The position numbers and the translations under genes were made by a program. A stretch of 64,000 bases of DNA from Promethearchaeati archaeon SRVP18_Atabeyarchaeia-1 (lineage in GTDB: Archaea > Asgardarchaeota > Atabeyarchaeia > Atabeyarchaeales > Atabeyarchaeaceae). The stretch spans positions 1,568,001 through 1,632,000 of the forward strand of contig CP147779.1 of NCBI GenBank assembly GCA_037308085.1, in the 5' to 3' direction. Positions 1 to 64,000 of this stretch are shown in pieces (positions within the stretch are counted from its first letter, which is position 1; every line of letters begins with the position of its first letter). Under the pieces are notes generated by a model. That model was given only the letters and a program-made list of their open reading frames with translations, searched no databases and was not told the origin of the DNA.

Positions 1-1
1 T

Positions 2-256
2 GGCCACAACTGGTCGTGCGCAATCCACGGCTATACATGGGGATACGGGTTCAAGCCCTTCTTCGCTCTTATGGATGTTGAAGGTGAAGAAAAGGACGTA
101 GGGGGCTACGAAGACTTGGTCGGCTCCTTGAAGAGAAGGATAACCAAGACTGGAGAATACTACGGCTCAATATGCAGAGACAACGGGTTCCTGCAAAGCT
201 ACTACCAGAAGTACCATAGTATGGAGAACCCCCTGAAGCAATGGCTTGAATTCTGA
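2..256 (+). CDS. 3' end of a gene running in from the left edge, product unidentified
   Basis: Frame open from base 2 (GHNWSCAIHGYTWGYGFKPFF...) to TGA at 254-256. Confidence 0.6.
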   Translation, partial: GHNWSCAIHGYTWGYGFKPFFALMDVEGEEKDVGGYEDLVGSLKRRITKTGEYYGSICRDNGFLQSYYQKYHSMENPLKQWLEF

Positions 257-376
257 ATAACGTGTTTCCAACTAGAGCGAGCCCTGGGCGCCAGGATTAT
301 CACTCTGAATAACCAGAAAAACAAATCAACAAAAAAAGTGAACTAGGCTTCATAGCCGCCGCACTTGCAGGCGCAA

Positions 377-775
377 CTACTCCGTGGTCTTACCGTCGAA
401 TTTCTCTGGTTTTGCTGCTGCTTCCGATTTTGTGTGACGAACTACCTTGTCCTGGTGCTCGGGAGGCGAATAGATCGTATAGAGTTTGAGCTCCGATTGC
501 TTAGAGGTGTTGACTACATTGTGCTTGGCGCCCGCGGGGACGATAACTCCATCTCCATCCTTGACGCGGTGTTCAACGCGGTCAATAATCACCTTTCCTT
601 CTCCTCCCTCAAATCGAAAGAATTGATCAACGTTGCTGTGCGTTTCCATGCCTATTTCTTCCCCAGGCTTGAGGCTCATGAGCACAAGCTGGCTGTGCTT
701 TCCCGTGTACAGTACACGGCGGAAATCGGCATTCTTCCTCGTCTCACTTTCAAGAGCCGCTACATACCCTTTCAT
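377..775 (-). CDS. Cupin domain protein
   Basis: EEIGMETHSNVDQFF...IVPAGAKHNV cupin motifs; GGTGA SD before ATG 775. Confidence 0.9.
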   Translation of the reverse strand: MKGYVAALESETRKNADFRRVLYTGKHSQLVLMSLKPGEEIGMETHSNVDQFFRFEGGEGKVIIDRVEHRVKDGDGVIVPAGAKHNVVNTSKQSELKLYTIYSPPEHQDKVVRHTKSEAAAKPEKFDGKTTE

Positions 776-1026
776 ATACATCACCACGATTTTTCTAACA
801 CCCACTGCTAGACTTCTCCAGACAGCATTATGCAACCGTATCTATTAAGATGTTGGGAACCTAGACGGATGCAAAGACGAGACGCCACGATAAGACTGCC
901 ATTCTCAGTGCAAACTGATTCTGCTCCTATTGCCGCCTTCTTGTGCTTCCTGCTACACATCTTCCAAGCTTCAATTGATGACAAAAAAAGGAAGAGATGG
1001 TTTAGGTAGACCATGCAATCTTTTCC

Positions 1027-2478
1027 CTAAAGTTTCAGTCCCGCTGCTGTGCGCTTGCCAAGCTCGGAATCAGCTTTCGCTAGGTTAGCCATCATACGCT
1101 GCTGAATCTGCTTGTTCGCCTTTCCAAGGGAATCGACTATGTTGTCAACTAGATGGTCCTGATCCACCTTGCTAAGCGAACGGTAGCGCTCGCCAGCCTG
1201 CTGGAAATCATTGGTCAGAGAGATCTTCTTTCGCACGATGTCTCCCTCTAGATGAGGGTGACTCACGATGATGCTTGGTGTCTCATGGGGCATTCCATCA
1301 GCCAGCGTATTGGGCTCATAGTTGACAGTGCCTCCACCATACGGCGCATATTGCATGAAGCCATCACGCTGGTTGTTGCTGACTGGTACTTTCGGTTGGT
1401 TCACTGGAATCTGTAGATAGTTGGGGCCTAGCCTGTGCCGCTGTGTGTCCGCGTAGCTGAAGACTCTGCCTTGCAGGAGTTTGTCGGCTGAGAGTTCTAC
1501 TCCTGGGACGATTGAGGCTGGGCAGAAAGCAGCTTGTTCTGTTTCGGCGAAGAAATTCTCTGGGTTGCGATCCAGTACCATCTTGCCAACTGGAATCAGT
1601 GGGAACTTGTTCTCTGGCCATGTCTTCGTAGGATCGAGTGGATCGAATTCCTGCTTCAATTCATCAGGGATTTCCATAGTTTGGACGTTCAATTCGTATT
1701 CCACGGTCTTCCCAGACGCGATTGTGTCGTATAGGTCACGTGTTGCGATGTCTGGGTCTTCCCCCGCGAAACGGGTTGACTCGTGGCGGTCGATCGTCTC
1801 TATCCCAGCCATCGGCTTCCAATGATACTTGACGTAGATAGCCTTGCCTTCCGCGTTCACCCACTTGTAGGTGTTTACGCCGAATCCTTCCATTTTTCTG
1901 TAGCTCTTGACCGTTCCTCGATCGGAGAATAGCCAAGTGATCATGTGGGTCGACTCGGGTGTCAAAGAGATGAAATCCCAGAAGCGGCTGTTCGCTGACG
2001 AGCTGGTCGGTATGCCCGTGTCAGGTGCAGGCTTGAAGGCATGTACCATGTCAGGGAACTTGATAGCGTCTCGAATGAAGAACACTGGCAGATTATTGCC
2101 TACTATATCATAGTTTCCATCTTCGGTGTAGAACTTGACTGCAAAACCCCTAGGATCACGGGCGGTATCGGCTGATCCCCGTGAACCCACCACAGTGGAG
2201 AAACGAACGAAGACCGGTGTCTTCTTCTTCGGGTCCTGAAGGAATTTCGCGCAGGTGTACTTCGCCATACTCTTGTAGACTTGGAAGTAGCCGTGAGCAC
2301 CGGCACCCTTGGCGTGCACGACACGCTCCGGAATGCGCTCACGGTCGAAGTGCGCAAGTTTCTCAATCAAGTGCACATCTTGCAGTAAGACGGGACCTCG
2401 CTCGCCAACTGTGAGTGAATTCTGGTTGTCGCTGACGGGAACCCCTTGATTTGTGGTCAGTTGCTTGTCTTTCGCCAT
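1027..2478 (-). CDS. katA: Monofunctional heme catalase
   Basis: FDRERIPERVVHAKGAG active-site motif and RVFSYADTQRHR heme-ligand motif. Confidence 0.97.
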   Translation of the reverse strand: MAKDKQLTTNQGVPVSDNQNSLTVGERGPVLLQDVHLIEKLAHFDRERIPERVVHAKGAGAHGYFQVYKSMAKYTCAKFLQDPKKKTPVFVRFSTVVGSRGSADTARDPRGFAVKFYTEDGNYDIVGNNLPVFFIRDAIKFPDMVHAFKPAPDTGIPTSSSANSRFWDFISLTPESTHMITWLFSDRGTVKSYRKMEGFGVNTYKWVNAEGKAIYVKYHWKPMAGIETIDRHESTRFAGEDPDIATRDLYDTIASGKTVEYELNVQTMEIPDELKQEFDPLDPTKTWPENKFPLIPVGKMVLDRNPENFFAETEQAAFCPASIVPGVELSADKLLQGRVFSYADTQRHRLGPNYLQIPVNQPKVPVSNNQRDGFMQYAPYGGGTVNYEPNTLADGMPHETPSIIVSHPHLEGDIVRKKISLTNDFQQAGERYRSLSKVDQDHLVDNIVDSLGKANKQIQQRMMANLAKADSELGKRTAAGLKL

Positions 2479-2530
2479 TACTGATATCCTCCTCTCATAC
2501 ATTATCCTTGCACAAGGGTATGTACGGAAG

Positions 2531-2564
2531 GCTATTTAATAGCTATTATTACTTAATAGTAGCT
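2531..2564. promoter_or_regulatory. AT-rich inverted repeats between divergent katA and fur/perR; likely Fur/PerR operator
   Basis: AGCTATTATTACTTAATAGTAGCT (2541-2564, 20/24 self-complementary) overlapping GCTATTTAATAGC. Confidence 0.55.
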
Positions 2565-3035
2565 ATGAACGAATACCAAGAATCCGACCTCCCTATAATC
2601 GAGGCTTTCCGTAAGAAAGGTTACAAAGCAACTCCACAGCGGATAGCGATCTGTCGACTTGCCCTTCGCACCCGCGGGCATCCAAGCGCACAAGCGATAT
2701 ACCAGCAGGTAAGGGCAGTCTTCCCGACTGTGAGCCTTGCAACAGTCTACAAAACTCTTCAGACCCTAGGTGAACTCGGACTGATCCAACAACTTAATTT
2801 CCCGCAGAGCCAAGCCAGATTCGATTCCTACATGAATCCTCACATAAATCTCGTCTGCACGCAATGCGGGAATATCCAAGATCTGGACGATCGTGCTGCA
2901 CGAGAACTGGTGGACAGAGCCTCCTCGGCGGCCAAATTCACCGCAACGGGGCAACGCCTCGACATATATGGCATTTGTGATAGGTGCCGAAAGAGAGGAA
3001 GAACTGCGCCGGTCGAGACCGCAATGGTTGACTAG
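2565..3035 (+). CDS. Fur family regulator, PerR-like
   Basis: TPQR, HPSA, SLATVYKTL, HINLVCTQCG and CDRC motifs; divergent from catalase. Confidence 0.92.
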   Translation: MNEYQESDLPIIEAFRKKGYKATPQRIAICRLALRTRGHPSAQAIYQQVRAVFPTVSLATVYKTLQTLGELGLIQQLNFPQSQARFDSYMNPHINLVCTQCGNIQDLDDRAARELVDRASSAAKFTATGQRLDIYGICDRCRKRGRTAPVETAMVD

Positions 3036-3343
3036 AACTTGGAGCTGGGTCTGTTTCTATTCGAGAAGCATGCACCAAGCTTTCTCTCTCGCTTCGTGGA
3101 GAGATCCTTTGGACTCTCACTTCGATTTCTTTTGTCAAGGATAATCGCAGGTATTCTTTGGTAACGTCATAAATCAACCCCAATCCGGGCAAAATGCGTA
3201 AGCGATCTCATTTACATTGATTTCGTACTAGCTTAAGTAGTGGACTCTTCAATTGCTCTAGGCAAGAAAGGATGGGGTCACGCCTTTCTTCAGGGCAGGA
3301 CACATAACAGGAATACTCTGCAGCGATTCCTGGCGGAGCTGAT

Positions 3344-4678
3344 TTGATGGATAGAATCTCCATTGAAAAGGTTCTACGAATGATAAGCGTTGTAGGAATA
3401 TTGGTCTGCGGAATCACTTTCCTTGTAGTTGTTCTTCCTCTGGCTAGCATAATATCCTATGACATTATGTTGCCCCCGACAGTTATGGACATACTACTTG
3501 GAATGTTCGTGACAGTCACTCTAGTCCTTGCTCTTTCGATGGTTTTGTCCGTCAAATCGCGTATGCGCCTGATAAAACCCAGAAGGCGGCAATCTCACTT
3601 GGTATTGAATGTCTTTGCCATTCTATTCTTGATTGCCATACCATTTTGCACTGCGACCATCTCAAATGCATACCAAGAGCCCAACACCTATCAACCGCTT
3701 AGCACTTTTGATCAAACCAATTGGGTTCACTTCAATGGTACAGCTTGGGGGCAGAGCCAAGAAAAGGTTTGGAGCGAATTGAATTATCTCTGGGGGGACA
3801 AACCGGAAATTGCGCCTTTGAATCCACAAGTCCTTGAGCAGACCCATTTACAGGGATATACGCGTCTCAAGATGCAGATTTCGGTAGAGAATTCTGGCAT
3901 CCCCCAATGGGACGTCGTGCCCTTCTACTTGTTAGTCCCTGATACCCCGCGAGCCTATCCATGCCCAGTGGTGATTGTGCACCATCAGCATAATGGAAGG
4001 TTTGAATATGGCAAGATGGAGCCCTGTGGCATAGCTGGAGACCCGCGACAGGCAATTGGGGTCGATCTTGTTCAGCGCGGATATATTGTCGCTTGTCCTG
4101 ACGCTCTGTGTTTTGGTGAGCGCCAAGTCTATTTTGGCGAAAAATACACTGGCATGCTAATGTTCATGCTCAATCGCACTCTCAATTTCAAGTATATCTG
4201 GGATGTCAGCCGTCTCATAGACTACTTGGTGACACGCTCCGATGTCAACGAATCGCGCATTGGGATAATGGGTCACTCGCTTGGAGGTCAAATGGCAGTA
4301 TGGTGCGCCGTCTACGATCCTCGAATAAAGGTGGTTCTTTCGAATTGCGGAATCGGGAAAATAAGTGGAAACAACTCGATCATCGAAGAGGGGTCTTTCC
4401 AGAACTACGCTTTCTATGTACCTGGCATAGTGAAACTGAATCTGAAAATGGAAGAGATAATTGGGCTAATCGGAAACCGATCACTCTTCCTAGCAGCGGG
4501 CACTGAGGATCACGGCTTGCCGATCAACGGCGTGGCAGAAATACATAATTGGCTTGAAGAGAAATACGCCTACTACGGTCATTCAAACAATCTCGTCACC
4601 CTGCGATTTGTCGGCGGACACATGCTTCCAACCGACACGAAGCTGAGGATGTATGGTTTCTTGGATCAGGAATTGTGA
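3344..4678 (+). CDS. Membrane-anchored alpha/beta hydrolase (dienelactone hydrolase-like)
   Basis: Three N-terminal TM segments; GHSLGG nucleophile elbow; C-terminal GGH. Confidence 0.85.
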   Translation: MMDRISIEKVLRMISVVGILVCGITFLVVVLPLASIISYDIMLPPTVMDILLGMFVTVTLVLALSMVLSVKSRMRLIKPRRRQSHLVLNVFAILFLIAIPFCTATISNAYQEPNTYQPLSTFDQTNWVHFNGTAWGQSQEKVWSELNYLWGDKPEIAPLNPQVLEQTHLQGYTRLKMQISVENSGIPQWDVVPFYLLVPDTPRAYPCPVVIVHHQHNGRFEYGKMEPCGIAGDPRQAIGVDLVQRGYIVACPDALCFGERQVYFGEKYTGMLMFMLNRTLNFKYIWDVSRLIDYLVTRSDVNESRIGIMGHSLGGQMAVWCAVYDPRIKVVLSNCGIGKISGNNSIIEEGSFQNYAFYVPGIVKLNLKMEEIIGLIGNRSLFLAAGTEDHGLPINGVAEIHNWLEEKYAYYGHSNNLVTLRFVGGHMLPTDTKLRMYGFLDQEL

Positions 4679-4712
4679 GTAATCTTGGACGGTCAAGTGG
4701 TGGGGTGGACCT

Positions 4713-5084
4713 TTGAGAATAGAAATAAGTAAATTCCTTGCTATGCTAAGAATAACATTGAGCTCACTTCTAATCGCATTGGCGATTCCTCTGGGTGAGA
4801 CATTTCAGCGCCTGATGGCAATGAACTATCGTGCGGAATATACGTTTGAGGTTCCAATCGGCACCCAGATGAGCAACCTGGGCACTTTCTGCTTGGTTAC
4901 AATGCTTCTCATAGCCGCAGGTTGGGGTATATTGACTAGCCTACTTCCTGAATTCGGAGAGAACCCAACAACTAGAATCCGGGAACTGCGGGTAATTGTC
5001 TTCCTCATTCTTTTGATCTTGTTGATTGGAATGGCGATTGTCGGGAACTATTTCGCCCAGAAAATCGACCGATGGTCATTCTAG
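4713..5084 (+). CDS. Hypothetical membrane protein
   Basis: Three hydrophobic segments; follows the hydrolase in the same orientation. Confidence 0.6.
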   Translation: MRIEISKFLAMLRITLSSLLIALAIPLGETFQRLMAMNYRAEYTFEVPIGTQMSNLGTFCLVTMLLIAAGWGILTSLLPEFGENPTTRIRELRVIVFLILLILLIGMAIVGNYFAQKIDRWSF

Positions 5085-5330
5085 CGCACTTGGGGACTCC
5101 AATATTCTGTGGCACTTGAATCTAGCTCCCCTCCAGAAATCTTTCTACCTGTCAACCTCACACTTTCGCCACCACCTCATATTTGGATATGGTTCAACGG
5201 CAAACATCTTCTTTCTAGAAATGGATTGAGCAAGAAACCCGACACGCTTCAGCGGTTGGATGAATTGTGTGCCATCCTTTAGACTGGGCAATCCCAAACC
5301 TTATGGTGGGCTATCATCTAAGGCGTTTAT

Positions 5331-5726
5331 ATGCCAAGAGGTTATCAAAAGACATCCACAACTATTTACCTGATGAACTACCACTTCGTGTGGAGCCCAA
5401 GATACAGGAGAAAACTGCTGGTCGGGAAGGTCGCCAAGAGGCTGGAGCACTTAATATACGAAAAGGCGAAACAACTGGAGTGCCGAGTTATCCAGCTAGG
5501 AATCATGCCTGACCATGTGCACCTCTTCATAGAGAGCAACCCGAGGATATCCCCAAACCGGGTCATAGGAGAGATGAAAGGCTACACATCACGGGTTCTG
5601 AGGCACGAGTTCCCAGAGCTGCTGAGGATGCCGACTCTATGGACAAGAAGCTACTTCGCCAGCACGGCAGAAAACGTAAGCTCAAAGATAATAGAGGAGT
5701 ACATTGAGGCTCAGAAAGGAGCTTGA
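5331..5726 (+). CDS. tnpA: IS200 Y1 (HUH) transposase
   Basis: YHFVWSPRYRR, DHVHL (HUH), LWTRSYF, EEYIEAQ. Confidence 0.96.
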   Translation: MPRGYQKTSTTIYLMNYHFVWSPRYRRKLLVGKVAKRLEHLIYEKAKQLECRVIQLGIMPDHVHLFIESNPRISPNRVIGEMKGYTSRVLRHEFPELLRMPTLWTRSYFASTAENVSSKIIEEYIEAQKGA

Positions 5727-5730
5727 AACC

Positions 5731-7056
5731 ATGCAGGTTACCAAGACCGTCAGGATACCTGTGCACTACTCAATAACGAGGCATAAGCTAGGCATCATAG
5801 ACAAGCTGACGGCCAGGTTGACTTGCGGGGTAGACTTGTGGTCACGGCTGATCGAGGAATACGGCATTAAAGAGAGGGGTAAGCTCAGAAGCCGCGCTTT
5901 TGAGGCTCAGGTGAAGGAGAGAACTGGTCTTGGGGCTGGTCTAGTCCAGTGCTGCGGGGATACTGCCCTCTGGATGTGGCGAAGCTACAGGGAGCTGCAT
6001 AGAGCCTGGGCGGAAGCAGTGGAGATGGCTGGGAGACGAAAGGAGTGGGAATGGCATGGGAAGCTCCTAAGGAGAGAACCCAGGAAACCGCTCACTAGCG
6101 GTCTCAGTCACAAGGTCCCAATCTGGTTCGACTACCGCGTAGGCAAGCTGGAGCACGCCAAGAGTATCAGGATCGCAAGTCACGTTATCCGCGTAGCTAC
6201 GCTGCGGAAAGGTGAATGGGTCACAATTCCGCTTAATGCTGCCCCTTATCATGCTAAGCTGCTTGAGCTGGGGACAGCCAAGAGCTTCCAAATCGTGAAG
6301 AAAGACTCCAAGTACTATGTCCATGTCAAGATTGATTATGACGTGCCGGATAGGCCTGTTGCGGGCGTTCTGGGCGTGGATCTGGGGGTTAAGCGCCAGG
6401 CGGCAACCGTGTTGCTGATCGGCGAGAAGCCCCGAATCACTCCACGGTCCTTCACGACAATCCGGGATGGAGAGAAGAGGCACCGCCTTGACAGGCTGAA
6501 CAGGCTTGTCTCCGACCTGCAGCAAGCAGGGAAGTACGATGCCCTGAGGCGGCTAAGGCACAAAAGGAAGCGCGTCGCAGAGCACTTCGACCGTGTATCC
6601 GCTGTGACGCTCGCCGACATGTCTGAGGGATGTCTCCTCGTCGTCGGCTACCCGAAGGGCATAAAATACAGGAGCTACAGGGGCAACGGCAAGAGAAAGC
6701 TGCGGAAGGCGCTGACGCGCTGGAGCTACGGCCGCATCATGCGGTTCACGGTGGAGGAGAGGGCTGAGAGAGGTCTTCCGACGTTGGTCGTTGATGAGCG
6801 GTGGACCTCCAGGACGTGCTGGAAGTGTGGCTCAAGGCAGACCCTCCGCTTGAACCAGTCGACCCTCTTCTGCCGGTGCTGTGGTATGACTTTCAACGCT
6901 GACTACAACGGTGCGTTGAACATCGGCCTGCCTTACTTGGCTAATGCCGCGGGTCGAGGGGCTGCAGATGAGCCAGCCCAGGAAACCGGGGATGAACAGG
7001 CAAGAGAAATAGTAGCCTGCAAGCCCGGAAGCCAACACCCTTCAAGGGGTTGGTAG
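5731..7056 (+). CDS. tnpB: TnpB RNA-guided nuclease
   Basis: RuvC-I GVDLG, VDERWTS, CWKC/CRCC zinc ribbon, RuvC-III NADYNGALNI. Confidence 0.93.
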   Translation: MQVTKTVRIPVHYSITRHKLGIIDKLTARLTCGVDLWSRLIEEYGIKERGKLRSRAFEAQVKERTGLGAGLVQCCGDTALWMWRSYRELHRAWAEAVEMAGRRKEWEWHGKLLRREPRKPLTSGLSHKVPIWFDYRVGKLEHAKSIRIASHVIRVATLRKGEWVTIPLNAAPYHAKLLELGTAKSFQIVKKDSKYYVHVKIDYDVPDRPVAGVLGVDLGVKRQAATVLLIGEKPRITPRSFTTIRDGEKRHRLDRLNRLVSDLQQAGKYDALRRLRHKRKRVAEHFDRVSAVTLADMSEGCLLVVGYPKGIKYRSYRGNGKRKLRKALTRWSYGRIMRFTVEERAERGLPTLVVDERWTSRTCWKCGSRQTLRLNQSTLFCRCCGMTFNADYNGALNIGLPYLANAAGRGAADEPAQETGDEQAREIVACKPGSQHPSRGW

Positions 7057-7081
7057 CTCACACTAGGAGTGTGTCACTTCG
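6900..7081 (+). ncRNA. Predicted TnpB omegaRNA (scaffold over the tnpB 3' end and right end, plus ~20-nt guide ACTAGGAGTGTGTCACTTCG)
   Basis: Inferred from established IS605 architecture; 5' boundary not visible. Confidence 0.55.
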
Positions 7082-7102
7082 TGATCCGGAGATGTGGAGT
7101 AG

Positions 7103-7366
7103 ATGGAAGGCAAATGCCCTTACTGTGATTCGGAAATCGCTTCCGATCAGATGGACGCTCACCTGAGAAAACACATATTGCCATTGCAGGCGAAAATCGA
7201 CAACGTGACAGTGGATTATGGAAATAGAGTGGCTTTTATTCACGTTGTCGTGGGAGAGAGGGGCAATGCCAAGGGCATTGACACCGCGGTCTCGCTGCCA
7301 CTGGAAATGAAGATACTTGGCAAGGTAGAAGTCGCGGGTTTTTCTTTTAGTCTATTACCCGACTAG
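7103..7366 (+). CDS. Small zinc-finger protein
   Basis: CPYC-x12-HLRKH C2H2-like motif; GGAG SD. Confidence 0.65.
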   Translation: MEGKCPYCDSEIASDQMDAHLRKHILPLQAKIDNVTVDYGNRVAFIHVVVGERGNAKGIDTAVSLPLEMKILGKVEVAGFSFSLLPD

Positions 7367-7511
7367 ATATTCACTTGACGAAACGTAGAGTGCAAGCCCA
7401 CGCTCTTTTGGGGTGGGTCCCAACGGTTCCTTAAATACTTTCTCGAGAATACCTGCCTATGCTCAGGACCTGAACTGCTCTGTTTAAGCCCAAAAGAGCA
7501 GGTGGAAAAGA

Positions 7512-7856
7512 ATGGGTAAGAGAAGCATAGTTGAATTGAGGTTCAAATTGGCCGATGGTTTAAGGGATAGGCTATTGAGGAAGCAGTTAGTGGATGAGAG
7601 TGTAGTCTGCTTGCAGAGCGATAATCAAATCATAGATTCTTATTTGCGCTGTGCAGATTGTGGAGAGAGGAATATCCCAGATAAAATTGTTGATTTGGTG
7701 TTAGAAGCAATGCAGAACTCTGTAGCTGTAGCTTTAGATGAGGTTGATCCAGCAGAGTTTGCAGATGTATTTCTGGAACTAATAGACGGCATCACTTATG
7801 AGGAAAGGACAAACACCCTATTTGTAGAAAAGAGACAGGATGATGATAAAGCTTGA
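7512..7856 (+). CDS. Hypothetical acidic protein with CxxC
   Basis: 114 aa ORF, AGGTGG SD, CADC. Confidence 0.6.
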   Translation: MGKRSIVELRFKLADGLRDRLLRKQLVDESVVCLQSDNQIIDSYLRCADCGERNIPDKIVDLVLEAMQNSVAVALDEVDPAEFADVFLELIDGITYEERTNTLFVEKRQDDDKA

Positions 7857-7946
7857 TAACTAAGCGAATCTTTGAGAAATAGAATAACACTCTTGAAAGA
7901 AATGAATGCCTCACCATCAACCTGACGTAGGGGATGCGATCAATAA

Positions 7947-8489
7947 ATGGCAAATAATAAACTTACTAACATTACTGCAGAACCAGGAGGACGAGAGATC
8001 GTCATCACCCGAGTCTTCGAAGCGCCGCGCGAACACGTGTTCAAGGCGTACACGGATCCGAATCTCATACCCCTATGGTGGGGTCCGAAAAAGTATGCTG
8101 CTACTGTTGACAAAATTCAGGTGAGCGCGGGGGGTGTTTGGCGATTCGTCCAGCGTGGACCCGACGGCAATGAGTACGCCTTCAACGGCGTGTATCACGC
8201 GATCGTGCCACCCGAGCGACTTGTCTCCACATTTGAATTCGAAGGTATGCCGGGTCATGTATCGCTTGAAACGGTGAAGTTAGAAGAGCAAGACGGCAAG
8301 ACAAAGCTCACGGCCACATCTGTCTTCCAAACGGTTGAAGATCGCGACGCGATGCTCAAGTCGGGAATGGAGGAAGGAGCGGTCGAGACCATGGATCGTC
8401 TTGCCGAACTTCTGCGAAAGCCTAAAGCGTTAACGAAAGAGAAAAGGGGTGAGTCTAGCCATGATCCCAATTCGAGGAGAGTGAGGTGA
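7947..8489 (+). CDS. SRPBCC/AHSA1-like protein
   Basis: EIVITRVFEAPREHVFKAYTDP...WWGP...GMEEGAVETMDRL. Confidence 0.92.
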   Translation: MANNKLTNITAEPGGREIVITRVFEAPREHVFKAYTDPNLIPLWWGPKKYAATVDKIQVSAGGVWRFVQRGPDGNEYAFNGVYHAIVPPERLVSTFEFEGMPGHVSLETVKLEEQDGKTKLTATSVFQTVEDRDAMLKSGMEEGAVETMDRLAELLRKPKALTKEKRGESSHDPNSRRVR

Positions 8490-8630
8490 GATTGCAGTCC
8501 ACAACTTCTAAGTAGAGCCACGTGGAATGATCCGTGAAGCAGTTTCGGGAGGAAACTGACAGTAGGAGAGTGCGCTCCTTTTTGGGAAAGACGGAACCGA
8601 AAGACTCAAAGACTCTACGGTATTTGAGTC
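8461..8630 (+). repeat. Long (170 bp) copy 1 of the dispersed hairpin repeat; core at 8598-8630
   Basis: 148/170 identical, ungapped, to 24211-24380. Confidence 0.92.
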
Positions 8631-8795
8631 CTATTCCGCGATACTTCTTTTTCGAGGCGGGGTCAACTTGACTAGCAAGAGAAACTACCCCTGACAATAA
8701 AGAAGGGATGCTAGCATGTGCCGCACGAGTGACGTCTTGTAGCCCCCTGCCCATGAAAATCAGGTCAGAAAAGAGCATTGAAAGCGTTCCATGCA

Positions 8796-9638
8796 CTAAG
8801 CAGGCTTTTCCTTATCCATCTCATCTAGCAAGACCTGTACATCGTCTTCGTCTAAAAGGTCAAACCTTGTTATTCTCCATTGGACTTTCCGACATATTGG
8901 AGTGCCTGGATATGCTCCAACATCGTACAGCTCGTAGTTTCGGAAGATTGTTGGCTTCTCTTGGTAGCATGTCCACACCGCCTTCTTTAAAGTATCAGTA
9001 TCTTCAACTCCTGTGAGATCTATGATTGCCACCTGTTTTCTAAACCTATCAACAGCTTCCATTGTGATGTTGAAAAGGTAAGGCTTGAGTGCCCTCGCAC
9101 CCTTTATGCGTCTTCCCTTGTCAAGCCCCTCTTCGATTAACGCCTTAATAGCCATCCCAGGCATATGCCCCTCAACGCCTCTCCCACATAGTACGAGGTA
9201 GCGTATGTTCGGGTTAGCAACGATATTCGCAATGATTTTCTCGATCCCGATGTTCGCTGTTTGCAGGGTTCCCGCTAGTGCTGCGCCGGACTCGATGGCA
9301 CTCCTTACAAGAGTTTCGATGCCACTGGGGATCTCGCCATAAGATGAACTTAGAAGGGTAATGACAGCTACTGGGGAGTAATCATTTCCTCGGAGATAGT
9401 GCCCATCCTCTGGAGGATAATCATCTGGAGGCTTAACCTTCCGTATCTCCTCAATAATCTCTATCGCTCCTTGAGGACACTTCTCCTCGCATCCTCCGCA
9501 TCTCGAGCATTTCTCCTCTGCCACTGGGACAGCTAGTTCTCTCTCACCGACGGTTCGAAATTCATAGATTCCTTGAGGGCAGGTGTCCACGCAGACGCCG
9601 CATCCCGAGCACTTGTCTTCGTCAACCTTGATCTTCAC
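8796..9638 (-). CDS. 2x[4Fe-4S] ferredoxin fused to a soluble MtrA-like corrinoid domain
   Basis: CSGCGVCVDTCP and CSRCGGCEEKCP, then TANIGIEKIIANIVANPNIRY...EGH; GTG start overlaps the upstream TGA (GTGA). Confidence 0.88.
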   Translation of the reverse strand: MKIKVDEDKCSGCGVCVDTCPQGIYEFRTVGERELAVPVAEEKCSRCGGCEEKCPQGAIEIIEEIRKVKPPDDYPPEDGHYLRGNDYSPVAVITLLSSSYGEIPSGIETLVRSAIESGAALAGTLQTANIGIEKIIANIVANPNIRYLVLCGRGVEGHMPGMAIKALIEEGLDKGRRIKGARALKPYLFNITMEAVDRFRKQVAIIDLTGVEDTDTLKKAVWTCYQEKPTIFRNYELYDVGAYPGTPICRKVQWRITRFDLLDEDDVQVLLDEMDKEKPA

Positions 9639-10363
9639 TGTCTCCCTGCGCCTCGCTCCCTCGCTGCCTTCTTGATGCGTTCGATTAGACTTAGCTCCTC
9701 GCTTGTCGTCTGGTACTTCCACGGTTCCTTGACCCTTACGGTTATCTTGGTACATATCGCTGGCTTGGGGTAGGCTCCTTCATCATGGAGAAGGTAGCCT
9801 CTGAACTCCACGGGCCTCCTGCTTCTGCACGCTGAGACAGCCTCCCTGACGTATTTAGCATTCATTCCGAGCCAGGGTTCATCCTCTGATATCAGGTTGA
9901 CAGGTTTAATCTGCTCCCTAAACCTCTCAGTTGCCTCTAGCGGCAGATTGTATAGGAATGGTGTTGGGGCCTCAGCCCCGATTATTCTTCGCTTCTCGTC
10001 CACTCCGTTCCCCAAGAGTTTCATAATCGCGTCCGCAGTCAAGTGGCCCGCAGACTCTCTCCAGCATATCACGAGGTATCGTATGTTCGGATTAGCCACA
10101 ACATTCGCAATGATTTTCTCGATCCCAATGTTCTCCGTCTGCACGCTTCCCGCAAGGGTAGCACCGCAGTCTATCGCGGTGCCAATGAGCTCGCTGAGTT
10201 CGACTGGAATATTAGATTCAAGTGTGTCAAGGATCGCCGCTACAGCAACCGGGGAATAATCATCTCCTCTAATGTATCTACCCTCTTCAGGCGGGTACCC
10301 TGGTGGCGGTTTGACCTTGGGGACATCCATACCACTATTCACGTCTACGTTATCACCTCTCAA
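9635..10363 (-). CDS. Soluble MtrA/MtxA-like corrinoid protein
   Basis: QTENIGIEKIIANVVANPNIRY...SAGH; no C-terminal TM anchor; start may be 10330. Confidence 0.88.
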   Translation of the reverse strand: MRGDNVDVNSGMDVPKVKPPPGYPPEEGRYIRGDDYSPVAVAAILDTLESNIPVELSELIGTAIDCGATLAGSVQTENIGIEKIIANVVANPNIRYLVICWRESAGHLTADAIMKLLGNGVDEKRRIIGAEAPTPFLYNLPLEATERFREQIKPVNLISEDEPWLGMNAKYVREAVSACRSRRPVEFRGYLLHDEGAYPKPAICTKITVRVKEPWKYQTTSEELSLIERIKKAARERGAGRQ

Positions 10364-10584
10364 TCTTGAATTTCAGCTCCTTATTTTTGGCGACTTAAAA
10401 ACCTGTGAAACAAAACGGCTGTCGACACTTGAAGAATAAACGCTATCACGACCACGAATGTTGATGGGTCCCAAATGACAGGACTGCAATTCCCAATGCT
10501 GTGGGCAGGTTCTTCATGCCAGAAGCGTAAGTCACTGAAATACCCTTTGCTCTATTGAAAATCTCTTTTCGGCGCGCATGGGCT

Positions 10585-10854
10585 CTATTCTTCTGCTTCA
10601 CTACGGATGGCATCTTCTAGCTTTTGTGCGTTGAACGTGAACTCGGTCATCTTGATGCCTCCGTTAACGACTACAGCCTTGGTTGACGTCAGACCATATT
10701 TCAAGGCTTCGTCGGAGAAAGCTTGCTTAACTTGGAAGTCAACCTGGCCCCTGAATTTCAAGACAACACTCCAGACCTTATCCATGAAGCTCTGCCAAGA
10801 ACACGCGCAGGCCCCAGTGGGAACAAACACTTCGACCCTGACCTTCTTATCCAT
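10585..10854 (-). CDS. Small thioredoxin-fold protein
   Basis: beta-strand then GACACS, AVVVNG; 89 aa. Confidence 0.7.
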   Translation of the reverse strand: MDKKVRVEVFVPTGACACSWQSFMDKVWSVVLKFRGQVDFQVKQAFSDEALKYGLTSTKAVVVNGGIKMTEFTFNAQKLEDAIRSEAEE

Positions 10855-10911
10855 AGTTTACTACCTTCCATATCCATCCTTTGCTGTCTACGGTTCTATC
10901 AATCAGGAGAC

Positions 10912-10935
10912 ACATATTTAAGTTTATAAATATGT
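10912..10935. promoter_or_regulatory. Putative ArsR operator 1
   Basis: ACATATTTA-N6-TAAATATGT perfect arms. Confidence 0.75.
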
Positions 10936-10949
10936 TTGGGTCACAAAAT

Positions 10950-10973
10950 ACATATTCAGATAGATGAATATGT
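10950..10973. promoter_or_regulatory. Putative ArsR operator 2
   Basis: ACATATTCA-N6-TGAATATGT perfect arms. Confidence 0.75.
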
Positions 10974-11048
10974 TCTTGCTTATGGAAATTAATTCAAACT
11001 AGATGCTTTGCATGCAACAAAGTAAGAGAAAAGAGGGATTGAGCTAAT

Positions 11049-11471
11049 TTGAGCGAGGAAGGCAAAGTTGTCGTCTTGGCCTGTAGTGGCATAGGTAAGG
11101 TTCTGGGGTCGATCACTCGCTTGGTCCTCTACCACATAATAGATGAAATGAGGAGGCAGAACACGACCACGACTTGTCTGCCACTGGTTGCGCTCAAGGA
11201 CAAAGAAGCCGTTGCGCTCGTCAGTAACCATCCATGCATAACTATTGACGGCTGCCCTAACAAATGTGCGAAGGTTTCTGCTGAGAACGCTGGTGCGACC
11301 GCGGTAAAGGCTTTCACTGTGGCCGAGTTCATGCGGAAGTTCAAAGACCTGAAGCCTTCAGCCGCTTCAGTGCTGGAGCCCGGACAAGGTGGAAGGGCAC
11401 TCGCGCGCAAGATTGCTGAACAAATAAGTCTGGAAGTCGACGAGCTATCAAACGAGAATGTCCGGTTTTGA
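11049..11471 (+). CDS. DGC-domain (putative Zn-binding) protein
   Basis: ACSG...TCL...IDGCPNKC. Confidence 0.88.
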   Translation: MSEEGKVVVLACSGIGKVLGSITRLVLYHIIDEMRRQNTTTTCLPLVALKDKEAVALVSNHPCITIDGCPNKCAKVSAENAGATAVKAFTVAEFMRKFKDLKPSAASVLEPGQGGRALARKIAEQISLEVDELSNENVRF

Positions 11472-11484
11472 GGAGGTCCCACGG

Positions 11485-11937
11485 TTGAGTGAGCATGGCG
11501 ATTGGATGCGCAATAAGGTTGGCGTGGTAACGTGCAGCGGAGAAGAAATCTCCGAGGGAATGGTCTCTAGAGTAGCTGCGAGAAAAGTCCTTGAAGAGCT
11601 CGAACCTAATGACACTATGACGATATGTATTCCTCTTTACTTGGCGGGAGGCGAGGAGGAGAGAAGCTTTGTAACAAAGTCCCCAACAGTCACAATTGAT
11701 GGTTGTGATAAGCTCTGTGCGAAAAGGAGTGTTGAGAAGGTTGGGGGTCGACCCATAGCGGCGGTTGTGGTTACTGACTTCATGAAGAGAGAACACGTCA
11801 AACTCAAGACAGAGTCGCGAAGGGAACTTGAGCCAAAGGGTGCAGAACTGGCAAACACCATTGCTTCCAAGGTCGCTGCCATTATCGAGGATTACGTGAA
11901 GGCTCAAGGCAGAGTGACTGGAAGAAGGGAGGGGTAG
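11485..11937 (+). CDS. Second DGC-domain protein
   Basis: TCSG...ICI...IDGCDKLC; GAGGAGG SD before TTG 11485. Confidence 0.88.
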   Translation: MSEHGDWMRNKVGVVTCSGEEISEGMVSRVAARKVLEELEPNDTMTICIPLYLAGGEEERSFVTKSPTVTIDGCDKLCAKRSVEKVGGRPIAAVVVTDFMKREHVKLKTESRRELEPKGAELANTIASKVAAIIEDYVKAQGRVTGRREG

Positions 11938-11941
11938 GAAC

Positions 11942-12397
11942 ATGGAGTTTCTTGAATTTACTATTGACAAATTCATCTTCAGAGTGGTCAAAGGCAACAA
12001 GTACTCTCAAGATGATGTCTGGCTTGCTAGTGCGGGTGAGAGAAGGTGGAGGATCGGGATAACTGACTTCCTTCAGAAAACGAGTGGCGACGCAGTAATT
12101 GCACAATTGCCAGATTTGGGCAGGACCTTTCAGAGGGGTAGCGAGGTGGCGCAGTTTGAAACTGTTAAGACTATCATCTCAGTTCCTATGCCCGTCACCG
12201 GCAAAGTTGTCGAAAGAAATGACAGGATTCTTGATGAGCCTGGGCTCTTGAACAGCGATCCGTATGGTAAAGGCTGGATAGTCACAGTTGAAGCGAGTAA
12301 CGTAGAGAAAGAGTTCAAGCACTTGCTCTCTGACAGCTCCTATTTTGAGTTAATGAAGAAAAAGGTCAGCGAGGTTCAATCCAAGCCGAGAAAGTAA
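11942..12397 (+). CDS. gcvH: GcvH-like lipoyl carrier protein
   Basis: IGITDF, ETVKT (lipoyl Lys), NSDPYGKGWI. Confidence 0.9.
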   Translation: MEFLEFTIDKFIFRVVKGNKYSQDDVWLASAGERRWRIGITDFLQKTSGDAVIAQLPDLGRTFQRGSEVAQFETVKTIISVPMPVTGKVVERNDRILDEPGLLNSDPYGKGWIVTVEASNVEKEFKHLLSDSSYFELMKKKVSEVQSKPRK

Positions 12398-12472
12398 ACA
12401 TGTCAATATAACATTGTCTCTTGGATCATCGTGTCTATTCCAGAGCCAGATATGTAGGGGTGGTGTTAGTTC

Positions 12473-12898
12473 TTGCCAGTCTACAGAACTAAGGTAACTT
12501 GGTTGGGCGGGAATACTGGTAGCCTTGAGTGTGGGAATGGCACCCGAATGGATTTTAGCGCTCCTCCAAGCCTCCACGGCAAACATGGGGTGATGACTCC
12601 GGAGGATGGTTTCGTGGCTTCGCTGAACATGTGCGTGCACATGATGTTTATTTGGGTCGCAGAGAGGATGAAGATAGAACTTCTGTCTTATGAGTGTGAA
12701 GCGGAGGGGACAGTTCAGGACAGACTTGATAGGACATCCGTCTTTACGAAGCTGATTTTGAGACCAAGAATAGTAGTTAGGATGGCGACAGAAGAGAAGG
12801 TCAAACAGGCGATGCAGCTAGCGAGGAAATTCAGTCTAGTGGCAGAATCAATAAGACCTGAGGTAGTCATTGAGCCCGAGGTAACAATTAAGCGTTAA
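12473..12898 (+). CDS. OsmC/Ohr family protein
   Basis: TPEDGFVASLNMC; position of the second Cys appears to be Ser (KFSLVAES). Confidence 0.85.
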   Translation: MPVYRTKVTWLGGNTGSLECGNGTRMDFSAPPSLHGKHGVMTPEDGFVASLNMCVHMMFIWVAERMKIELLSYECEAEGTVQDRLDRTSVFTKLILRPRIVVRMATEEKVKQAMQLARKFSLVAESIRPEVVIEPEVTIKR

Positions 12899-13103
12899 CA
12901 CTCCTCTCACCGTATTAACCAGAGTCGCACCTGCTATATATGTGAAGGTCATCTATACGAGCCAGTAGAAGCAGGAGTCTTTGGTGTCTTTGCCTTGGTT
13001 ACGCCCGCTATTTGCGCATCATACCCAAATTTCGTTATTGTGGTGGTCAGCGGATGCGTCAAGTACGAACCTAAGAAGTTCTGAAGAAAACCAATATGGC
13101 GTG

Positions 13104-13820
13104 TTACCCTGTTCCTCTTCTTATCATCTCTGCATACTCGTGTGGTAACTCTGAAGCCTCGATGGCGCTCGTCATTCTTTCCACATCATATTGAACTCTC
13201 CTAAAACCTATGCTCAACTCTTCAGCTGGAGTCAAGAGAGCGTAAGTTGCCCTTGGGTCACCATCCTTGGGCTTTCCGAGACTTCCGACGTTTACGACAT
13301 GCTTATCGTCTATCACCTTGTGGTAGGGCAGATGCGTATGTCCACACACGAGGAGATTGCATCCTCCTGCCTGCAGGAGGCGATTGAAGGTCTTCGCTGG
13401 TCTGTCCTCGTATAGGTACTCATTAATCCTTCTGGGGCTACCATGAGTGAGAAGGATCTCGAATGCCTCTTGGCTGAAGCGTAGCTCGCGCGGCAGGGTC
13501 CTCAGGAATTCCTTGTTCTCCCTTGTGACGTGGGTCTTCGTCCAATCTAGGGAGCGGTGACCGAGCAATCTCTGCGTTTCGTCTGTATAAGCGCACCCAC
13601 AGTCGTCTCTCTCAAAGCCGACACCTTCATCATAGTTGCCCATCACACCTGCGATTCCCTTGCTCCTTATGCTGCTTATCACTTCATTTGGAAAGGGGCC
13701 GTATCCAACAAGGTCCCCACAGTGGAGGATCTTGTCAGCGCCTTGCTCTTCAATGTCAAGGAGAACCGACTCAAGGGCGGGAAGGTTGCTGTGAACATCG
13801 GAGAAAATCGCGTACTTCAT
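13104..13820 (-). CDS. Calcineurin-like metallophosphoesterase
   Basis: SDVHSN, GDLVGYG, GNYD, CGC insert, HGSP, GHTH. Confidence 0.92.
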   Translation of the reverse strand: MKYAIFSDVHSNLPALESVLLDIEEQGADKILHCGDLVGYGPFPNEVISSIRSKGIAGVMGNYDEGVGFERDDCGCAYTDETQRLLGHRSLDWTKTHVTRENKEFLRTLPRELRFSQEAFEILLTHGSPRRINEYLYEDRPAKTFNRLLQAGGCNLLVCGHTHLPYHKVIDDKHVVNVGSLGKPKDGDPRATYALLTPAEELSIGFRRVQYDVERMTSAIEASELPHEYAEMIRRGTG

Positions 13821-13844
13821 GGGGGGTGACCATCTCGAGTTTCT

Positions 13845-14234
13845 CTACTTCAGCGATTCCAGTTTCTTCATGGTCTCAACAATCTTTGGGTTTGCAAGGG
13901 AATAGTAAGCCCACTTCCCTTCTTTCCTTCTTTCTAGCAAACCCTCCTTCTCCAACAGCACTAGGTGGTGAGACGCAGTTGGTTGTGTCATGTCCAATGC
14001 AGCCATTATCTCGCAAACGCACATCCTGCGAACCATTAATAACTTCAATATTCTAATTCTGCTGTCGTCACTTAGAGCTTTGAAGAGCCGGCTTTCTCTG
14101 ATGGCTAAATCCTTGTTCGCTACCTTGGCAGCCAACTCCTTCAACTCATTCGCGTATCTGGAAGCATCTTTGCCCTGGCAATAGGGCGAAGCAACCAACC
14201 TAACCAGTCTCCTGTCAGAATGACTCTTCGACAT
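13845..14234 (-). CDS. arsR: ArsR/SmtB metalloregulator
   Basis: FKALSDDSRIRIL...MCVCEI...QPTASHHL; CVC As(III) motif. Confidence 0.92.
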   Translation of the reverse strand: MSKSHSDRRLVRLVASPYCQGKDASRYANELKELAAKVANKDLAIRESRLFKALSDDSRIRILKLLMVRRMCVCEIMAALDMTQPTASHHLVLLEKEGLLERRKEGKWAYYSLANPKIVETMKKLESLK

Positions 14235-14253
14235 GTTCTCATCCACTGCTAGT

Positions 14254-14277
14254 TCATATCTGCGAGACCAAATATGT
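14254..14277. promoter_or_regulatory. Putative ArsR operator 3, upstream of arsR
   Basis: TCATATCTG-N6-CAAATATGT; same CATAT-N12-ATATG spacing. Confidence 0.6.
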
Positions 14278-14487
14278 ATTTTGCCGGAAGGCAACTTCAG
14301 CCGCTTGAGCTATTGAAGCACCTTGACCCCATAAAGATCTGTGAAACGGCCAGCGCCGCGTTCCCCCCTATTTCTGTCGGTGACGGTCTGCCCCTCCTCT
14401 GAGCATTGTTCCAAACCAGTATCTATGTTAATCTCTTGTCGCTTCTGTGCCGATCATAATAAGATATATATGTCACTTCTTGCGGAT

Positions 14488-14511
14488 TCATATTAATAAA
14501 TCTAAATACGT
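14488..14511. promoter_or_regulatory. Putative ArsR operator 4, upstream of acr3
   Basis: TCATATTAA-N6-TAAATACGT. Confidence 0.6.
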
Positions 14512-14531
14512 AAATATGAACCTAGATAGCG

Positions 14532-15620
14532 GTGTGGAACATGCCTGAGAAATCCTTGAAGAAACTTTCGCTGATCGATAGGTTACTTCCGATCTGGATT
14601 TTTCTTGCGATGGCTATCGGCGTGGGAGCAGGGTGGGCATTCCCACAGATTGCGACGATTTTTAACATGCTCCAGATAGGAACGGTTTCGCTTCCCATTG
14701 CGATCGGATTGCTGTGGATGATGTATCCTCCCCTTGCTAAGGTGAAGTATGAGGAGCTCGGGAAGATTAAGGGTGCGAAGAAAATGTTTGGAGTGTCGCT
14801 CTTCCTAAACTGGGTAATTGGACCTTTCCTCATGTTTTCGCTGGCCTGGCTCTTTCTGCCTGATCTGCCTGATTATAGGGTTGGTATCATCATAGTTGGG
14901 TTGGCTAGATGCATTGCGATGGTCTTGATATGGAACCTGCTTGCAGGCGGTGATAGTGAGTATGCCGCTGTCTTGGTTGCTCTCAATTCGATCTTCCAGA
15001 TGGTGTTCTACTCGATCTACGCCTACTTCTTCGTGACCTTGCTCTCCTCTTGGGTAAGCGGGTCTGCGGGCATGGTCGTGAATATCTCGGTTTGGAGTAT
15101 CGCGCAGAGCGTTTTGATCTTTCTCGGTCTTCCTTTCGCCGCCGGAATAATCACTAGGTTCACGTTGATCCACAGAAAGGGGAAGGTATGGTATGAAGAG
15201 AAATTCATTCCGAGGCTGAGCCCCACCGCAATCATCGGCCTCCTCTTCACAATAGTCGTAATGTTCTCCATGAAAGGTGAGTACATATTGAATTTGCCTT
15301 TTGATGTGCTCAGGGTTGCCGTCCCTCTGGCGTTGTATTTTCTGATAATGTTTTTCACTTCTTTTCTCCTGTCTTGGCGCTTGAGGTTCAGTTATCCTGA
15401 AACGGCGACGCTCTCCTTTACCGCTGCGAGCAACAACTTTGAGCTTGCGATAGCTGTAGCTGTCGGGGTGTTCGGGATAAACTCGGGGCAGGCTTTCGCC
15501 GCAGTCATAGGGCCTCTAATCGAAGTTCCGGTGCTTATCGGCCTAGTCTACGTTTCACTCTGGCTAAAGACCAAGATGTTCGCCAAGGCGAGAAGATCTG
15601 GGATGAGTGGCAAGACCTAA
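14532..15620 (+). CDS. acr3: Acr3 arsenite efflux transporter
   Basis: [34 protein letters not shown]. Confidence 0.96.
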
Positions 15621-15722
15621 GAGCGATGCTGCAAGCCTGAAAGCCAACGGTAGCTTAGTCTGAATCTGAAGGACGGAACGGGTGGGAGAGGCAAGGACGC
15701 TCAACTTCAGCGAGGACTCCGT

Positions 15723-15760
15723 CGAAAGACTCAAAGACTCGCCGGTGAAAAGCGCGCGCT
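15723..15760 (+). repeat. Truncated copy of the hairpin repeat plus AGCGCGCGCT
   Basis: CGAAAGACTCAAAGACTCGCCGGT. Confidence 0.8.
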
Positions 15761-15901
15761 CCGTTTCTGGAAAACTCTGAATATGTGAGAGTGTCTAACA
15801 AGTTTTCCTCAATGAAGAAAGAAAGAGTGAGTGGCTTTTAGGTTCACACTTCCGTAACCCTAATCCTTTCTGGTAGGTAGCGCGCGCTATGAGGGCTAAA
15901 T

Positions 15902-17095
15902 CTAATCGTGTAGAGTAATAGCGACTGGTATCAAAAGGATGAATGCTGCGCCAGTAAAAAGGAAGGTCATATTGATGCTCATGAACCCCATTAGCACACC
16001 AGCCATCAATGGGCCAAGCGTATAGCCTACGTCTTTGAATGCGGCTATCGCCCCAGTCATGGCCACCTTGTTTTCCCCGAGCGTATCAGACATCCTCGAG
16101 TATAACACTATGAAGATCATGGTATAGCTTACTGTAAAAGCAGTCAAGATTGCCATCGTATAGTATATGCTACTCGCGAAAGGTATTATGCTGCTTGGCA
16201 ACGGTATCAGGATCGCAGTGACGGTTGTGAATACTGTCGCCACTATCAGCGTCCTGCGTACGCCAAATCTGTCCACCGCGTTTCCCATCGGTACTTCGAG
16301 AGCAACGGCAGGCAAGAGAGCCACCGTAAGTAATGTACCGATTGTAGGAATAGGGATTCCTTCACTGTAGAGGAGTACCGATAGGAATGAGTAATAAACG
16401 TTGATCAAAGCATAGAACACGACTGTTAGAAAAATAGTCTTTATGAATCGTCTATTACGCATATACTTGAATAGTGTCGCGGTTTGACGACTCGAATGTG
16501 CTCTCTGAGATCTAGGTATATTCTTCAAGAAGATTGAGATCACAAGGAATGCGGTAAAGCTTGTTAGACTAAGCAAATAGAACGGTAGTGAGAATGAAAT
16601 GATAGTGACGAGGCCTCCTATGATGGGGAATATGGCTGAGGCTAGATCATTCATGTCGGAGAAGAATCCGGTTTCCTTTCCCTTTACCTCCTTTTCGGCA
16701 TAGCTGAAGATGTAAGCCCACGAAGTTAGCCAGAGGAAAGATGATGCAACTCCCCTAGTGACACTTACCAGCAGTAGTGGCAGGAAGGAATTTGCCACAG
16801 TATACAGTAATGCAAGGATGGAGTAAACGAGTAACACCACTTGGAGAACTCGTTTCATATTTATCCTGTTCTCTGCGAGACCGACGGGTATATTGAGGAA
16901 TATTCCCATCATTGTTGTCAGTGAAAGAATAACGCCAGTCATGAACAGATCTCCAGTCACGTTCTGTATATATATCGAGAAAACTGGTGAGGCAATTCCC
17001 CAACCGCCAGTGTAGACAAAAAACGCGACCGAGACTGGCAATATTACCCTTTTGAAATTGGTGATATGCCGTAACTCGCTGAACTCCTTGAACAT
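15902..17095 (-). CDS. MFS transporter
   Basis: About 12 TM segments; GNAVDRFGVRR MFS loop motif. Confidence 0.88.
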   Translation of the reverse strand: MFKEFSELRHITNFKRVILPVSVAFFVYTGGWGIASPVFSIYIQNVTGDLFMTGVILSLTTMMGIFLNIPVGLAENRINMKRVLQVVLLVYSILALLYTVANSFLPLLLVSVTRGVASSFLWLTSWAYIFSYAEKEVKGKETGFFSDMNDLASAIFPIIGGLVTIISFSLPFYLLSLTSFTAFLVISIFLKNIPRSQRAHSSRQTATLFKYMRNRRFIKTIFLTVVFYALINVYYSFLSVLLYSEGIPIPTIGTLLTVALLPAVALEVPMGNAVDRFGVRRTLIVATVFTTVTAILIPLPSSIIPFASSIYYTMAILTAFTVSYTMIFIVLYSRMSDTLGENKVAMTGAIAAFKDVGYTLGPLMAGVLMGFMSINMTFLFTGAAFILLIPVAITLHD

Positions 17096-17334
17096 ATGAA
17101 ACACCGAGACAGCTTGGTAGGTAACGTGTGCACATAAATATTGCTTTTCGAAATTCGCCTCTCTGTATCTAGCCAGCAAAATAACGAGAAGAACCAAGGA
17201 GTCGCATAACTGCTCAGTTCTGCACAATGTCTACTTGAGTGCCTTTTGCTGAGTGCAGATGCCATTGCCTATCCCAAGAACCCCGTATATGAGGCTAGTT
17301 GCGGGAAACTGCGTATGGACAGAGAGCGCACCAG

Positions 17335-17400
17335 CGAAAGACTCCAACACTCAACGGTATTTGAGTCTAGTTCTGCCGGCATCCTCTTTTAGCGCGCGCT
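17335..17400 (+). repeat. Hairpin repeat copy plus AGCGCGCGCT
   Basis: CGAAAGACTCCAACACTCAACGGTATTTGAGTCTAGTTC. Confidence 0.85.
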
Positions 17401-17553
17401 GCGCAGATTGCAGTGAAAGCTGGAATCGACTCAACAAAATGAAGTCTAGTATACTGAATGCAACTTATGGCAACTTGAAGAAACCTCTACCATTTTGCAG
17501 TGTTCAGGATAGCCGCGGGGTCATGCTATGGTGGGCAAAGCCCATGATCTTAT

Positions 17554-18596
17554 CTAGGGTTTCGAACGATTCCCACGCGCGTTAAGAGAGTTCAATTTAT
17601 CTCTGAAGATTTTGAGAGACTCGTGATCTGTGAGCACGTAGACCAGATCTCCTTCCTCAAGCTGAAAGTCGTCTACCATATCAGTCATGCTCTCACCGTT
17701 TCTGTAGACAAGCAGGATAGGGCAGATTCCCATGATGTCTCTGTACTGGATTCCAGAGTTTCTTATTCTGAACTCGGCAACGTGCCTCGACTTCAAGTTG
17801 TCTGTAAGGAAGACACCAGCTACCTCCTTTGAACTGGAAGACAATGCAAGTATTTGCCCCGTAATCTCGGAAAACGGGATTACTATGTCAGCACCCGCAT
17901 CCCTCACACCTTTCACTAACTCTCTGTCGTTGACTATGGAGACAGTTCTAATGCTGTTATTGAGCTTCTTTGCCATCATAACTGTCAGCATGTTGTCACC
18001 GTCGTCTTCTAACGTGGATAGTAGGGTGGATGCTTTCTCAACGTTTGCATCCTTAAGCGCCTCATAAACGTTGGTTATAGGCGCGAACATACCTGGAATG
18101 TTACGGGACCTCAGAAGGTCGAGCTGGCTCTCGTCTCTGGCGATAACGATGTATTCGAGTTTGAGTGACTAATGCTCTCCACCACGTATTTCCCTAAGAA
18201 CATGTAACCAACCACGATTACGTGGTTCTCCATCCTCTTCGCCAGTTTCTGGCTCAGCTCCTCGGTCATAAGCCCCTTCTTAATGGTTGCGGAGACAGTT
18301 ACTTGAAGGAGAGACGCGGCTGAACCCACGGCTATGATGAAGACGAATATGAGTAGAACCTTTTCCGTGCTGACCATAGTAACTATGTTGGGCGCGTAGA
18401 TACCGATGGTCGTGATTGTAGAGATCGAGCCTAGAAGGGCGGTCAGAAAGTCTAGCCCCTGATAGTACATGAATATCAGCGCCCCAATCAAGAACATTGA
18501 GAAGAGTATAGTGAGTTGAATCCAGACGCGCTTAAGGATGTAGTACGGCGCGTAGACTGCGATGTCGAGCGTTCTTCTTAGCCTTTTCGCTTTCAA
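17554..18596 (-). pseudogene. K+ channel/TrkA-RCK domain gene split by a frameshift near 18170
   Basis: Pore-like TITTIG plus NHVIVVGY in one frame; continuation KLEYIVIARDESQLDLL...MFAP in another frame. Confidence 0.8.
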
Positions 18597-18949
18597 ATTC
18601 TCGCGTTTCCCGCTCGTTTCCTAGGGGTAGAATTCACGAATCTTTCAACGTGTTCCTGCGTCCACAATGCCCGTCCACTTTTCTTACGACCTTCAAACCT
18701 GCAGTTGCATTCAGAAACTCCGCGCAGCCGTACAAAGTTTTCCGGATAACCTTGGTCTTACCAATCGCACTTGGCTTCTATTATTCACTTCGATGTACTT
18801 CTTTCATGGATTCCTTTCGTCCATGGTCATGGGCAGCAGTCATCAGCGCTCGCGATCAGCAGTAGAATGGAATGGCACCAAGAGCGATGAGAGGAATTGC
18901 CAGAAAGGTGTAACGCTGGCGCGCGTTACGTGCTGCTTGTTCAGCTTGG

Positions 18950-19348
18950 TCAGGTGAGATTCTTCACTTGGTGTGCAAGGATTCCTCTATATCTCGAAGC
19001 ACATTTACGTTCTTCAGAGGAGGCTCTTCTTGCAGCCCACTCTAGAAGCGGAGTGATTGATTTCCTGAGTTCCGTTCCGTCGGTGGTAAGTGAGTATTCT
19101 ACACGGGGAGGTATCTCCGAAAAGGCTTCTCTCCTGATTATGCCTTCACCTTGAAGTCCTTTCAACGTGTCAGATAGGGTTTTGGGGCTGATGCCACCCA
19201 ACTCTTCCATGAGCCCATTGAACCTGAGCCTCCCATTATTGCCGATAGCGTTGACGACCAGGAGCGCCCACTTCTTGCCTATAACATCTATGACGCCTTC
19301 AAGAGGGCAGAGGCATACATGATCACCATTTTCACACATACTAATCAC
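18950..19348 (-). CDS. HxlR family winged-helix regulator
   Basis: CPLEGVIDVIGKKW...RFN...ISPKTLS...IPPRVEYSLT. Confidence 0.93.
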   Translation of the reverse strand: MISMCENGDHVCLCPLEGVIDVIGKKWALLVVNAIGNNGRLRFNGLMEELGGISPKTLSDTLKGLQGEGIIRREAFSEIPPRVEYSLTTDGTELRKSITPLLEWAARRASSEERKCASRYRGILAHQVKNLT

Positions 19349-19444
19349 TTACTCTGTGCATAGTCACTGTCTTGCTATAAACTTGGTAGTATAAATACTT
19401 CACTTTTGATATTGTTAACCTCATAGAAATGAGGTGAACAAAAA

Positions 19445-19630
19445 ATGTGTTGCCGTTGCAATTGTGAACAGCATCATCATGAGGAAGGACGAGAAGATGA
19501 ATACGGCCTATGCCACACAAGGCGTTTCCTAACTAAAGCAGAGAAGACTGAGAAAATGAAGGGCTATGCAGAGGAGCTAAGGAAGGAACTTGCAGCAGTC
19601 GAAGAGCACATCAAAGAATTGGAAAGCTAA
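19445..19630 (+). CDS. Small Cys/His-rich coiled-coil protein
   Basis: MCCRCNCEQHHH...RRFLTKAEK...ELAAVEEHIKEL; GAGGTGA SD. Confidence 0.8.
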   Translation: MCCRCNCEQHHHEEGREDEYGLCHTRRFLTKAEKTEKMKGYAEELRKELAAVEEHIKELES

Positions 19631-19844
19631 GGGTAGTCGCGAAATAGACGTCCAAGAACTGCGTTCCCCCTTTCCAATCGCGGGATCATAGTCAAGAACT
19701 GCTTACCTAAAGAAAGAACCAAGTCAGAGAAGGAACCCCCATTTGGGAAACAATGAGTCAGACTGAGACCGGGGAGCGCACAAACCTGCTAGGATGAGGC
19801 TTTGGATTGCAGATAGCTTCTGAGAACGAAAGGAGACTGGAAAT

Positions 19845-20774
19845 ATGACTGCGGAAGACGCCATTGAAGTCTCAAATCTAACCAAACACTATGATAACCT
19901 ACTGGCGGTCGATCACATAAGCTTCGAGGTTAGGAAGGGAGAGATCTTTGGCTTCTTGGGTCCCAATGGTGCTGGCAAGACAACTACGATTAGAATGCTC
20001 ACTGGTATCATCAAACCTGATGACGGCGCGGCTTCGATCTTGGGCCATGACATTCTGAGAGAGGGGCTCAAGAGTAGACAAGTAACAGGGGTCGTTCCAG
20101 AAATGGCGAATGCCTACATTGACCTCTCAGCCTGGGGAAACCTGACACTGATGGGCGAGTTATATGGAGTACCCAGGAGGCAGAGAGAGAAGAGCGCCTC
20201 TGCGCTCCTGAGAAAAGTCAGGCTATATGATCGAAGGAATAGCCTTGTAAGAGGATTCTCAAGAGGAATGAAGCAGAGGCTGCTATTGTGCATGGCACTC
20301 GTCAGTGAGCCACAAATTCTCTTCCTAGACGAACCCACGTCAGGTCTAGATGTCGAGAGCCAATGGTTGATAAAAGATATGATTCGTGAAATCAACAAAA
20401 GCGGAACAACTGTGTTCTTGACAACACATAACATGGAAGAAGCTAACCAGCTCTGCGATAGAATAGCAATCATCAATCACGGCAAGATCGCAGCGATCGA
20501 TACTCCAGAGAAGCTCCGCATGCAAAGCAGCGGATTGAACTCCGTCGAGGTAAGCTTCGAAAAGGCGATACAAGCTGAAGAATTGATGAAAATCGAAGGT
20601 GCAAGAGAGGTCAAAAAAACTGGGGATAAGATAAGACTGTACACAGATCAGCCAAGCATAGTACTCGAGAGGATTGTTGATTTTGCGCGCTCAAGGAGGC
20701 TCAAAATAGTCACCCTCAACACGTTAGGTCCCACTCTAGAAGACGTATTCCTAAGACTTGTGAAGGAAAGTTAA
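19845..20774 (+). CDS. ABC-2 exporter ATP-binding subunit
   Basis: GPNGAGKT, FSRGM, FLDEPT. Confidence 0.95.
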   Translation: MTAEDAIEVSNLTKHYDNLLAVDHISFEVRKGEIFGFLGPNGAGKTTTIRMLTGIIKPDDGAASILGHDILREGLKSRQVTGVVPEMANAYIDLSAWGNLTLMGELYGVPRRQREKSASALLRKVRLYDRRNSLVRGFSRGMKQRLLLCMALVSEPQILFLDEPTSGLDVESQWLIKDMIREINKSGTTVFLTTHNMEEANQLCDRIAIINHGKIAAIDTPEKLRMQSSGLNSVEVSFEKAIQAEELMKIEGAREVKKTGDKIRLYTDQPSIVLERIVDFARSRRLKIVTLNTLGPTLEDVFLRLVKES

Positions 20775-20780
20775 GGGAGG

Positions 20781-21548
20781 ATGATGCGATTCTTGGGCAA
20801 ACATGTTTATTCGGAGCAGTTCAAACGGTCTCTTGCGATCGTCAAGAAGAACATACGGATCTACTACTCTAAGGGGCCCGTAATCACTTTTGGTCTTCTG
20901 ATACCATTCTTTCTTTTTCTTTCGTTCTATATTGGGAGGAGTTCAAGTGTTGAGGATTTGATACCCGGGTTGCTTGCAATAACTGTCTTCTTCACAGCTA
21001 GCTCGGTGGGGCCCGCAATAGTTCCTTGGGAAGCGAGATCAAAGACTCTCGAGAGGCTCGTATCCTGTCCCGTCTCAATCTGGACGATCTTTGTCGGCGA
21101 CATGCTTTCATCCTTCCTGTTCGGGGCCATTATCTCAGTATTTCCTGTGATCATCGGCTTGTTGCTAGGCGTGGAGATAGCCAGCCCGCTATTGCTTGGA
21201 CTCGGAATAACTGCGGGAGCATTATGTTTTGCAGCTTTGGGAGTGCTCATGTCTGCCTATCCGCCGACAGATGTTCCAGCGACCATAATGATGCTGTCTT
21301 CTATGATCAAGTTTCCGCTGGTTTTTATAAGTGGTATCTTCATTCCCATTCAAGAGCTGCCGGACTGGGGCAGAATAGTCTCCTCATTTTCTCCGTTGAC
21401 ATATTTCACAGATCTGGGGAGGAGCTCAATACAAGGCTACAGCTACTACCCCTATTGGCTGGACATCGTGGTCGTGGTCGCATTCGCAATTGTCTTCTTG
21501 GTCTCAGCCGTGAAACTTCATGAACGCACAATACAGAAACGACTTTGA
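20781..21548 (+). CDS. ABC-2 type permease
   Basis: 6 TM; FISGIFIP...FSPLTY. Confidence 0.92.
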   Translation: MMRFLGKHVYSEQFKRSLAIVKKNIRIYYSKGPVITFGLLIPFFLFLSFYIGRSSSVEDLIPGLLAITVFFTASSVGPAIVPWEARSKTLERLVSCPVSIWTIFVGDMLSSFLFGAIISVFPVIIGLLLGVEIASPLLLGLGITAGALCFAALGVLMSAYPPTDVPATIMMLSSMIKFPLVFISGIFIPIQELPDWGRIVSSFSPLTYFTDLGRSSIQGYSYYPYWLDIVVVVAFAIVFLVSAVKLHERTIQKRL

Positions 21549-21730
21549 GACGCACAAAGATGAAGCGAATATCCTCTACGAGGAAGAAGAAAAAGGTGCA
21601 CCCTCGCTCGTCCTAGCGCACGGGGCAGCAATCGTCAGCTGGCAGCACGCGACCTCGCTGATTTGTGGAACAGTCCGCTGACTGCCAAGATGGCAGTGAA
21701 GGTGGGCGCTTTGGGGTCTCTGGATGAATC

Positions 21731-22207
21731 TTAATCCTTTTTTGTTTTCTTCCTCTTGTTGTATCTGTACTGGTAGTATCCGAAAGAACTCATCATAATG
21801 AAGAAGGAGACCACAAGCATATTTCCATAGAAGTTTGAGACTAGGTATCCATACCAGTTCAAGCCTATACTTCCGATGAAAAGGAGCAGAAGGTAAACAG
21901 TGAGGCCGATTGGCCAACGGTCAGGATGATGATAGGGCTTCTTTCGAGTGATTAAACGATACCAAAGGTCGTAGACCAGATAGATGATTATGGGTAGTCC
22001 TGCTACCAAACGTCCTGAATCGTTGCCAATTAAGAGGTTCACCACCCAAAGCAGAGTGAAGGGTATCAGCTGGAGACTGAACACAGGGCTCAACTTCCAC
22101 TCCAGCTTTTCGAGTTGGTGAGCACGCAACAGATATACGACTATCAGGAAAGCATAGAAGACCAGCGCAAAGAAGATAACAAGATTATCGATAAGAACTT
22201 TATCCAT
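21731..22207 (-). CDS. Hypothetical membrane protein
   Basis: Five hydrophobic segments. Confidence 0.7.
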   Translation of the reverse strand: MDKVLIDNLVIFFALVFYAFLIVVYLLRAHQLEKLEWKLSPVFSLQLIPFTLLWVVNLLIGNDSGRLVAGLPIIIYLVYDLWYRLITRKKPYHHPDRWPIGLTVYLLLLFIGSIGLNWYGYLVSNFYGNMLVVSFFIMMSSFGYYQYRYNKRKKTKKD

Positions 22208-22401
22208 GAGACAGAGCCAACCTGATATTTGACAAGAATTGAGGATAAGAATGTTAGAGTCTGGGGATTCAATACGGTCCTAACTGTGCATATAACGTTT
22301 TCAAGCGCGCGATTTATCTCTTTTTCTTCTGCTGCTTCCTGCTGCTACGTTGAAGCGCTCTACTAGGATAACTACGATGATGGCTCAGTCAGGGACTGCA
22401 C

Positions 22402-22456
22402 CGAAAGACTCTGGCACCAAGCAGTGTTTGAGTGTAGTTCCCCTATAGCGCGCGCT
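22402..22456 (+). repeat. Degenerate hairpin repeat copy plus AGCGCGCGCT
   Basis: CGAAAGACTCTGGCACCAAGCAGTGTTTGAGTGTAGTTC. Confidence 0.7.
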
Positions 22457-22565
22457 CATAGAAGGGGGGGATGAGAGTTCTTGATGTCCACATAGGTATG
22501 CCTTTAATACTTTGTTGAGTCAAGGTTTTGCAGAGTTCGAGAAGTTGTACGGGCTGGTTCTGAGC

Positions 22566-23147
22566 ATGACAAGAAAGAAGGTTGGAAGCAAGCCTCTCCT
22601 TTTCCCATTCCCGGTCACGATAGTCGGGGCAGATGTCGGTGGAAAACCAAACTTCATGGCGATCGGATACATTGGAATAATCGATGACACACCATCCATG
22701 ATCGCACTAGGATCACTAAAGAGCCATTACACAAACAGAGGCATCATTGAAAACAAGACCTTCTCTGTCAACATCCCAACAGAAGAGATGCTCCAAATCA
22801 CCGACTATGTAGGGACAATCTCCAGGGAGAAGGTAGACAAGTCGAAGCTATTCGATGTCTTCTACGGTAGGCTGAAGAACGCACCAATGATAGAGCAGTG
22901 CCCAGTCAACCTTGAATGCAAGGTTCTCGATATCCTAGAAAAAGGGGGCACGTATTACAACATCATTGGCGAGATTGTTGAATCTTATGTTGACGAGAAA
23001 TACGTGACTGGAAAGTACCCGGACATCGAGAAGATGAAACCTATGGTCTTCTCAGTAGCCGGCGCCAAGTACTACTCAATTGGCAAGTACCTTGGAACTA
23101 TGGGGAGCGCGAGCAAGGACTTCAAACGCGAGATAAAAAAGCAATAG
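22566..23147 (+). CDS. Flavin reductase-like (flavoredoxin) protein
   Basis: PFPVTIVG...FSVNIP...APMIEQCPVNLEC. Confidence 0.9.
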   Translation: MTRKKVGSKPLLFPFPVTIVGADVGGKPNFMAIGYIGIIDDTPSMIALGSLKSHYTNRGIIENKTFSVNIPTEEMLQITDYVGTISREKVDKSKLFDVFYGRLKNAPMIEQCPVNLECKVLDILEKGGTYYNIIGEIVESYVDEKYVTGKYPDIEKMKPMVFSVAGAKYYSIGKYLGTMGSASKDFKREIKKQ

Positions 23148-23377
23148 CCTTCAGCAGCGCGCGCTAATTGAAACCAGAGCCAGGCGGAGAGGATGGTGTG
23201 GTGGCACTTCTCAGATAATATTTCGCAGAGACTAGCAGAGAGATCAGAAGAGGCGATGTGGAGCTACCCTAGACGCATAATGCATGGTCTCGGTATTGAG
23301 CGGTCAGCCAGACGCTCAAAAGTAATATCAATAGTGCAGATCGGAGGGGCGAGAGAACGGAAAAAATACCGCCGTCT

Positions 23378-24139
23378 TTGGCGAAATCGGGCGCGAAGGA
23401 AATACTAGAACGAATGAAATCAATCTCAGGAGGAAAAGTCTTAGATGTCTGCACGGGAAGCGGTGATTTCATTCAAGCCTTGGTACAGACCCTGAAGGAT
23501 TTTGTTTCCTTCGTAGGAGTTGACGTGTCAGAGAGGGATTTGGAAGCTGGAAAAAAGCGCTTTGTGGGCAGACCTGTAGAGTTTAGGAAAATGGATGCAA
23601 GGATTCTGGAATTCCAAGAAAACAGTTTTGACACTGTCACCATGGCCAATTCAATGCACCATCTTGACGAAGTAGGGAAAGGGCTGGATGAAATGAAACG
23701 TGTTTTGAAGCCCGGAGGGTACCTTATCGTCAATGAGCCATATTGTGATGGTAGGCAAAACGAAGCGCAGAAGACAGACATACTCAAACATCACTGGACT
23801 TCTGAGATTGATTCATTGTTGGGAATCACTCATCATTACACATTCACCAAAAAAGAGATCAAAAGGTTGATCGCTAGGCTTGGATTAAGGGATTTCGAGA
23901 CGCTTGATTCCGCGCGCTATGTCAAATGCTTGTATTGCGAACGAATGTATGAGTGCGAAGACCCAAGAAGTGAAAACCACCTCAAAGACATGATAAAGGA
24001 GATCAACGAAGATCTCGAGCGCTTGAAGACACACCCCGAAGCGAGAAAACTAGGACAGGAGGGCGAGAAGCTGAAGGAGAGAGTCAAGAAAGTCGGCTCC
24101 GCGGACGCCTCAAGCCTGTTTCTCATTGGTACTAAGTGA
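23378..24139 (+). CDS. Class I SAM-dependent methyltransferase
   Basis: VLDVCTGSG, FDTV, RVLKPGG. Confidence 0.9.
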   Translation: MAKSGAKEILERMKSISGGKVLDVCTGSGDFIQALVQTLKDFVSFVGVDVSERDLEAGKKRFVGRPVEFRKMDARILEFQENSFDTVTMANSMHHLDEVGKGLDEMKRVLKPGGYLIVNEPYCDGRQNEAQKTDILKHHWTSEIDSLLGITHHYTFTKKEIKRLIARLGLRDFETLDSARYVKCLYCERMYECEDPRSENHLKDMIKEINEDLERLKTHPEARKLGQEGEKLKERVKKVGSADASSLFLIGTK

Positions 24140-24210
24140 CAGCCCCCCTAGTTCTCTTCGGTCACTTCTTGGGTTTGCGCAGATACTCTGGAATTGGAAC
24201 ATCCCTGCTC

Positions 24211-24380
24211 ATGATCCAAAATCGAGGAGAGGAGGGTGAGATAGCTGTCCGCAACTTCCAAGTAGAGCCAAGTGGAATGATCCTTGAAGCAGTTTCGGGA
24301 GGAAATTGACACGAGGACTGCGCGCTCCTTTCTGGGAAAGACGGCACCGAAAGACTCAAAGACTCGCCAGTATTTGAGTC
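24211..24380 (+). repeat. Long (170 bp) copy 2 of the dispersed hairpin repeat; core at 24348-24380
   Basis: 148/170 identical to 8461-8630. Confidence 0.92.
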
Positions 24381-24540
24381 CAAGTTTCCTCCAAACACTT
24401 CTTTTTGAAAAAGAGCTTTCAGCTCTGATTCAGACTGACCTTGATCAGTCTTAAGAGAAGCATGCAGTGCAGAGAAAACGAGGTTTATCGACGTTGGCAG
24501 ATTCTCGACAATTCAAGTGTCTCAACCCCGTCGAGCTCTC

Positions 24541-24804
24541 TCAGGGTCGGTAGACTCTCTTTCTGAGGTCCAGATTAACCAAGACTATTATGCTCTCTTT
24601 TTCGTAGATCTTGAATAGTGCTCTATACTTTCCAAGGCGCAATCTGAAGGTATCCTCTTCTCCAGCAATCTTGACAATGTCCAGTTTGGCACTCGGAAAG
24701 TCTTCGAGTTCTCTGAGCTTTTCTATTACCCGTGTCCTACTGCTGGCATCCAGCCTCCCAATAGCTGATTCAACTTTTCTGTGAAGTAGAACCCTGAACT
24801 TCAT
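24541..24804 (-). CDS. RelE/ParE family toxin
   Basis: FRLRLGKYRALF...DLRKRVY. Confidence 0.9.
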   Translation of the reverse strand: MKFRVLLHRKVESAIGRLDASSRTRVIEKLRELEDFPSAKLDIVKIAGEEDTFRLRLGKYRALFKIYEKESIIVLVNLDLRKRVYRP

Positions 24805-24976
24805 CGAGAGGCGTCAACTCACTCAATTTCCTTTCCTTGATCATATTGTCAGCTTCTCTGAGCAGTCTGTATTCTTCTGGTGTCAAGAAGACGTCTTCAA
24901 GGAACTCGCGCAATTCATCGATCTTTCTGTCGATCTCCTTGACTTTGTTTAGAACTGATGAACTCGTGGAAACCAC
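24770..24976 (-). CDS. Putative cognate antitoxin
   Basis: Small acidic ORF (LTPEEYRLLREA...TPLDEV) overlapping the toxin start. Confidence 0.75.
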   Translation of the reverse strand: MVSTSSSVLNKVKEIDRKIDELREFLEDVFLTPEEYRLLREADNMIKERKLSELTPLDEVQGSTSQKS

Positions 24977-25147
24977 CAATCCAGAGTTAATGGAGCGTGT
25001 CTTAAAAAGTCTTCCCAACCCAGTCGCTGTTTCATCAAACCACTGTGAAGCATTCAGACAGTCTTGGAAAGCTATTGCTCAACCGCTGGAACAGTCTTAG
25101 GCTAAGCTTTTGTTGTTTTCAGTTGGCTTAAGATTCTTGAGCCCCAA

Positions 25148-25180
25148 CGAAAGACTCAAAGACTCGACAGTATTTGAGTC
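25148..25180 (+). repeat. Hairpin repeat core copy
   Basis: CGAAAGACTCAAAGACTCGACAGTATTTGAGTC. Confidence 0.9.
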
Positions 25181-25477
25181 CAGTTCACCGTCAGCCCATC
25201 TTTTTGACTCGAAGGCTTGTTGCTGTGCCTCATACAGGTTCCTAGGGTAACGCCTCCGTCAGTAGGCGCTTCTGGCGTTGTCAAGGGTCGAAGAAGATAG
25301 CCTCGAAGAACTTGGAGTTGCAAGCCCATAAGCATTAACTGCGCGTAACATACCTATCTGATGGACTCAATAGAATAGCCATAACTATTTAATTCGAAAA
25401 GTCCAATGATTACTTGAAGTAAGCTATGATGAAAGAGAAACGTTGGCTTAAGAAAGGTTGGAAGTGAAGTCAAAGAT

Positions 25478-25684
25478 ATGCGTCAAGTTATCCTTTATCT
25501 TGGCGAAGATGGCTACTGGGTTGCTGACTGCTCCAGTCTACCTGGATGTGTTAGCCAAGGCAAGACAAAGGAAGAGGCTATCGCCAATATTAAGGAGGCC
25601 ATCCAAGGTTACATCGAAGCATTGCAGGATGACAATATGCCTGTGCCTGCTGAGCATTTTGAGGCTATCGTGGTGGCAGTATGA
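25478..25684 (+). CDS. hicB: HicB family antitoxin
   Basis: LPGCVSQGKTKEEAIANIKEAI. Confidence 0.92.
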   Translation: MRQVILYLGEDGYWVADCSSLPGCVSQGKTKEEAIANIKEAIQGYIEALQDDNMPVPAEHFEAIVVAV

Positions 25685-25902
25685 GCAAACTACCCCTCAT
25701 CTCGGGTCGTAAGTGCGTAAAGGCGCTGGAAAAGACGAATTTCTATATCAAGAGGCAAAGCGGAAGTCACATAATCCTGCGCCGCGACGATCCTTTCACT
25801 CAAGTTGTAGTCCCTGATCATAAAGAGCTCGACTGAGGAACTCTGCTAGCCATCATAAAACATGCCGGTCTGACAGTCGAAGACTTTATGAAGCTTCTTT
25901 AG
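25681..25902 (+). pseudogene. hicA: HicA toxin with an in-frame TGA at 25834
   Basis: MSKLPLISG...RQSGSH...VVVPDHKELD*GTLLAIIKHAGL; absent from the ORF track. Confidence 0.88.
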
Positions 25903-25965
25903 AATAGAACTTGTGCGGGTCTTGCCAGATTCACCGCACCAAGGTCATTTGCTGGATGCCCGCGC

Positions 25966-25982
25966 CGAAAGACTCAAATACC
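25966..25982 (+). repeat. Partial hairpin repeat copy
   Basis: CGAAAGACTCAAATACC. Confidence 0.6.
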
Positions 25983-26297
25983 AAGATTCTCACTAACTTG
26001 TAAGGACGGCTCAGATTTGAGATCCGTTGAGGTGAACCACAAGATGGTTTGGAGGGATATACAAACCACGGTCTGAGTATCAGGAACTTGTTTTGTTATG
26101 TGGTTACTCCGCCAGTAGTGGTTCCCGTCGCCTTCACCAGTTCTGCATGATTTCCTCCGCTGCGATACCTCTTTCTCCATTTCGTATTATAGAAGAAGCT
26201 AGAAGAGAGCTTTTTTCAGAGGAGGTTATCTTTGTGAACCAACGTGGACAGAGGCAGAGATGGAAACGAGGAGCCGTTAAGGAGATGAATAAGCAGA

Positions 26298-28220
26298 ATG
26301 TCTAAGAAGCAGAAAGAATCAGTAGGAGTCGTGGAACTCACTTTCCCTGATGGTTCGAAGAAGCAGTACCCTAAGGGGGCAACTGCCCTTGAAGTCGCGG
26401 GCAGCATCGGCCCTAGACTTGCTGCAGACGCAATAGCGGCGAAGCTCGATGGGCTACCAGTCGACCTCAACATGCCAATCGAGAAGAACTGCAGGTTCGA
26501 GATTCTCACTTGGGAGTCGAAGGATGGGAAGGAGGTTTTAAGACACTCAGCCGCACATGTGCTCGCTCACGCTGTGATAGAACTGTACCCGAAGGCTCTG
26601 ACAACGATTGGACCCGCCGTTGAGGACGGCTTCTATTATGACTTCGATATGCAACCGCTCAGCTCTGAAGATCTTTCGAAGATCGAGGCAAAGATGAATG
26701 AGATCATCAAGGCAGATCTTCCGTTCAAGAGAACGGTCGTGCCGAAGAAGAAGGCTATCGAGCTCTTCAAGGGAAATAAGTACAAGATCGAGCTGATCAA
26801 TGAACTTGGCGGTGACCAGGTCTCGGTTTACGAGCAGGGTGGATTCAAAGACTTCTGCAGAGGGCCCCACGTTCTTAGCACCGGCAAGATAGGTGCAGTG
26901 AAACTCAGGAAGGTGGCTGGGGCATACTGGCATGCAGACGCCAAGAACCAGCAGCTCCAGAGAATCTATGGGGTTGTGTTTCCGTCGGAGAAGATGCTCA
27001 AAGACTATTTGCACATGCTTGAGGAAGCAGAGAAGAGAGACCACAGGAAACTGGGTCGCGAGTTGGATCTATTCAGCCTGCATGAAGAAGGTCCGGGCAT
27101 GCCTTTCTTCTTGCCCCGTGGTCTAGCTCTGAAAAGCAAGCTCATTGAACTGGAAAGAGAAGAGCACAGGAAAAGAGGGTACGTCGAGATACAGACGCCA
27201 CAGATCCTAAGCAGCAGCCTTTGGACACACTCAGGCCATATGTCCTACTACAAGGACAACATGTATTTCACGGAGATCGAAGGTGCCCAGTTTGTAGTGA
27301 AGCCAATGAACTGCCCTGGAGGATTGCTGGTCTACAATGAGAAGAAACATAGTTATCGGGAGCTGCCACTTCGTGTAGCTGAGTTTGGAATGGTACACAG
27401 GAACGAGCTATCGGGAACATTGTCAGGGTTATTCAGAGTGAGATGCTTCACACAGGATGATGCCCACATCTTCATGGCTCCGGAACAGGTCCGCGACGAA
27501 GTCACAAGGCTGATTGACTTCGTAGGAGATATGTACAGGATCTTTGGGTTCGATTTCCATGTTGAGCTCAGCACACGACCGGCGAACTCAATAGGGACGG
27601 ACGAGGCATGGGAGCAGGCTACTAATGGGCTTAAAGATGCGCTTGAGCACAAGAAGATGAAGTACAAGATCAACCTGGGCGATGGTGCCTTCTACGGACC
27701 GAAAGTCGACTTTCACATCAAGGACGCCATTGGCAGGACATGGCAGTGCGCAACGATCCAGCTCGACATGAACTTGCCCGAACTATTCGACATAAACTAC
27801 GTGGGTGAAGACGGGAAGGAACACCGGTGCGTCATGATACACAGAACAATCTTTGGGAGCCTAGAGCGATTCATGGGAATCCTCATCGAGCACTACGCTG
27901 GAAAATTCCCGCTGTGGCTCAATCCGCTGCAAGTGATGATAGTCAATGTCGCTGAAAGGCACTCGGAAGCCTGCGCTGAACTAAAAGAGACACTCGCCCA
28001 GAAAGGGATACAGGCACAAGTCGATCTACGCAACGAGACGGTCGAGGCAAAGATAAGAGACGCCCACCTCCAGAAGGCCAACTACATTCTGGTGGTGGGG
28101 GACAAGGAAGTAAGGGACGGCACGGTGACGGCGAGAACGAGAGATAACGTTGTTCTAGGATCAGTGAAGACAAATGACTTCATAGATAAGGTGCAGGAAG
28201 AGATCAGGGAAAGGAAGTAG
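26298..28220 (+). CDS. thrS: Threonyl-tRNA synthetase, bacterial/eukaryal type
   Basis: TGS domain, HSAAH and DFCRGPH editing motifs, KPMNCP, FTQDDAH, GSLERF. Confidence 0.97.
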   Translation: MSKKQKESVGVVELTFPDGSKKQYPKGATALEVAGSIGPRLAADAIAAKLDGLPVDLNMPIEKNCRFEILTWESKDGKEVLRHSAAHVLAHAVIELYPKALTTIGPAVEDGFYYDFDMQPLSSEDLSKIEAKMNEIIKADLPFKRTVVPKKKAIELFKGNKYKIELINELGGDQVSVYEQGGFKDFCRGPHVLSTGKIGAVKLRKVAGAYWHADAKNQQLQRIYGVVFPSEKMLKDYLHMLEEAEKRDHRKLGRELDLFSLHEEGPGMPFFLPRGLALKSKLIELEREEHRKRGYVEIQTPQILSSSLWTHSGHMSYYKDNMYFTEIEGAQFVVKPMNCPGGLLVYNEKKHSYRELPLRVAEFGMVHRNELSGTLSGLFRVRCFTQDDAHIFMAPEQVRDEVTRLIDFVGDMYRIFGFDFHVELSTRPANSIGTDEAWEQATNGLKDALEHKKMKYKINLGDGAFYGPKVDFHIKDAIGRTWQCATIQLDMNLPELFDINYVGEDGKEHRCVMIHRTIFGSLERFMGILIEHYAGKFPLWLNPLQVMIVNVAERHSEACAELKETLAQKGIQAQVDLRNETVEAKIRDAHLQKANYILVVGDKEVRDGTVTARTRDNVVLGSVKTNDFIDKVQEEIRERK

Positions 28221-28354
28221 AGCCACCTGCAAGTGGATCTCCACGGTGCGTGGAGCAAAACTCCATTTTTTTTGTGGCATTTTTCTGAGCAAAAATCTTA
28301 ATACAGCTCTTGAGTCTACTTCATTGATGCGGGGAACGGGAGTTTCGGGAGATC

Positions 28355-29212
28355 ATGGACCTGAACGTGCTAGTTGAGAAACTGCGGAATTTCGGCTTGG
28401 TCGAAAATGAGGGAAGAGTCTACGTTGCCTTGGTGCTGAAAAGCCCACAGAGGCCCAGTGAGATAGCGTCGGCAAGTGGAGTGGCGCGAGCAGAGGTGCA
28501 TAGGCATCTTCGCGATCTGGAGAAGAAGGGGTTCTGCGTGGTCGTAGGGGAAAGGGGCAAGAAGTACTCCGCCATCAGCCCAAGCGAGGCGCTGGGTTCA
28601 CTTGTTGAACAGGAAGAGGGTAGAAGGCAACAGATGATCAAGAAGAAGGGCGCCTTGATATCTGAATGGAACTCATCCCAGCATCCATTCAGTTCGATGG
28701 AGACGGCGCCAGAGAGGTTCCAAGTCTTGAGAGACGTGCAGATAGCGCTGGAACGTGGAATCAACTTGGCAATTGAATCCAAGAAGACGTGTAGAGTAGC
28801 GCTCCGCATGTCAACCCTGAAAGAGTTCATTTCCTCGGAGATGCTGCAAACCATCGAGTCTTCGGGGGTACTAGACAGGGTATCGCAGAAGAGTGGAGTG
28901 CATTTCCGCGTGCTGCTTATTTCGCCGACAGATGACGTTATTGGCTTAAGAGAGGTTTTCGAGAAGGTCGAACTTTCCGTCAACGCAGAAGTCAGGTGGA
29001 CAACGTCTCCAATGCTTGAATTCTTCCCAGATGCGGTCATCAAAGACGATGACGAACTGTTAATACATACTCCTCCAGTCAGCAAAATGGAGAACGGGGT
29101 TGCAAAGGAAAGAGGCTCGAAAGCAGTTGTAACTAATGTCGCAGCGATGATCGCATCTTTCATCGCCATGTTTGACCAACACTGGGCCAACGCAGAAGAC
29201 TTGCGTCTCTGA
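28355..29212 (+). CDS. TrmB family regulator
   Basis: FGLVENEGRVY wHTH plus C-terminal effector domain. Confidence 0.85.
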   Translation: MDLNVLVEKLRNFGLVENEGRVYVALVLKSPQRPSEIASASGVARAEVHRHLRDLEKKGFCVVVGERGKKYSAISPSEALGSLVEQEEGRRQQMIKKKGALISEWNSSQHPFSSMETAPERFQVLRDVQIALERGINLAIESKKTCRVALRMSTLKEFISSEMLQTIESSGVLDRVSQKSGVHFRVLLISPTDDVIGLREVFEKVELSVNAEVRWTTSPMLEFFPDAVIKDDDELLIHTPPVSKMENGVAKERGSKAVVTNVAAMIASFIAMFDQHWANAEDLRL

Positions 29213-29260
29213 GATTAGGGGTGTAGACCTTTGGATTGCTATTGAGGAGGGAACTTTGAT

Positions 29261-30040
29261 ATGGAAGCAGAAGACTTGGAGAAGGAGCTGGAATACTACG
29301 GCTTGTCTAAGAAGGAGTCAATGATTTATCTGTACCTCCTCATAGGCGGGTCAAAGGAGGTCTCTGAGATATCACACGGACTGTCAATAAACAAAGCTGA
29401 TATCTACAAATACCTTAAGGAGCTTGAGGGAAAAGGAATATGCAAGGAGATACTCATCCACCCCTCAAAATTCGAGGCATCTCCCTTGGAAGAAGCCCTG
29501 AGCTCCTTGATAACGAAGCAGGGCCAAAAAGTGGAATCCCTATCTAGGACCAAGGATGAGATTGTGTCTGCTGTGGGCGTAATCTTCCCGCCGACCTCTG
29601 AACCGAAATTCCAGATCCTGCAGGGAAGAGAGCCGACAACCAACAAAATCAGGCGAATCAGAAGGAGCTCCATTGACGCGATGATCTATGTGCGTGAAAG
29701 AACGTTGATGTTTCTCCATATGCTGGGCTTGCTAGATGTGTCACACGTTTCTGAGGGGCTGTCAATTAGAATCTTGTCAAAGTTGACGCCCAAGACAATG
29801 GAGATAGTGAAAGAGTATAAGCACTGCAAGTTCAGGAATATTCGTGAAGAAGCGGACTCTAACCTGCCTGAATTTGCCGTCTTCGACAAGAAGGAGGTTC
29901 TCGTGGCGCTTTCCGTAAGCGACAGAAGCGCCATAATCGATAAGGATGAACTGGCAATGTGGACAGACAGCGAAGCGCCAGTTTCGCTGGTTGTAGCTCT
30001 GTTTGAGAAGATGTGGACCGACGCCGAGGAACCAAAGTAA
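29261..30040 (+). CDS. TrmB family regulator
   Basis: YGLSKKESMIY wHTH; FDKKEV...FEKMW. Confidence 0.85.
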   Translation: MEAEDLEKELEYYGLSKKESMIYLYLLIGGSKEVSEISHGLSINKADIYKYLKELEGKGICKEILIHPSKFEASPLEEALSSLITKQGQKVESLSRTKDEIVSAVGVIFPPTSEPKFQILQGREPTTNKIRRIRRSSIDAMIYVRERTLMFLHMLGLLDVSHVSEGLSIRILSKLTPKTMEIVKEYKHCKFRNIREEADSNLPEFAVFDKKEVLVALSVSDRSAIIDKDELAMWTDSEAPVSLVVALFEKMWTDAEEPK

Positions 30041-30088
30041 CTGAAGCAAGCCAAGTCACAGGCAGACGATGGTCCCCGTATCCTTCGC

Positions 30089-31537
30089 CTATCCTTCGGG
30101 CTTGATTTCTGAAGATTGACTGTCAAATCTCCATTTCGGCCCTTTCGACGTATCTTCGACCATTATTCCCATATTCTTCAGCTGGTCTCTTATCTCGTCA
30201 GCCTTTCCCCAATTTCCATTCTTTCTGGCCTCTTCTCTCTCCTTGATTAGGTTGGCGGCTCGCTCCGATAGTCCTTCCACCTTTTCCGTGGTTCCGCCAC
30301 TGATTTTGGACAGTCCGATAATCGCGGCAAGCTTCCTGATTTCCTCAATTATGTTCTCCAGCGATTCTCTTCTAGCATTGGAAGATAGAGCCTTGTTTCC
30401 GAGCTTAGCAAGATCCTGCAAGGCGACAATAGCTTGAGGGGTATTGAAGTCGTTATCCATTGCTTCGAGGAACTTGGTCTCGATTAGGGAAACCTGACCT
30501 CTGTAGTCTTGGCCCGTTTCAGGCTCGTCTTCTGCGGCGCTCTTTATTTGCCTCTCGAGTTCGACCACGGTATTCCTGAGCCTAGCTAGATTCTTTTCTG
30601 CTTGCTCAAGAACCTCTTCGCTGAAATCGATTGGGCTGCTGTAGTGAGTTGAGACAACGAACAATCTGAAAACGTCTGGATCCCATTCCTCTAGAAGATC
30701 CCTGATTGTGATGAAGTTGCCCAGCGACTTCGACATCTTTTCTCCAGCCACGTTGAGGAAACCGGTGTGCAGCCAGTATTTCACGAAGGGCGCCTTTCCA
30801 GTTGCGGCCTCGGACTGGGCAATCTCATTCTCGTGATGCGGGAAGACCAGATCCTTCGCGCCGCCATGAATGTCGAGCCTCTCCCCAAGGTACTTCATCG
30901 ACATGGCTGAGCACTCGATATGCCACCCGGGGCGACCTGGTCCCCAGGGGCTGTCGAAGGACGGTTCTCCTTCCTTTGCTCTCTTCCAGAGGGCAAAATC
31001 AGCAGGATCCTTTTTCCTTTCATCCACCTCGACGCGCGCCCCAGCCAAGATCTGCTTAGGAGACTGATGAGAAAGAGCCCCATACTTCGGGAACTTTCTC
31101 ACAGAGAAATACACGTCGCCATCGACCGCGTAGGCGTATCCCCGCCTTATGAGTCTAGCCACTAACCTCACTATGTCTTCCATGTGTTCGGTTACACGCG
31201 GATAGACGTTGGCTCTCTCAATTCCAAGTGCATCAAGATCCTTGGAAGCTTCTGCTGCGAGTCTGGACGCTAGCTTCATAGGGTCGACCCCCTGTTGCTT
31301 AGCCTTCGCAATGATCTTATCCTCAACATCGGTAATATTCTGAACATGAATGACCTCGAAGCCCCTGAACTTCAGATAACGCTTGATCACATCAAAAGCG
31401 ATGTATGTTCTGGCATGACCAATATGGGCATAGTCTTGAGGCGTTAAGCCGCAGACATACATTTTCACTTTGTTGCCTTCGATTGGCTTGAACTCTTCCA
31501 GCTTCTCTGTCAAGTTGTTATAGACTTTAAGAACCAA
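30089..31537 (-). CDS. cysS: Cysteinyl-tRNA synthetase
   Basis: MYVCG, HIGH, GRPGWHIECSAM, KMSKS; TTG start after AGGAG. Confidence 0.97.
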   Translation of the reverse strand: MVLKVYNNLTEKLEEFKPIEGNKVKMYVCGLTPQDYAHIGHARTYIAFDVIKRYLKFRGFEVIHVQNITDVEDKIIAKAKQQGVDPMKLASRLAAEASKDLDALGIERANVYPRVTEHMEDIVRLVARLIRRGYAYAVDGDVYFSVRKFPKYGALSHQSPKQILAGARVEVDERKKDPADFALWKRAKEGEPSFDSPWGPGRPGWHIECSAMSMKYLGERLDIHGGAKDLVFPHHENEIAQSEAATGKAPFVKYWLHTGFLNVAGEKMSKSLGNFITIRDLLEEWDPDVFRLFVVSTHYSSPIDFSEEVLEQAEKNLARLRNTVVELERQIKSAAEDEPETGQDYRGQVSLIETKFLEAMDNDFNTPQAIVALQDLAKLGNKALSSNARRESLENIIEEIRKLAAIIGLSKISGGTTEKVEGLSERAANLIKEREEARKNGNWGKADEIRDQLKNMGIMVEDTSKGPKWRFDSQSSEIKPEG

Positions 31538-31737
31538 GTTTGAATCGCACTCCTGGCGCCGCCAATGACGAACAGTGCTGTGCCTAGCCCTCGCTGGAGT
31601 TGAGAATATCCGCCTATTCTTTAATGAATCTTTGGGCACCTCATAGTGCTGGACTGGACATCAGAATGCTGGATCTGCCAAGGGTCAAGAAATCTATGCT
31701 CGACACCGTGCGAGAGTGAACTCCACCAGCAACAAAG

Positions 31738-31895
31738 TGGAGGGGAGTAGGGGAATCTCACCCAGGAGATAGAAACCCCCGGGGAATCGAACCCCTGTCG
31801 CGGACTATCCACGGTGTGGGTACTGCAGGCCTTAGAGTAAGCTTGGCTAGGTCAGCCAGAAGCTCATCGCCCCTAAGCCACTCGGACAACTCCCC
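31738..31895 (-). tRNA. tRNA-Cys(GCA) with three introns (31832-31867, 31807-31822, 31755-31785)
   Basis: Removing the introns gives a 75-nt cloverleaf GGGGAGT...CGGGC-CTGCAGA-GTCCG...AGGGG-TTCGATT-CCCCT-ACTCCCC-T-CCA; U73 discriminator; upstream of cysS. Confidence 0.85.
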
Positions 31896-32178
31896 ACAAT
31901 TTGCACGTGACTGCAACACTGGTTTTTTCTCTATGACTACCATTGATCAACACACATCCTCATATTATCGTTTTCGGTTCCTCGAAATTCACTTTGATTC
32001 TCAGACCGATTGGCGGCAGTCTCCGCTAATGGAAGTGGCTGCTGGTCTTGTTCAGATCACATTGGCAGGAATCGGGAAAGAATTGGAGAATCGTTGGACA
32101 AGACTGTCAGTAGAGAAAGGTTAATGTTCTCTGGAAAGCATTTCAGAATCTTGCAACCATATTGTCGGAGGGGAGCAA

Positions 32179-32334
32179 ATGGGTAAGCATTATGCAACAT
32201 GCCCAAGCTGTGGGTTCAAGGTGCACATAAGCTATTATTCAAAATCGATGAGCGAAGGAATGATTCCATCTGGGAAATGCGAGAAATGTGGGAAAAGGAT
32301 CTACACTACGGTTTTTTGGGAGGAAGAAGACTAG
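32179..32334 (+). CDS. 51-aa CPxCG zinc-ribbon microprotein
   Basis: MGKHYATCPSCGF...GKCEKCGKRI; GGAGGGGAG SD; below the ORF-track cutoff. Confidence 0.75.
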   Translation: MGKHYATCPSCGFKVHISYYSKSMSEGMIPSGKCEKCGKRIYTTVFWEEED

Positions 32335-32369
32335 CAGGCTGAAGCAGGCAGAGAATTGGCCAACGCTTC

Positions 32370-33743
32370 TCATTCTTTCTTAACTTGGTAGCCTGCTTTT
32401 CTCCATGCCATCATCCCACCTAGTACGTTTGTGACATTTTCGTATCCATTCATCTTCAGTACGCTACTAGCGACGCTAGTCTTGAAGCCAGAGTCACATA
32501 CGATGCAGATCTGCCTGTTTTTCGGTATGTCATTTAGTCTCTCCTTTGTATAGCCAACGTATACGTGATGAGCTCCCTCGATGTAGCCATCTTCTTCCCA
32601 GCTAGCATCATCTCTGACGTCAAGAAGGTAGAGAGACTTATCGTCAATCCTTGCCTTGAGATCGTGGGCTGTCCACTCTCTGGTCGTATCCACCTTCTCA
32701 GCGCTCTTGTACCAGGTTGGGAAGCTCTTGGCAAGATAGCCAACGATGTTGTCATAACCAAGTCTGACAAGGTACCTGACAATCTCATCCAGGTTCTGAT
32801 CGCTTTCCCTTATCAGGATAATTGGCTTATCGTAGCTCAAGACCCATCCAGCGAAAACGGGCAGACCGTCTTTCCATATGTTTATGCTGCCCGGAATGTG
32901 TCCGCCTGCGTAGCTTGTGGGCATCCTTGTGTCAAGGATCTGTGCCCCGCGTTTCATTTGCTCCTTGAATTCCTTCACCGCGAGGGCTCTTGGATATGGC
33001 AGTCCTCGGAGAAGAGGCGCCCCGTCTTTGTTGTACTTCTCCATTCTTGTGAAGTAGGGAGGTCTATCCAGTTTTTCCCTCATCTTGTACTCGATGAAGT
33101 CTGTCTTAGCACTCTTCTTCAGAACACGGTTGTTCTTCTTCTCGAAGCCTATAGTCGTGAACTCAAGATTCGCGATATCCCGGCCGCAAACGGAGCCAGC
33201 ACCATGCGCTGGACAAACTATGACTTCGTCGCCCAGTTGGAGGATCTTGTCGAATAGACTGTCATACATGGCTCCAGAGAGCCTCCTTCTGTCTTTCTCC
33301 CCATAGAGATCTGTTCTGCCCACTTCTCCTGCAAAAAGTGTGTCACCCGTAAAAACCATGTGTGGATCTCCTGACACTTCCTTGTCCTTCAATGTGATGG
33401 AGATGCTTTCATCCGTATGTCCAGGTGTTTCATGGATCTCCAGCTCAAGAGTGCCGACATTGAACTTGTCTCCTTCCTGGACTTTCATGCCATACGAGAA
33501 ATCTCTCTTTGCCCCGTGATATATATCCGCCCCGACCCTGCTTGACAGCTCCACTGACCCTACTACAAAGTCCTCGTTCAGATGCGTTTCGAATATGCGT
33601 GTGATATTGACTTCTTGTTTCTTGGCTATTTGGAGGTAGATGCTGCAATCTCTGCGGGGATCTATTACAGTAGCTTCTAGACCAGATCCAATGAAATAGG
33701 AATTATGGGCAATTCCTTCAGATTTCACTTTCTCGAAGATCAC
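32370..33743 (-). CDS. MBL-fold protein with two rhodanese domains
   Basis: ETHLNEDF, TPGHT, TGDTLF, PAHGAGSVCG, C-terminal CDSGFK. Confidence 0.9.
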   Translation of the reverse strand: MIFEKVKSEGIAHNSYFIGSGLEATVIDPRRDCSIYLQIAKKQEVNITRIFETHLNEDFVVGSVELSSRVGADIYHGAKRDFSYGMKVQEGDKFNVGTLELEIHETPGHTDESISITLKDKEVSGDPHMVFTGDTLFAGEVGRTDLYGEKDRRRLSGAMYDSLFDKILQLGDEVIVCPAHGAGSVCGRDIANLEFTTIGFEKKNNRVLKKSAKTDFIEYKMREKLDRPPYFTRMEKYNKDGAPLLRGLPYPRALAVKEFKEQMKRGAQILDTRMPTSYAGGHIPGSINIWKDGLPVFAGWVLSYDKPIILIRESDQNLDEIVRYLVRLGYDNIVGYLAKSFPTWYKSAEKVDTTREWTAHDLKARIDDKSLYLLDVRDDASWEEDGYIEGAHHVYVGYTKERLNDIPKNRQICIVCDSGFKTSVASSVLKMNGYENVTNVLGGMMAWRKAGYQVKKE

Positions 33744-33771
33744 TTCAGAATCCTCTCCTCATCTTTCTCAC

Positions 33772-34689
33772 TCAGAATTGGCTTTTGCCGGTCAAAGTTG
33801 GGTTATCCCGGTAGGATGTCCATTCGGTGAAGGAACCCTCGAAGATCCTCACCTTGGGATACCCGAAGTACCATTTAAGCAGGAAGAATGGAACCGTTGC
33901 ATGGCGTCCAGTTCCACAAGATAGTATGACGCTCTTGTCTGGGCTTGCACCATGCCTTTCGAAAAGGGTTTTTAGCTCGCTGTCGGACCGCAGTAACCTG
34001 CTGTTCTTCTCATCTACCAGTTCAGTCCAGGGTAGGTTGACCGCGCCGGGAATGTGACCAAGCCTGATCCACGGACCTTCTCCTTCATAGTACTTGGAAG
34101 GGCGCGTGTCTAGATGCAGCACGCCTCCCTGATCCTTTATTCTCTTGAATTCTTCGTACTCAACAAAGAGATCATGGTTGACCTTACCCTTGAATCTGGA
34201 TTCCTTGATTCTGGGGAAGATCTTTGTGAGTTTCCTGCCTTCCTCTTTCCACTTGTCTATACCTCCATCGAGGACATAGATCTTGTCATGGCCAAAACGC
34301 GCCAGCGTGTAGGCAACCATGAACTGCTCCGCGCCGTCTCCTTGGACTTTGAAGGCTCCTGTTCCAGTATAGACGACAATAGGGAGATCGGCCTTGACCC
34401 CGATGTTCCTAAGGATGCTTTGGATACTTTCGAGTGATATATAGCGCGCGGGGAGTCCGCCAAGTGAAGCCCTGAGTATCCTCTCACTCAGGTACGACGC
34501 ACCGGGAATATGCTGCTGGACGTAGTCATACAAATCGGGTTGTGCATCCACGATCATTAATCCGTCGTCATCCAAGTGTTCATCTAGCCAACTAGTCGAA
34601 ACCAGCTTCACGCTAGCCTTGCCAGACGGGCACGGATAGATTCTCTCTGTAATGGCGTCCCACGCTCCCTCATTGATTGAAATCGCCAT
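33772..34689 (-). CDS. Tandem-rhodanese sulfurtransferase
   Basis: HIPGA twice, CGTGRHA, FEGSFTEW. Confidence 0.92.
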   Translation of the reverse strand: MAISINEGAWDAITERIYPCPSGKASVKLVSTSWLDEHLDDDGLMIVDAQPDLYDYVQQHIPGASYLSERILRASLGGLPARYISLESIQSILRNIGVKADLPIVVYTGTGAFKVQGDGAEQFMVAYTLARFGHDKIYVLDGGIDKWKEEGRKLTKIFPRIKESRFKGKVNHDLFVEYEEFKRIKDQGGVLHLDTRPSKYYEGEGPWIRLGHIPGAVNLPWTELVDEKNSRLLRSDSELKTLFERHGASPDKSVILSCGTGRHATVPFFLLKWYFGYPKVRIFEGSFTEWTSYRDNPTLTGKSQF

Positions 34690-34819
34690 GGATATGGTAC
34701 AATAGTCTTTGTTTATGGCTTCCTTAACATGTCTACAAGCATTTTGATGTAGACTAAGTTATATATTCATTTTTGGAAGTAGGTTTGCTCAGCTAGTTAT
34801 GCATGGAGGTTAGAGTGCA

Positions 34820-35503
34820 TTGGCGAGTATTTTTCGAAATATGATGGAGTCGATGTCGGGCGAGACAAACAAATTCCTGCTGATCGGTGAACAAGCTCCC
34901 AGCTTTGAAGCGCAGACAACGTTGGGGAAAGTCAAGTTTCCGGACGACTACAGAGGCAAGTGGATTGTTCTATTCTCTCATCCCGCTGATTTCACACCAG
35001 TCTGTACAACCGAATTCGTAGCATTCCAGAAGAGGTTCGAGCAGTTCGAGGAACTAAATGCCCAATTGATTGGGCTAAGCATCGACCAGATTTTTGCCCA
35101 CATAAAGTGGGTTCAATGGATCAAGGAGAACCTTGAAACAGAAATCAAGTTCCCGGTAATCGCAGACGACAGAGGCAAGATCGCCGAAATGTTCGGAATG
35201 ATACATCCTGCAAAGGCAACCAACACGGTCAGGGCAGTATTCATCATAGACCCCCAAGGCATCGTTAGACTGATTATCTACTATCCACAAGAAGTCGGGC
35301 GCAACTTCGACGAGATACTCAGAGTCCTGAGGGCACTGCAGACAGTTGATGAAAACAAAGTCTCCACGCCCGCGAACTGGCCAAACAACGAACTGATTGG
35401 CGACGAAGTCATAATTCCCCCACCAAAGGATGTCGCGTCTGCCGAGAAGAGAAAGGATGAATACGAGTGCTACGATTGGTGGTTCTGTCACAAGAAGCTG
35501 TAG
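34820..35503 (+). CDS. Peroxiredoxin (archaeal Prx6-type)
   Basis: [12 protein letters not shown]; C-terminal CYDWWFC. Confidence 0.95.
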
Positions 35504-35631
35504 GCCGGTTGCCTAGAATTCGCAGAAACAGACCGCTAAGCTCAAAGCCCTCGTTTCTCTACGGAGCATGTGGCGCGTGCGGCCCTCCCTCCTTTTATTT
35601 CTTTATTCTGTATAGTATCTGGGGTGGTTGA

Positions 35632-36312
35632 ATGCTTGGTTTCGATTCTCACTTTGCAGTGAAGATGCCGGGTCTAAGGGTCACTGCTCTGAAGGTAGCT
35701 GTTGAGAAGGTAGAAGACAGAAATGTAGGACTCGAGGAGCTGAAGATAGCTGTTGCCGAAGAAGTGAGATCCAAGTACTCACTGGAATCGGTCAAGGACG
35801 TCAAGGTATTCAGGTTCTATAGAGACTTCTTTTGGAGGTTGGGAATAGATCCCACCAAAGTAAGACCAGCATCAGAGGCTCTGATTAGAAGGATCCTTCA
35901 GGGTGGATCGATCCCAACGATAAACACTGCCGTCGACGCCATCAATATATCATCCATCCAGACTGAGATAGTGGTCGACGCTTTTGATGTGGCGAAGATT
36001 AGCGGCGAGGCGAAGATCAGGTTCGCATCTAGAGGCGATAGGTTTCTTGGAATTGGAATGGCGCGCGAACTGACAATGACTGGCGGAGAGATAGTGATTT
36101 CGGACGACCTTGGCCCAATTGCCATCTACCCTCATAGAGACTCAGTGAGAACTGGAGTGTCTCTGCAAACCAAGGCGATGCTTACAGTGATGTGCGGCGT
36201 GCCTGGAATAGGGGAGGAGATGCTAGCTGATGCAGCAAAGGTCGTCTCCAGGATGGTGACAAGGTTCTGCGAAGGTATGAACATTGGTCAGTCGATGTCC
36301 CTTCCAAAATAG
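35632..36312 (+). CDS. Stand-alone B3/4 domain protein
   Basis: GIDPTKVRPASEALIRR, INTAVD. Confidence 0.9.
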   Translation: MLGFDSHFAVKMPGLRVTALKVAVEKVEDRNVGLEELKIAVAEEVRSKYSLESVKDVKVFRFYRDFFWRLGIDPTKVRPASEALIRRILQGGSIPTINTAVDAINISSIQTEIVVDAFDVAKISGEAKIRFASRGDRFLGIGMARELTMTGGEIVISDDLGPIAIYPHRDSVRTGVSLQTKAMLTVMCGVPGIGEEMLADAAKVVSRMVTRFCEGMNIGQSMSLPK

Positions 36313-36376
36313 GTCAGTTTCCGCTAATTCAACCCCCATATGTCGATTCTTTAGTCAGCAGCTAGGAAAACGTTAC

Positions 36377-36608
36377 AAACGCGGGCCAGAAAGCCCACGC
36401 CCTTCAGGGGTGGGGTGAATGGCGGGTTCAAATACGGGAAGATGTACCCGTCCGAGCATAGGTACGGTGCGTGCCGAATCTACGCCTGTGGAGATCGAAG
36501 CCGCTACCCCGGCGTCCTTGGAATACCTTAACGGCATTCCACACGCCAAGGCAAGCTTGGTCCATGAACCAGGAAGCCAACACCCCCTTCAAGGGGTTGG
36601 CAGCTCAC
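36377..36608 (+). mobile_element. Non-autonomous IS200/IS605 derivative retaining both ends and a tnpB 3'/omegaRNA segment
   Basis: TTAC|...AAAG-CCCACGCCC-TTCA-GGGGTGGG left end; GGAAGCCAACACCCCCTTCAAGGGGTTGGCAGCTCAC right end, nearly identical to 7027-7061. Confidence 0.85.
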
Positions 36609-36644
36609 ATCCTGATACGGCGAGTTGACAAGCAAAACAAGGGA

Positions 36645-36848
36645 TTGCTTTTGAAGGTCCTGATTGTAGTTGCTCTGGTAGTCTTTGTTGCACTTGGGGT
36701 ATGGGGAATGACGCTTCCAGCAGATGCTTCGATCTTCACGCTGGTCTACGCGCTGTGCGGTTTGCCCTACCTCCTGCTTTTGGTCTACGTTCCCTACAGG
36801 TATAGAAAAGGAATTTATGCGCTAGGCGAGACAGGAAGGAAGAAGTAG
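36645..36848 (+). CDS. Small two-TM hypothetical protein
   Basis: Hydrophobic 3' half of ORF 36471-36848; start uncertain. Confidence 0.45.
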   Translation: MLLKVLIVVALVVFVALGVWGMTLPADASIFTLVYALCGLPYLLLLVYVPYRYRKGIYALGETGRKK

Positions 36849-37200
36849 ATTCATGCTGTGGTAGCAGTGCCGACAGGATTCCGCTTTCCTCCTTTTTCTT
36901 ATATAGCCATCCCTAGTTGAACCACATCATGCTGCACATGAACCGCATTTTCTCGGAAAGGCAGGGCTTCCGAATCCAAACTTCCGTTATGGAAAGGCTT
37001 TTATTTGATCATCTGATTATCTAATGCGATACTGCTCTGGGCGGGAGCAGCTTGCGCCTTCTCCTGCTCAGATTAGTAGCGTCAAAGCTGAACATACACC
37101 AGTTAAATTACCTTGAAGAATACGTCTGCATACGTCTATCAGGAGACGGGTACGTCTCCTGCATGCAAGGCCGTGGTCGCCTAGTGTGGAGGAAGCAAGC

Positions 37201-37896
37201 ATGTCAGATAATTATCTAGTTGAGGCGCGAGGACTTAATAAGAAATACAGGATGGGAAAAACCGAGGTTAACGCACTCAGAGGCGTTGACATAAAGGTGT
37301 CTCCTGGCGAGTTCGTGGCAGTTATGGGCGTCTCTGGGAGCGGTAAATCAACCTTGCTGCACCTCTTGGGGGGGCTCGACCGCCCCAGCACGGGCTCCAT
37401 AAGGATCGATGGCGTGGACCTGTCAACTCTTAAGGACAGCCAGCTAGCGGATATTAGGTCAAGGAAAATCGGTTTCGTCTTCCAGTTCTTCAATCTGCTG
37501 ACAAGGTTGACTGCATTGAGAAATGTCCGGCTTCCGGCAGAAATCGCAGGCGCTTCAGCCAAACAGGCTGAGAAACAGGCGTTGGAGATGCTGAAACTTG
37601 TTGGACTTGGCGACAGGGCGAACCATCGCCCAACTGAGATGAGCGGTGGTGAGCAGCAACGCGTCGCCATAGCTCGCGCGCTCATAAACAAGCCAAAAAT
37701 CATCCTGGCAGACGAGCCAACGGGAAATCTTGATACGAAGACAGGTCTGGAAATACTGAAGTTACTAAAGCGAATAAACAAGGAAAACGGGCAAGCGCTA
37801 GTCGTCGTGTCGCACGATCTGCGCGTAGGCGAACTCGCGGACAGGACAATCCACTTGCAGGATGGGCGTATCGTAAGCGAAAAAGCAGCCACGTAG
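37201..37896 (+). CDS. LolD/MacB-type ABC ATPase
   Basis: GVSGSGKS, MSGGEQQRV, ADEPTGNLD. Confidence 0.95.
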   Translation: MSDNYLVEARGLNKKYRMGKTEVNALRGVDIKVSPGEFVAVMGVSGSGKSTLLHLLGGLDRPSTGSIRIDGVDLSTLKDSQLADIRSRKIGFVFQFFNLLTRLTALRNVRLPAEIAGASAKQAEKQALEMLKLVGLGDRANHRPTEMSGGEQQRVAIARALINKPKIILADEPTGNLDTKTGLEILKLLKRINKENGQALVVVSHDLRVGELADRTIHLQDGRIVSEKAAT

Positions 37897-37940
37897 AGTT
37901 GCACCGAACAAGTGCGAGAAGCATAGGAAAGTGTTGAGCT

Positions 37941-39203
37941 ATGAGAAAGAGAAGCATAGTATCAATGGGTTTTAGTGCGCTTTCACAAAGAAAAATGAGG
38001 ACCAGCCTCACCACACTCGGAATAGTCGTCGGGATCATGACCATAGTGGCGATATCATCCTTAAGTGGAGGTTTTCAAACACAAATTACGAACATGCTTA
38101 CGAGTGGATTTGAGGCCGACGTCGTCACCGTCAGCTCAGGTGGACTCTTCGGTGGAGGAGTCACGCTTCAGCGACAGGATGTCAACAACATAGGCAATTT
38201 CACAGACGTGACTGTAGCGACCGGGATGGCGCAGAAACTAGTGACGATCTTTCATGGTGGCAGAAATGTTAATACCACCCTGTGCGGGGTCGACTTTGCC
38301 GCCTTCCTCAAGGTCTATCCGGACAAGCTAACCTTCGCCAATGGCTCATTGCCAGATCCGGTACGCAACAACACACTGATCCTTGGCTACAGTGACGACC
38401 CAATTGCACAAGTGGGTCAAAACGTAACAGTTCAGTTTGTCATAGGTGGCTTCCTCAAGCCAAAGAACGCCACTTTCCAAGTAGAAGGAATATTCGTGAA
38501 GGTTGGTTTCGCCGGAACAACAATAATCGATCGTGGAGCATTCATACCCCTGGATACTCTGCAGAGCATCTTCAGAGAATTCAATGTAACCCAGAATATT
38601 GACACCATCCTCGTGAAAGTGGACAGCGCAAACAAAGCTGAGCAAGTAGGGGACAGGATCAAGACGTACTTCAGCGGACAAGCCAGCGTAATCGTTGCCA
38701 CGAGCTTCATCAAGTCACTGCAATCGATCCTCAGCATTGTCACAGTCTTTCTACTTGCCATTGGTTCCATAGCACTCATAGTTGCAGGAATAAGCATCAT
38801 GAACATAACGATGGTCTCAGTTATGGAGCGAACGCGAGAAATAGGCATTCTCAAAGCGCTTGGCGCAAGAAACAGGACGGTGCTCGCCCAGTTTCTCACC
38901 GAAGCAGCGTTGATAGGTTTAATGGGTGGCCTCATCGGGATCCCGTTGGGACTGGGAGTAGCCGTGGTGTTGGGAAGAGTTATGCCTGCGATGTTTTCTT
39001 CTGGGTCCTTCAGCGGATTCGGTGGAGGCGGTGGCGGAGGATTTGCGAGCTTTGGGCAGGATCTCCAACTAAACCCCGTCATTGATCCAGTTAGCATAAC
39101 AACGGCGGTCCTCTTCGCCCTGGCGATAACAGTGATCTTTGCCATCTACCCAGCTCGAAAAGCCTCGAAACTTGATCCCGTGACAGCTCTCAGATACGAG
39201 TAG
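37941..39203 (+). CDS. MacB/FtsX-family permease
   Basis: SVMERTREIGILKALGA, PARKASKLDPVTALRYE. Confidence 0.95.
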   Translation: MRKRSIVSMGFSALSQRKMRTSLTTLGIVVGIMTIVAISSLSGGFQTQITNMLTSGFEADVVTVSSGGLFGGGVTLQRQDVNNIGNFTDVTVATGMAQKLVTIFHGGRNVNTTLCGVDFAAFLKVYPDKLTFANGSLPDPVRNNTLILGYSDDPIAQVGQNVTVQFVIGGFLKPKNATFQVEGIFVKVGFAGTTIIDRGAFIPLDTLQSIFREFNVTQNIDTILVKVDSANKAEQVGDRIKTYFSGQASVIVATSFIKSLQSILSIVTVFLLAIGSIALIVAGISIMNITMVSVMERTREIGILKALGARNRTVLAQFLTEAALIGLMGGLIGIPLGLGVAVVLGRVMPAMFSSGSFSGFGGGGGGGFASFGQDLQLNPVIDPVSITTAVLFALAITVIFAIYPARKASKLDPVTALRYE

Positions 39204-39239
39204 TGAGGACCCCCCCAACCTCTTTCTATTTTCTGGAGG

Positions 39240-39923
39240 TTAGCGCATGTACTCCTCACCCTTCAGCTGATGCGAGATGTAGGTGATCACGTCGCTCGGA
39301 GTGATGCTCACTTTCAGTTTTCTTCCTAGCTCAAACGCTCTAAGGAATCTTGGTGCGCAGAGTCTCCTGAACCTCTCTACCGTCAGCGGATTCTCTCTGA
39401 GTTTTTCCCTATCTTCCTCTGTTAGGTCACAGGTTTCCTGCAGTGCGTACCTTCGAGATATCTCAATGGACATTCCTTCTCTGTGATCCTTTGAGAGTCT
39501 GCTAGTGAATTCGCTCAGCTTCCCCATATTCGCAGCGTTTTCCCACTGATCTAGAAGTTCCGAGATTACTAGTCTCAAAGCTTCGAAGACGGGCGTCAGA
39601 CCTATCCCCTTCTCGATTAGGCTACACACCATTGGATTTAGCGTAAAAGAGGCATCCGCCTGGTAGCTGGATGGCGCCCGCCTTCTTTTCTCTACCTCGG
39701 ATCCTGGCTTTCCAAGTCTCGCCAAGATCTCCCTGAGAACCTCAAGGTACTCCTCTTCAGTTACCGCAACCATGATATTATGTAGAACCTGAATTGTCGC
39801 TGTCACATCAGTCTTAGATTCGTCTAGGAATTCGCTCATCTCATCAATACTGACGAAGCCGTCAACCAGCGCTGCATCATAGATCAAGTGAGATATTGTT
39901 AGGAAGAGGCCCTTACCCTTCAT
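39240..39923 (-). CDS. Hypothetical protein
   Basis: 227 aa ORF with GGAGGGG SD. Confidence 0.7.
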   Translation of the reverse strand: MKGKGLFLTISHLIYDAALVDGFVSIDEMSEFLDESKTDVTATIQVLHNIMVAVTEEEYLEVLREILARLGKPGSEVEKRRRAPSSYQADASFTLNPMVCSLIEKGIGLTPVFEALRLVISELLDQWENAANMGKLSEFTSRLSKDHREGMSIEISRRYALQETCDLTEEDREKLRENPLTVERFRRLCAPRFLRAFELGRKLKVSITPSDVITYISHQLKGEEYMR

Positions 39924-40147
39924 CTCTCAAGGTTCCCCTCCGAAGTCTTGCAGCTGAAGAAGAGACAGGATAATGTTCCAAGCCGTCCATCCAAGTCTGA
40001 ATCGCCATGCAGTATGATCTTGTAAGTTGCTCAAGGTTATAAGCCTGACTAGACAGCGAAGCAGCCCGCTCAGAATTCTGTCGCTTAAGGTGACGGAGAG
40101 CAAAGGCAAGAAGGGAATAGCGCAGCGATGCACAGGAACTCTCGGAC

Positions 40148-40753
40148 TCACTTTGCCTTCTTCTTGCTGGATATGGGCTCGTACTTTCCACGAATTACCA
40201 TACCTGTAACCAGCATCAATATTCCGGTGCAAGCAAAAAGCGTAATGGCTGAGTAGTTAAAGCCGAGGCCAAGACCTGAGGGAGGAGGGAAGTAGATGTA
40301 GTTGAAGCCGATTCTGGCTGCCGCCATAAGAGCACCGAACACCAGTGAGAGCAAGACGAATCTGGCGACTGTTTCCTTGGGCTTATCCTTTTCCTCTATT
40401 TCAAAAGCTCTCATTAACCCTACCTTGACGAGCCCCACAAGGAAGACAAAGGACATCAGGAAGATTGTGCCGATATCGTAGACCAGGGGCTGCATTTCCG
40501 GGATGAAGTAACCCAGTATTAGTATCTGGCCAAGAGTATACAGGTATGCCAGAATGTTGCCGAAGGCAAGGTCGACTGGGTGAATGTAACCGACTTTCTC
40601 TCTCTTGAAAGTGTCTACAAAAGCGAAAGCTAGAACCAGTGCAAGTGGGGCAAGGCTTGCATAGAATAGACGGACGTCCTTCAGCAGGATTGACAGAGCG
40701 AGAAGTGTGCCGCCTACACCTTCTGCCAATTCCCCAAACATTATCAATCGCAT
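40148..40753 (-). CDS. Hypothetical multi-pass membrane protein
   Basis: About 6 TM segments. Confidence 0.75.
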   Translation of the reverse strand: MRLIMFGELAEGVGGTLLALSILLKDVRLFYASLAPLALVLAFAFVDTFKREKVGYIHPVDLAFGNILAYLYTLGQILILGYFIPEMQPLVYDIGTIFLMSFVFLVGLVKVGLMRAFEIEEKDKPKETVARFVLLSLVFGALMAAARIGFNYIYFPPPSGLGLGFNYSAITLFACTGILMLVTGMVIRGKYEPISSKKKAK

Positions 40754-41000
40754 CTGCTGAGCACCCGCTTCTTCTCCTAGTCGGAATTGTATAGATAGTC
40801 CTTCTGATAACTTAAAAGATTTACGTCAACCATGCCGCTATCGTAGCAAAGTATTAAGGTGCATGCATCCCCTATTGGAGTCCTTAAGCAGCATTCGATA
40901 GCTATGTAATGGGGGAGCCTAGGCAAGGCATCATCTTCAGCTGCCCTCACCACGTACATGATTACTGTCATCACTGCATCACTAGATTGGTGAAGTTACC

Positions 41001-42821
41001 ATGTCGCTGTTTATCGGCTCAAACATAGAAGATCCCTCGAGCAAAGTGGAGTTGCCACTAAGCATATTCGAGCGTCATATGGGCATCTTTGGAAGTTCAG
41101 GCAGCGGAAAGACGGTTCTAGCCAAAGTCATAATCGAAGAGGCATCCAGGCTAGGCATACCTGTCATAGCCGTGGATCCACAGGGCGACATTTCAAGCCT
41201 CGCCAAACTCGAAGAGCCGAGGATTCTCGAGAAACACGGGTTGCCAATCGACATGGCTAGAGACTACAAGAACAAGGTTCGCGTAAACATTTTCACGCCA
41301 GGCAGCTCTAAGGGGAGAAAAATAGGACTAGACCCACTTAAGTTCCCTCAGAAAGATGCTGGGGTGGACAGCGAGGATATAGTCCACCTTCTCGACAACA
41401 GCGTTAGAACACTCGTCAAGGTGCTCGTACGGCTCGGGGGTTTGAAATCTACACACGAGGCAAACGCCTTTGCCTGTGTCTACAGCATAGTAAAAGCCTA
41501 TTGGGACAAGGGGGTTGAAGTCAAGGGGTTCAACCATCTAGCGGATCTTGTCACAGAAGACCCCATGAAACTGGTGCCAGACATCGACCGGTACATGGCT
41601 CTGCCGGAGCGTAGAAATCTGGCTAAGGCACTGCTCTCCCTAACCGTTGGCGCCCACCAGCTGATATTCACCGCAGACGAGAAACTTGACATCGACAAGC
41701 TCATCCAGAGGTTTGAAAATCGAACTCCGATCAACATCCTGTTTCTGAAGACCTTGCCCACCGAAGAGGAGAAAATGTTCTTTCTCACTATATTCATTAC
41801 CAGACTCTACGAATGGATGATTAGTCAAGGCTCAACAAGTAAACCTAGGCTTATCTTCTTCATTGACGAGATCGCCCCATTCATCCCCGCAGGTGTAGTT
41901 AAACCGGCCCCAAAGGATTCACTTCTACTTGTTCTACGGCAAGCAAGGAAATATGGCGTAATATGCATAGCTTGCAGTCAATCCCCAAAGGACGTTGACT
42001 ACAAGGCGTTTGAGCAGATGGGCACATATGCCATCGGCCGCCTGACGACGAAACAGTCAATGGACTCCATAGAGAGAATCGTGTCTGCGGGAATGGGAGA
42101 AGCAGAAACCAATAAGATATTCACGATTCTCCCCAGGCTCGATCGGGGAGAATTCCTCTTGATTTCCCCCGAGTACAAGCAGGGCGGAGCCATGCTCAGA
42201 ACAAGGTGGCTACTGACGAAGCATGAAACCTTGACTGAAGACGACATCAAGAAACTCAAGGAGAAGCTTGCGAGTACAGGACTGATAGGTATCGACAAAA
42301 ATGACGAGATTCTTGGCGGGGCCAAACCGGTTGAAGAAGGGACGCCCACGAAGGAGAAGGTCGCCGAAGCCAAGAACCTAGAGACGGAAGAAGGCAGGGC
42401 TTCCAAGAGGGAAGCGGTTCCAGAGCAGAAGAAACCTGAGACTTCCGAGGACGTCCTGAATGCCCTGATAGCCCGGCTTGAGAAAATTGCCAGGACTAAG
42501 TTTGGCTTAGACTTCATTAGAGAACTCGTAAGCAGTAAGAAGCTGGACTTCGAGCTAGCGTACCAGCAATACTACGGCGAAACTCTGCACGCAATGGAAA
42601 CCGGCTTGGGAGAGAAACAAGAGGAAGATGGAAAACAATACTTGGTATACGACTTCAAGGCGCTACTGGACAACGTGATCAAAGAAACAAACGCCCCACC
42701 GATCGAAATAGACCCGGAGGAGATCCAAGGTAGATTCGAGCGAATAGTCCTGACCTCAGAGAGAAGCAGCGTCATAGAGCGCGCAATACGCGGAAAACCA
42801 TTCTTGAGGTACAAGCATTAA
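41001..42821 (+). CDS. HerA/FtsK-superfamily (DUF87-like) ATPase
   Basis: RHMGIFGSSGSGKT, VDPQGD, FFIDE, RQARKYGV...SQSP. Confidence 0.88.
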   Translation: MSLFIGSNIEDPSSKVELPLSIFERHMGIFGSSGSGKTVLAKVIIEEASRLGIPVIAVDPQGDISSLAKLEEPRILEKHGLPIDMARDYKNKVRVNIFTPGSSKGRKIGLDPLKFPQKDAGVDSEDIVHLLDNSVRTLVKVLVRLGGLKSTHEANAFACVYSIVKAYWDKGVEVKGFNHLADLVTEDPMKLVPDIDRYMALPERRNLAKALLSLTVGAHQLIFTADEKLDIDKLIQRFENRTPINILFLKTLPTEEEKMFFLTIFITRLYEWMISQGSTSKPRLIFFIDEIAPFIPAGVVKPAPKDSLLLVLRQARKYGVICIACSQSPKDVDYKAFEQMGTYAIGRLTTKQSMDSIERIVSAGMGEAETNKIFTILPRLDRGEFLLISPEYKQGGAMLRTRWLLTKHETLTEDDIKKLKEKLASTGLIGIDKNDEILGGAKPVEEGTPTKEKVAEAKNLETEEGRASKREAVPEQKKPETSEDVLNALIARLEKIARTKFGLDFIRELVSSKKLDFELAYQQYYGETLHAMETGLGEKQEEDGKQYLVYDFKALLDNVIKETNAPPIEIDPEEIQGRFERIVLTSERSSVIERAIRGKPFLRYKH

Positions 42822-42918
42822 CAGGACCTGACTAGGCAGGGGGATTGACTGCTGACGGAGTCTCGATGTCGCTTAAACAAGTGATATATATGCCCTGCGC
42901 GAAGGTCTATCCAGATCG

Positions 42919-43569
42919 ATGTGGAGGGTTGCCAGTGAATTGACGATGACCTTGACTTTGTTCGAAGCCACAAGAGGCAAGGTATACTTGGCTTTGCTGG
43001 TAATTGCGGGGCTTTGCCTAATAATCGCCCCCATCTTCGCCTGGTTAACCTACGACTTGCACATTAGCCAAGGCGCAGTTCAATCAGGAGTCTCAGTCTA
43101 CGTGACGGGATTTGGCTCGATGTTTTCCGCCCCAGCGGTCAGCGGAGTCTCATTCTCTTTTCCAGCGCTACAGGGGTGGTGGTATGGGATATTAGCTCTC
43201 GTGATAGGTGTGGCCGCCCTCCTCGTGTCGCCCGTTGCGTTTCGTAGACCCGAAGTTGGCGGCCTCATAGGCTTCTTACTGAGCTTCGTGAACATGCCAC
43301 CTCTACTGTTCTTCTTGGGCCGCTCTCAGGAACTCAGCTCCATCGTGGTAGCGTTCATAACAGCACTTCAAACCGGCGGGTATACATTCCTGAGCGTAAC
43401 CTCCTACTATGCCTTAGGCTTCATAATTGGTATCATCGGGACTGCTCTGCTTCCACTCTCTAGCATCCTCATCCTATCAAACGCCACAAAACTGAGGATG
43501 TCTAAGGAAGATGCGGAGAAGAAGAAGCAAAGGAAAGAGGAGGAGCTGAACCCGCATGTCGATAAGTAG
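42919..43569 (+). CDS. Hypothetical membrane protein
   Basis: 4-5 TM segments, charged tail. Confidence 0.7.
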   Translation: MWRVASELTMTLTLFEATRGKVYLALLVIAGLCLIIAPIFAWLTYDLHISQGAVQSGVSVYVTGFGSMFSAPAVSGVSFSFPALQGWWYGILALVIGVAALLVSPVAFRRPEVGGLIGFLLSFVNMPPLLFFLGRSQELSSIVVAFITALQTGGYTFLSVTSYYALGFIIGIIGTALLPLSSILILSNATKLRMSKEDAEKKKQRKEEELNPHVDK

Positions 43570-43788
43570 CCGAAGCTTGCAGGACGCGTGCAGAGATCTT
43601 AGCATCGAAGTCTCGGCAGGCAGAAGAGCACCAAAATGAGAGTTGCATTTCCAAAATTGACAATGCCCCAGGGTAGGATACTAACTTTGCAGGCAAAAGC
43701 ATCATACGGGAATATCCATCTACAGCAATTCCCCACAACAAAAAAGGAAAAAAAGGGTTTAGAAATCGGTTACCGTCTTGTCGTCCAC

Positions 43789-44115
43789 CTACATTCCAAT
43801 GTAGAGAAGCAGACCGCCGATAATTGCCAGGATGCTTCCGATGAAGTAGAAGTCAGCACCGATCACTAAGTTCAGTATTCCAAGTATCAAGACGATAATG
43901 CCCATCATCTTGCCCTTTCCAGCATATCCCAAATAGCCAAGAAGTATAACTAAGATTCCAAAGATGATCCCAAGAATACCGTAGATCATAACGCTGAAAA
44001 TGCCAAAGTAGATTCCAATTGCTGCGCCCATGACTATTAGGAGCAAGCCGGCGATCAACATGATGATACCGCCGATGAGACTCAGAAGCATTCCATAAGT
44101 TGGTTTCTTTGCCAT
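43789..44115 (-). CDS. Small Gly-rich membrane protein
   Basis: 4 TM segments. Confidence 0.75.
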   Translation of the reverse strand: MAKKPTYGMLLSLIGGIIMLIAGLLLIVMGAAIGIYFGIFSVMIYGILGIIFGILVILLGYLGYAGKGKMMGIIVLILGILNLVIGADFYFIGSILAIIGGLLLYIGM

Positions 44116-44468
44116 GTTTTCTCACTTTCCCATATTCGATTTCAAGGTCATGGCGAACGCTTCGCCCCGACCTTGACTCGGGGCACATATTAGTCGAGGC
44201 AGCTATATAAGTATGATTGCTGGTGAAAAGACACAGCTGCCCTGTGGTGGGACATGATCTGGAATTCACCATAATCTTGCTGTGGGATTTCTGTTTCGAG
44301 GCTTTCAATAAGCACGATCCGCAACGCTCAAGGACATTCGGTAAGGAAATCACAGCAAACGCAATGTGCCATAGGTGGGTTGAAGTCGAACTCTCCAATT
44401 GGCGCAACATAAAAGTGAGCTTTCTGCAATCTCACCGAGTTCGGAATCCAATTAGCGATGAGATTCCT

Positions 44469-44879
44469 CTACTTCTTCTCCTCGCCGAAAACGCTCCAGA
44501 AGAGCCCAAGCAGGACACCGAAAACTAGTACCTGGAAGACGAATTCGAGGGCAAAGTAGGCTACGCCCTCGGCATAGCTTAGGTACCCGTAACCGAGTGC
44601 CACGCTAAATACCAGCCAGAATACAAGCCCCATCACTATTCCTTTGGGTATTGAAGATTCCGTGGGCAGATTATCATAGAGATCAGCGTACCCCAAACCC
44701 CATAACATTCCACCGGTCACGCCGACGATGATAACGTTCGCCTGGTCGATTAACCCCAATGCCTCGCCCAGTTTCCCGAGCAGAGTTGTTCCGAAGGCAA
44801 TCAGAGTGAACCCGAAGACCACGGCATAGACTGTTCCTGCAAGAATGCCCGCCTTGATCCCAAGAACATAGTCGGCCAA
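44469..44879 (-). CDS. Hypothetical membrane protein
   Basis: 4 TM segments; GGGAGG SD. Confidence 0.75.
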   Translation of the reverse strand: MADYVLGIKAGILAGTVYAVVFGFTLIAFGTTLLGKLGEALGLIDQANVIIVGVTGGMLWGLGYADLYDNLPTESSIPKGIVMGLVFWLVFSVALGYGYLSYAEGVAYFALEFVFQVLVFGVLLGLFWSVFGEEKK

Positions 44880-44978
44880 TGCTTATTTCCTCCCTACTTT
44901 TCGCGTTGCTCAGGGATTCCTGTCAGCTTCAGACCGGGATTATTGCCTGGCCCTGATGGGGATCCCGTCGGGACCGGG

Positions 44979-46079
44979 TTAAGTGAATAACTCTTGAGCT
45001 AGTTGTCCGTTCTTGATAATCAGTCTTCCATCGATTCTGAGCGCAGCCTTGCTCAGAGTCCCTGTAGCGCCGTATGATGACTTATTCTTTCCACCGATCG
45101 CCTCATTGTCGCCGATGCCTATTGTAATGGCTCCTTCAACGATGTTATTCATCATGAAGCCGTACGCTGCTTTCGGGTTTATTCCTATTCCGAGCGTCGC
45201 TATTCTGTCCTTGTCTCCTGAGGCTTTGTCAATTGCCTTCGTGAGGTACTCGATGTTCTTTTTTCCTTTCATTGATGCTAGTTTTCCATCTTTGAAGTCC
45301 CACTCCATGCCTTCGATGTTGACCCCAAACTGTTGGAGTTGGAGGTCAAAGACAGCCTTTCCGTTGGCGCTCGTTTCAACTATCGTCGTCCCAACATACC
45401 CAGCGGGTAGCTGTGCATCGAGATCGTTGTGGGCAATATCATCCTTGTCAATTATGCCATCGTCAATGCTGACTCGTCTCCCGCCTAACTCGAAGGTTAG
45501 ACTTGTTCCGCTTGCGTCGACGATTTCAGCCGTGCCTGCTTTGTCAAGGGCGCCAGCGATTTGACGGCCCACCTTGTACAGCTTCTTCAGATCCGCGGCC
45601 ATTGAGTCGTCCATTACCTTCTTCCATTTCCCATAGTTCAGACCGTAGTTCTTGGCTCTTTGAGGAGTGACCATTGCCAACCCCAAACCAAGATTTCTTA
45701 TTTTTCTCTCTTGTGCCCTTGGGAAATGTGCTTTTCTCTCCCCTTCAAACCACGCCGTGAACTTGGATGGAGGTATCTTCTTCAGCCGGTCGGGGTTTTC
45801 TGCTGCGAATAGGTTGACTCCTGCGGTTATTGTTTCGGTGAACGCTTGGCAGATTTTCGAAGGCTCCCTTAAGCTGTCCTCGGAGAGCTTTTCGAGTAGC
45901 CCGTAGTAGTACTCGTCAGTCCAAAGATTAAGGAGAACGTCAGCCCCTTCCTTAAAGCACTCAACAGCAACCGCATTCGCGACATCGATCGTGTGACTCC
46001 ATGTGGAAATATTCACCACGTCACTTGAACGAATATTCAGGGCATCCTTAACTACTATCTTAGCTAAATCCTCATACAA
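44979..46079 (-). CDS. M29-family aminopeptidase-like protein
   Basis: Overall M29 layout (LPAG, LGIGINP, IGIGDN); Glu residues expected in LPxGE/ELGIG appear replaced. Confidence 0.8.
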   Translation of the reverse strand: MYEDLAKIVVKDALNIRSSDVVNISTWSHTIDVANAVAVECFKEGADVLLNLWTDEYYYGLLEKLSEDSLREPSKICQAFTETITAGVNLFAAENPDRLKKIPPSKFTAWFEGERKAHFPRAQERKIRNLGLGLAMVTPQRAKNYGLNYGKWKKVMDDSMAADLKKLYKVGRQIAGALDKAGTAEIVDASGTSLTFELGGRRVSIDDGIIDKDDIAHNDLDAQLPAGYVGTTIVETSANGKAVFDLQLQQFGVNIEGMEWDFKDGKLASMKGKKNIEYLTKAIDKASGDKDRIATLGIGINPKAAYGFMMNNIVEGAITIGIGDNEAIGGKNKSSYGATGTLSKAALRIDGRLIIKNGQLAQELFT

Positions 46080-46331
46080 TCTTTCCTCACCCTCGAACGC
46101 AAAGAAGCATTCCAAATTACTTATAGGTTTTCCTTGACGCCAATCATGACTGCATGGATGATCAGGAAGTCATAGCAACCATACAACTTGCGGCAAAAGG
46201 GCTGGCTGAGTGTTCCTGCGGCATGTTTGATTATCATTCTACCTATTGGCGCCTAGATACCAAGAACCATGAACAAAAAAGGGGGAAATAGGTCTTCCTT
46301 GATACAGCCACTATTCCCCGACTTAAGAGTT

Positions 46332-46727
46332 CTACTTTCCAAGTGCCTGAAGGAGCCCAAAGACGACGAGCAGGATTCCGGCTATCATTTCTAGATAGAG
46401 CCCGATTCCAGCAATCAACGATACACTATCATACAGGAAGAAGTATAGGGCCCCACCCAGAACAAGTAGCCCACCGACTAGTACTAGCCATCCGAACATC
46501 TTTGTTTTACCTTTCATCGACATGGCAAGAAGCCCGAAGAGTAGTGCTACGATACCACCTACTGGGATTATGAACAGCGCGGGAAATCCTCCCAAAGTCG
46601 CATAATCGTAACCGCTAACGTTAAAGAACAAGACGGTTACGAATGGCAGGAAGAAGCCGAGTGCTGCGACGGCGCCCATGATTACGTTTAGGATGGGTAT
46701 CCAAGTCATGCCTGCTTTCTTCGACAT
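46332..46727 (-). CDS. Hypothetical membrane protein
   Basis: 4 TM segments. Confidence 0.75.
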   Translation of the reverse strand: MSKKAGMTWIPILNVIMGAVAALGFFLPFVTVLFFNVSGYDYATLGGFPALFIIPVGGIVALLFGLLAMSMKGKTKMFGWLVLVGGLLVLGGALYFFLYDSVSLIAGIGLYLEMIAGILLVVFGLLQALGK

Positions 46728-46969
46728 TTTTCTTTTCACCCTCACCATACTAATCTATCTGTATGTCCGCCATTTTCCATTATAGCCGGGGCGCCAGATA
46801 TATAGATTTCCGTTTCCAAGTCTTCTGGACACTTCAACGCCTAGACCCCAAAACCAACCCGCTTGCGCCATGATGTGACCGAAACGCGCTCCCAGCTAAC
46901 TATATATCCGATCGAATCAATAGTAAAGATCGTACTTAACTGCAAGTTGCACGGGGGGTTCAACGAGGG

Positions 46970-47575
46970 GTGCGAGCCGAAGGCAAGCATCAAGACAGTA
47001 AGCAAGCTGAGTTGATGGAACTCAGGGACGCAATAAGGAAACTGGTCGGGCTCACCAGAAAGATGCGCAATATGGCTATGAAAAGAAGATCTCCTGACCC
47101 CACCTTGGTAACGCGGGGTTCAGGCGAGGAAGATGTCGAGAGCAAGGTGCGACATTTCACCGAGGCGCTCCTAAACTACCTTAGGCTTAGGAGGGAACTC
47201 CGATCAAGTTTCGTGGCTTTTCAAAATAGTCTTGCGAATCTTGAGAGGGCCGAGACTGTTGAAGAGGTCTCGACGCTGATGGGGCTGACGGTTGCAGCCG
47301 CCCAGGAGGAATATCGCCGTATCCAGGACCAAATCATCGAGCAGTACGAAAAGACACTCTTCCCAGCTATGCCCGAAATAGAAAGTGTAATCAAGGCCGC
47401 CGGAGAAACTAAGAACTTCAGCAAGTGGATGCGCGACATAAGTGGGCAGGACGCCAATTCGGGTGAGGACGACTACACAAGAATGGTTGCTGCAATAAGG
47501 GATCGTAACGTCACAAAATTCAACGAGATCTACGAAAAAGTAAAGAAACGCATCGAGACGGAAGAACGGAGATAG
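46970..47575 (+). CDS. Hypothetical helical protein
   Basis: 201 aa charged helical ORF. Confidence 0.65.
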   Translation: MRAEGKHQDSKQAELMELRDAIRKLVGLTRKMRNMAMKRRSPDPTLVTRGSGEEDVESKVRHFTEALLNYLRLRRELRSSFVAFQNSLANLERAETVEEVSTLMGLTVAAAQEEYRRIQDQIIEQYEKTLFPAMPEIESVIKAAGETKNFSKWMRDISGQDANSGEDDYTRMVAAIRDRNVTKFNEIYEKVKKRIETEERR

Positions 47576-47697
47576 AGCTCCAGCGTCTGCATTACGCAGG
47601 TAATGACAACCGAGCGCATCGCAGGATGACTCGGACCAATCAAGTGAAAACTTAAATATGAAGATGTCTCTGGCTTCTCCCATACTCCTTTTAGGAT

Positions 47698-49620
47698 GTG
47701 ATTTCGTTGAGTTTGCGACATCTTTTTGAGCCCATAAAGTTGGGCAACTTGGTCGTCAAAAACAGGATTGTCATGCCCACCATTACGACTGGATTCTCGA
47801 TAGGTCCCGTCAATGAACAGCTTACTAATTACTTCATTGAGAGGGCTAAGGGTGGGGCAGGGATGATCTTTGTCGGAATCTGCGGAATAGAGAAAGGTTT
47901 GAACTACACGATTGACGTCTCGTCAGATGAGACTGTTCCCGGATTGAAGGGATTAGCAAAAGCGATCAGGGCTGAAGGGGTGCGCGCGGGATTGCAGCTT
48001 TTCCATCCGGGGCGTTACGAGTTCACTTGGATCACTGGGAGGAAGCCTGTCTCAGCCTCGGACGTCGCTTCAACTTTGGCTGGAACTGAGAAGCCGCGGG
48101 CGCTGACGGTGCCTGAGATAGAGAAGATCGAGGACGAGTATGCGCAGGCAGCTCTGAGGACGAAGAATGCAGAGTTCGATGCCGCTGAGTTCATAGGTTC
48201 GGCTGGCTACCTGATTAGCCAATTCCTGTCACCTGTTACCAACAAGAGAACTGATGGTTATGGGGGAAGTATGGATAATCGCATGAGGTTTCCTCTCGAG
48301 ATAGTTGAGAGAACGAAGCAGCTTGTCGGGGAGTCCTATCCGATAGTGTTCAGGTTGAGCGGTGATGAACTGGTTCCAGGTGGAAATGGGCTTGAGCAGA
48401 CGAAGATCATCGCCCGTAGCCTTGAGGATGCTGGCGTGGTGGGTTTCAACATCACTGCTGGTTGGCATGAGTCGAGAGTACCAATGATAACGATGGATGT
48501 GCCACGGGGAGGCTACGTCTATCTGGCTGAGGGGGTCAAGAAGGTCCTCAGCAGCGCGAAGGTTATGGCGAGTAACAGAATCAATGATCCAGTGCTCGCC
48601 GATAGGATCATAGGTGAAGGGAAAGCTGACATGGTCTCGATGGGTAGACCACTCATAGCCGACCCTGAACTTCCGAGGAAGGCGATGCAGCGGAGGTTCG
48701 ACGACATAAGGATGTGCGTTGCATGTAACCAAGGCTGCTTTGATCACATATTTCAGGCTAGCCCGATAACTTGCATGGTAAACCCTATGGTGGGCAAAGA
48801 GGGCAAGATCAAGGTCACACCCGCAACAAAGGAGAAGAAGATCGTTGTCGTTGGCGGAGGACCAGCTGGGCTTGAGGCTGCAATGATTGCCGCCCAGAGG
48901 GGACACAATGTCTTTCTCTTTGAGCGGGATAGCAAGCTTGGCGGGCAGCTCAACCTGGCTGCGGTCGCGCCTCACAAGGATGAGCTTGGCAACATAGTAA
49001 GCTATCTCTCAACCCAAGTGAGGAAGCTCGGAGTAAAGACCATGCTTGGACGAGAGGTGACCATGGGCCTGCTGCAGTCGGAGAATCCAGACGCGATTGT
49101 TGTCGCAACGGGGGCGCTGCCCGTAAAACCGATCATCCCTACCGAGAGGGGCCAGACGGTGGTTCAGGCCTGGGATGTCCTCGCGGGGACTGAGCTGAAA
49201 GGGAGTAACGTGGTAATCGCTGGAGGCGGAGGAACTGGCTGCTACACTGCCCACTATCTTGCTGACAAGAAAGGGAAGAAAGTCACCGTGGTTGAGATGC
49301 TGGATAAAGTCGCCAATGACGTTGGAGTCTCATCAAGGTGGATACTCAGAAAGCAGCTGAACGACTGCGGCGTAAACGTCATCACAGGCGCCAAGCTCCA
49401 GAACATAACGAAGAATGCTGTCACTGTCATGAGAGGAGGCAAAGAGGAGTCAGTGAGTGCCGATGCAGTAGTACTAGCACTAGGAGCGACACCAAACAAC
49501 GCGCTATTCAAACTGGCCAAAGAGAAGTTCAGCGCGATCTACAGTGTGGGCGACTGCGTTAAGCCGAGGAAGGCTCTGGAAGCAATACATGAAGGATTCG
49601 ATGTCGGCCTCAATGTGTAG
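47698..49620 (+). CDS. NADH:flavin oxidoreductase (2,4-dienoyl-CoA reductase FadH-like)
   Basis: GYLISQFLSP, NKRTDGYGG, CVACNQGC, GGGPAG. Confidence 0.92.
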   Translation: MISLSLRHLFEPIKLGNLVVKNRIVMPTITTGFSIGPVNEQLTNYFIERAKGGAGMIFVGICGIEKGLNYTIDVSSDETVPGLKGLAKAIRAEGVRAGLQLFHPGRYEFTWITGRKPVSASDVASTLAGTEKPRALTVPEIEKIEDEYAQAALRTKNAEFDAAEFIGSAGYLISQFLSPVTNKRTDGYGGSMDNRMRFPLEIVERTKQLVGESYPIVFRLSGDELVPGGNGLEQTKIIARSLEDAGVVGFNITAGWHESRVPMITMDVPRGGYVYLAEGVKKVLSSAKVMASNRINDPVLADRIIGEGKADMVSMGRPLIADPELPRKAMQRRFDDIRMCVACNQGCFDHIFQASPITCMVNPMVGKEGKIKVTPATKEKKIVVVGGGPAGLEAAMIAAQRGHNVFLFERDSKLGGQLNLAAVAPHKDELGNIVSYLSTQVRKLGVKTMLGREVTMGLLQSENPDAIVVATGALPVKPIIPTERGQTVVQAWDVLAGTELKGSNVVIAGGGGTGCYTAHYLADKKGKKVTVVEMLDKVANDVGVSSRWILRKQLNDCGVNVITGAKLQNITKNAVTVMRGGKEESVSADAVVLALGATPNNALFKLAKEKFSAIYSVGDCVKPRKALEAIHEGFDVGLNV

Positions 49621-49644
49621 AGTTACTGCTATCCTGGCGGGCGA

Positions 49645-49950
49645 TTATCGAAAAGCCGTTCCCCTAATGTCGAACGATGTGTATTCTCCTCTGTACGGTA
49701 GCCACTCGACCTTCACGTTTGTGACGTAAGACCCAGATGGGCCTCTGTTGCACCATCCGATCATCTTCTCGACGCTCTCCTTCTCCCCTTCGATCATCGC
49801 TTCCACGCGCCCATCGGATAGGTTCCTGACCCAGCCGGTAACACCGAGCCTGCGAGCAGCGCTACAAGCGTTTGCCCTGTAGCCAACTCTTTGGACCTCC
49901 CCCTCGACGTAGACGTGTGCAGTGACCTTCAAGTCCGACGCGCCCTCCAA
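49645..49950 (-). CDS. acyP: Acylphosphatase
   Basis: VQRVGYR, GWVRNLSDGRVE. Confidence 0.93.
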   Translation of the reverse strand: MEGASDLKVTAHVYVEGEVQRVGYRANACSAARRLGVTGWVRNLSDGRVEAMIEGEKESVEKMIGWCNRGPSGSYVTNVKVEWLPYRGEYTSFDIRGTAFR

Positions 49951-50276
49951 CTTGGGTCACTTAGTGCTGCCGATCCGCTCCACTTTCCTGCTCTCTGATC
50001 TGTGCAGCTTCTGATAGTTCTTTCTATATAGTCTTTGTGGATTCGTCGTCCCCCTCTATTCATCACAGAGGTCAATCCTTACTGCTGGACCCCTAGTCCC
50101 TCAAGTCTCCCTTGAAGACTTCCAGAAAGTGAGGCACTCAGGAAGGCATTAGACTGGGATGAGCCGCATCTCGATACACTCATAATATATGGCACCGGAA
50201 TTCCATTAGTTGTTGGCTGATAGTGAATTGCTTGGGTCAAGGATTGAGAACCGGCGTATAGACTGAGAGCCTCAGG

Positions 50277-51986
50277 GTGAAGCAAGGAATGACGGGGGAA
50301 ACACGCTTCTCAGATCTGTGTGAGGTCATGGAGAAGCTTGAGTCTACAAAGAAGAGAGGCGCGATGGTCTCCGAGGCAGCGGAGCTCCTCAGGCGGCTTC
50401 TTCGAGAAGAGCTCATACCGGCCACGCTATTCCTCACGGGAAAAGCCTTTCCGTCATATGATGAGAGAACCTTGGACGTCAGCGGCGCAACACTCTGGCG
50501 GGTAGTGCTGAGAGCCGCTCCAGCCAAGCCAGAAGATCTGGGAAAGGCTTTCGAAGAGAGCGGTGACTTTGGGGACGCCGTGAAGAGTGTTCTGTCAAGA
50601 CATGCGGATGCTGGAAAGCAGGGTACGTTGCTCTTTCGCCCTCCGCTGTCCATTCTTGAAGTCAAGAGGCAGCTAGACGAACTTGCTGCGGTCTCAGGTG
50701 AAGGCTCCAGGAAAAGAAAAGAACGGGTTATTGAGGGGTTACTTGCAAGGGCTACACCCTTGGAAGCGAAATTCCTCGTCAGGATGATCCTCGGCGAGAT
50801 GAGAACGGGATTCCAAGAGGGGTTACTAGTCGAGTCGGTCTCCAAAGCATTCAACGTACCAAGTGAACTCGCAAGGAGAGCCGTAATGATTGCTGGAGAC
50901 ATAGGCATTGTTGCGGTAGCCGCCAAAGACGGCGGTGAAGCAGCATTGGATTCAATGCATGTAAAGCCATTCCGCGTCATAAAGCCGATGCTTGCTGCCG
51001 GCGCCTCGAGCGTTCAGGAAGCCCTTTCGGAGCACGGGGGGACATCAGCCTTTGAGTACAAGCTCGATGGAGCAAGAGTGCAAATACACATCTTAGAAGG
51101 CGCCGTAAGAATCTGGAGCAGAAGGCTCACTGAGGTAACTGAAAGCCTTCTTGACATAGTTCAGCTGATCAGGGCCAACCTGAAGGTGCATTCAGCGATC
51201 CTTGAGGGAGAAGTTGTCGCCATCGGTCGAGCAGGTAGGCCGCTACCGTTCCAGCATTTGATGAGACGTTTCCGTCGGAAACACGATGTCGACAATACAA
51301 TTCAGAGAATCCCGGCCGAACTCTATCTCTTCGATCTCCTCTTCATCGAAGGGGAAAGCCTGATCGACAAACCATACACCGAGAGAAGGAAACGGCTGTC
51401 AGAGCTGACGGAGAAGCTCCACCTTGTGAAAAGCCTTGTGACTAGTGATACAAATGTTGCTGAGAAACTTCTTAGTGAAGCGTTAGAGTTGGGGCACGAA
51501 GGACTAGTTGCGAAGAGTCTCAATGGAACCTATACACCTGGGACACGGGGCAAAAAATGGCTGAAAATAAAACAGGTCATGGAGCCTCTAGATCTCGTCA
51601 TAACTGAAGCTGAGTATGGTTATGGGAAAAGGCACCAATGGCTATCGGACTACACTCTCTCGACAAGGGATGAAGAGACTGGAAAGTTTATGCCAATAGG
51701 AAAGACATTCAAGGGCCTCACAGATGAGGAGATAAAAGAAATGACCGCGCGGCTGAAATCATTAATGTTGACTAAACGTGGCAGGAAAATCATTCTGAAA
51801 CCAGAGGTCGTCGTAGAGGTCGCATTCAACGAGATACAGGAAAGCCCGAAATACAAAAGCGGAATGGCGCTCCGATTCGCGAGAATAACGCGAATTAGAC
51901 TGGACAAGTCCCCTGAAGAGGCTGACACGATCAAGCGCGTAAGGGACCTCTATGAGGGTCAATTCTTACACAAGGCATCGCTCTAG
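50277..51986 (+). CDS. lig: ATP-dependent DNA ligase
   Basis: EYKLDGAR, EGLVAK, WLKIK, ALRFARI. Confidence 0.96.
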   Translation: MKQGMTGETRFSDLCEVMEKLESTKKRGAMVSEAAELLRRLLREELIPATLFLTGKAFPSYDERTLDVSGATLWRVVLRAAPAKPEDLGKAFEESGDFGDAVKSVLSRHADAGKQGTLLFRPPLSILEVKRQLDELAAVSGEGSRKRKERVIEGLLARATPLEAKFLVRMILGEMRTGFQEGLLVESVSKAFNVPSELARRAVMIAGDIGIVAVAAKDGGEAALDSMHVKPFRVIKPMLAAGASSVQEALSEHGGTSAFEYKLDGARVQIHILEGAVRIWSRRLTEVTESLLDIVQLIRANLKVHSAILEGEVVAIGRAGRPLPFQHLMRRFRRKHDVDNTIQRIPAELYLFDLLFIEGESLIDKPYTERRKRLSELTEKLHLVKSLVTSDTNVAEKLLSEALELGHEGLVAKSLNGTYTPGTRGKKWLKIKQVMEPLDLVITEAEYGYGKRHQWLSDYTLSTRDEETGKFMPIGKTFKGLTDEEIKEMTARLKSLMLTKRGRKIILKPEVVVEVAFNEIQESPKYKSGMALRFARITRIRLDKSPEEADTIKRVRDLYEGQFLHKASL

Positions 51987-52079
51987 CGATAGGAAAACGC
52001 AAGCTTAATGTGCAGGAGAAAACAGAGAAGCAACGGTGTAAGCAAGTAGCTTTCGATAAACTGGGCGTCTGGTGTATTC

Positions 52080-53753
52080 TTGATGAACAGGAACTTAGCA
52101 ATCATCCTAGTTGTTGGCGTGATCGTCTTTTCCGCAGGCTTAACTCCACTGATTCTTGTGAATGCTCAAAGCCCTAGTCAGACATTCTCGACAACTTCGT
52201 CTGATGGCACCCGAATAGTGTATGACGTAACTATGAGACCAGGTACGCCGATGAATGCGCCCGTTGCGGTACTGATCCACGGCTTCTCCGGAAACAGGAT
52301 AATGATGAGGATGATGGCCTTCGCTCTCGCTGACAAGGGCTTCATCTGTGCATCGATCGACCTTAGGGGTCATGGATCAAGTGAGGGTGTTATGGATGGA
52401 ACCGGCAGTTTCGTCGATGATGTGTACGCTGTAATCGGAGCTCTTCACGCAAGCGGGATAGGAAACACGTCAAGACTACTTCTGGTTGGGCACAGCATGG
52501 GCGGAGGGGTTGTGCTCACCCTCGGTACGCAGCTCACATCAGTCGCCGCCATCATCGGCGTTGCACCCGCATCATCACCAGCCTGGGTTAACACTACAAC
52601 TCCGAAGAATCTACTGCTAATAATCTCAACCGGCGATTCAGTGATCAACGCCACCACCGTGAAGCAGACATTCAACAAATCCGTAGGCTTGCCATCTTGG
52701 AACCCCAACACGATCTACCATGTAAATGGAACCGATAGAGAGCTCTTCGTCGTGGCTGGTCCAGACCACCTGGGCATACTCTATAATGCGGCGGTAATAA
52801 GCCAGATCGTATATTGGGCAACTACTTACGTGATGGGAGCAGGACAGCCTCTAGGGACAAGCCCAGACGTGATCTACTTGGCTGTGTACGTATCCATCGC
52901 TGGCGGCGTAATCATGATCATCTCGGCATTGGCCTTGGTGCATGAGAAACTATGGCAACAGAAGAAGAAACCAGAAACGAAAGGCAAGACAGATGTCAAG
53001 AACCTGCTCATATTGGGAGTCCTGGCAGTGCTCCTCGCAGGAGTCTTGGGTTCAGTCGTTGCTGTCGTGATGACATTTGTCTTGGTCTTGGTAACGCCTC
53101 TCTTTGTGACCAACTTCCTAATGGGGATTTTCCTTGGAAATTCGATAACGCTAGGAATTTTTGCAATGATGAAGTTGAGGCATAGTAGCAAGGAGTTCTC
53201 GTACCGTAGATTCCTCAGAGAATCAATCATTCGACCATCAGTCAAGGTGGACCTTGCGTCTGGAATTGTGGGAGCAATAGCTTTCATGGCGCTGCTTGCA
53301 GTGACTTTCGGCGGCAATACGACACTGACGTTTTCAACTGCATCAATTAGGCTGATCTCTCTACCTCTCTGCATACTGATCTTCGGCCTGGTCTTCATGT
53401 TCTACGAGTCGTTTTTCAAGGCTGTTGCAAGACCGTTGATGGCCGATGGAGCCAAGCGCATGGTTCTCTCAGTGATCTTTGAGCTCATAGTACTCCTAGT
53501 GGCCTTCGTGATTGAACTGGTGATCATAACAACGCTCTTGTCATTAGCTATGCCATCATTGGGCGTAGGCTCACTCATACTTGGGCTGGGGCTTCAGATG
53601 GTTCTACTCGTCCTTGTTCCTCTGTCGATAGGCGTACTATCAGCCGAGCTCTTCTACGGGAAGACAGGTGGATGGCTCACACAGATCATAATAGGTGCGC
53701 TCCTCTTTGCCACGCTGACCGTGGTATTCTCGCCTGTCCTGTACCTCTTCTGA
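52080..53753 (+). CDS. Alpha/beta hydrolase with a C-terminal multi-TM domain
   Basis: Signal/TM, HGFSG, DLRGHG, GHSMGG. Confidence 0.85.
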   Translation: MMNRNLAIILVVGVIVFSAGLTPLILVNAQSPSQTFSTTSSDGTRIVYDVTMRPGTPMNAPVAVLIHGFSGNRIMMRMMAFALADKGFICASIDLRGHGSSEGVMDGTGSFVDDVYAVIGALHASGIGNTSRLLLVGHSMGGGVVLTLGTQLTSVAAIIGVAPASSPAWVNTTTPKNLLLIISTGDSVINATTVKQTFNKSVGLPSWNPNTIYHVNGTDRELFVVAGPDHLGILYNAAVISQIVYWATTYVMGAGQPLGTSPDVIYLAVYVSIAGGVIMIISALALVHEKLWQQKKKPETKGKTDVKNLLILGVLAVLLAGVLGSVVAVVMTFVLVLVTPLFVTNFLMGIFLGNSITLGIFAMMKLRHSSKEFSYRRFLRESIIRPSVKVDLASGIVGAIAFMALLAVTFGGNTTLTFSTASIRLISLPLCILIFGLVFMFYESFFKAVARPLMADGAKRMVLSVIFELIVLLVAFVIELVIITTLLSLAMPSLGVGSLILGLGLQMVLLVLVPLSIGVLSAELFYGKTGGWLTQIIIGALLFATLTVVFSPVLYLF

Positions 53754-53924
53754 GAAACCACAAAGTCAACGACGGAATCTTACCCACTCCCCATTTTTTG
53801 GGAATGCACTTAATGTCGATCTTAGCGTGGCAAGGCCATTCTCATCACGAGGCTTTCTTGCCCGAGTTTGTAAGGCGTGTGCGCCTTGAAAGCGCAGACT
53901 GTTCTTATCATACTTGCGCATCGT

Positions 53925-54072
53925 CAAATCTGGTCGATATCATCGATGAATTGCACGGCCAGCCTCAACATGTCTCAAAGGTAGCCAACTTTTCTGGCGT
54001 GTCTTCACGATTGTGCCAAACAACCTAGAACCCATCCTCTGCCAGACCGATAACTGAGGTCGTCTTAGGCCC
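53925..54072 (-). pseudogene. Decayed duplicate of the 3' end of the M28 peptidase gene
   Basis: Translates TSVIGLAEDGF*VVWHNREDTPEKL/DMLRLAVQFIDDIDQ versus intact TSVIGLARDGFPVVWHNREDTPKKL/DMLKLAVQFIEDVDQ. Confidence 0.9.
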
Positions 54073-54121
54073 CTATTATTCTGTTCTTGAGAATGGGTGG
54101 TATTTAGGGTTCCGTGGGCAA

Positions 54122-55255
54122 ATGCCTAGCGAATATCGAGGCAGATCAGATTTGGTCCATGAGTTGAATATTGATAACTTGTCGTCTCAAGAGTGGAGTT
54201 ATCTTCACGGGTTGTTTCTGACAGATGGGTGCTCGAATATTTCGAGGATCAGAGGCTCGCCTATTGGTTATCGAGTGGTATTCTATTTCGGTGGAAAGAG
54301 CGATGATGAAAAGGCTTCAGCCCAAAAAGTTGCAGGACTATTGAAGCGTATTGGACTGAACCCAAGGATCAAGGCAGTTCCAGGAAAAAGGATGATAATA
54401 GTGCAAGTATTCTCGAAAACCCTCATGAGATTTCTGCCAGACAAGAACAAGCTGACGATAGATGCCAAGGAGAGACAGAGATTCTTTGAGGACAATGGAC
54501 TCTGTGATACCGGTGGCAAGAGAGGAATTGCGTTCTTGGCAGGTCTCTTGGATGGCGATGGATACTGTGCGGTGGATGTGGCGACTTGCCGCTTTGGGTT
54601 GTTGCAGCAATAGAAGTAGGGTTTTACTCAGGGCAAGTATCCGTTTCTCGTTGACTATATGAGGAGGCTCATTGGGTTCCTTTCTCAAGATAGTGTGAAT
54701 GTTAGGATGCGCAATGACGGCTGTTCTGAGGTACGTATTTGTAAGCCTGGGATTGTGGCATTACTCAATGCTGGGATCGCGAAATACTCTTGGAGAGTGG
54801 GCGTCTGGCTGAAGAGAATAGCCGCGGCTCGGAGCGAAAGAGCGAAGTACTATACTGTCGGGCAGGCTGCACGTGAATTGGGCGTCATGTGTAAGACTGT
54901 GCGAAAGTGGCTTAGAATGGGCAAAATGAGGTGGATCAGAAGAGAGGGAACCAGAGTAAGAAAGAGAACCAGAACGGTGATGGGTCGATCCTTATCATGG
55001 TACTATATTCCTATTGACGAGGTAGTCAAGCTTAAGGCTTCCTTGGAAGCCGAGAGGCAAAGTGTGCGAATGCTAAAGAATGAAGGGGTGGAGTTTTCGA
55101 GACTAGCTAAAATGTTGGGTGTCCCATATTCTACGCTGTATTGCTGGTATCAGGGCGGAGTGTTTCAAGCAATGCTGGTTAAGGAGAGGAATCTGCGAAT
55201 CTTGATAGTGCCGAAGAGAGAAGTCGAAAACATCAAGAGAAAAGCGGAGAAATGA
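54122..55255 (+). pseudogene. Double-motif LAGLIDADG endonuclease with C-terminal HTH domains, interrupted by two in-frame TAGs
   Basis: YLHGLFLTDG and FLAGLLDGDG; ORFs 54122 and 54659 share a frame; TAG at 54611 and 54617. Confidence 0.85.
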
Positions 55256-55271
55256 AAGGACCAAGTCTCTC

Positions 55272-56507
55272 CTACTCTCTTTTCCTTTCATCTGCCCCTC
55301 TTTGATCCACGTCTTCAATGAATTGCACTGCCAACTTCAACATGTCATACAAGTTCTCGCTGCTCAGCTTCTTGGGAGTATCTTCACGGTTGTGCCAGAC
55401 TACTGGAAATCCATCTCTCGCCAGTCCTATCACTGAGGTTGCTCTGATTCCCTTTTTTGAGTAGAATGCTGAGTCCGTTCCTCCCATTGAGAACGGACGT
55501 ATCTCAACAGGGTACTTGATACCACACTTGGAGGCTGAATGTTGAAGCATCTTGCAGAGTTCCATTGAGTGCTTCGTCGTATACATCTTCTCCTCGTTCA
55601 CAATCACGAACCTACCAACTCCAGCGGTGTCAAAGTTTATTACATAGGTGTTCCATTTTTCGAGTTCCCTTAGATGCCTGTCTACGAATCTTTTTGAGCC
55701 ACGCATACATTCTTCACACCCATGCGAGATCAATAGAACGCTCGTATTGCGTGGTCTGTTGCCTGAAAGATACTCGGCGACTCCGAGGGTGACCGCAACG
55801 CCTGAGAGGTTGTCATTTGCCCCCAATGTTTGTGTGCCAGACTTCAACCCGAGTCTCAATGCTACAGTCAATATCACACCTATAATGGGCACTAGAATGA
55901 GGAGATCAAAGAGTCTGAATCCCAGAAGGGTCCAGTTCATGTAGAACAGGTTGAAGTACTCGCCCGAGATCTTCGCGACATACACGGCGAAGATCAGACC
56001 GATAACTACTATTATGATGGTTATGAACCTGGATGACTTCGCCCTCCACTTTATTGGAATTGGGAATTCGACTGGGCTATCGTGGTGTGCCCCAATTATG
56101 ACAGTCGCCTTTGCCTTTCCCTTCGCTTTGATTTTCCCATAGATATTGGCGGAGGTTCTCTTCCTGAATAAGGGGTCGGCGAATTCTCGCAGGTGATTCA
56201 TCTCCAGGACGTAGCAGAGTAACCCCAGGACCGTGAGCAAAACTGAAACCCAGGTGAACCACAAGTAGAATCCTGCGGCCAAAAGCTGCAGTACAGGAAT
56301 GATATTGAGGATCCCTAGGAACCCTCCAGGCCTACACGTGAAAGGCTCAACTTTCACCTCGTCGCAGAACCTCTCATACTCCACCTTTATCACCTGGCCG
56401 GCTTTCGACTCGTTTTCGCTGGTGCCAGGTCTTGACCCTATGTCCTTGCAGACGCGCTCTATGAAGCCAAACATATAATCAACATAGGACTTCTTATCCA
56501 GCTTCAT
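55272..56507 (-). CDS. M28 family peptidase with TM insertions
   Basis: GAHHDS, GANDNLSG, CEE, GGTD, WHNREDT. Confidence 0.92.
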   Translation of the reverse strand: MKLDKKSYVDYMFGFIERVCKDIGSRPGTSENESKAGQVIKVEYERFCDEVKVEPFTCRPGGFLGILNIIPVLQLLAAGFYLWFTWVSVLLTVLGLLCYVLEMNHLREFADPLFRKRTSANIYGKIKAKGKAKATVIIGAHHDSPVEFPIPIKWRAKSSRFITIIIVVIGLIFAVYVAKISGEYFNLFYMNWTLLGFRLFDLLILVPIIGVILTVALRLGLKSGTQTLGANDNLSGVAVTLGVAEYLSGNRPRNTSVLLISHGCEECMRGSKRFVDRHLRELEKWNTYVINFDTAGVGRFVIVNEEKMYTTKHSMELCKMLQHSASKCGIKYPVEIRPFSMGGTDSAFYSKKGIRATSVIGLARDGFPVVWHNREDTPKKLSSENLYDMLKLAVQFIEDVDQRGADERKRE

Positions 56508-56777
56508 CGTAATCCCTCACTACCCATGTTCGCGCTGACCAGCTACATAATTGTTTAGTTTCATGGTTCTGTTAACTCTTCGAGTGATGAGTCAACTGGG
56601 TGGGTAGCTCGCTTTGTCTACGATGGGAGGGGGTTGCGAAGAGAGAAGAAAGCGGGACGAGGTAACTCAAGTTCAGCAATAAGCATTTATTAGCCGCGTG
56701 GGCTGTTACGTGGTGAATATACTGTTGACGCGCGCCCGAGGGCGCCGTTTGTGCGAATCAAGGTGGTCATCGAAGAG

Positions 56778-59321
56778 ATGGTGAAGGTATTGAAGGATGA
56801 GATCCCAGAAGTTGGGAGCGTTTCGTTTGAGAGTCAGGCATCGAAGCCGGTCCCGTATGAATGGGGGTTCGGGTCCACCCCGCGTACGGCCCGCCTCAGA
56901 GCCGCCCTCAAGTGGAAGGCGGCCGTCGTAAAGGACTTTGAAAACATATTCATGGGGCTGGCGAAGTGTGGGTTCAGAAACGGGGAAGACATCAAGGTTG
57001 ATATAGACCGCGCGAGGCTCATAACTGAGTCGTACAAGCAGACCGATGGGCAACCGTGGGTCAGCCGCGTCGCCAAGGCTTTCGTTCATCTCTGCGAAAA
57101 CATGCCTATCTACATCAAGGATGGCGAGCTGATTGTCGGTGATCCCAACAGCGCGCCGGACGAACTGCGGTGGCACCCAGAGATATGCTCGCACTTCATG
57201 TCCGGCGCCGTCACCGACGGAAGCTTCTCAAGTATGGTCACCGACGCTGAGAGGGAGGAGATTGTCTCCAGCATCTGCGCGTTCTGGGACGAAAGGAGCA
57301 TCGCCGCAAGGATAAGGGCGGTCCTGCCCCGAATCTCGTGCCAAGACATATTCGAGGGGCTCGCCACCCCCATAGAGGCGAAGCTGTGGGAGATGGGAAT
57401 AGTAAACCCGTCTTACGATTACTCTGCCCTCTTCAAGGAGGGGCTAAACGCGCGGATCGAGAAAGCCGAGCGCAGGTTAAGGGAGCTCGAGAGTGGCACC
57501 CTCGGGATTCCGCCTTCCCAGTATGTGGAGAAGAGAAACAACTGGGAGGCGATGATCATGTGTGGCAAGGCTCTAATTCGTTTTAGCCAGCGCTACGCCG
57601 AGCTCGCGAGGAAGCAGGCGCAGCTGGAGCGGGACGCCATGCGCCGGCAGGAGCTGGAGGAGATAGCCGACGTGCTGGAGCGCGTTCCGGCCAACCCCGC
57701 AAGGACATTTCGCGAAGCCCTCCAGTTTTACTGGATCGTAGAGGTCGCCGCCAAGTTCCTCGCCGTGTACGGACACGGCGGCGGTCACAGGTTTGACCAG
57801 ATATTCTTCCCCTATTATGAGGCGGACATGAAGAAGGGCAAGCTCGCCCGCAAGCAGGCTTTGGAGCTCATTGAATGTCTCTTCCTGAAGATACAGGAGG
57901 TCGGCATCGCCCTCGAGTACCCCGTGACATTCACCGGCAAAGCGGGCGGCGAAATATTCTACACGATAAACATTTGCGGAAGCAAGAATAACGGCGAAGA
58001 CGCATCCAACGATCTGAGCTGCTTGGTTCTGGAGGCGATGTGCAACCTCCGCATCAACCAGCCACCGATAGCGGTTCTCTACCACAAGAACATCTCACCA
58101 GCCATCGTGGAAAGGGCAATAGACCTTCTTCACCTTGGCACAGGGCATCCTTCTTGGTTTAACGAAGATCTCCTTCAGGAATTGATAATGCTACGTGGTT
58201 ACTCTCCGAAGGATGCGAAGCGTGTTACGGTGGGGGGCTGCGTCACGCCTCACATCACAGGGAAATACCTGATTACAACTGGGACACCGGGCATCGGAGG
58301 AATGATCCTTCCAAAAGTGCTCGAAGAAACCTTGTATGACGGCGGTTCTACGGGAAACGAGGGCAGACCTGACAAACCGAAGACGAAGGATCCTAGGATT
58401 ATGACGTCCGCCGACGAATTGCTGGAAGCGTTCCTCGAGCGCGCCCTCTTCTACTGCAAGGAGATGACCTTCGCGTGGAACCTCGCCCAAGAAGTGCTAA
58501 TGGCAACCAGTCCAGATCCCTGCAATTCCCTACTCCTCGATGAACCCCTAGACAGGGGAATTGACCTGAAGAAGTTGCACAAGGAATACGATACGTATCC
58601 TGCTGTTTTCGCCTTGGGATTGATGACTGTTGCGGACTCGCTTGCCGCTATCCAGAGGCTCGTTTTCGACGAAAAGAAGTACACGATGGACGAGCTCATA
58701 ATAGCGTTGAAGAATGATTGGAAGGGGTACGAGGCGATGCGTCAGGAGTTCCTCAACGCCCCGAAGTACGGCAACGACGACGACTACGCCGACTCGTGGG
58801 CTGTGAAGCTAGCCACACACTTTGAAAACACGATCAGCCAGTTGAAGGACGCGTGGGGGTACAAGCTACTGAGCGACGGCGGAACCGCCGCGGGCTACCA
58901 GACCGTTGGACTGACATGTGGCGCCACGCCGGACGGGCGACATGCGATGACACACCTGACGGACGGGAGCCGTTCCCCGATGGCGGGAGCAGACAAGAAG
59001 GGTCCAACGGCTGTGCTGAATTCAGCGGGTAAGATACCATTCACCCACATGGAGCTCTTCAACCAGCGCTTCATGCCCACCTTTCTAGAAGGCAAGAACA
59101 GAGAGCTCTTCGCGGCGTACCTGAGAGTGTGGTGCGAGAAGCGCACAATACCGCACATACAGTTCAACGTCGTGGACAGTGCCCTTTTGAGGGATGCGCA
59201 GAACCACCCTGAAATGTATACCGACTTGCAGGTTAGGGTTGCGGGGTACAGCGCGTTCTGGATCGACCTACCAAGAGGAACACAGGACAGCATAATCGCC
59301 AGAACAGCGCACAGCTTCTAG
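56778..59321 (+). CDS. Glycyl radical enzyme (PFL superfamily), unassigned subclass
   Basis: Cys loop GGCVT, TPDGR, HIQFNVV, VRVAGYS. Confidence 0.93.
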   Translation: MVKVLKDEIPEVGSVSFESQASKPVPYEWGFGSTPRTARLRAALKWKAAVVKDFENIFMGLAKCGFRNGEDIKVDIDRARLITESYKQTDGQPWVSRVAKAFVHLCENMPIYIKDGELIVGDPNSAPDELRWHPEICSHFMSGAVTDGSFSSMVTDAEREEIVSSICAFWDERSIAARIRAVLPRISCQDIFEGLATPIEAKLWEMGIVNPSYDYSALFKEGLNARIEKAERRLRELESGTLGIPPSQYVEKRNNWEAMIMCGKALIRFSQRYAELARKQAQLERDAMRRQELEEIADVLERVPANPARTFREALQFYWIVEVAAKFLAVYGHGGGHRFDQIFFPYYEADMKKGKLARKQALELIECLFLKIQEVGIALEYPVTFTGKAGGEIFYTINICGSKNNGEDASNDLSCLVLEAMCNLRINQPPIAVLYHKNISPAIVERAIDLLHLGTGHPSWFNEDLLQELIMLRGYSPKDAKRVTVGGCVTPHITGKYLITTGTPGIGGMILPKVLEETLYDGGSTGNEGRPDKPKTKDPRIMTSADELLEAFLERALFYCKEMTFAWNLAQEVLMATSPDPCNSLLLDEPLDRGIDLKKLHKEYDTYPAVFALGLMTVADSLAAIQRLVFDEKKYTMDELIIALKNDWKGYEAMRQEFLNAPKYGNDDDYADSWAVKLATHFENTISQLKDAWGYKLLSDGGTAAGYQTVGLTCGATPDGRHAMTHLTDGSRSPMAGADKKGPTAVLNSAGKIPFTHMELFNQRFMPTFLEGKNRELFAAYLRVWCEKRTIPHIQFNVVDSALLRDAQNHPEMYTDLQVRVAGYSAFWIDLPRGTQDSIIARTAHSF

Positions 59322-59656
59322 CTGAGTCATCGACGCAGTTGCCAGTCGCTACTGGTGTGCCTTGGTATTGTCCAGGGTGCCCGCTTGCTGTGCAATTCAC
59401 ACGGAGGCTTAGTCATAATAAGACGGATCGAAACACTGTGCAAGGAAATGCTGCACCCCAAAATGTTTCTTGTGATCAGTACTCGTGTTGCATCCCGCGA
59501 TGGTTAACGCTCTTCCACGTCTCACGCCAAGTTGACAGAGCCCTGAAACATAAGGCTGAAATACTAGATTTGATCTACCACAAGAAGCTCACAATTTCTC
59601 AATTACTTGTTGGCGCTGCGGTTTAAGGGATATAGAGTATTGGAGGAGATTTCTCC

Positions 59657-60151
59657 TTGTCGCATGAAGAGGACGAAGTTGGGAAGCGGTCTGCACAGAT
59701 GGTAGGGCTGCTAAAATCAATGAGAGGAAAAGCAGGGCGGCTTTTTCCTGGGTCTCCATTCTCACAGTGGCTGAATGGTACGGTTGTGGATGCTAAGCGC
59801 GGGGAGATCGAACTGGAGTTTATCGTTCGCCCTGAAATGGCTAACCCGACAGGGCTTCTGCACGGCGGCATGCAGTGCGCTCTAATGGATGACACCATCG
59901 GAATAGCCGGCGCAACTTTGGGGTACGAAGGCTTTCTGATGAGTGTGGATTTTCACGTAGACTACTTGGGGACGGTCAAGGTTGGGGAGAAGGTCCGTGT
60001 CAAGGGGCAGATTGTGCGCGAAGGCAGGAAAATCGTTCACGCGATGGCGGAAATACACGACATGGTGGGAAAACTCGTTGCAGCCGGCAGCTCCAACCTT
60101 ACAAGAACGAGTTTCAGACCAGACTATGCAAGGCAATTAGAAAAAGAGTAG
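59657..60151 (+). CDS. PaaI family thioesterase
   Basis: NPTGLLHGG...LMDD. Confidence 0.92.
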   Translation: MSHEEDEVGKRSAQMVGLLKSMRGKAGRLFPGSPFSQWLNGTVVDAKRGEIELEFIVRPEMANPTGLLHGGMQCALMDDTIGIAGATLGYEGFLMSVDFHVDYLGTVKVGEKVRVKGQIVREGRKIVHAMAEIHDMVGKLVAAGSSNLTRTSFRPDYARQLEKE

Positions 60152-60240
60152 ACGCACAGTGGCTTGACGTATATTGTATGCAGGCTCGAGATTCGGGCAG
60201 TCCATTATTGTTTAGGCCAGGCGCCGATTCTACTTCTTCC

Positions 60241-60476
60241 TCTGAATCCCGTCTTAAGACGTATTCCTTCGCGGGCGATACAGACCATTCATCTACCAGC
60301 TCCGATCAAGTTACAGGAAGCAACCGAAATGCCGTTTCCCTTTGAGTCCTCGATGACGATTGCTTCTGCAAGAAACGTGTCATGGACGCCCCGCGAGAAT
60401 CCTTTCCTCTCGATATAGCCTCCAAGATGAAAACCGACAGGCGGGTTATATCGCCGCCACTGTCACCAGCTCTGAG
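60241..60476 (-). pseudogene. Fragment resembling the N-terminus of a neutral/alkaline ceramidase-family gene
   Basis: LRAG...DIT/PVGFHLGGYIERKGFSRGVHD...IVIED...SCNLIG*; frameshift and stop. Confidence 0.6.
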
Positions 60477-60500
60477 GCAACTTCTGCAGGTTGTTATGCC

Positions 60501-61328
60501 CTAAGTCTTGGAGGATCTTGCAAAAGCTAGTCTGAACTCTGACGCCACTTCCCGCGAGATGTCAAGATTGTTGTATCTCTTGTTTGCCCAGTCACGGAGT
60601 TGCTCGATTATTTCATGATGCGCTTCGTCAGGAACATTCCACGTGCCAGAATAGACTTTGTCGGCAAGGCCTTGAATTATCGAGTTGATGGTCACGTGTC
60701 CCACCCAGCTGTGGGTCTCGGGATCGGAGACAGTCCATCCGCTCCCCCTCAAGTACTTGATGGCTTCCTCTATGTCGGAGACCCCTAGTCTCCTGTAGTG
60801 GAACCCGTGCTTACCTCTTATCTCCTTATATTTCTCGTTAACCTCTGCTGAGACTCCTGTCCTGATGGACTCCCCAATAGCCATCGGCGCACCATCGCGT
60901 AGGACGCGCCCAGCCTCGCTCGCCACTAGATGCCAGTTTTGGATAAGATGCAACACTTGGAAGCAGAGCGCAGCATTGAAGCATTTGTCTCTGAAAGGCA
61001 GGTTCTGGGCGTCTGCCACAACGGGCTGCAGTCTGCAAAGCCATTCTCGCCTAAGCTTAGAGAGCATAAGCCGAAGCATCTCCTTGCTTACATCCACCCC
61101 GACTACCCTGAATCCTCGGACAGCCAGAGGAACGGAGAACCGCCCTGTGCCGGCGCCAATGTCAACGACCGACATGCCTTCCCCGCTACCTGCCTCAGAG
61201 AAGACCTCGCGAGATACCTCTATGCACACTTCATCTGACATTCTTCTAGTTGAGTCGTAAACCGGCGCTATACGCTCAAAAGACAGAGTGCCTTGATGCT
61301 GAATGCCGGAATTAGCCAACTCCGCCAT
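60501..61328 (-). CDS. Class I SAM-dependent methyltransferase
   Basis: VVDIGAGTGRF, ADAQNLPF. Confidence 0.92.
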   Translation of the reverse strand: MAELANSGIQHQGTLSFERIAPVYDSTRRMSDEVCIEVSREVFSEAGSGEGMSVVDIGAGTGRFSVPLAVRGFRVVGVDVSKEMLRLMLSKLRREWLCRLQPVVADAQNLPFRDKCFNAALCFQVLHLIQNWHLVASEAGRVLRDGAPMAIGESIRTGVSAEVNEKYKEIRGKHGFHYRRLGVSDIEEAIKYLRGSGWTVSDPETHSWVGHVTINSIIQGLADKVYSGTWNVPDEAHHEIIEQLRDWANKRYNNLDISREVASEFRLAFARSSKT

Positions 61329-61604
61329 CCTCTCCTTTTCCGATCCTACCCCTCTTTCATGTTCGCCGAGACTCCATTTCTCGACACCTTGAAATTGGCC
61401 GTACGTTCGATATATGCATTCCCCTCTCGCCGCAAATTGATTCTCGACGTGCGGTCAAGAAAGGAGTACTTCATAGTCGTGCACCGACTGCATCCGCAGG
61501 AGACTAAATAACGGGCAGACATCCGCATCTCGAATCCATGTGCCCGACGAGCCAACATGTGATGCCAGGGAGAACCTTAGAATTAGTACGCTTAGGGGTC
61601 CTTT

Positions 61605-62519
61605 TCATAGGGTGAGTTCCTCAACTTTCTTCATGGCCTTGTTTATCTCTTCTAGGGTCAAGTTGTTCTCAAGGATCTTGAGCCTCTTATCTTCGATGGT
61701 GAAGGCGCACTTCTTTACTTGGTTTACCTCTGCAGTCTGGAGAGCTTCTTCAGCACCCAGCCCTTCAGCTGATACAGTCTTCTCGATAGAAGGCGCCTCT
61801 TTGCTGATCTGGAAGACCTTCACCTGGCCCCGTTGACTAATCTCTACACTCACTTTTCCTCCAAGAGTCTCTACAAAAGCCAGAGTGTAGACAGCGGCCA
61901 CCTTGTCGTACTCCCGTTCCTTGTACCTCTCACGCATCGTCTCCCTTTCCGCAATTATTTCGGGTGCCCTTCCAAATTTCTCCTCAAGCGCTTTTGAAAC
62001 TTCCTGAAACTGAGGCGGGGCTCCCGTGAAACCTCCAAGTTCGCGCATGGCAGTTGGAACCTTTATGCTGGCTCTCGCAAGCGTATCCTCTTCTAGGAGT
62101 TCAATCTTCTTTCTGAAGAGCGCTTTCACTTCAGCGAAGGTGTCTTTAGCCTGCTTGTCTTTTGCGAGGTCGGCTTGGTTTATTTCCACTATCTGGAGTT
62201 TCTTGGTTCCCAGCTTGCCGATCGGATACGAGATGTTTGGAAGCTTATAGCCTTGCGATGAGACATCTGCCGCCTTTCTGCGTGCGATGGCCTTAGTGAT
62301 CCCGTCGACGCCTTCTCCAATCCAAATGTAGAGACGCTCGTTCTGCTCGTCGATTATCAGGGCAGCGCTGTCCTCATTCAGGCTGGCAGGAGACCACCTT
62401 ACCGGGACGACTTCCTTTTCGGGGTTGACTTTCAACATCAATAGATAGTAGTCTTCCTTGGGTCTGAGAGACAAACCTCTATCTCCGCCGCTCAAGCGAA
62501 TTTCCTCCCTCACAACCAT
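61605..62519 (-). CDS. Gelsolin-like domain protein with a C-terminal extension
   Basis: SLNEDSAALIIDEQNERLYIWIGEGV...KAIARRKA gelsolin-repeat pattern. Confidence 0.7.
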   Translation of the reverse strand: MVVREEIRLSGGDRGLSLRPKEDYYLLMLKVNPEKEVVPVRWSPASLNEDSAALIIDEQNERLYIWIGEGVDGITKAIARRKAADVSSQGYKLPNISYPIGKLGTKKLQIVEINQADLAKDKQAKDTFAEVKALFRKKIELLEEDTLARASIKVPTAMRELGGFTGAPPQFQEVSKALEEKFGRAPEIIAERETMRERYKEREYDKVAAVYTLAFVETLGGKVSVEISQRGQVKVFQISKEAPSIEKTVSAEGLGAEEALQTAEVNQVKKCAFTIEDKRLKILENNLTLEEINKAMKKVEELTL

Positions 62520-62546
62520 GAATTCACAAGTATCTCGGAGTATCCG

Positions 62547-62564
62547 TAGGGTAGTACTACCCTA
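62547..62564. promoter_or_regulatory. Perfect 18-bp palindrome upstream of the gelsolin-like gene
   Basis: TAGGGTAGTACTACCCTA. Confidence 0.5.
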
Positions 62565-62602
62565 TGTTACTCCCATTAATAATACCTTTCTCCACGAGAT
62601 CT

Positions 62603-63115
62603 TCAAATCATAATCTTCTCGTAACAATAGAACGGGAGTTCTCTCCTGGGGAAATGTAACTGACCAACTCGCCTGTACCCGCGCTTTTCGTAGAGCCCCA
62701 AAGCCCTCGGATTGCCGCTGTAAGCATCCAATCTTATGGAAGCATACCCCTTGTCGGTCGCCAGTTTCTCTGCTTGGTCAAGAAGTTTTCCCGCGATTCC
62801 TTTCCTGTGCCATTTCGGATTCACGGCCAGTCTATGAATCGCCATGATTCTTCCTTCTTGAATTGACCAGCCTATGCCCTTGTATTCCGGAGGCTGAACC
62901 TCATTTATAGTGACGATACCTAGAATCTCGTCCTTTTCTCTAATTTCATAAAGAGATCCGCTCTTTATATCGCTTTGAAATATCTCGCGTGTGGGATAGT
63001 ACTCGTTCCACTGATGGATTCCGTGGGATTCCATATCTCTTATGCAGCCGTCGATTAGACTCATGATTCTGCCAATGTCACTTTCCTCAGCTAGCACTAT
63101 CTTCACTGCAAACAA
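62603..63115 (-). CDS. GNAT acetyltransferase
   Basis: IHRLAVNPKWHRKGIA, NPRALGLYEKRGY. Confidence 0.92.
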   Translation of the reverse strand: MFAVKIVLAEESDIGRIMSLIDGCIRDMESHGIHQWNEYYPTREIFQSDIKSGSLYEIREKDEILGIVTINEVQPPEYKGIGWSIQEGRIMAIHRLAVNPKWHRKGIAGKLLDQAEKLATDKGYASIRLDAYSGNPRALGLYEKRGYRRVGQLHFPRRELPFYCYEKIMI

Positions 63116-63557
63116 ACCCCTGTAGACTGCGAGCTCTCAGGTGTGGATAATCCCAACTCCGCGTCCCAAGACAACGATTCATTCCCAAACATATTTAGAA
63201 AGTAGCTAACGTCCCGAGTGTTACTCGAGTCAGACTTCAAGCGATGTACCGAGACTATGTTGGCAGTACCCTCTCTTATAATGCATCTCATTCAGCTGTT
63301 ACAGGCATGATTTGTCCAGTCTCTCAACGCTGTGATATCCTCTGAGTTTGGTCGACTCAGGCGGCGCCTGTATGGAAATACTTTCAATAATCGGAGAGCT
63401 ATGATCACTGTTTATAACTGAACAATTGAGTCGTTGTTTCATCAAATACTATTTAATTTGAGCGATCCATGTTATGGGACAGTGGATTGCCGGATCAAGG
63501 TTGATAGGTTTCGCCTTGTCTGGAGAGGAATAAGTGAATTAGAAGAGGTCTTTCTGC

Positions 63558-64000
63558 ATGAGGATCTATTTCGTGTATACCGGTGAGTTTGGGGAGAGAG
63601 TCATCGGTAATTTGGTGAACGATAGATCCTTCTGCAAGGTTTGTGGTGCCTCATGCACTGAGTGCAGGTGGAAGCCAAATTGGAGCTTCGCCGACAGAGT
63701 AGTAGGCGTCTCAACTGTACCAGACACTCTTCCCGTCATTGTTGACGACCCTGAAACCTACATGCCCAAGAATCCGCCCAAGTGTGACGTACTTGTTTCC
63801 ATAGGAATTCATCCTGACGTTGCCTCAACGTTGCCTCTGCTTGCAAAGCAGGCTGAGGCAAAAGCTGTCATAGCGCCTGTCGAAGACCCAAAGTGGATGA
63901 GCCGCAACATGCAAACCGAACTTGAGAAGGGGCTGGCAGAAATGGGAATCGAGAGCGCATTCCCAAAGCCCTTCTGCTCCCTGGAACCTACGGGAGGACC
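63558..64000 (+). CDS. DUF166-like protein, truncated at the window edge
   Basis: MRIYFVYTGEFGERVIGNL...CKVCGASCTEC...IHPD...PKPFCSL. Confidence 0.8.
   Translation, partial: MRIYFVYTGEFGERVIGNLVNDRSFCKVCGASCTECRWKPNWSFADRVVGVSTVPDTLPVIVDDPETYMPKNPPKCDVLVSIGIHPDVASTLPLLAKQAEAKAVIAPVEDPKWMSRNMQTELEKGLAEMGIESAFPKPFCSLEPTGG

Follow-up and report, generated by a model that had tools for sequence, protein, structure and literature searches.

A variable region of an Asgard archaeal chromosome cut by short direct repeats into apparently swappable gene blocks with no nearby integrase

The window analysed here, 64,000 nucleotides from the 2.81-Mb genome of Promethearchaeati archaeon SRVP18_Atabeyarchaeia-1 (G000), carries between a cupin-domain gene and the threonyl-tRNA synthetase gene (ThrRS, thrS) a row of gene blocks interspersed with copies of a short repeat (Table 1). 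Cassette cargo comprises four toxin-antitoxin types, metal resistance, transporters and redox enzymes, with no recombinase, and Pfam searches bore out the module contents listed in an initial annotation of this DNA. In predicted composition, the cargo matches that of known cassette systems.

Table 1. Repeat copies and gene blocks in the window (window coordinates).
Feature	Position	Strand	Basis or remark
Cupin-domain gene, left chromosomal boundary of array	377..835	-	Pfam Cupin_2; homologous region L026 4029-4541 at left edge of G001 array
Catalase (-) and Fur (+) block	1027..3035	.	Pfam; 84% DNA identity to G001:1502626-1504606
Decayed right-arm remnant after Fur	3038..3065	+	By-eye alignment to weak post-Fur copy of G001 (L026 8648)
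Dienelactone-hydrolase-like gene and 123-aa ORF (DLH cassette)	3344..5084	+	Pfam, tblastn/BLAST, junction alignment
Degenerate copy closing DLH cassette	5092..5146	+	Arms 8/11 and 8/11; nhmmer E = 0.009-0.09; inspection
IS200/IS605 element in array (TnpA 5331-5726, TnpB 5704-7056)	5217..7062	+	Pfam Y1_Tnp, TnpB TNB domain
87-aa ORF, 114-aa ORF, AHSA1/SRPBCC gene	7103..8489	+	Pfam; order identical in public assemblies
Repeat R1, complete	8598..8653	+	CGAAA, 11-bp left arm, 6-bp spacer, 11-bp right arm, GTTCYCC-like box, T tract; ssDNA fold z = -3.7
Two MtrA-like genes, one with ferredoxin domain	8796..10363	-	Pfam; tblastn, missing from G001 copy of neighbouring module
Decayed repeat before ars module	10531..10572	+	Junction alignment; full copy at same junction in G001
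ars/redox module: hyp104, 2x DGC, GcvH, OsmC, metallophosphoesterase, ArsR, ACR3	10562..15620	.	Pfam
Repeat R2, half-site	15723..15746	+	Left arm, spacer, 2 nt; right arm replaced by stretch with AGCGCGCGCT palindrome
MFS transporter cassette	15902..17227	-	Pfam; homologue elsewhere in G001 (2578578-2579782)
Repeat R3, complete	17335..17391	+	No stable ssDNA hairpin
Interval with TrkA_N, hyp161, hyp96, HxlR, ABC ATPase, ABC-2 permease, hyp158	17554..22207	.	Pfam
Repeat R4, complete, diverged	22402..22453	+	Spacer CAAGCA, shared with one G002 copy
Flavin reductase and SAM methyltransferase cassette	22512..24139	+	Pfam
Repeat R5, complete	24348..24404	+	~140 nt upstream common to R1 (8460-8597 matches 24210-24347)
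ParE/RelE toxin and antitoxin cassette	24541..25018	-	Pfam; 0.8 kb between repeats
Repeat R6, complete	25148..25204	+	Motif and profile searches
HicB-HicA cassette	25458..25836	+	Pfam HicA; HicB_lk_antitox in public gene call
Repeat R7, terminal half-site	25966..25987	+	Good left arm, unrelated right arm; orthologous to final G001 array site
ThrRS (thrS), right chromosomal boundary in G000 and G001	26298..28220	+	Pfam; BLAST 73-76%

The repeat was confirmed at seven positions between 8598 and 25966, all on the plus strand and all intergenic in our gene calls, where shuffled sequences led us to expect no match. The initial annotation had described these as seven co-oriented intergenic hairpins; coordinates, strand and placement stand, but only five copies (8598, 17335, 22402, 24348 and 25148) possess both arms and only three fold stably. 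The copies at 15723 and 25966 consist of left arm and spacer alone and are therefore not hairpins. A further three copies, all decayed, fall outside or between these seven, so that the array spans about 835 to 26298. Whole-genome searches by regular expression, nhmmer and covariance model confined full copies to 17.5 kb, all in the plus orientation, and the repeat is not scattered through the genome as an ordinary MITE or REP would be. The earlier statement that no copies lie outside 8-26 kb thus holds for full copies, but not for the decayed ones at 3038 and 5092. Elsewhere in the G000 genome the searches recovered one weak copy (genome position 1,710,426) and a remnant of a right half (868,700). 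The repeat was found in three Atabeyarchaeia genomes only, with 6-8 copies per genome, co-oriented within each array. No credible match was obtained in other GTDB species, JGI metagenomes or IMG/VR, nor any family match in Rfam, and no tRNA or other gene end was found at the repeat site.

Each complete site has a 6-bp spacer between two inverted arms of 11 bp, the whole preceded by a conserved 5′ CGAAA and followed by a 3′ GTTCYCC box and a T tract; arm symmetry reaches 10/11 in three copies. Conservation is highest in the right arm (1.81 bits per column), followed by CGAAA (1.69), the less conserved left arm (1.43), the next 9 nt (1.2), the variable spacer (0.93) and the flanks (0.1-0.5). The right arm hardly varies among 16 copies from two genera, whereas the flanks cannot be aligned, a contrast that speaks for ongoing selection. 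Both half-sites, R2 and R7, break at the edge between spacer and right arm. Single-stranded folding is better than that of shuffled sequences in the copies at 8598, 24348 and 25148 (z -3.6 to -4.9), and not in those at 17335 and 22402. Arm pairing shows no covariation across the copies, the sequence being conserved and the pairing not. Judged from these alignments, a double-stranded core site describes the repeat better than 'hairpin' does, and the 11-6-11 layout, with a single conserved arm, a spacer that varies and half-sites that break off at its edge, points towards double-strand recombination by a tyrosine recombinase.

Comparison covered the three known Atabeyarchaeia, which represent two genera: G000, G001 (both complete) and G002. 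The site recurs in both relatives, the only two available in the databases. G000 and G001 each have an array at the shared cupin-to-ThrRS locus, with different cassettes in a different order; the first copy in G001 directly follows the cupin-homologous region. In G002 the ThrRS junction is unassembled, since contig C137 begins a short way upstream of the gene. The catalase/Fur block lies in G001 on the opposite side of the DLH block, after the 123-aa ORF. A full repeat precedes the DLH cassette in both G001 and G002, where on contig C185 the order is ABC pair, repeat, DLH, and the G000 junction falls exactly at that position. Relatives carry arrays at several loci, and shared cassettes are more similar (82-90% DNA identity) than the backbone (65-77%). 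Over 5.08 kb, the ars module shares 90% identity with G001:1853107-1858172, against 65-77% for the local backbone; the G001 copy is enclosed by two full repeats and lies some 350 kb away from that genome's main array. Likewise, the RelE pair is 85% identical to G002 C64:5676-6154, again between repeats and in a different adjoining backbone.

By our tally, gene adjacency is kept across none of 8 repeat-bearing gaps, compared with 14 of 17 repeat-free gaps (Fisher p = 1.5e-4; p = 0.009 when limited to inter-operon gaps). Gene-order breaks in the relatives therefore coincide with the repeat, as expected if it delimits modules of a gene-capture-like array, and this part of the initial annotation was upheld. 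The ends of the array are asymmetric: R7 has an ortholog in G001, and the first G001 site is asymmetric in the opposite sense. On sequence grounds, the ends look like hybrid sites of the attL/attR type.

We consider it somewhat probable (roughly 55%) that the blocks are integrase-less gene cassettes, stacked between the cupin gene and thrS and exchanged by site-specific recombination at double-stranded core-type sites, a reading whose evidence base is three related genomes. A tyrosine recombinase supplied in trans would bind the arms, with strand exchange at the edges of the spacer. Two direct sites that recombined would release a circle with one site, and this circle could insert at any other site, perhaps following its transfer to another cell. 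A first insertion into a poor secondary site would leave a site with a weak left and good right arm at one end, and one with a good left and foreign right arm at the thrS end. A second role of the T tract that follows each site may be to stop transcription between cassettes. Several observations count against this reading. Neighbouring sites have unlike spacers, which would be an obstacle to classical two-strand exchange; solitary copies occur in ordinary backbone intergenic regions of G001; and the HxlR-ABC part at 18939-21555, which is 85% identical to G001:1628455-1631070 in a different, repeat-free backbone, appears to move as a sub-unit with no repeats at its ends. Cassette order does not vary among the public assemblies compared, which represent the same strain and derive from four sequencing runs, and therefore no ongoing movement is seen.

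Which enzyme would act on the sites is a separate question. No recombinase was found linked to any array in the three genomes, nor any connection to attC sites or an HUH enzyme; no tyrosine-recombinase gene adjoins an array, and MGE integrases are encoded elsewhere in the genome. XerA is the only tyrosine recombinase common to all three genomes, and the XerA-like gene was confirmed, with 5HXY and 4A8E as best PDB matches. Of the 11 positions of the conserved right arm, 7 agree with the dif-like arm (p about 0.008, uncorrected for multiple comparisons). Against identity with a XerA/dif system, the TAA-N6-TTA core reported for archaeal dif (PMC11840125) is missing from the repeat. Canonical dif-like sites lie near xerA, separate from the repeat and different from it. 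Host XerA is a tentative and rather doubtful candidate.

Among the alternatives, the sites could be inert scars left by integrase-bearing elements that integrated successively at one spot and later lost their integrases (tandem accretion, CIME-like), gene order having changed through deletion and ordinary recombination. Bounding by direct repeats, hybrid-looking end sites, the several decayed or half copies in G000, the MGE integrases elsewhere and the invariant public assemblies would all suit such a history. We nevertheless regard it as unlikely, given that none of about 20 cassettes in the three genomes holds an integrase or a remnant of one, that some cassettes are merely 0.8 kb with one toxin-antitoxin pair, and that both the selection suggested by the right arm and the excess similarity of cassettes over backbone between genera speak against it. 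We judge with similar scepticism, and as slightly more improbable, a non-recombinational intergenic element (a terminator or insulator, a binding site for a chromosome-organisation protein, or a small MITE/REP-like element) piling up between operons in a plastic region. It would account for the T tract after the palindrome, the 14 of 20 copies downstream of a co-directional gene (our tally), the solitary backbone copies and the lack of a linked recombinase, whereas six of the 20 copies have the wrong orientation for a terminator, in the aligned copies neither terminal inverted repeats nor target duplications flank the unit, and the few co-oriented copies per genome, their coincidence with gene-order breaks, the half-sites broken at the spacer edge and the lack of an Rfam match all tell against it.

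An integron-type cluster (CALIN), in which an IntI-like integrase encoded elsewhere recombines folded single strands at atypical attC sites, is very unlikely. Integrons are known from archaea, mostly as CALINs and with an enrichment in Asgard lineages (PMC9668308), and co-oriented sites, toxin-antitoxin cassettes and an absent adjacent integrase fit. The core, however, measures 28 bp against 57-141 bp for attC, the RYYYAAC/GTTRRRY pair is absent, conservation lies in sequence rather than structure with 4/7 copies unfolded, three intervals span 5-7 kb and contain several operons with regulators of their own, and arrays have no adjoining tyrosine-recombinase gene; the initial annotation was right that the sites lack attC features. 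Its suggested link to HUH enzymes (REP-RAYT, IS200/IS605 TnpA), with the repeats as single-strand hairpin substrates, is largely refuted, for although a TnpA gene lies 3 kb from R1 and all copies share one strand, that gene belongs to a complete IS605 with ends unrelated to the repeat, IS605 copies lie elsewhere in G001 and G002, whose arrays lack TnpA, no REP population exists genome-wide and the hairpin is not conserved. Of its proposal of recombination sites or scars of an undescribed gene-capture system, the boundary behaviour thus survives and the single-strand hairpin mechanism does not.

Read as exchangeable cassettes, the locus would be a variable Asgard chromosome region cut into swappable blocks of arsenic resistance, transporters and toxin-antitoxin pairs, and from its sequence it looks like an undescribed archaeal gene-capture array. 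Tandem accretions and CIMEs at integrase att sites share direct att repeats bounding integrase-less blocks mobilisable in trans; here, no cognate integrase or parent element was found, blocks are as small as 0.8 kb and the site is not at a tRNA or gene end. Archaeal XerA/dif (PMC2958812, PMC11840125) resembles the repeat in its 11-bp imperfect inverted arms, 6-bp spacer, conserved flanks, location away from xerA and position within a broad GC-skew plateau, and differs in having the TAA-N6-TTA core, whereas the repeat is multi-copy and distinct from the canonical dif-like family next to xerA. Integrons and CALINs, including archaeal ones (PMC9668308), likewise place one co-oriented site per cassette, are rich in toxin-antitoxin genes and vary in content at a fixed locus, but the present array lacks intI, attI, attC anatomy and a conserved fold, and several of its cassettes are multi-gene with their own regulators. 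IMEX at dif (CTX/TLC/VGJ phages of Vibrio, the gonococcal island) are also recombinase-less elements in tandem at one chromosomal site that leave one-sided hybrid sites, with a housekeeping Xer enzyme as suspected driver; here, the site is not the genome's canonical dif-like site, relatives use several loci and the cassettes are plain cargo rather than phages or islands. No archaeal IMEX was found by a term search of one review (PMC8371274) or among the papers listed by a literature search. The Acinetobacter dif modules (pdif, XerC/XerD; PMC6449649) have inversely oriented, canonical dif-like flanking sites and are mostly plasmid-borne, in contrast to the direct, chromosomal, archaeal sites described here, which differ from the host's dif-like sequence and carry extra conserved flanks. 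In common with this array, they have 28-bp sites of 11-6-11 layout in which one arm is well conserved, the other looser and the spacer variable; their small modules lack an integrase and carry metal or peroxide resistance, transporters (for K+ among others) or toxin-antitoxin pairs of 0.8 kb, and one and the same module recurs in different contexts.

Seven copies of the repeat were recovered on the + strand of the window by pattern search, a repeat finder and direct reading, where none is expected by chance (R1–R7 in the table). Gene calls from ORFs and Pfam place all of them between genes and return, interval by interval, the modules that the initial annotation had named (an arsenic/corrinoid locus, an MFS transporter, a K+ channel/HxlR/ABC module, flavoredoxin with a methylase, a RelE pair and HicBA). 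Its description holds in essentials and needs correcting in two respects. The stem-bearing core ascribed to all seven copies is reduced to its 5' half in R2 and R7, and the confinement of the repeat to 8–26 kb holds for full copies, whereas two decayed copies lie outside that interval; a third lies between listed copies. Throughout the 2.81-Mb single-contig genome of Atabeyarchaeia-1 (49.5% G+C), searches by regular expression, nhmmer and covariance model placed full copies in this stretch only, all on the + strand, and added one weak copy and one right-half remnant. The repeat is clustered and co-oriented, and the genome-wide scatter in both orientations by which an ordinary MITE or REP family would have been recognized is not borne out.

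Positions of the repeat copies and of other features in the window or in the genome named
Feature	Sequence	Position	Remark
R1	window, + strand	8598	
R2	window, + strand	15723	half-site
R3	window, + strand	17335	
R4	window, + strand	22402	
R5	window, + strand	24348	
R6	window, + strand	25148	
R7	window, + strand	25966	half-site
Decayed copy	window	3038-3065	
Decayed copy	window	5092-5146	
Decayed copy	window	10531-10572	
Array	window	~835-26298	extent with decayed copies counted
Weak copy	Atabeyarchaeia-1	1,710,426	
Right-half remnant	Atabeyarchaeia-1	868,700	
Stretch upstream of R1	window	8460-8597	
Stretch upstream of R5	window	24210-24347	
Palindrome AGCGCGCGCT	window	15751, 15879, 17391, 22447, 23156	
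Palindrome AGCGCGCGCT	Atabeyarchaeia-1	868,700	and 11 other places
Catalase	window	1027-2502	
IS605/TnpB right-end hairpin	window	7035-7062	
Recurrence of that hairpin	window	36582-36609	29.5 kb off
HxlR-ABC unit	window	18939-21555	
HxlR-ABC unit	Atabeyarchaeia-2	1628455-1631070	
HxlR-ABC unit	LC30	contigs C139, C185	two copies
Two adjacent TrmB-family genes	window	28355-30040	just past ThrRS
ars module copy	Atabeyarchaeia-2	1853107-1858172	
429-aa tyrosine integrase	Atabeyarchaeia-1	1,552,845-1,555,547	~12-15 kb before the window
PF00589 matches	Atabeyarchaeia-1	168, 1554, 1662, 2015, 2591 kb	168 kb weak, below cut-off
Serine recombinases	Atabeyarchaeia-1	1259, 1501, 1970 kb	
Canonical dif-like sites	Atabeyarchaeia-1	1,992,402; 1,997,171; 2,015,996	last just upstream of xerA
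Three short repeated stretches	locus L022	9485-9577, 10706-10785, 10881-10980	Atabeyarchaeia-1 ~1,709,985-1,711,480

A covariance-model census counted six copies in Atabeyarchaeia-1, eight in Candidatus Atabeyarchaeum deiterrae Atabeyarchaeia-2 (CP147780.1) and seven in the LC30 MAG (JAHPYV01), co-oriented inside each array. The latter two were the only genomes retrieved by an exact-pattern scan of GTDB, and the three together make up the order in databases; the Atabeyarchaeia-1 genome is presumably the one published in PMC11291895 and PMC11529989. Pattern scans of JGI metagenomes and IMG/VR gave matches at chance level only, and no Rfam family matches the repeat.

Alignment of 16 copies from the three genomes defined a conserved unit in which a 6-bp spacer separates left and right arms of 11 bp each, with CGAAA before the left arm and a GTTCYCC-like box and a T tract after the right one. 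Conservation peaks at 1.81 bits per column in the right arm, followed by CGAAA (1.69) and the left arm (1.43), reaches its lowest value within the unit in the spacer (0.93) and is near zero in the flanks. The arms pair in 83.5% of cells, a value attained by 110 of 500 column shuffles and hence no sign of covariation, and single-stranded folding exceeds that of shuffles in three of the seven window copies but not in the other four. Since pairing is no better than in shuffles and only three of seven copies fold, the conserved feature is a dyad-symmetric sequence rather than a hairpin. The mechanism first proposed, in which an HUH enzyme (IS605 TnpA) acts on hairpins, is not supported by these two observations or by the IS605 ends, whose sequences are unrelated to the repeat and which were rejected as its source. 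The IS605/TnpB right-end hairpin recurs further along the window, probably as the end of another TnpB element.

Two 11-bp imperfect inverted arms around a 6-bp spacer give the repeat the geometry of Xer-type tyrosine-recombinase targets (PMC2958812), and such 11-6-11 sites with unequal arm conservation have been described (PMC6449649). Three copies rank among only 35 sites of this type in the genome with ≤1 mismatch; a perfect-looking site at 1,955,817 was dropped, as it is not conserved in the relatives. The half-sites end at the edge between spacer and right arm, which is the point where Xer-type tyrosine recombinases exchange strands.

Two further sequence features accompany the repeat. The ~140 nt upstream of R1 and R5 are ~87–90% identical, so that two cassettes share an end of ~200 nt including the repeat; this end was not found in Atabeyarchaeia-2 or LC30, and the shared stretch coincides with a contig break in one public assembly. 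Atabeyarchaeia-1 has 17 copies of the 10-bp palindrome AGCGCGCGCT, against 16 in LC30 and three in Atabeyarchaeia-2 (reversed-pattern controls 3 in Atabeyarchaeia-1, 1 in LC30 and 1 in Atabeyarchaeia-2), with five copies within the array and eight within 1537–1591 kb. It stands in place of the right arm of R2 and of the left arm of the 868,700 remnant, the MFS gene and the flavin reductase gene are each bracketed by a pair of copies, and it is also present on the LC30 array contigs C125, C64, C71 and C139.

Comparison with the two relatives supports the gene-capture reading of the initial annotation. At the shared locus, the Atabeyarchaeia-2 array runs cupin, site, DLH-hyp (DLH, dienelactone-hydrolase-like gene), catalase-Fur, weak site, FAD oxidoreductase, site, site, PIN toxin-antitoxin pair, half-site and ThrRS, and differs from that of Atabeyarchaeia-1 in cassette content and order, the terminal half-site on the ThrRS side being orthologous in both. 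The first site of the Atabeyarchaeia-2 array is asymmetric the other way round, its left arm being degenerate and its right arm good; such asymmetric end sites are what would result if site-bearing circles integrated into an ancestral site of poor quality. None of the ars, RelE, ABC and DLH blocks is tied to a single context. Over 5.08 kb the ars module shares 90% identity with a copy flanked by two full sites in a second Atabeyarchaeia-2 array, where the backbone is only 65–77% identical; an 85% identical counterpart of the RelE pair lies between sites on LC30 contig C64, next to a different backbone; and LC30 has the ABC pair, then a site, then DLH. Gene adjacency is kept in a relative at none of eight site-bearing gaps versus 14 of 17 site-free gaps of the Atabeyarchaeia-1 array (p = 1.5e-4; p = 0.009 for inter-operon gaps only), in a tally that is our own reading of BLAST tables for three related genomes. 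Across the three genomes, the cassettes carry arsenic resistance, OsmC and other redox enzymes, methyltransferases, MFS and ABC transporters, part of a K+ channel and toxin-antitoxin systems of four types (ParE/RelE, HicAB, PIN and HepT).

Because cassette identity exceeds that of the backbone and the right arm is near-invariant across genera, sequence comparison argues for use of the sites on evolutionary time scales. At strain level, public assemblies (Logan) of this strain cover four sequencing runs, and in them every contig with an identical RelE, AHSA1, ThrRS or GcvH protein keeps the same cassette order, with no ongoing movement seen. Fossil att scars, with which such constancy is compatible, are one of two main rival accounts of the repeats and an unlikely one. 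Two kinds of counter-example also occur: the HxlR-ABC sub-module occupies another backbone without sites in Atabeyarchaeia-2, and solitary sites lie in backbone intergenic regions, one of them, at 2,161 kb in Atabeyarchaeia-2, inside a 1.7-kb insertion, away from its edge and hence uninformative. Solitary sites would suit the other main rival, an intergenic element with no part in recombination, which is likewise unlikely. The three genomes share the HxlR-ABC block at 82–85% identity; its movement follows a different route. Elsewhere, the window catalase has 94% protein identity to its Atabeyarchaeia-2 copy as against 56–80% for neighbouring genes, reflecting either recent exchange or unusual constraint, and three short stretches at locus L022 have many 77–92% matches grouped at 2,640–2,663 kb of Atabeyarchaeia-2 and on LC30 contig C94, forming another repeat family.

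Cassettes of all three genomes lack a recombinase, and the uncharacterized small ORFs of the array gave neither a recombinase nor an excisionase in PHROGs and Pfam searches. No PF00589 match or serine recombinase of Atabeyarchaeia-1 adjoins the array, nor does a PF00589 match occur at the arrays of the relatives. A 429-aa tyrosine integrase, neighboured by genes for a C5 cytosine methylase, an HhH-GPD glycosylase and TnpB, lies 21 kb upstream of the array. The only tyrosine recombinase common to the three genomes is a XerA-like enzyme of ~290–300 aa, whose closest matches among solved structures are the XerA proteins of Thermoplasma and Pyrococcus. A search for TAA-N6-8-TTA with ≤2 arm mismatches yielded no candidate with a 6-bp spacer; a looser one revealed a canonical dif-like family (ATAA-N6-TTATGTGAAGC) at 1.99–2.02 Mb, with equivalent sites near xerA in Atabeyarchaeia-2. 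As this distinct family lies near xerA, the repeat is not the host's dif-like site; its inner bases read GAC-N6-GTA, without the TAA-N6-TTA core, reportedly the best-conserved element of dif in archaea (PMC11840125), and it is present in five to eight copies at one to five loci, compared with the single functional terminus copy of dif. Of the 11 positions in the conserved arm, 7 agree with the dif-like arm (p ~0.008, single comparison), which is only suggestive of a link to XerA. Cumulative GC skew peaks at 1.37–1.41 Mb with a plateau to ~2.1 Mb, and since the array (1.58 Mb) and the canonical dif-like array fall inside this plateau, both lie in the broad terminus zone. Two TrmB-family regulator genes adjoin ThrRS; a Thermococcus TrmB-like protein shapes a chromosome boundary at dif (PMC11840125), probably a coincidence. 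Island accretion at tRNA or tmRNA genes was rejected: the direct repeats are not the 3' ends of such genes, and the window contains no tRNA, tmRNA or Rfam family.

Collectively, we favour, at a probability of roughly 0.55, a cassette array of tyrosine-recombinase type served by an enzyme acting in trans, a variant that belongs with integrons, dif modules and IMEX elements. More tentatively, Atabeyarchaeia might run an undescribed, integrase-less chromosomal gene-capture system with its own 11-6-11 sites, distinct from the host dif-like sites, through which a trans-acting Xer-type recombinase exchanges resistance, transport and toxin-antitoxin cassettes between genera, as an independently evolved archaeal counterpart of integrons and dif modules. 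Eukaryotes have no closer known relatives than the Asgard archaea, and the array bears on how the latter acquire foreign genes. If active, the sites would provide a route of gene capture that is simple and open to experiment, consisting of a 28-bp site and one host recombinase, and would carry the dif-module/IMEX principle over to Archaea; as a sequence handle, the site also allows accessory-gene cassettes to be spotted in further genomes of Atabeyarchaeia.

Integrons have been described in Archaea, with enrichment in the Asgard group (PMC9668308). Classical integrons have been published for some Asgard MAGs, and integrase-bearing elements for Atabeyarchaeia, but no such cassette array (PMC9668308, PMC11529989). 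The array is not described in the paper on Atabeyarchaeia mobile elements, which covers 14 integrated elements, LC30 is unmentioned in the supplements of PMC9668308, no IMEX-type element was found in a review of archaeal tyrosine recombinases, and the literature examined contains no description of an archaeal dif-module or IMEX system. REP/RAYT and MITE families have many dispersed copies in both orientations, with a cognate RAYT or transposase, or TIRs and target duplications, a pattern that the repeat does not share. Integron and CALIN attC sites are imperfect palindromes of 57–141 bp (RYYYAAC ... GTTRRRY) whose fold is conserved, whereas here the sequence is conserved; as already stated in the initial annotation, attC features are absent, the core being 28 bp with no complementary R''/R' pair in 16 copies. 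Integrons also carry intI, with attI, beside the array, and none is present here, although CALINs can lack intI, so that this alone is not excluding. The likeness to Acinetobacter-type dif modules lies in the division into discrete units that 28-bp Xer-type sites delimit and that recur in different contexts; those modules, however, are plasmid-borne, have inverse flanking sites and use a XerC/XerD heterodimer, whereas the present sites are direct and chromosomal, with a single XerA in place of the pair.

Follow-up and report, generated by a model that had tools for sequence, protein, structure and literature searches.

The window, i.e. the whole stretch of DNA that was analysed (64,000 nucleotides), belongs to the genome of a wetland archaeon. 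Searches against Pfam and NCBIfam recovered, in a single block, all ten genes that an earlier note made from the sequence alone had named: those for a ferredoxin-fused MtrA-like protein (Fd-MtrA), a second MtrA-like protein, a thioredoxin-like protein, two DGC-domain proteins, GcvH, OsmC, a metallophosphoesterase, ArsR and Acr3 (Table 1). As the note had also stated, none of the ten genes matches arsC, arsM or mtrB-H in either collection. The acr3 gene is the only one in the genome, where a single match was obtained.

Table 1. Features of the ars-linked block and its surroundings (positions in the window)
Feature	Position	Strand	Details
Left copy of direct repeat	8460..8631	+	172 nt, hairpin-forming core
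Whole block	8796-15620		ten genes (Pfam + NCBIfam)
Fd-MtrA (type II)	8796..9638	-	N-terminal 2x[4Fe-4S] ferredoxin + soluble MtrA-like cobamide domain
MtrA-like protein (type I)	9635..10363	-	242 aa, soluble; PF04208 137 bits
Thioredoxin-like protein	10585..10854	-	89 aa, GACAC motif; first gene of Trx-MtrA-FdMtrA unit
Two exact operator-like palindromes, ACATATT-N10-AATATGT	10912-10935, 10950-10973		Trx-MtrA-FdMtrA / DGC-DGC-GcvH-OsmC divergent promoter
DGC-domain protein 1	11049..11471	+	PF08859 56.6 bits
DGC-domain protein 2	11458..11937	+	PF08859 65.1 bits
GcvH-like lipoyl carrier protein	11942..12397	+	PF01597 106.9 bits
OsmC/Ohr-family thiol peroxidase-like protein	12473..12898	+	PF02566 52.6 bits
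YfcE-type metallophosphoesterase	13104..13820	-	DDCGCAY insert; PF12850 96.9 bits
ArsR/SmtB repressor	13845..14294	-	MCVCEI motif; NF033788 96.1 bits
Operator-like palindrome, 2 mismatches	14254..14277		~20 nt upstream of probable arsR start
Operator-like palindrome, 2 mismatches	14488..14511		upstream of acr3
Acr3 arsenite efflux permease	14532..15620	+	TIGR00832 438.5 bits (cut-off 282.8)
Short repeat copy	15720..15757	+	directly downstream of acr3; 92% over 24 nt

Two metagenome loci of about 80% identity, L004 and L090, were used for comparison, the latter holding the same ten genes. The thioredoxin-like protein gave only weak SaoT/TsoX matches in NCBIfam, falls in the same cluster as Thioredoxin_3 / MTH895-ArsE-type neighbour proteins and is 79% identical to the L090 gene at the corresponding position. 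As for DGC protein 1, it displays a C...C...DGC...C pattern in which three Cys are invariant and the fourth is present in at least 90% of sequences, the four forming a putative Zn site. For DGC protein 2, the AF2 model (pLDDT 84.8) shows an alpha/beta fold of a generic, flavodoxin-like kind to which nothing in the PDB clearly corresponds. The GcvH-like protein scores 102 bits against TIGR00527, under the cut-off of 115.85, and retains the lipoyl-Lys motif ETVKT in its translation. The metallophosphoesterase gene, predicted to be co-transcribed with arsR, has a counterpart in L090, and its product is 82% identical to that of the L004 gene located between arsR and the MtrA pair. ArsR has a CVC As(III) site of the classical type. 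Judged by its counterparts in L004 and L090, it probably starts at ATG 14234 and is 129 aa long.

The repeat on which the earlier note had remarked is real, with copies on both sides of the block, but it is not spread genome-wide: all five matches to its core in the genome lie within 8.6-25.2 kb of the window. Its fold is no better than that of shuffled sequence. Both block edges are bridged by contigs from two independent wetland metagenomes, with no differences or one single-base gap, and the block is therefore not an assembly chimera.

By their sequences, the two MtrA-like proteins represent two old subtypes, type I and type II. The ferredoxin fusion described previously was found in type II, i.e. 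Fd-MtrA, where a 2x[4Fe-4S] ferredoxin and PF04208 (150.8 bits) occur in a single protein, together with matches to Fer4 families in Pfam and 176.9 bits against NF002126 (cut-off 161). Its longest open reading frame extends to ATG 9755; the most likely start is nevertheless GTG 9638, overlapping the stop codon of the upstream gene and giving about 280 aa, because all 11-12 close homologues begin there. Without exception, the 12 homologues compared share the cobalt-ligand His and the eight Cys that make up the two CxxCxxCxxxCP motifs. Concerning type I, the AF2 model (pLDDT 82.6) has 5laa as best Foldseek match (E 2e-16, TM by target 0.89), and H107, E77 and N78 are, by alignment to 5LAA, the equivalents of the MtrA residues His84, Glu54 and Asn55 (PMC4915002). 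The His84 equivalent is present in both proteins, as had been claimed, and is invariant in the conservation tables, whereas Glu54 is retained in type I and replaced by Ala in type II (QTAN). In MtrA, this Glu bonds to the cobalt-ligand His, and corrinoid proteins that take part in methyl transfer typically have a His-on ligand (PMC4915002). Sequences and models thus suggest that both proteins are loaded with cobamide.

The same Rossmann-type fold, at about 39% identity, is found in methanogen MtrA and its cytoplasmic homologues (PF04208; 5LAA, 5L8X, 8Q3V; PMC4915002); like the latter, the proteins studied here are soluble. They make up a clade of their own, set apart from mtr-operon-type MtrA by a long branch (99% SH-aLRT), reach only 133-142 bits against the MtrA equivalog TIGR01111 (cut-off 249), bear an 11-residue insert and possess, in place of the membrane anchor, a family-specific C-terminal extension of about 55 residues (GA[YW]P...C; about residues 185-242 in type I), while their genes adjoin ars genes and not mtrB-H. 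No ars-specific Cys cluster or triad was found in the MtrA-like domain when sequences with and without ars context were compared: C179 is conserved regardless of that context and C204 occurs in about half of the sequences.

The gene-neighbourhood search proposed in the earlier note covered 76 genome loci with a gene of this MtrA-like subfamily. About 15 lineages of archaea and bacteria are represented, among them Bathyarchaeia, Nitrososphaeria, Asgard lineages, ANME-1, Hadarchaeota, Planctomycetota, Auribacterota and Chlamydiota. ArsR, Acr3, ArsP, ArsM or ArsC lies within 5 kb in 48 of the loci, mostly on the same strand; where 4 kb or more of sequence is available to either side, this holds for 18 of 26 loci. 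ArsR is the most frequent (39 loci), followed by ArsP (28), Acr3 (27), ArsM (14) and ArsC (7), and 43 of the 47 neighbouring ArsR proteins have a CxC As(III) site. By our rough estimate, an acr3 would fall within 10 kb by chance in less than 1% of cases. The ars label is scattered over many clades of the MtrA tree, and gene orders vary among loci. The association of the subfamily with arsenic genes is real, and a literature search yielded no paper describing it, in agreement with the previous statement that no ars system of such composition has been characterised. Accessory neighbours include ArsP_1 permease, MTH895/ArsE-type thioredoxin, DGC, ArsF-like and ArsG-like proteins and FMN reductase, and minimal ArsP-MtrA-ArsR operons occur in Nitrososphaeria. 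No MT1/MT2-type methyltransferase partner is consistently co-encoded among the loci, the immediate neighbours being variable. About a third of the relatives have no ars neighbours. The Chloroflexota members of the family are located inside CODH/ACS clusters, which points to a methyl-carrier role.

Each of the two divergent promoters of the block contains an ArsR-type palindrome, the search giving 11 matches at no more than 3 mismatches vs. 1.43 expected, and the corresponding promoters of L004 and L090 have it too. In L004, it lies in the acr3/arsR intergenic region, at the same position relative to arsR as in the block, the acr3 site having 1 mismatch; in L090, exact palindromes are found in both promoter regions and nowhere else in the locus. 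Also, arsR and the genes for the metallophosphoesterase, MtrA and Fd-MtrA follow each other head to tail on one strand of L004, overlapping or with short gaps, which is consistent with one operon. The MtrA pair and the DGC-GcvH-OsmC genes apparently share an operator with arsR/acr3, and all would be under ArsR control in vivo. Among RNA runs, none contained this DNA.

In at least eight lineages, a type I gene and an Fd-type II gene are found on the same contig; the stop and start codons of the pair overlap, and in one protein, P0124, type I and type II are naturally fused. Complex prediction for the two gave a score of 0.43 (best control 0.00), the runs having 69% or more of contacts in agreement and the partner a pLDDT of at least 82. 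This support is weak: in the benchmark, solved complexes reached the mark in 58 of 80 cases and mismatched pairs in 2 of 110, and among those reaching it a score of 0.60 or lower was given by just 7 of the 80 solved complexes and by both mismatches. Type I and type II probably work as a heteromer.

Among known systems, the Hg(II)-methylating pair HgcAB, in some organisms linked to ArsR (bioRxiv 10.1101/2022.10.17.512643), shares with the MtrA-like pair the cofactor logic of a corrinoid carrier and a dicluster ferredoxin electron donor, the association with ArsR-type regulators or ars genes and the want of a dedicated methyl-loading enzyme in the locus. The parallel drawn in the earlier note is no more than an analogy, as the corrinoid domain here has the MtrA fold, not a CFeSP-like one, His and not Cys as cobalt ligand, and no transmembrane domain; the ferredoxin part of Fd-MtrA reaches 42.6 bits against HgcB (cut-off 99) and 47.6 against HgcAB-like proteins (cut-off 285). 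With ArsM (SAM-dependent) and ArsI (an O2-dependent C-As lyase), the MtrA-like genes have operon neighbours in common (ArsR, Acr3, ArsP, thioredoxin-like), and these enzymes act on the substrate class proposed for the pair. There is, however, no sequence or fold relation, the MtrA-like domain is devoid of an As(III)-binding Cys triad or pair, and cobamide would replace SAM or Fe(II)/O2. The same accessory genes also recur in predicted arsR-arsP-arsE(Trx)-DGC organoarsenical operons and ArsEFG, such as the ArsR5-ArsP-ArsE-DGC operon described in P. mercurii ND132; these contain no corrinoid protein, GcvH or OsmC, and the window has Acr3 and no ArsP.

The block may represent an ArsR-controlled arsenic-detoxification island in which B12-dependent methyl transfer has arsenic as methyl partner, a reading that we put forward tentatively, as quite possible though short of probable. 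McrA was not found in the genome, so that the host is not a methanogen. The operon for the thioredoxin-like, type I and type II proteins would be one module, added beside Acr3, and DGC-DGC-GcvH-OsmC a second, thiol/lipoyl one. Type I and type II would act as soluble, probably heteromeric cobamide (B12) carriers, whose 2x[4Fe-4S] domain would keep cobalt as Co(I) or return it to that state. Methylarsenicals, with their arsenic held by vicinal thiols of the DGC, thioredoxin-like and lipoyl-GcvH proteins, could then be demethylated independently of O2 by methyl transfer to Co(I), and the arsenite produced would exit via Acr3. ArsI, ArsH and ArsV, the known MAs(III)-degrading enzymes, require O2, and O2-independent demethylation of methylarsenicals is an open niche for such a system. 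Methylotrophic methanogens are documented to demethylate DMAs(III) anaerobically, an activity ascribed to corrinoid methyltransferases, with no enzyme known for it (PMC10579292; bioRxiv 10.64898/2026.08.27.747368). Given the relatives in ars operons of many oxygen-avoiding microbes, the pair points to a B12-dependent step of arsenic handling that is as yet undescribed.

We slightly favour demethylation; the reverse reaction, in which CH3-Co(III) passes its methyl to As(III), comes close to it in likelihood, and pulling a methyl cation off trivalent methylarsenic is, in our assessment, chemically awkward, which counts against the former. Type II, without its His-tuning Glu, may be no methyl carrier at all. 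The ArsM genes near 14 loci also speak against this main reading, since methylation and demethylation would be co-encoded, as does a study of probably the very same genome, in which the genes were read as C1 metabolism (PMC11291895).

The earlier note had first named SAM-independent methylation of arsenite by a corrinoid route. That the pair replaces ArsM in this way, CH3-Co(III) methylating As(III) and the product being exported, appears fairly unlikely. The chemistry is classical, McBride and Wolfe having reportedly observed in 1971 that methylcobalamin methylates arsenic, non-enzymatically and in cell extracts; ArsP, of the methylarsenite exporter type, is the second-commonest neighbour, and the Nitrososphaeria operons would be a complete methylate-and-export route. 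The genome, however, has its own true ArsM about 170 kb from the block (as well as two LMWP-type candidate ArsC genes), and the 14 loci mentioned encode true ArsM, over the NF008823 cut-off, within 5 kb of the MtrA-like gene, directly beside it (within 400 nt) in five and 1.4 kb from the pair in L004, the closest relative. The lack of arsM in the block, recorded in the earlier note, is therefore no argument for such a substitute, and the proposal is weakened. Moreover, ArsP was not found in the genome, which would leave the product without a dedicated exporter, and the block encodes no methyl-loading enzyme.

Reductive B12/Fe-S chemistry, by which pentavalent arsenicals or oxides would be reduced or C-As bonds cleaved and trivalent products exported, is unlikely as well. 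Fd-MtrA has the cofactor set of QueG and reductive dehalogenases (RdhA), cobamide plus 2x[4Fe-4S], in a different fold, and the Glu stabilising His-on Co(III) has been lost from type II; the rarity of ArsC and the organoarsenical-type neighbours (ArsF-like, ArsG-like, FMN reductase) would fit, and one reductase would suit Acr3-only and ArsP-only operons alike. Yet the MtrA-like proteins have an invariant His, in contrast to the base-off, His-off QueG and RdhA, and most of them have neither a ferredoxin domain nor an adjacent ferredoxin; besides, As(V) is already easily reduced by thiol chemistry, and the CODH/ACS-located relatives indicate methyl carriage.

Finally, a methyl carrier of C1 metabolism with no part in arsenic chemistry, feeding H4MPT/Wood-Ljungdahl metabolism in the way published for MtrA-like genes of Asgard archaea or serving as an arsenic-insensitive spare and placed among ars genes by stress regulation or hitch-hiking, is improbable, even though MtrA/MtrH homologues of non-methanogens have been read as methyl-transfer remnants (PMC11291895, PMC9635834), the genome holds one MtrAH fusion and two further MtrH genes, the Chloroflexota relatives lie in CODH/ACS clusters, three pair lineages adjoin feoAB without ars genes, and GcvH could likewise be a spare lipoyl protein. 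Hitch-hiking is hard to invoke for a 63% ars linkage over about 15 lineages with shuffled gene orders, and the pair is not present in same-genus or same-family genomes and is therefore not core metabolism. To our knowledge, many Planctomycetota hosts lack the Wood-Ljungdahl pathway; furthermore, the MtrA-like genes are embedded on the same strand among ars genes, and the pair shares its operator with acr3/arsR in three loci.

The gene content that the earlier note had read between 8796 and 15620 is borne out by the list of open reading frames and by Pfam and NCBIfam scans: ten genes are present, from the ferredoxin-MtrA fusion (Fd-MtrA) to acr3, and their matches include no arsC, arsM or mtrB-H, as had been stated. 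Neither a SAM-methyltransferase fold with an As(III) cysteine site nor a VOC dioxygenase fold (ArsM/ArsI type) was found among the ten products in these scans. The permease is a member of the ACR3-family arsenite efflux permeases (TIGR00832, 438.5 bits vs. a cut-off of 282.8), encoded by the single acr3 of the 2.81-Mb genome, and the regulator is an ArsR/SmtB repressor with an As(III)-binding cysteine site (NF033788, 96.1 bits), the CVC of its MCVCEI motif lying in the DNA-binding region. As for start codons, that of Fd-MtrA should be revised to the GTG at 9638, a position that is the start in all 11 close homologues of the fusion protein and that overlaps the stop of the upstream gene, and comparison with orthologues makes the ATG at 14234 the most likely start of arsR.

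Direct-repeat copies and the ten genes of the island, in window coordinates
Feature	Position	Strand	Unit	Remark
Direct-repeat copy	8460-8631	+		
Ferredoxin-MtrA fusion	8796-9638/9755	-	1	
MtrA-like gene	9635-10363	-	1	
Thioredoxin-like gene	10585-10854	-	1	
DGC	11049-11471	+	2	
DGC	11458-11937	+	2	
GcvH	11942-12397	+	2	lipoyl-lysine motif kept
OsmC	12473-12898	+	2	
YfcE-type metallophosphoesterase	13104-13820	-	3	
arsR	13845-14294	-	3	
acr3	14532-15620	+		
Direct-repeat copy	15720-15757	+		
Direct-repeat copy	17332-17369	+		
Direct-repeat copy	22399-22436	+		
Direct-repeat copy	24210-24381	+		
Direct-repeat copy	25145-25182	+		

Concerning the DGC protein, its AF2 model (pLDDT 84.8) had only weak flavodoxin-like matches in the PDB by Foldseek (best E 9e-3, TM ≤0.44), and a profile search of PDB sequences gave no match; neither provided a functional clue. 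The Rfam scan of the whole window returned no match, and a sigma-70 promoter and terminator scan, whose model is not applicable to archaea, found fewer matches than in shuffled sequences. Just upstream of the block lies a gene of the AHSA1/SRPBCC family (7947-8489), the 3' end of which overlaps the left repeat copy; this family is often found alongside ArsR-type regulators.

Both MtrA-like proteins are soluble and match PF04208 (MtrA) with 150.8 and 137 bits, vs. a gathering cut-off of 25. The AF2 model of the 242-aa protein (pLDDT 82.6) has 5laa_A as its top Foldseek match (E 2.2e-16, TM by target 0.89), and alignment to cobalamin-bound 5LAA places H107, E77 and N78 on His84, Glu54 and Asn55, which in MtrA ligate the cobalt, hydrogen-bond to that ligand and contact the corrin, respectively (PMC4915002). 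The ligand histidine is invariant in the 84 subfamily sequences (84/84), and Fd-MtrA retains it, with an alanine at the Glu54 equivalent. From these residues, both proteins are predicted to bind a cobamide. No ars-specific cysteine cluster able to bind As(III) was found in the MtrA-like domain.

The subfamily differs from canonical MtrA: the two window proteins stay below the equivalog level of TIGR01111 (142.3 and 133 bits vs. 249.15), and its members carry an 11-residue insert and end in a hydrophilic C-terminal extension of about 55 residues instead of a membrane anchor. A subunit of the MtrA-H complex would have mtrEDCB-FGH neighbours and a methanogen host, whereas the window block has no mtr genes and the genome no McrA. 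Likewise, HgcAB combines a CFeSP-like domain, a cysteine ligand, a transmembrane domain and the C-terminal cysteine pair of HgcB, whereas the corrinoid domain in the window is of the MtrA type; the HgcB model reached 42.6 bits vs. 99 and the HgcAB-like model 47.6 vs. 285, covering the ferredoxin part alone. In the MtrA phylogeny proposed earlier as a check (91 domains, quick IQ-TREE search), the subfamily forms a separate long-branched clade apart from the mtr-operon-type MtrA sequences in that tree.

Within the clade, the two window proteins do not stem from a recent duplication. The unfused one is of type I (QTEN ... CWRES-GH) and clusters with ferredoxin-fused proteins of Bathyarchaeia, Sifarchaeota and Thorarchaeota, and the fused one is of type II (QTAN ... 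CG-x4-GH), near the base of the clade with proteins of Chloroflexota. A type I and an Fd-type II gene occur on the same contig in at least eight metagenomic lineages, and in a database protein of 473 aa (P0124) types I and II are naturally fused in that order. Complex prediction for the two types points weakly in the same direction, with a score of 0.43 (best control 0.00). Of 80 solved complexes, 58 reached that mark, as did 2 of 110 mismatched pairs, but just 7 of the 80 complexes, and both mismatches, did so with scores of 0.60 or below; different runs share at least 69% of their contacts, and partner pLDDT is 82 or higher. A heteromer of type I and Fd-type II, in which the fused 2x[4Fe-4S] domain would supply electrons, is probable. 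Some bacterial MtrA-like proteins (437-458 aa; L079 4141-5900 and L082 2058-4207) have an additional Cys-rich domain at the C-terminus, and after them come one or two small paralogues of this domain with the motif C-x-K-T-A-G-x-C-K-I-G-P-x-C; these paralogues have no Pfam or NCBIfam match.

The distribution of arsenic genes around the subfamily was surveyed in 76 loci, obtained by a pattern-plus-tblastn scan with one genome per species, and in four control loci with canonical-type-scoring MtrA genes (37-40% identity; two with tandem mtrA copies). Flanks were annotated with HMMs built from clustered neighbours, representatives of which were checked against Pfam and NCBIfam, and MtrA copies were called with a domain-only HMM; true two-copy loci are few. 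ArsR, Acr3, ArsP, ArsM or ArsC lies within 5 kb in 48 of the 76 loci, and in 18 of the 26 whose flanks reach 4 kb or more in each direction, vs. none of the four mtr-type controls. The closest homologues are therefore not usually away from ars genes, and the recurrent linkage sought in the earlier note is present. The most frequent neighbour is ArsR (39 loci), followed by ArsE-type thioredoxin (29), ArsP_1 permease (28), Acr3 (27), ArsG-like proteins (16), DGC and ArsM (14 each), ArsF-like proteins and FMN reductase (9 each), CMD/AhpD-like proteins and ArsC (7 each), and GcvH and DUF169 (6 each). If a genome has one or two acr3 genes, the chance of finding one within 10 kb is estimated at below 1%. 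A CxC site is present in 43 of the 47 adjoining ArsR proteins.

Genes in the linked loci are mostly on one strand and closely packed, with orders such as ArsR>ArsP>FMNred>MtrA-like>CMD>ArsM>Acr3>Trx>ArsF>TrxL>ArsG in a Planctomycetota and ArsP>MtrA-like>ArsR in a Nitrososphaeria example. The hosts include Bathyarchaeia, Nitrososphaeria, several Asgard lineages, ANME-1, Hadarchaeota, Planctomycetota, Auribacterota and Chlamydiota, among others. Gene orders vary, and since the ars label requires at least 11 changes on the tree, the association was not inherited as a single block. Together with the subfamily, the DGC-DGC-GcvH-OsmC unit is found again in five other loci (L017, L038, L049, L074 and L090), and in a further one (L092) DGCx3-GcvH-MtrA-FdMtrA are tightly packed on one strand, which fits a single operon.

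Ars neighbours are missing in about a third of the loci, many of which are on short contigs. Three lineages with the pair have it directly downstream of DtxR-feoA-feoB (including L006 4333-9541 and L091 579-5504), with no ars genes in view; one FeoB of these loci has an intein. In two Chloroflexota MAGs, one of Dehalococcoidia and one of Anaerolineae (L031 9309-10600 and L039 546-7172), CODH/ACS genes surround the MtrA-like gene, which overlaps the stop of the gene for the ACS beta C-terminal domain; its product may be a corrinoid methyl carrier for ACS, replacing or beside CFeSP. Downstream of the Thorarchaeota Fd-MtrA genes is a VOC/glyoxalase-fold gene (L014 7085-7522, with equivalents in L015, L016 and L036) with a faint ArsI/CadI-family match (E 3e-4); other ars genes were not detected in three of these four loci, the exception being L015, with an ArsR at a distance of about 2.6 kb.

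A palindrome, ACATATT-N10-AATATGT, is shared by the promoters of the island. Two exact copies (10912 and 10950) lie where the promoters of the Trx-MtrA-FdMtrA unit and of the DGC unit diverge, and copies with two mismatches are found at 14254, some 20 nt ahead of the probable arsR start, and at 14488, upstream of acr3. Allowing up to three mismatches, the 64-kb window holds 11 occurrences vs. 1.43 expected. In L004, a metagenome locus with about 80% identical proteins, arsR-MPE-MtrA-FdMtrA (MPE, the metallophosphoesterase) run head to tail on one strand, as fits one operon, and the only two matches with up to two mismatches are both in the acr3/arsR intergenic region. All ten island genes are present on the independent contig L090, where the only two matches are both exact, one between acr3 and arsR and the other between DGC and Trx-MtrA. 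This is good comparative evidence, at the sequence level, that a single regulator, most simply ArsR, would control all four units.

As to the chemistry, a His-on ligand is typical of methyl-transfer corrinoid proteins (PMC4915002), and the Chloroflexota relatives, whose CODH/ACS clusters would be expected to include a methyl carrier, point to a methyl-carrier role; the ars context would make arsenic the methyl partner. B12-dependent methyl transfer with arsenic as partner is the reading that we favour, at somewhat less than an even chance. A reductive mechanism for the pair stays alive because type II lacks the glutamate that tunes the histidine ligand and carries a cofactor set like that of QueG and RdhA. 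No methyl-loading or -unloading enzyme is consistently co-encoded, the immediate neighbours being variable. A simple substitute for ArsM, in line with the SAM-independent methylation that had been suggested, is argued against by true ArsM genes within 5 kb in 14 loci.

If methyl transfer to or from arsenic is at work, demethylation feeding Acr3 is slightly preferred, since the genome has ArsM and ArsP was not found in it, ArsM is so often a close neighbour, and an O2-free demethylase would fill a vacant niche. To our knowledge, all characterised methylarsenite-degrading enzymes require O2. Methylotrophic methanogens are documented to demethylate DMAs(III) anaerobically, an activity attributed to corrinoid methyltransferases, with no enzyme identified (PMC10579292; bioRxiv 10.64898/2026.08.27.747368). 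The vicinal thiols of the DGC-DGC-GcvH-OsmC unit could present or buffer arsenic, or alternatively OsmC and the lipoyl protein could form a peroxidase couple. We propose, as a possibility that is less likely than not, that the MtrA-like family is the first cobamide-dependent arsenic system, either an O2-independent methylarsenic demethylase or a reversible B12-arsenic methyl exchanger, in which type I would be the carrier and Fd-type II its activator, with DGC and lipoyl-GcvH as thiol helpers and ArsR as the switch.

No description of a link between MtrA or corrinoid proteins and ars genes was found in full-text literature searches, which miss most subscription journals, the only related idea there being the HgcAB-ArsR connection. 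MtrA homologues of non-methanogens have been treated as methanogenesis remnants or as C1 methyl transfer (PMC9635834, PMC11291895), and in a complete Asgard (Atabeyarchaeia) genome, which the present one matches in its two MtrA-like copies, MtrAH fusion and single contig and which is probably the same, these genes were read as C1 methyl transfer, arsenic never being mentioned (PMC11291895). If the proposal is true, the "MtrA" genes of Asgard archaea, Bathyarchaeia and other non-methanogens need rereading; at minimum, the subfamily is a widespread part of ars systems that has gone unrecognised. In anoxic soils and sediments, the methylation of arsenic and its reversal control arsenic toxicity and mobility as well as rice straighthead disease, and a B12-binding family in ArsR-linked operons of archaea and bacteria, in roughly two thirds of its sampled loci, is a clonable candidate for the missing anaerobic demethylation. 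The window offers a compact test set of three small operons, one candidate operator motif and one regulator.

The earlier note had the block flanked by two copies of a dispersed repeat. The flanking copies are there; the repeat is not dispersed, as the five genome matches to its hairpin core are all on the plus strand of one 17-kb stretch (8.6-25.2 kb of the window). Since the core is so confined, the region from 8.5 to 25 kb may be one acquired island carrying its own repeat, the two longest copies (172 nt, 87% identical) enclosing 15.7 kb. The predicted fold of the repeat is no better than that of shuffled sequence (z -0.69), and a reading of the repeat-bounded units as integron cassettes was set aside, no integrase being seen and the units being long and of mixed orientation.

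Upstream of the island is an IS200/IS605 element (5331-7056), in which the Y1 transposase gene tnpA (5331-5726) overlaps that of a TnpB/Cas12f-like protein (5704-7056); its right end (about 7017-7060) is a break point of Logan contigs. Both 7033-9917 and 15200-19007 are spanned by contigs from two independent wetland metagenomes, with 0 differences (record 8) and one single-base gap (record 13), so that the arrangement of the block is not an assembly artefact. In two wetland metagenomes, the DGC2-GcvH-OsmC-MPE-arsR segment (11476-14145) has 3-5 times the depth of its flanks and a second contig set with many single-base differences (95-99% likeness); a more abundant relative seems to have this segment in common, while neither the MtrA pair nor acr3 is shared at that identity.

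Genomes of the same genus and the same family yielded no MtrA-like pair. A true ArsM (313 bits) is encoded about 170 kb from the block and about 120 kb past the window (G000:C1:1751948-1752670), and the genome has two LMWP-type phosphatase/ArsC candidates. In L004, an ArsM-HxlR pair (10974-12441) is 1.4 kb from the MtrA pair, which suggests that the ArsM locus and the MtrA island of the genome were once one locus. The 253-aa SAM methyltransferase downstream of the block (23378-24139) is not the counterpart of the methyltransferase adjoining acr3 in L004 (27% identity). The only other MtrA match of the genome is a 510-aa MtrA-MtrH fusion (G000:C1:238496-239935; L003 505-2037), besides which there are two MtrH genes; as McrA was not found in the genome, the host is a non-methanogen with several orphan methyl-transfer modules. 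Its genome, a single contig, is found in wetland and freshwater-sediment metagenomes and is otherwise anaerobe-like, with a full-length catalase at 1027-2502 of the window (625 bits).

Follow-up and report, generated by a model that had tools for sequence, protein, structure and literature searches.

A free-standing LAGLIDADG element at a peptidase gene of Atabeyarchaeia, and the case for homing by gene-end replacement on an archaeal chromosome

Gene-end replacement has been set apart as a third, considerably rarer category of homing element, in a preprint whose text does not mention archaea (Osborne et al., 2026; 10.64898/2026.08.13.744650). The chromosomal examples described so far are the WHO elements found at FBA1 in Torulaspora and Lachancea yeasts, in which the 3′ end of the gene is replaced, the fragment left behind serves as a homology arm, and the 3′ tree is discordant (PMC7282813). 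Their allele-specific cutting was confirmed in the same preprint (10.64898/2026.08.13.744650). In fungal mitochondria, comparable elements are the atp6 mORF of Allomyces macrogynus (Paquin et al., 1994, as cited in PMC3630166 and PMC4019555) and the mORFs of Glomus sp. at atp6, atp9, cox2, and nad3 (PMC3630166). Free GIY-YIG genes duplicated together with the atp9 N-terminus offer some precedent for duplication at the 5′ side (PMC7487136). The preliminary description of the archaeal locus presented here took intron- and intein-free homing by 3′-end replacement on an archaeal chromosome to be undescribed. Given the yeast elements, this is wrong for chromosomes in general; what remains is that no report of gene-end-replacement homing in archaea was found in the searchable literature, which leaves out most subscription journals. 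The paper on mobile elements of Atabeyarchaeia, which reports conjugative elements and viruses for this lineage, does not mention LAGLIDADG (PMC11529989).

The locus lies in the window, i.e., the whole 64,000-nt stretch that was analysed (G000:C1:1568001-1632000), within a genome made of a single contig of 2,808,651 nt (G000). An intact M28 peptidase gene is followed by an endonuclease gene on the opposite strand, and then by a decayed second copy of the peptidase gene end, the remnant (Table 1). No further peptidase copy was found in the G000 genome. The live end and the remnant share 40 aligned codons, 34 of them encoding the same residue (19 synonymously), with 89/120 nt identical; at the site of the 7-nt deletion, the remnant has 11 nt against 18 nt in the live gene. 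These counts, the TAG and the deletion reproduce exactly those first reported. The local alignment score is 164, compared with a mean of 67 and a maximum of 86 after shuffling. With a pS of 0.85 and a pN of 0.07, the copies must have diverged under selection before one of them died, in agreement with what had first been inferred. Judged by this substitution pattern, the two are homologous ends that each evolved as coding DNA, and a fresh duplication is excluded. Divergent from the peptidase, a gene for a glycyl radical enzyme of a PFL-like family (856 aa; 56751-59321, + strand) looks like a separate insertion, because relatives carry other genes at that position.

Table 1. Features of the peptidase locus (window positions) and of other loci of the endonuclease family.
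Feature	Position or locus	Strand	Evidence and remarks
M28 peptidase, host gene, 411 aa, intact	55272-56507	-	Pfam PF04389, E=8.5e-23; live
Foreign 3′ part of peptidase, codons ~241-411	55272-55787	-	95-98% identity to L082; travels with the element
Intermediate zone, peptidase codons 181-240	55788-55967	-	89% to L082, 81-84% to L082's clade, 75% to L088
Predicted target region, peptidase codons ~347-359	55431-55469	-	Inferred, no cleavage data; adjoins start of remnant homology
LAGLIDADG-HTH endonuclease gene, 377 codons, free-standing	54122-55255	+	PF14528, E=3e-8; HTH_17, E=4e-7
In-frame TAG pair, endonuclease codons 164 and 166	54611-54619	+	TGG (Trp) in L081 orthologue
Remnant, decayed copy of peptidase codons ~353-402	53924-54078	-	Alignment to live gene
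Near half of remnant, codons ~353-378	53989-54078	-	70/77 nt same as L081; TAG at 54025-54027
Far half of remnant, codons ~379-403	53924-53985	-	7-nt deletion; TGA at 53924-53926; 39/65 nt vs L081
Alpha/beta hydrolase gene, flanking	52080-53753	+	Outside moved block; 73% to L081
Duplicated 3′ ends, gene converging on nuclease	Peptidase, dodecin, L062, L074		Duplicate test
Duplicated 3′ ends, gene upstream on same strand as nuclease	L072, L092		Duplicate test
Duplicated 5′ ends, live gene downstream	Ferredoxin (two genomes), L058, L063, L070, L071 (GTPase-like gene)		Duplicate test
Non-coding stretch of ~200 nt	L061:4018-4200; L080:5228-5412; L071:3425-3608; L063:5060-5240; L075:3158-3325; L073:4980-5175; L044:2625-2805 (G000 110639-110834)		
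Small divergent gene	L070:3749-3934; L046:1152-1520; L038:1152-1346; L060 upstream; L077:5075-5266; L093:1811-2074; L064 upstream		
GC-rich palindromes	G000 910960-911010 and L093 upstream		94% over 51 nt
GC-rich palindromes	L060 and L077 upstream		77% over 162 nt

A second filled allele, from a second species, is carried by metagenome contigs of JGI sample 3300038421. L081 holds the hydrolase, the remnant and the endonuclease, while L082 holds the peptidase and the end of the endonuclease; both are short, and their sole join is a 127-nt identical overlap. Compared with the window, this allele is ~73-80% identical outside positions 53989-55787 and 90-98% identical inside them, with a dS of 1.04 outside the block and of 0.137 and 0.086 inside. 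On the peptidase side, identity to L082 rises from ~80% over codons 1-180 to 89% over codons 181-240 and 95-98% over codons 241-411. On the other side, identity to L081 is 91-98% in the endonuclease and 70/77 nt in the near remnant, then 39/65 nt in the far remnant and 73% in the hydrolase. The two halves of the gene also yield conflicting trees. Over codons 1-180, L082 groups with L083, L089, and L090 (support 98/96), and an AU test rejects its grouping with the window (p=0.0009); over codons 241-402, window and L082 are sisters (100/100, branch 0.33), and the 5′ grouping of either one is rejected (p<1e-6). Over codons 241-350, the identity of either one to the ten other alleles is only 66-76%, and none of the ten is close enough to be the donor. 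The segment is therefore foreign in both filled alleles, regardless of whether L082 is correctly assembled.

The identity steps and the conflicting half-gene trees delimit a moved block of about 1.8 kb (~53989-55787). It comprises peptidase codons ~241-411, the endonuclease gene and the near remnant, and its junctions fall within the live gene on one side and within the remnant on the other. Such a two-sided conversion tract is what homing predicts. The block recently moved between two Atabeyarchaeia species ~20-27% diverged, and the live peptidase is mosaic, resident in its 5′ part and foreign in its 3′ part. The tract and the trees thus uphold the preliminary claim that the element replaced the end of the peptidase gene, but over at least 170 codons, or the final 40% of the gene, instead of the ~50 proposed. 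The zone of codons 181-240 is probably an older or longer conversion tract, an inference only; its likeness to L082's clade hints that the block passed through that clade, although the direction of transfer is not established.

The remnant itself appears to be chimeric, with carried DNA in one half and resident DNA in the other, a further amendment to the preliminary description. The near half is nearly the same in L081 and hence moves with the element; it is likely to be the second homology arm. The far half is read, from its divergence, as the former gene end of the host lineage itself. In L081, the far remnant matches L090 and L085 at 56/72 nt, as against 43-44/72 nt for the live foreign end, and the hydrolase has its best matches in the same two (78.6% to L090 and 77.3% to L085), all of which is consistent with an old end belonging to that host. 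In the window, the best match of the far remnant is L088, the nearest allele in the 5′ part, by a marginal 46/65 against 45/65.

Empty alleles at orthologous loci were to be expected from homing as first proposed, and there are nine of them, with a single peptidase and no endonuclease (G001, G002, L083, L085, L086, L089, L090, L094, and L095; G002 is a family-level relative of G000). Two peptidase alleles are filled, and one is undetermined: L088, not counted as empty because its sequence ends 64 nt past its stop. The contrast in occupancy is between species only. In G002, L085, L090, and L095, the converging hydrolase gene directly adjoins the peptidase stop, the place taken by the remnant in the window. 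This bears on the possibility that the remnant was left by the deletion of a tandem peptidase paralogue, or is an assembly artefact. Tandem M28 paralogues do occur in distant Asgard genomes (G010, ~34% identity), and in L083 the region beyond the peptidase on its downstream side (L083:6272-8567) is locally duplicated in tandem, an unrelated event, with a 45-nt copy of the gene end and no nuclease. However, every close relative has just one gene, where tandem paralogues would have refuted the original reading; the layout recurs with different mutations in the independent metagenome; and the remnant occupies the stop-codon site of the empty alleles. Such an origin is hardly tenable. At 81%, codons 351-402 of L083 show an unusual similarity to the foreign end in the window.

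The endonuclease combines a two-motif LAGLIDADG region with two C-terminal helix-turn-helix (HTH) domains (Pfam; the C-terminus is HTH_17/MerR-like). The catalytic positions, Asp35 and Asp146, are kept in the window protein and invariant in 22 homologues that are 30-46% identical. A model of the L081 protein (pLDDT 90, pTM 0.85) has I-AniI and I-DmoI as its best Foldseek matches at E~1e-8 (3.5e-9 to 1p8k and 1e-8 to I-DmoI), and the predicted fold can be described as I-DmoI/I-AniI-like. Between the two filled alleles, the endonuclease has a dN/dS of 0.39 (binomial p=0.003 against neutrality). Codon changes and residues thus point to a nuclease under purifying selection with its active site intact, cleavage itself being inferred. 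The L081 orthologue has Trp codons at both TAG sites and an intact nuclease part, with a late frameshift in the second HTH. Readthrough of the amber codons was considered and rejected: no pyrrolysine synthetase (PylS) over the cut-off was found in G000, and TAG is the peptidase's own stop. By its reading frame, the window's copy is then dead, and comparison with L081 indicates that it died after the block had moved, by two nonsense changes. Dead nuclease copies are usual late in a homing cycle.

Several other kinds of element can be set aside. An Rfam search of the window gave no match at all, and hence no sign of an intron; Pfam revealed no intein domain, the nuclease being a separate ORF on the strand opposite to the peptidase. 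No transposase domain reached the Pfam cut-off, the flanks show no inverted match (z 0.2), and the peptidase-end duplicate is only 74% identical, unlike the identical target-site duplications of insertion sequences and transposons. The element therefore fails the criteria for these, i.e., transposase, terminal inverted repeats and identical target-site duplication. Of the features of gene-end replacement, it has a free-standing nuclease, an intact gene beside a decaying duplicate of its end, both types of allele, and a discordant 3′ tree. Very probably, then, the window holds an intron-free and intein-free homing element of the gene-end-replacement type, cleavage and resistance being inferred.

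How would such an element move? The unit would consist of the endonuclease gene and its own version of the peptidase 3′ end. The enzyme is inferred to cut an element-free peptidase allele near codon ~352, for which there are no cleavage data, and repair on the carrier allele, presumably by homologous recombination, would then involve two crossovers, one in the live gene and one in the stranded remnant. A recipient would thereby acquire the endonuclease gene and a chimeric remnant, its peptidase becoming chimeric but still functional; this end product is what the window shows. The incoming end is presumed to be uncuttable. Both filled alleles stand apart from 9-10 of the 10 others at the third position of codon 351 and the first position of codon 354. 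A cut near the start of the remnant homology, at codons ~351-354, is inferred from these positions, and changes at codons 337, 351, and 354 are no more than candidates for the resistance. The first entry at a new gene may have needed a single illegitimate join, creating the remnant. The intact L081 nuclease domain lends itself to a test, given ten naturally occurring alleles as candidate targets and two that are candidates for resistance.

The same arrangement could be imagined without any cutting. If foreign DNA had arrived through ordinary horizontal transfer, integrating by homology at one end and by an illegitimate join at the other, the nuclease would be a passive passenger that never cuts the peptidase, and a diverged copy of the gene end would likewise be left behind. 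Extra cargo between remnant and nuclease at some loci (L070 and L074), and the lack of a duplicate at 14 of 26 loci, would fit such transfer. Against this, one and the same block was taken up by two species, with a crossover to either side of the nuclease gene; purifying selection acts on the enzyme, whose active-site residues are intact; and the layout recurs with the same endonuclease family at 11 unrelated genes. Passive carriage is accordingly regarded as unlikely, and homing by gene-end replacement as the better account.

Members of the endonuclease family are present at unrelated genes, with 6 copies in G000, ~20 in G001 and 4 in G002. Among 400 Asgard genomes, full-length matches are confined to these three, which restricts the clade to Atabeyarchaeia within that set, the remaining hits being weak, single-motif and mostly inside long ORFs; in a large protein library, the family forms ~100 clusters at 50% identity, ~90 of them below 1e-30. 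Flanking duplications, which homologous endonucleases should show if the preliminary reading were correct, were scored against 646 mismatched cross-locus flank pairs (99th percentile 36.8). Of 26 testable loci, 12 show a direct duplicate at p<0.01, where ~0.3 would be expected, and the peptidase locus scores 101.5. The 12 loci represent 11 genes, with six 3′ ends and five 5′ ends, so that replacement, initially thought to concern 3′ ends only, affects 5′ ends as well. In the latter layout, entry would bring a new start to the gene, by a mechanism that is inferred. A rule placing the remnant always on the 5′ side of the nuclease was rejected, as it lies downstream in L072 and L092. At the 14 loci with no detectable direct duplicate (L078 has an inverted one), either decay of the remnant or duplication-free insertion would explain the absence, and the two were not separated; a search for tRNA targets of these copies with ARAGORN gave only two doubtful calls.

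Flanks of family loci map collinearly onto empty alleles in G000 (blastn), and the dodecin and ferredoxin loci are empty in other genomes. At four loci (dodecin, L058, L071, and L072), the empty allele is more similar to the remnant than to the live end, while three (L062, L063, and L074) are neutral; counts are 12:4, 13:6, and 11:6 in favour and 8:8, 6:7, and 23:26 neutral. At dodecin, remnant and live end match the empty alleles at 65 vs 58 and 64 vs 60 of 90 nt. The peptidase runs against this (8:13 and 7:12; 84-85 for the remnant vs 89-90 for the live end, of 120, to G001/G002), but there synonymous sites are saturated and half of the remnant is carried DNA.

Some of these loci deserve mention on their own. 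Just beyond the window (L041, G000 1635400-1637530), a second dead family member, with one TGA, has replaced the dodecin 3′ end, and the dodecin remnant is closer than the live end to the empty alleles of G001 and G002. In L072:1-3500 (G001 C110), a flavodoxin-like gene stands between two family members, upstream and downstream, the downstream one followed by the old 3′ end; both ends of this gene may have been replaced. In L078 (G001 C258), an enoyl-CoA-hydratase-like 3′ end is found on either side of the nuclease (3069-3900), the two copies being inverted; the full-length gene is missing from the surroundings, and the arrangement reflects rearrangement or misassembly. In L070 and L074, additional genes or fragments, 1.6-1.8 kb upstream, lie between remnant and nuclease and resemble captured cargo.

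The number of copies at unrelated genes, and non-coding hairpin segments that are 75-93% identical between unrelated loci, could suggest a transposon-like LAGLIDADG-HTH protein that inserts widely and captures gene ends without allele-specific homing, like WHO10 of Torulaspora globosa. Nevertheless, copies that are only 30-46% identical imply no recent burst, and orthologous loci retain orthologous elements (ferredoxin in G000 and G001; L064 and L077). Furthermore, the duplicates are recoded homologues and not target-site copies, transposase and terminal repeats are absent, and the sole recent move observed is from allele to allele. Transposon-like spread is thus very unlikely. The balance tilts, by a modest amount, towards Atabeyarchaeia possessing a dedicated, readily retargeted and splicing-free family that homes across species and rewrites either end of genes, including promoter-plus-start replacement at the 5′ end. 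If so, the rare third category would be common among archaea, where it would genuinely give rise to mosaic genes. In practice, gene trees of Asgard archaea can be mosaic across hundreds of bases beside such elements, and for the family's compact LAGLIDADG enzymes the starts of remnants allow a guess at the cut sites.

The closest likeness is with WHO. Both are free-standing chromosomal LAGLIDADG genes with an added C-terminal DNA-binding domain (PMC7282813), lying between a live gene and a decaying 3′-end fragment that acts as second arm, with a discordant 3′ tree and frequent nuclease pseudogenes. The window's element, which appears to work like WHO, does not qualify as a member of the WHO family since it has no intein-derived splicing region, zinc finger or FBA1 target; its added domains are HTH. 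In addition, the archaeal family hits many genes, whereas WHO mainly hits FBA1; it includes 5′-end versions, and the window nuclease is on the opposite strand. Transfer took place between species ~20-27% diverged, no stacked clusters were seen at the peptidase locus, and cleavage, demonstrated for WHO, is inferred for the archaeal element.

Like it, the fungal mORFs bring in a foreign C-terminus by interspecific transfer, strand the native one and target multiple genes within one genome, but they belong to organelles, share a transcript with the host gene and often stand in its reading frame. Free-standing phage endonucleases (T4 seg and mob, PMC2988022; HEG-islands, PMC10055350) also do without intron or intein and co-convert a neighbouring gene, and some have a hairpin over the ribosome-binding site; they are, however, GIY-YIG or HNH enzymes, usually inserted between genes with a distant cut site and no stranded gene end. 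Archaeal intron and intein enzymes such as I-DmoI and PI-PfuI share the two-motif monomeric fold, but splicing spares their host gene and they lack the HTH tail. Beside these systems, the peptidase locus offers an archaeal chromosomal case of what looks like gene-end replacement, in which the two conversion junctions are mapped and the element has recently crossed from one species to another; new here are the mapped cross-species tract, the family-wide census with its 5′ cases, and a testable set of enzyme and targets.

Other cassettes of the family have further upstream features, the first two of which the window's element lacks. One is a non-coding stretch of ~200 nt, 65-93% identical between unrelated loci whose proteins are ~40% identical, and present as a single copy in G000. 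It folds as a long hairpin with few compensatory changes; a second inverted repeat, covering a Shine-Dalgarno-like word before the ORF, was seen by eye and not recovered by RNAalifold. Another is a small gene, divergently oriented and upstream of the nuclease, with weak Pfam matches below the cut-off to AbrB/MazE or ribbon-helix-helix proteins; its product is probably a repressor. Finally, GC-rich palindromic motifs are common to cassettes with different types of regulator.
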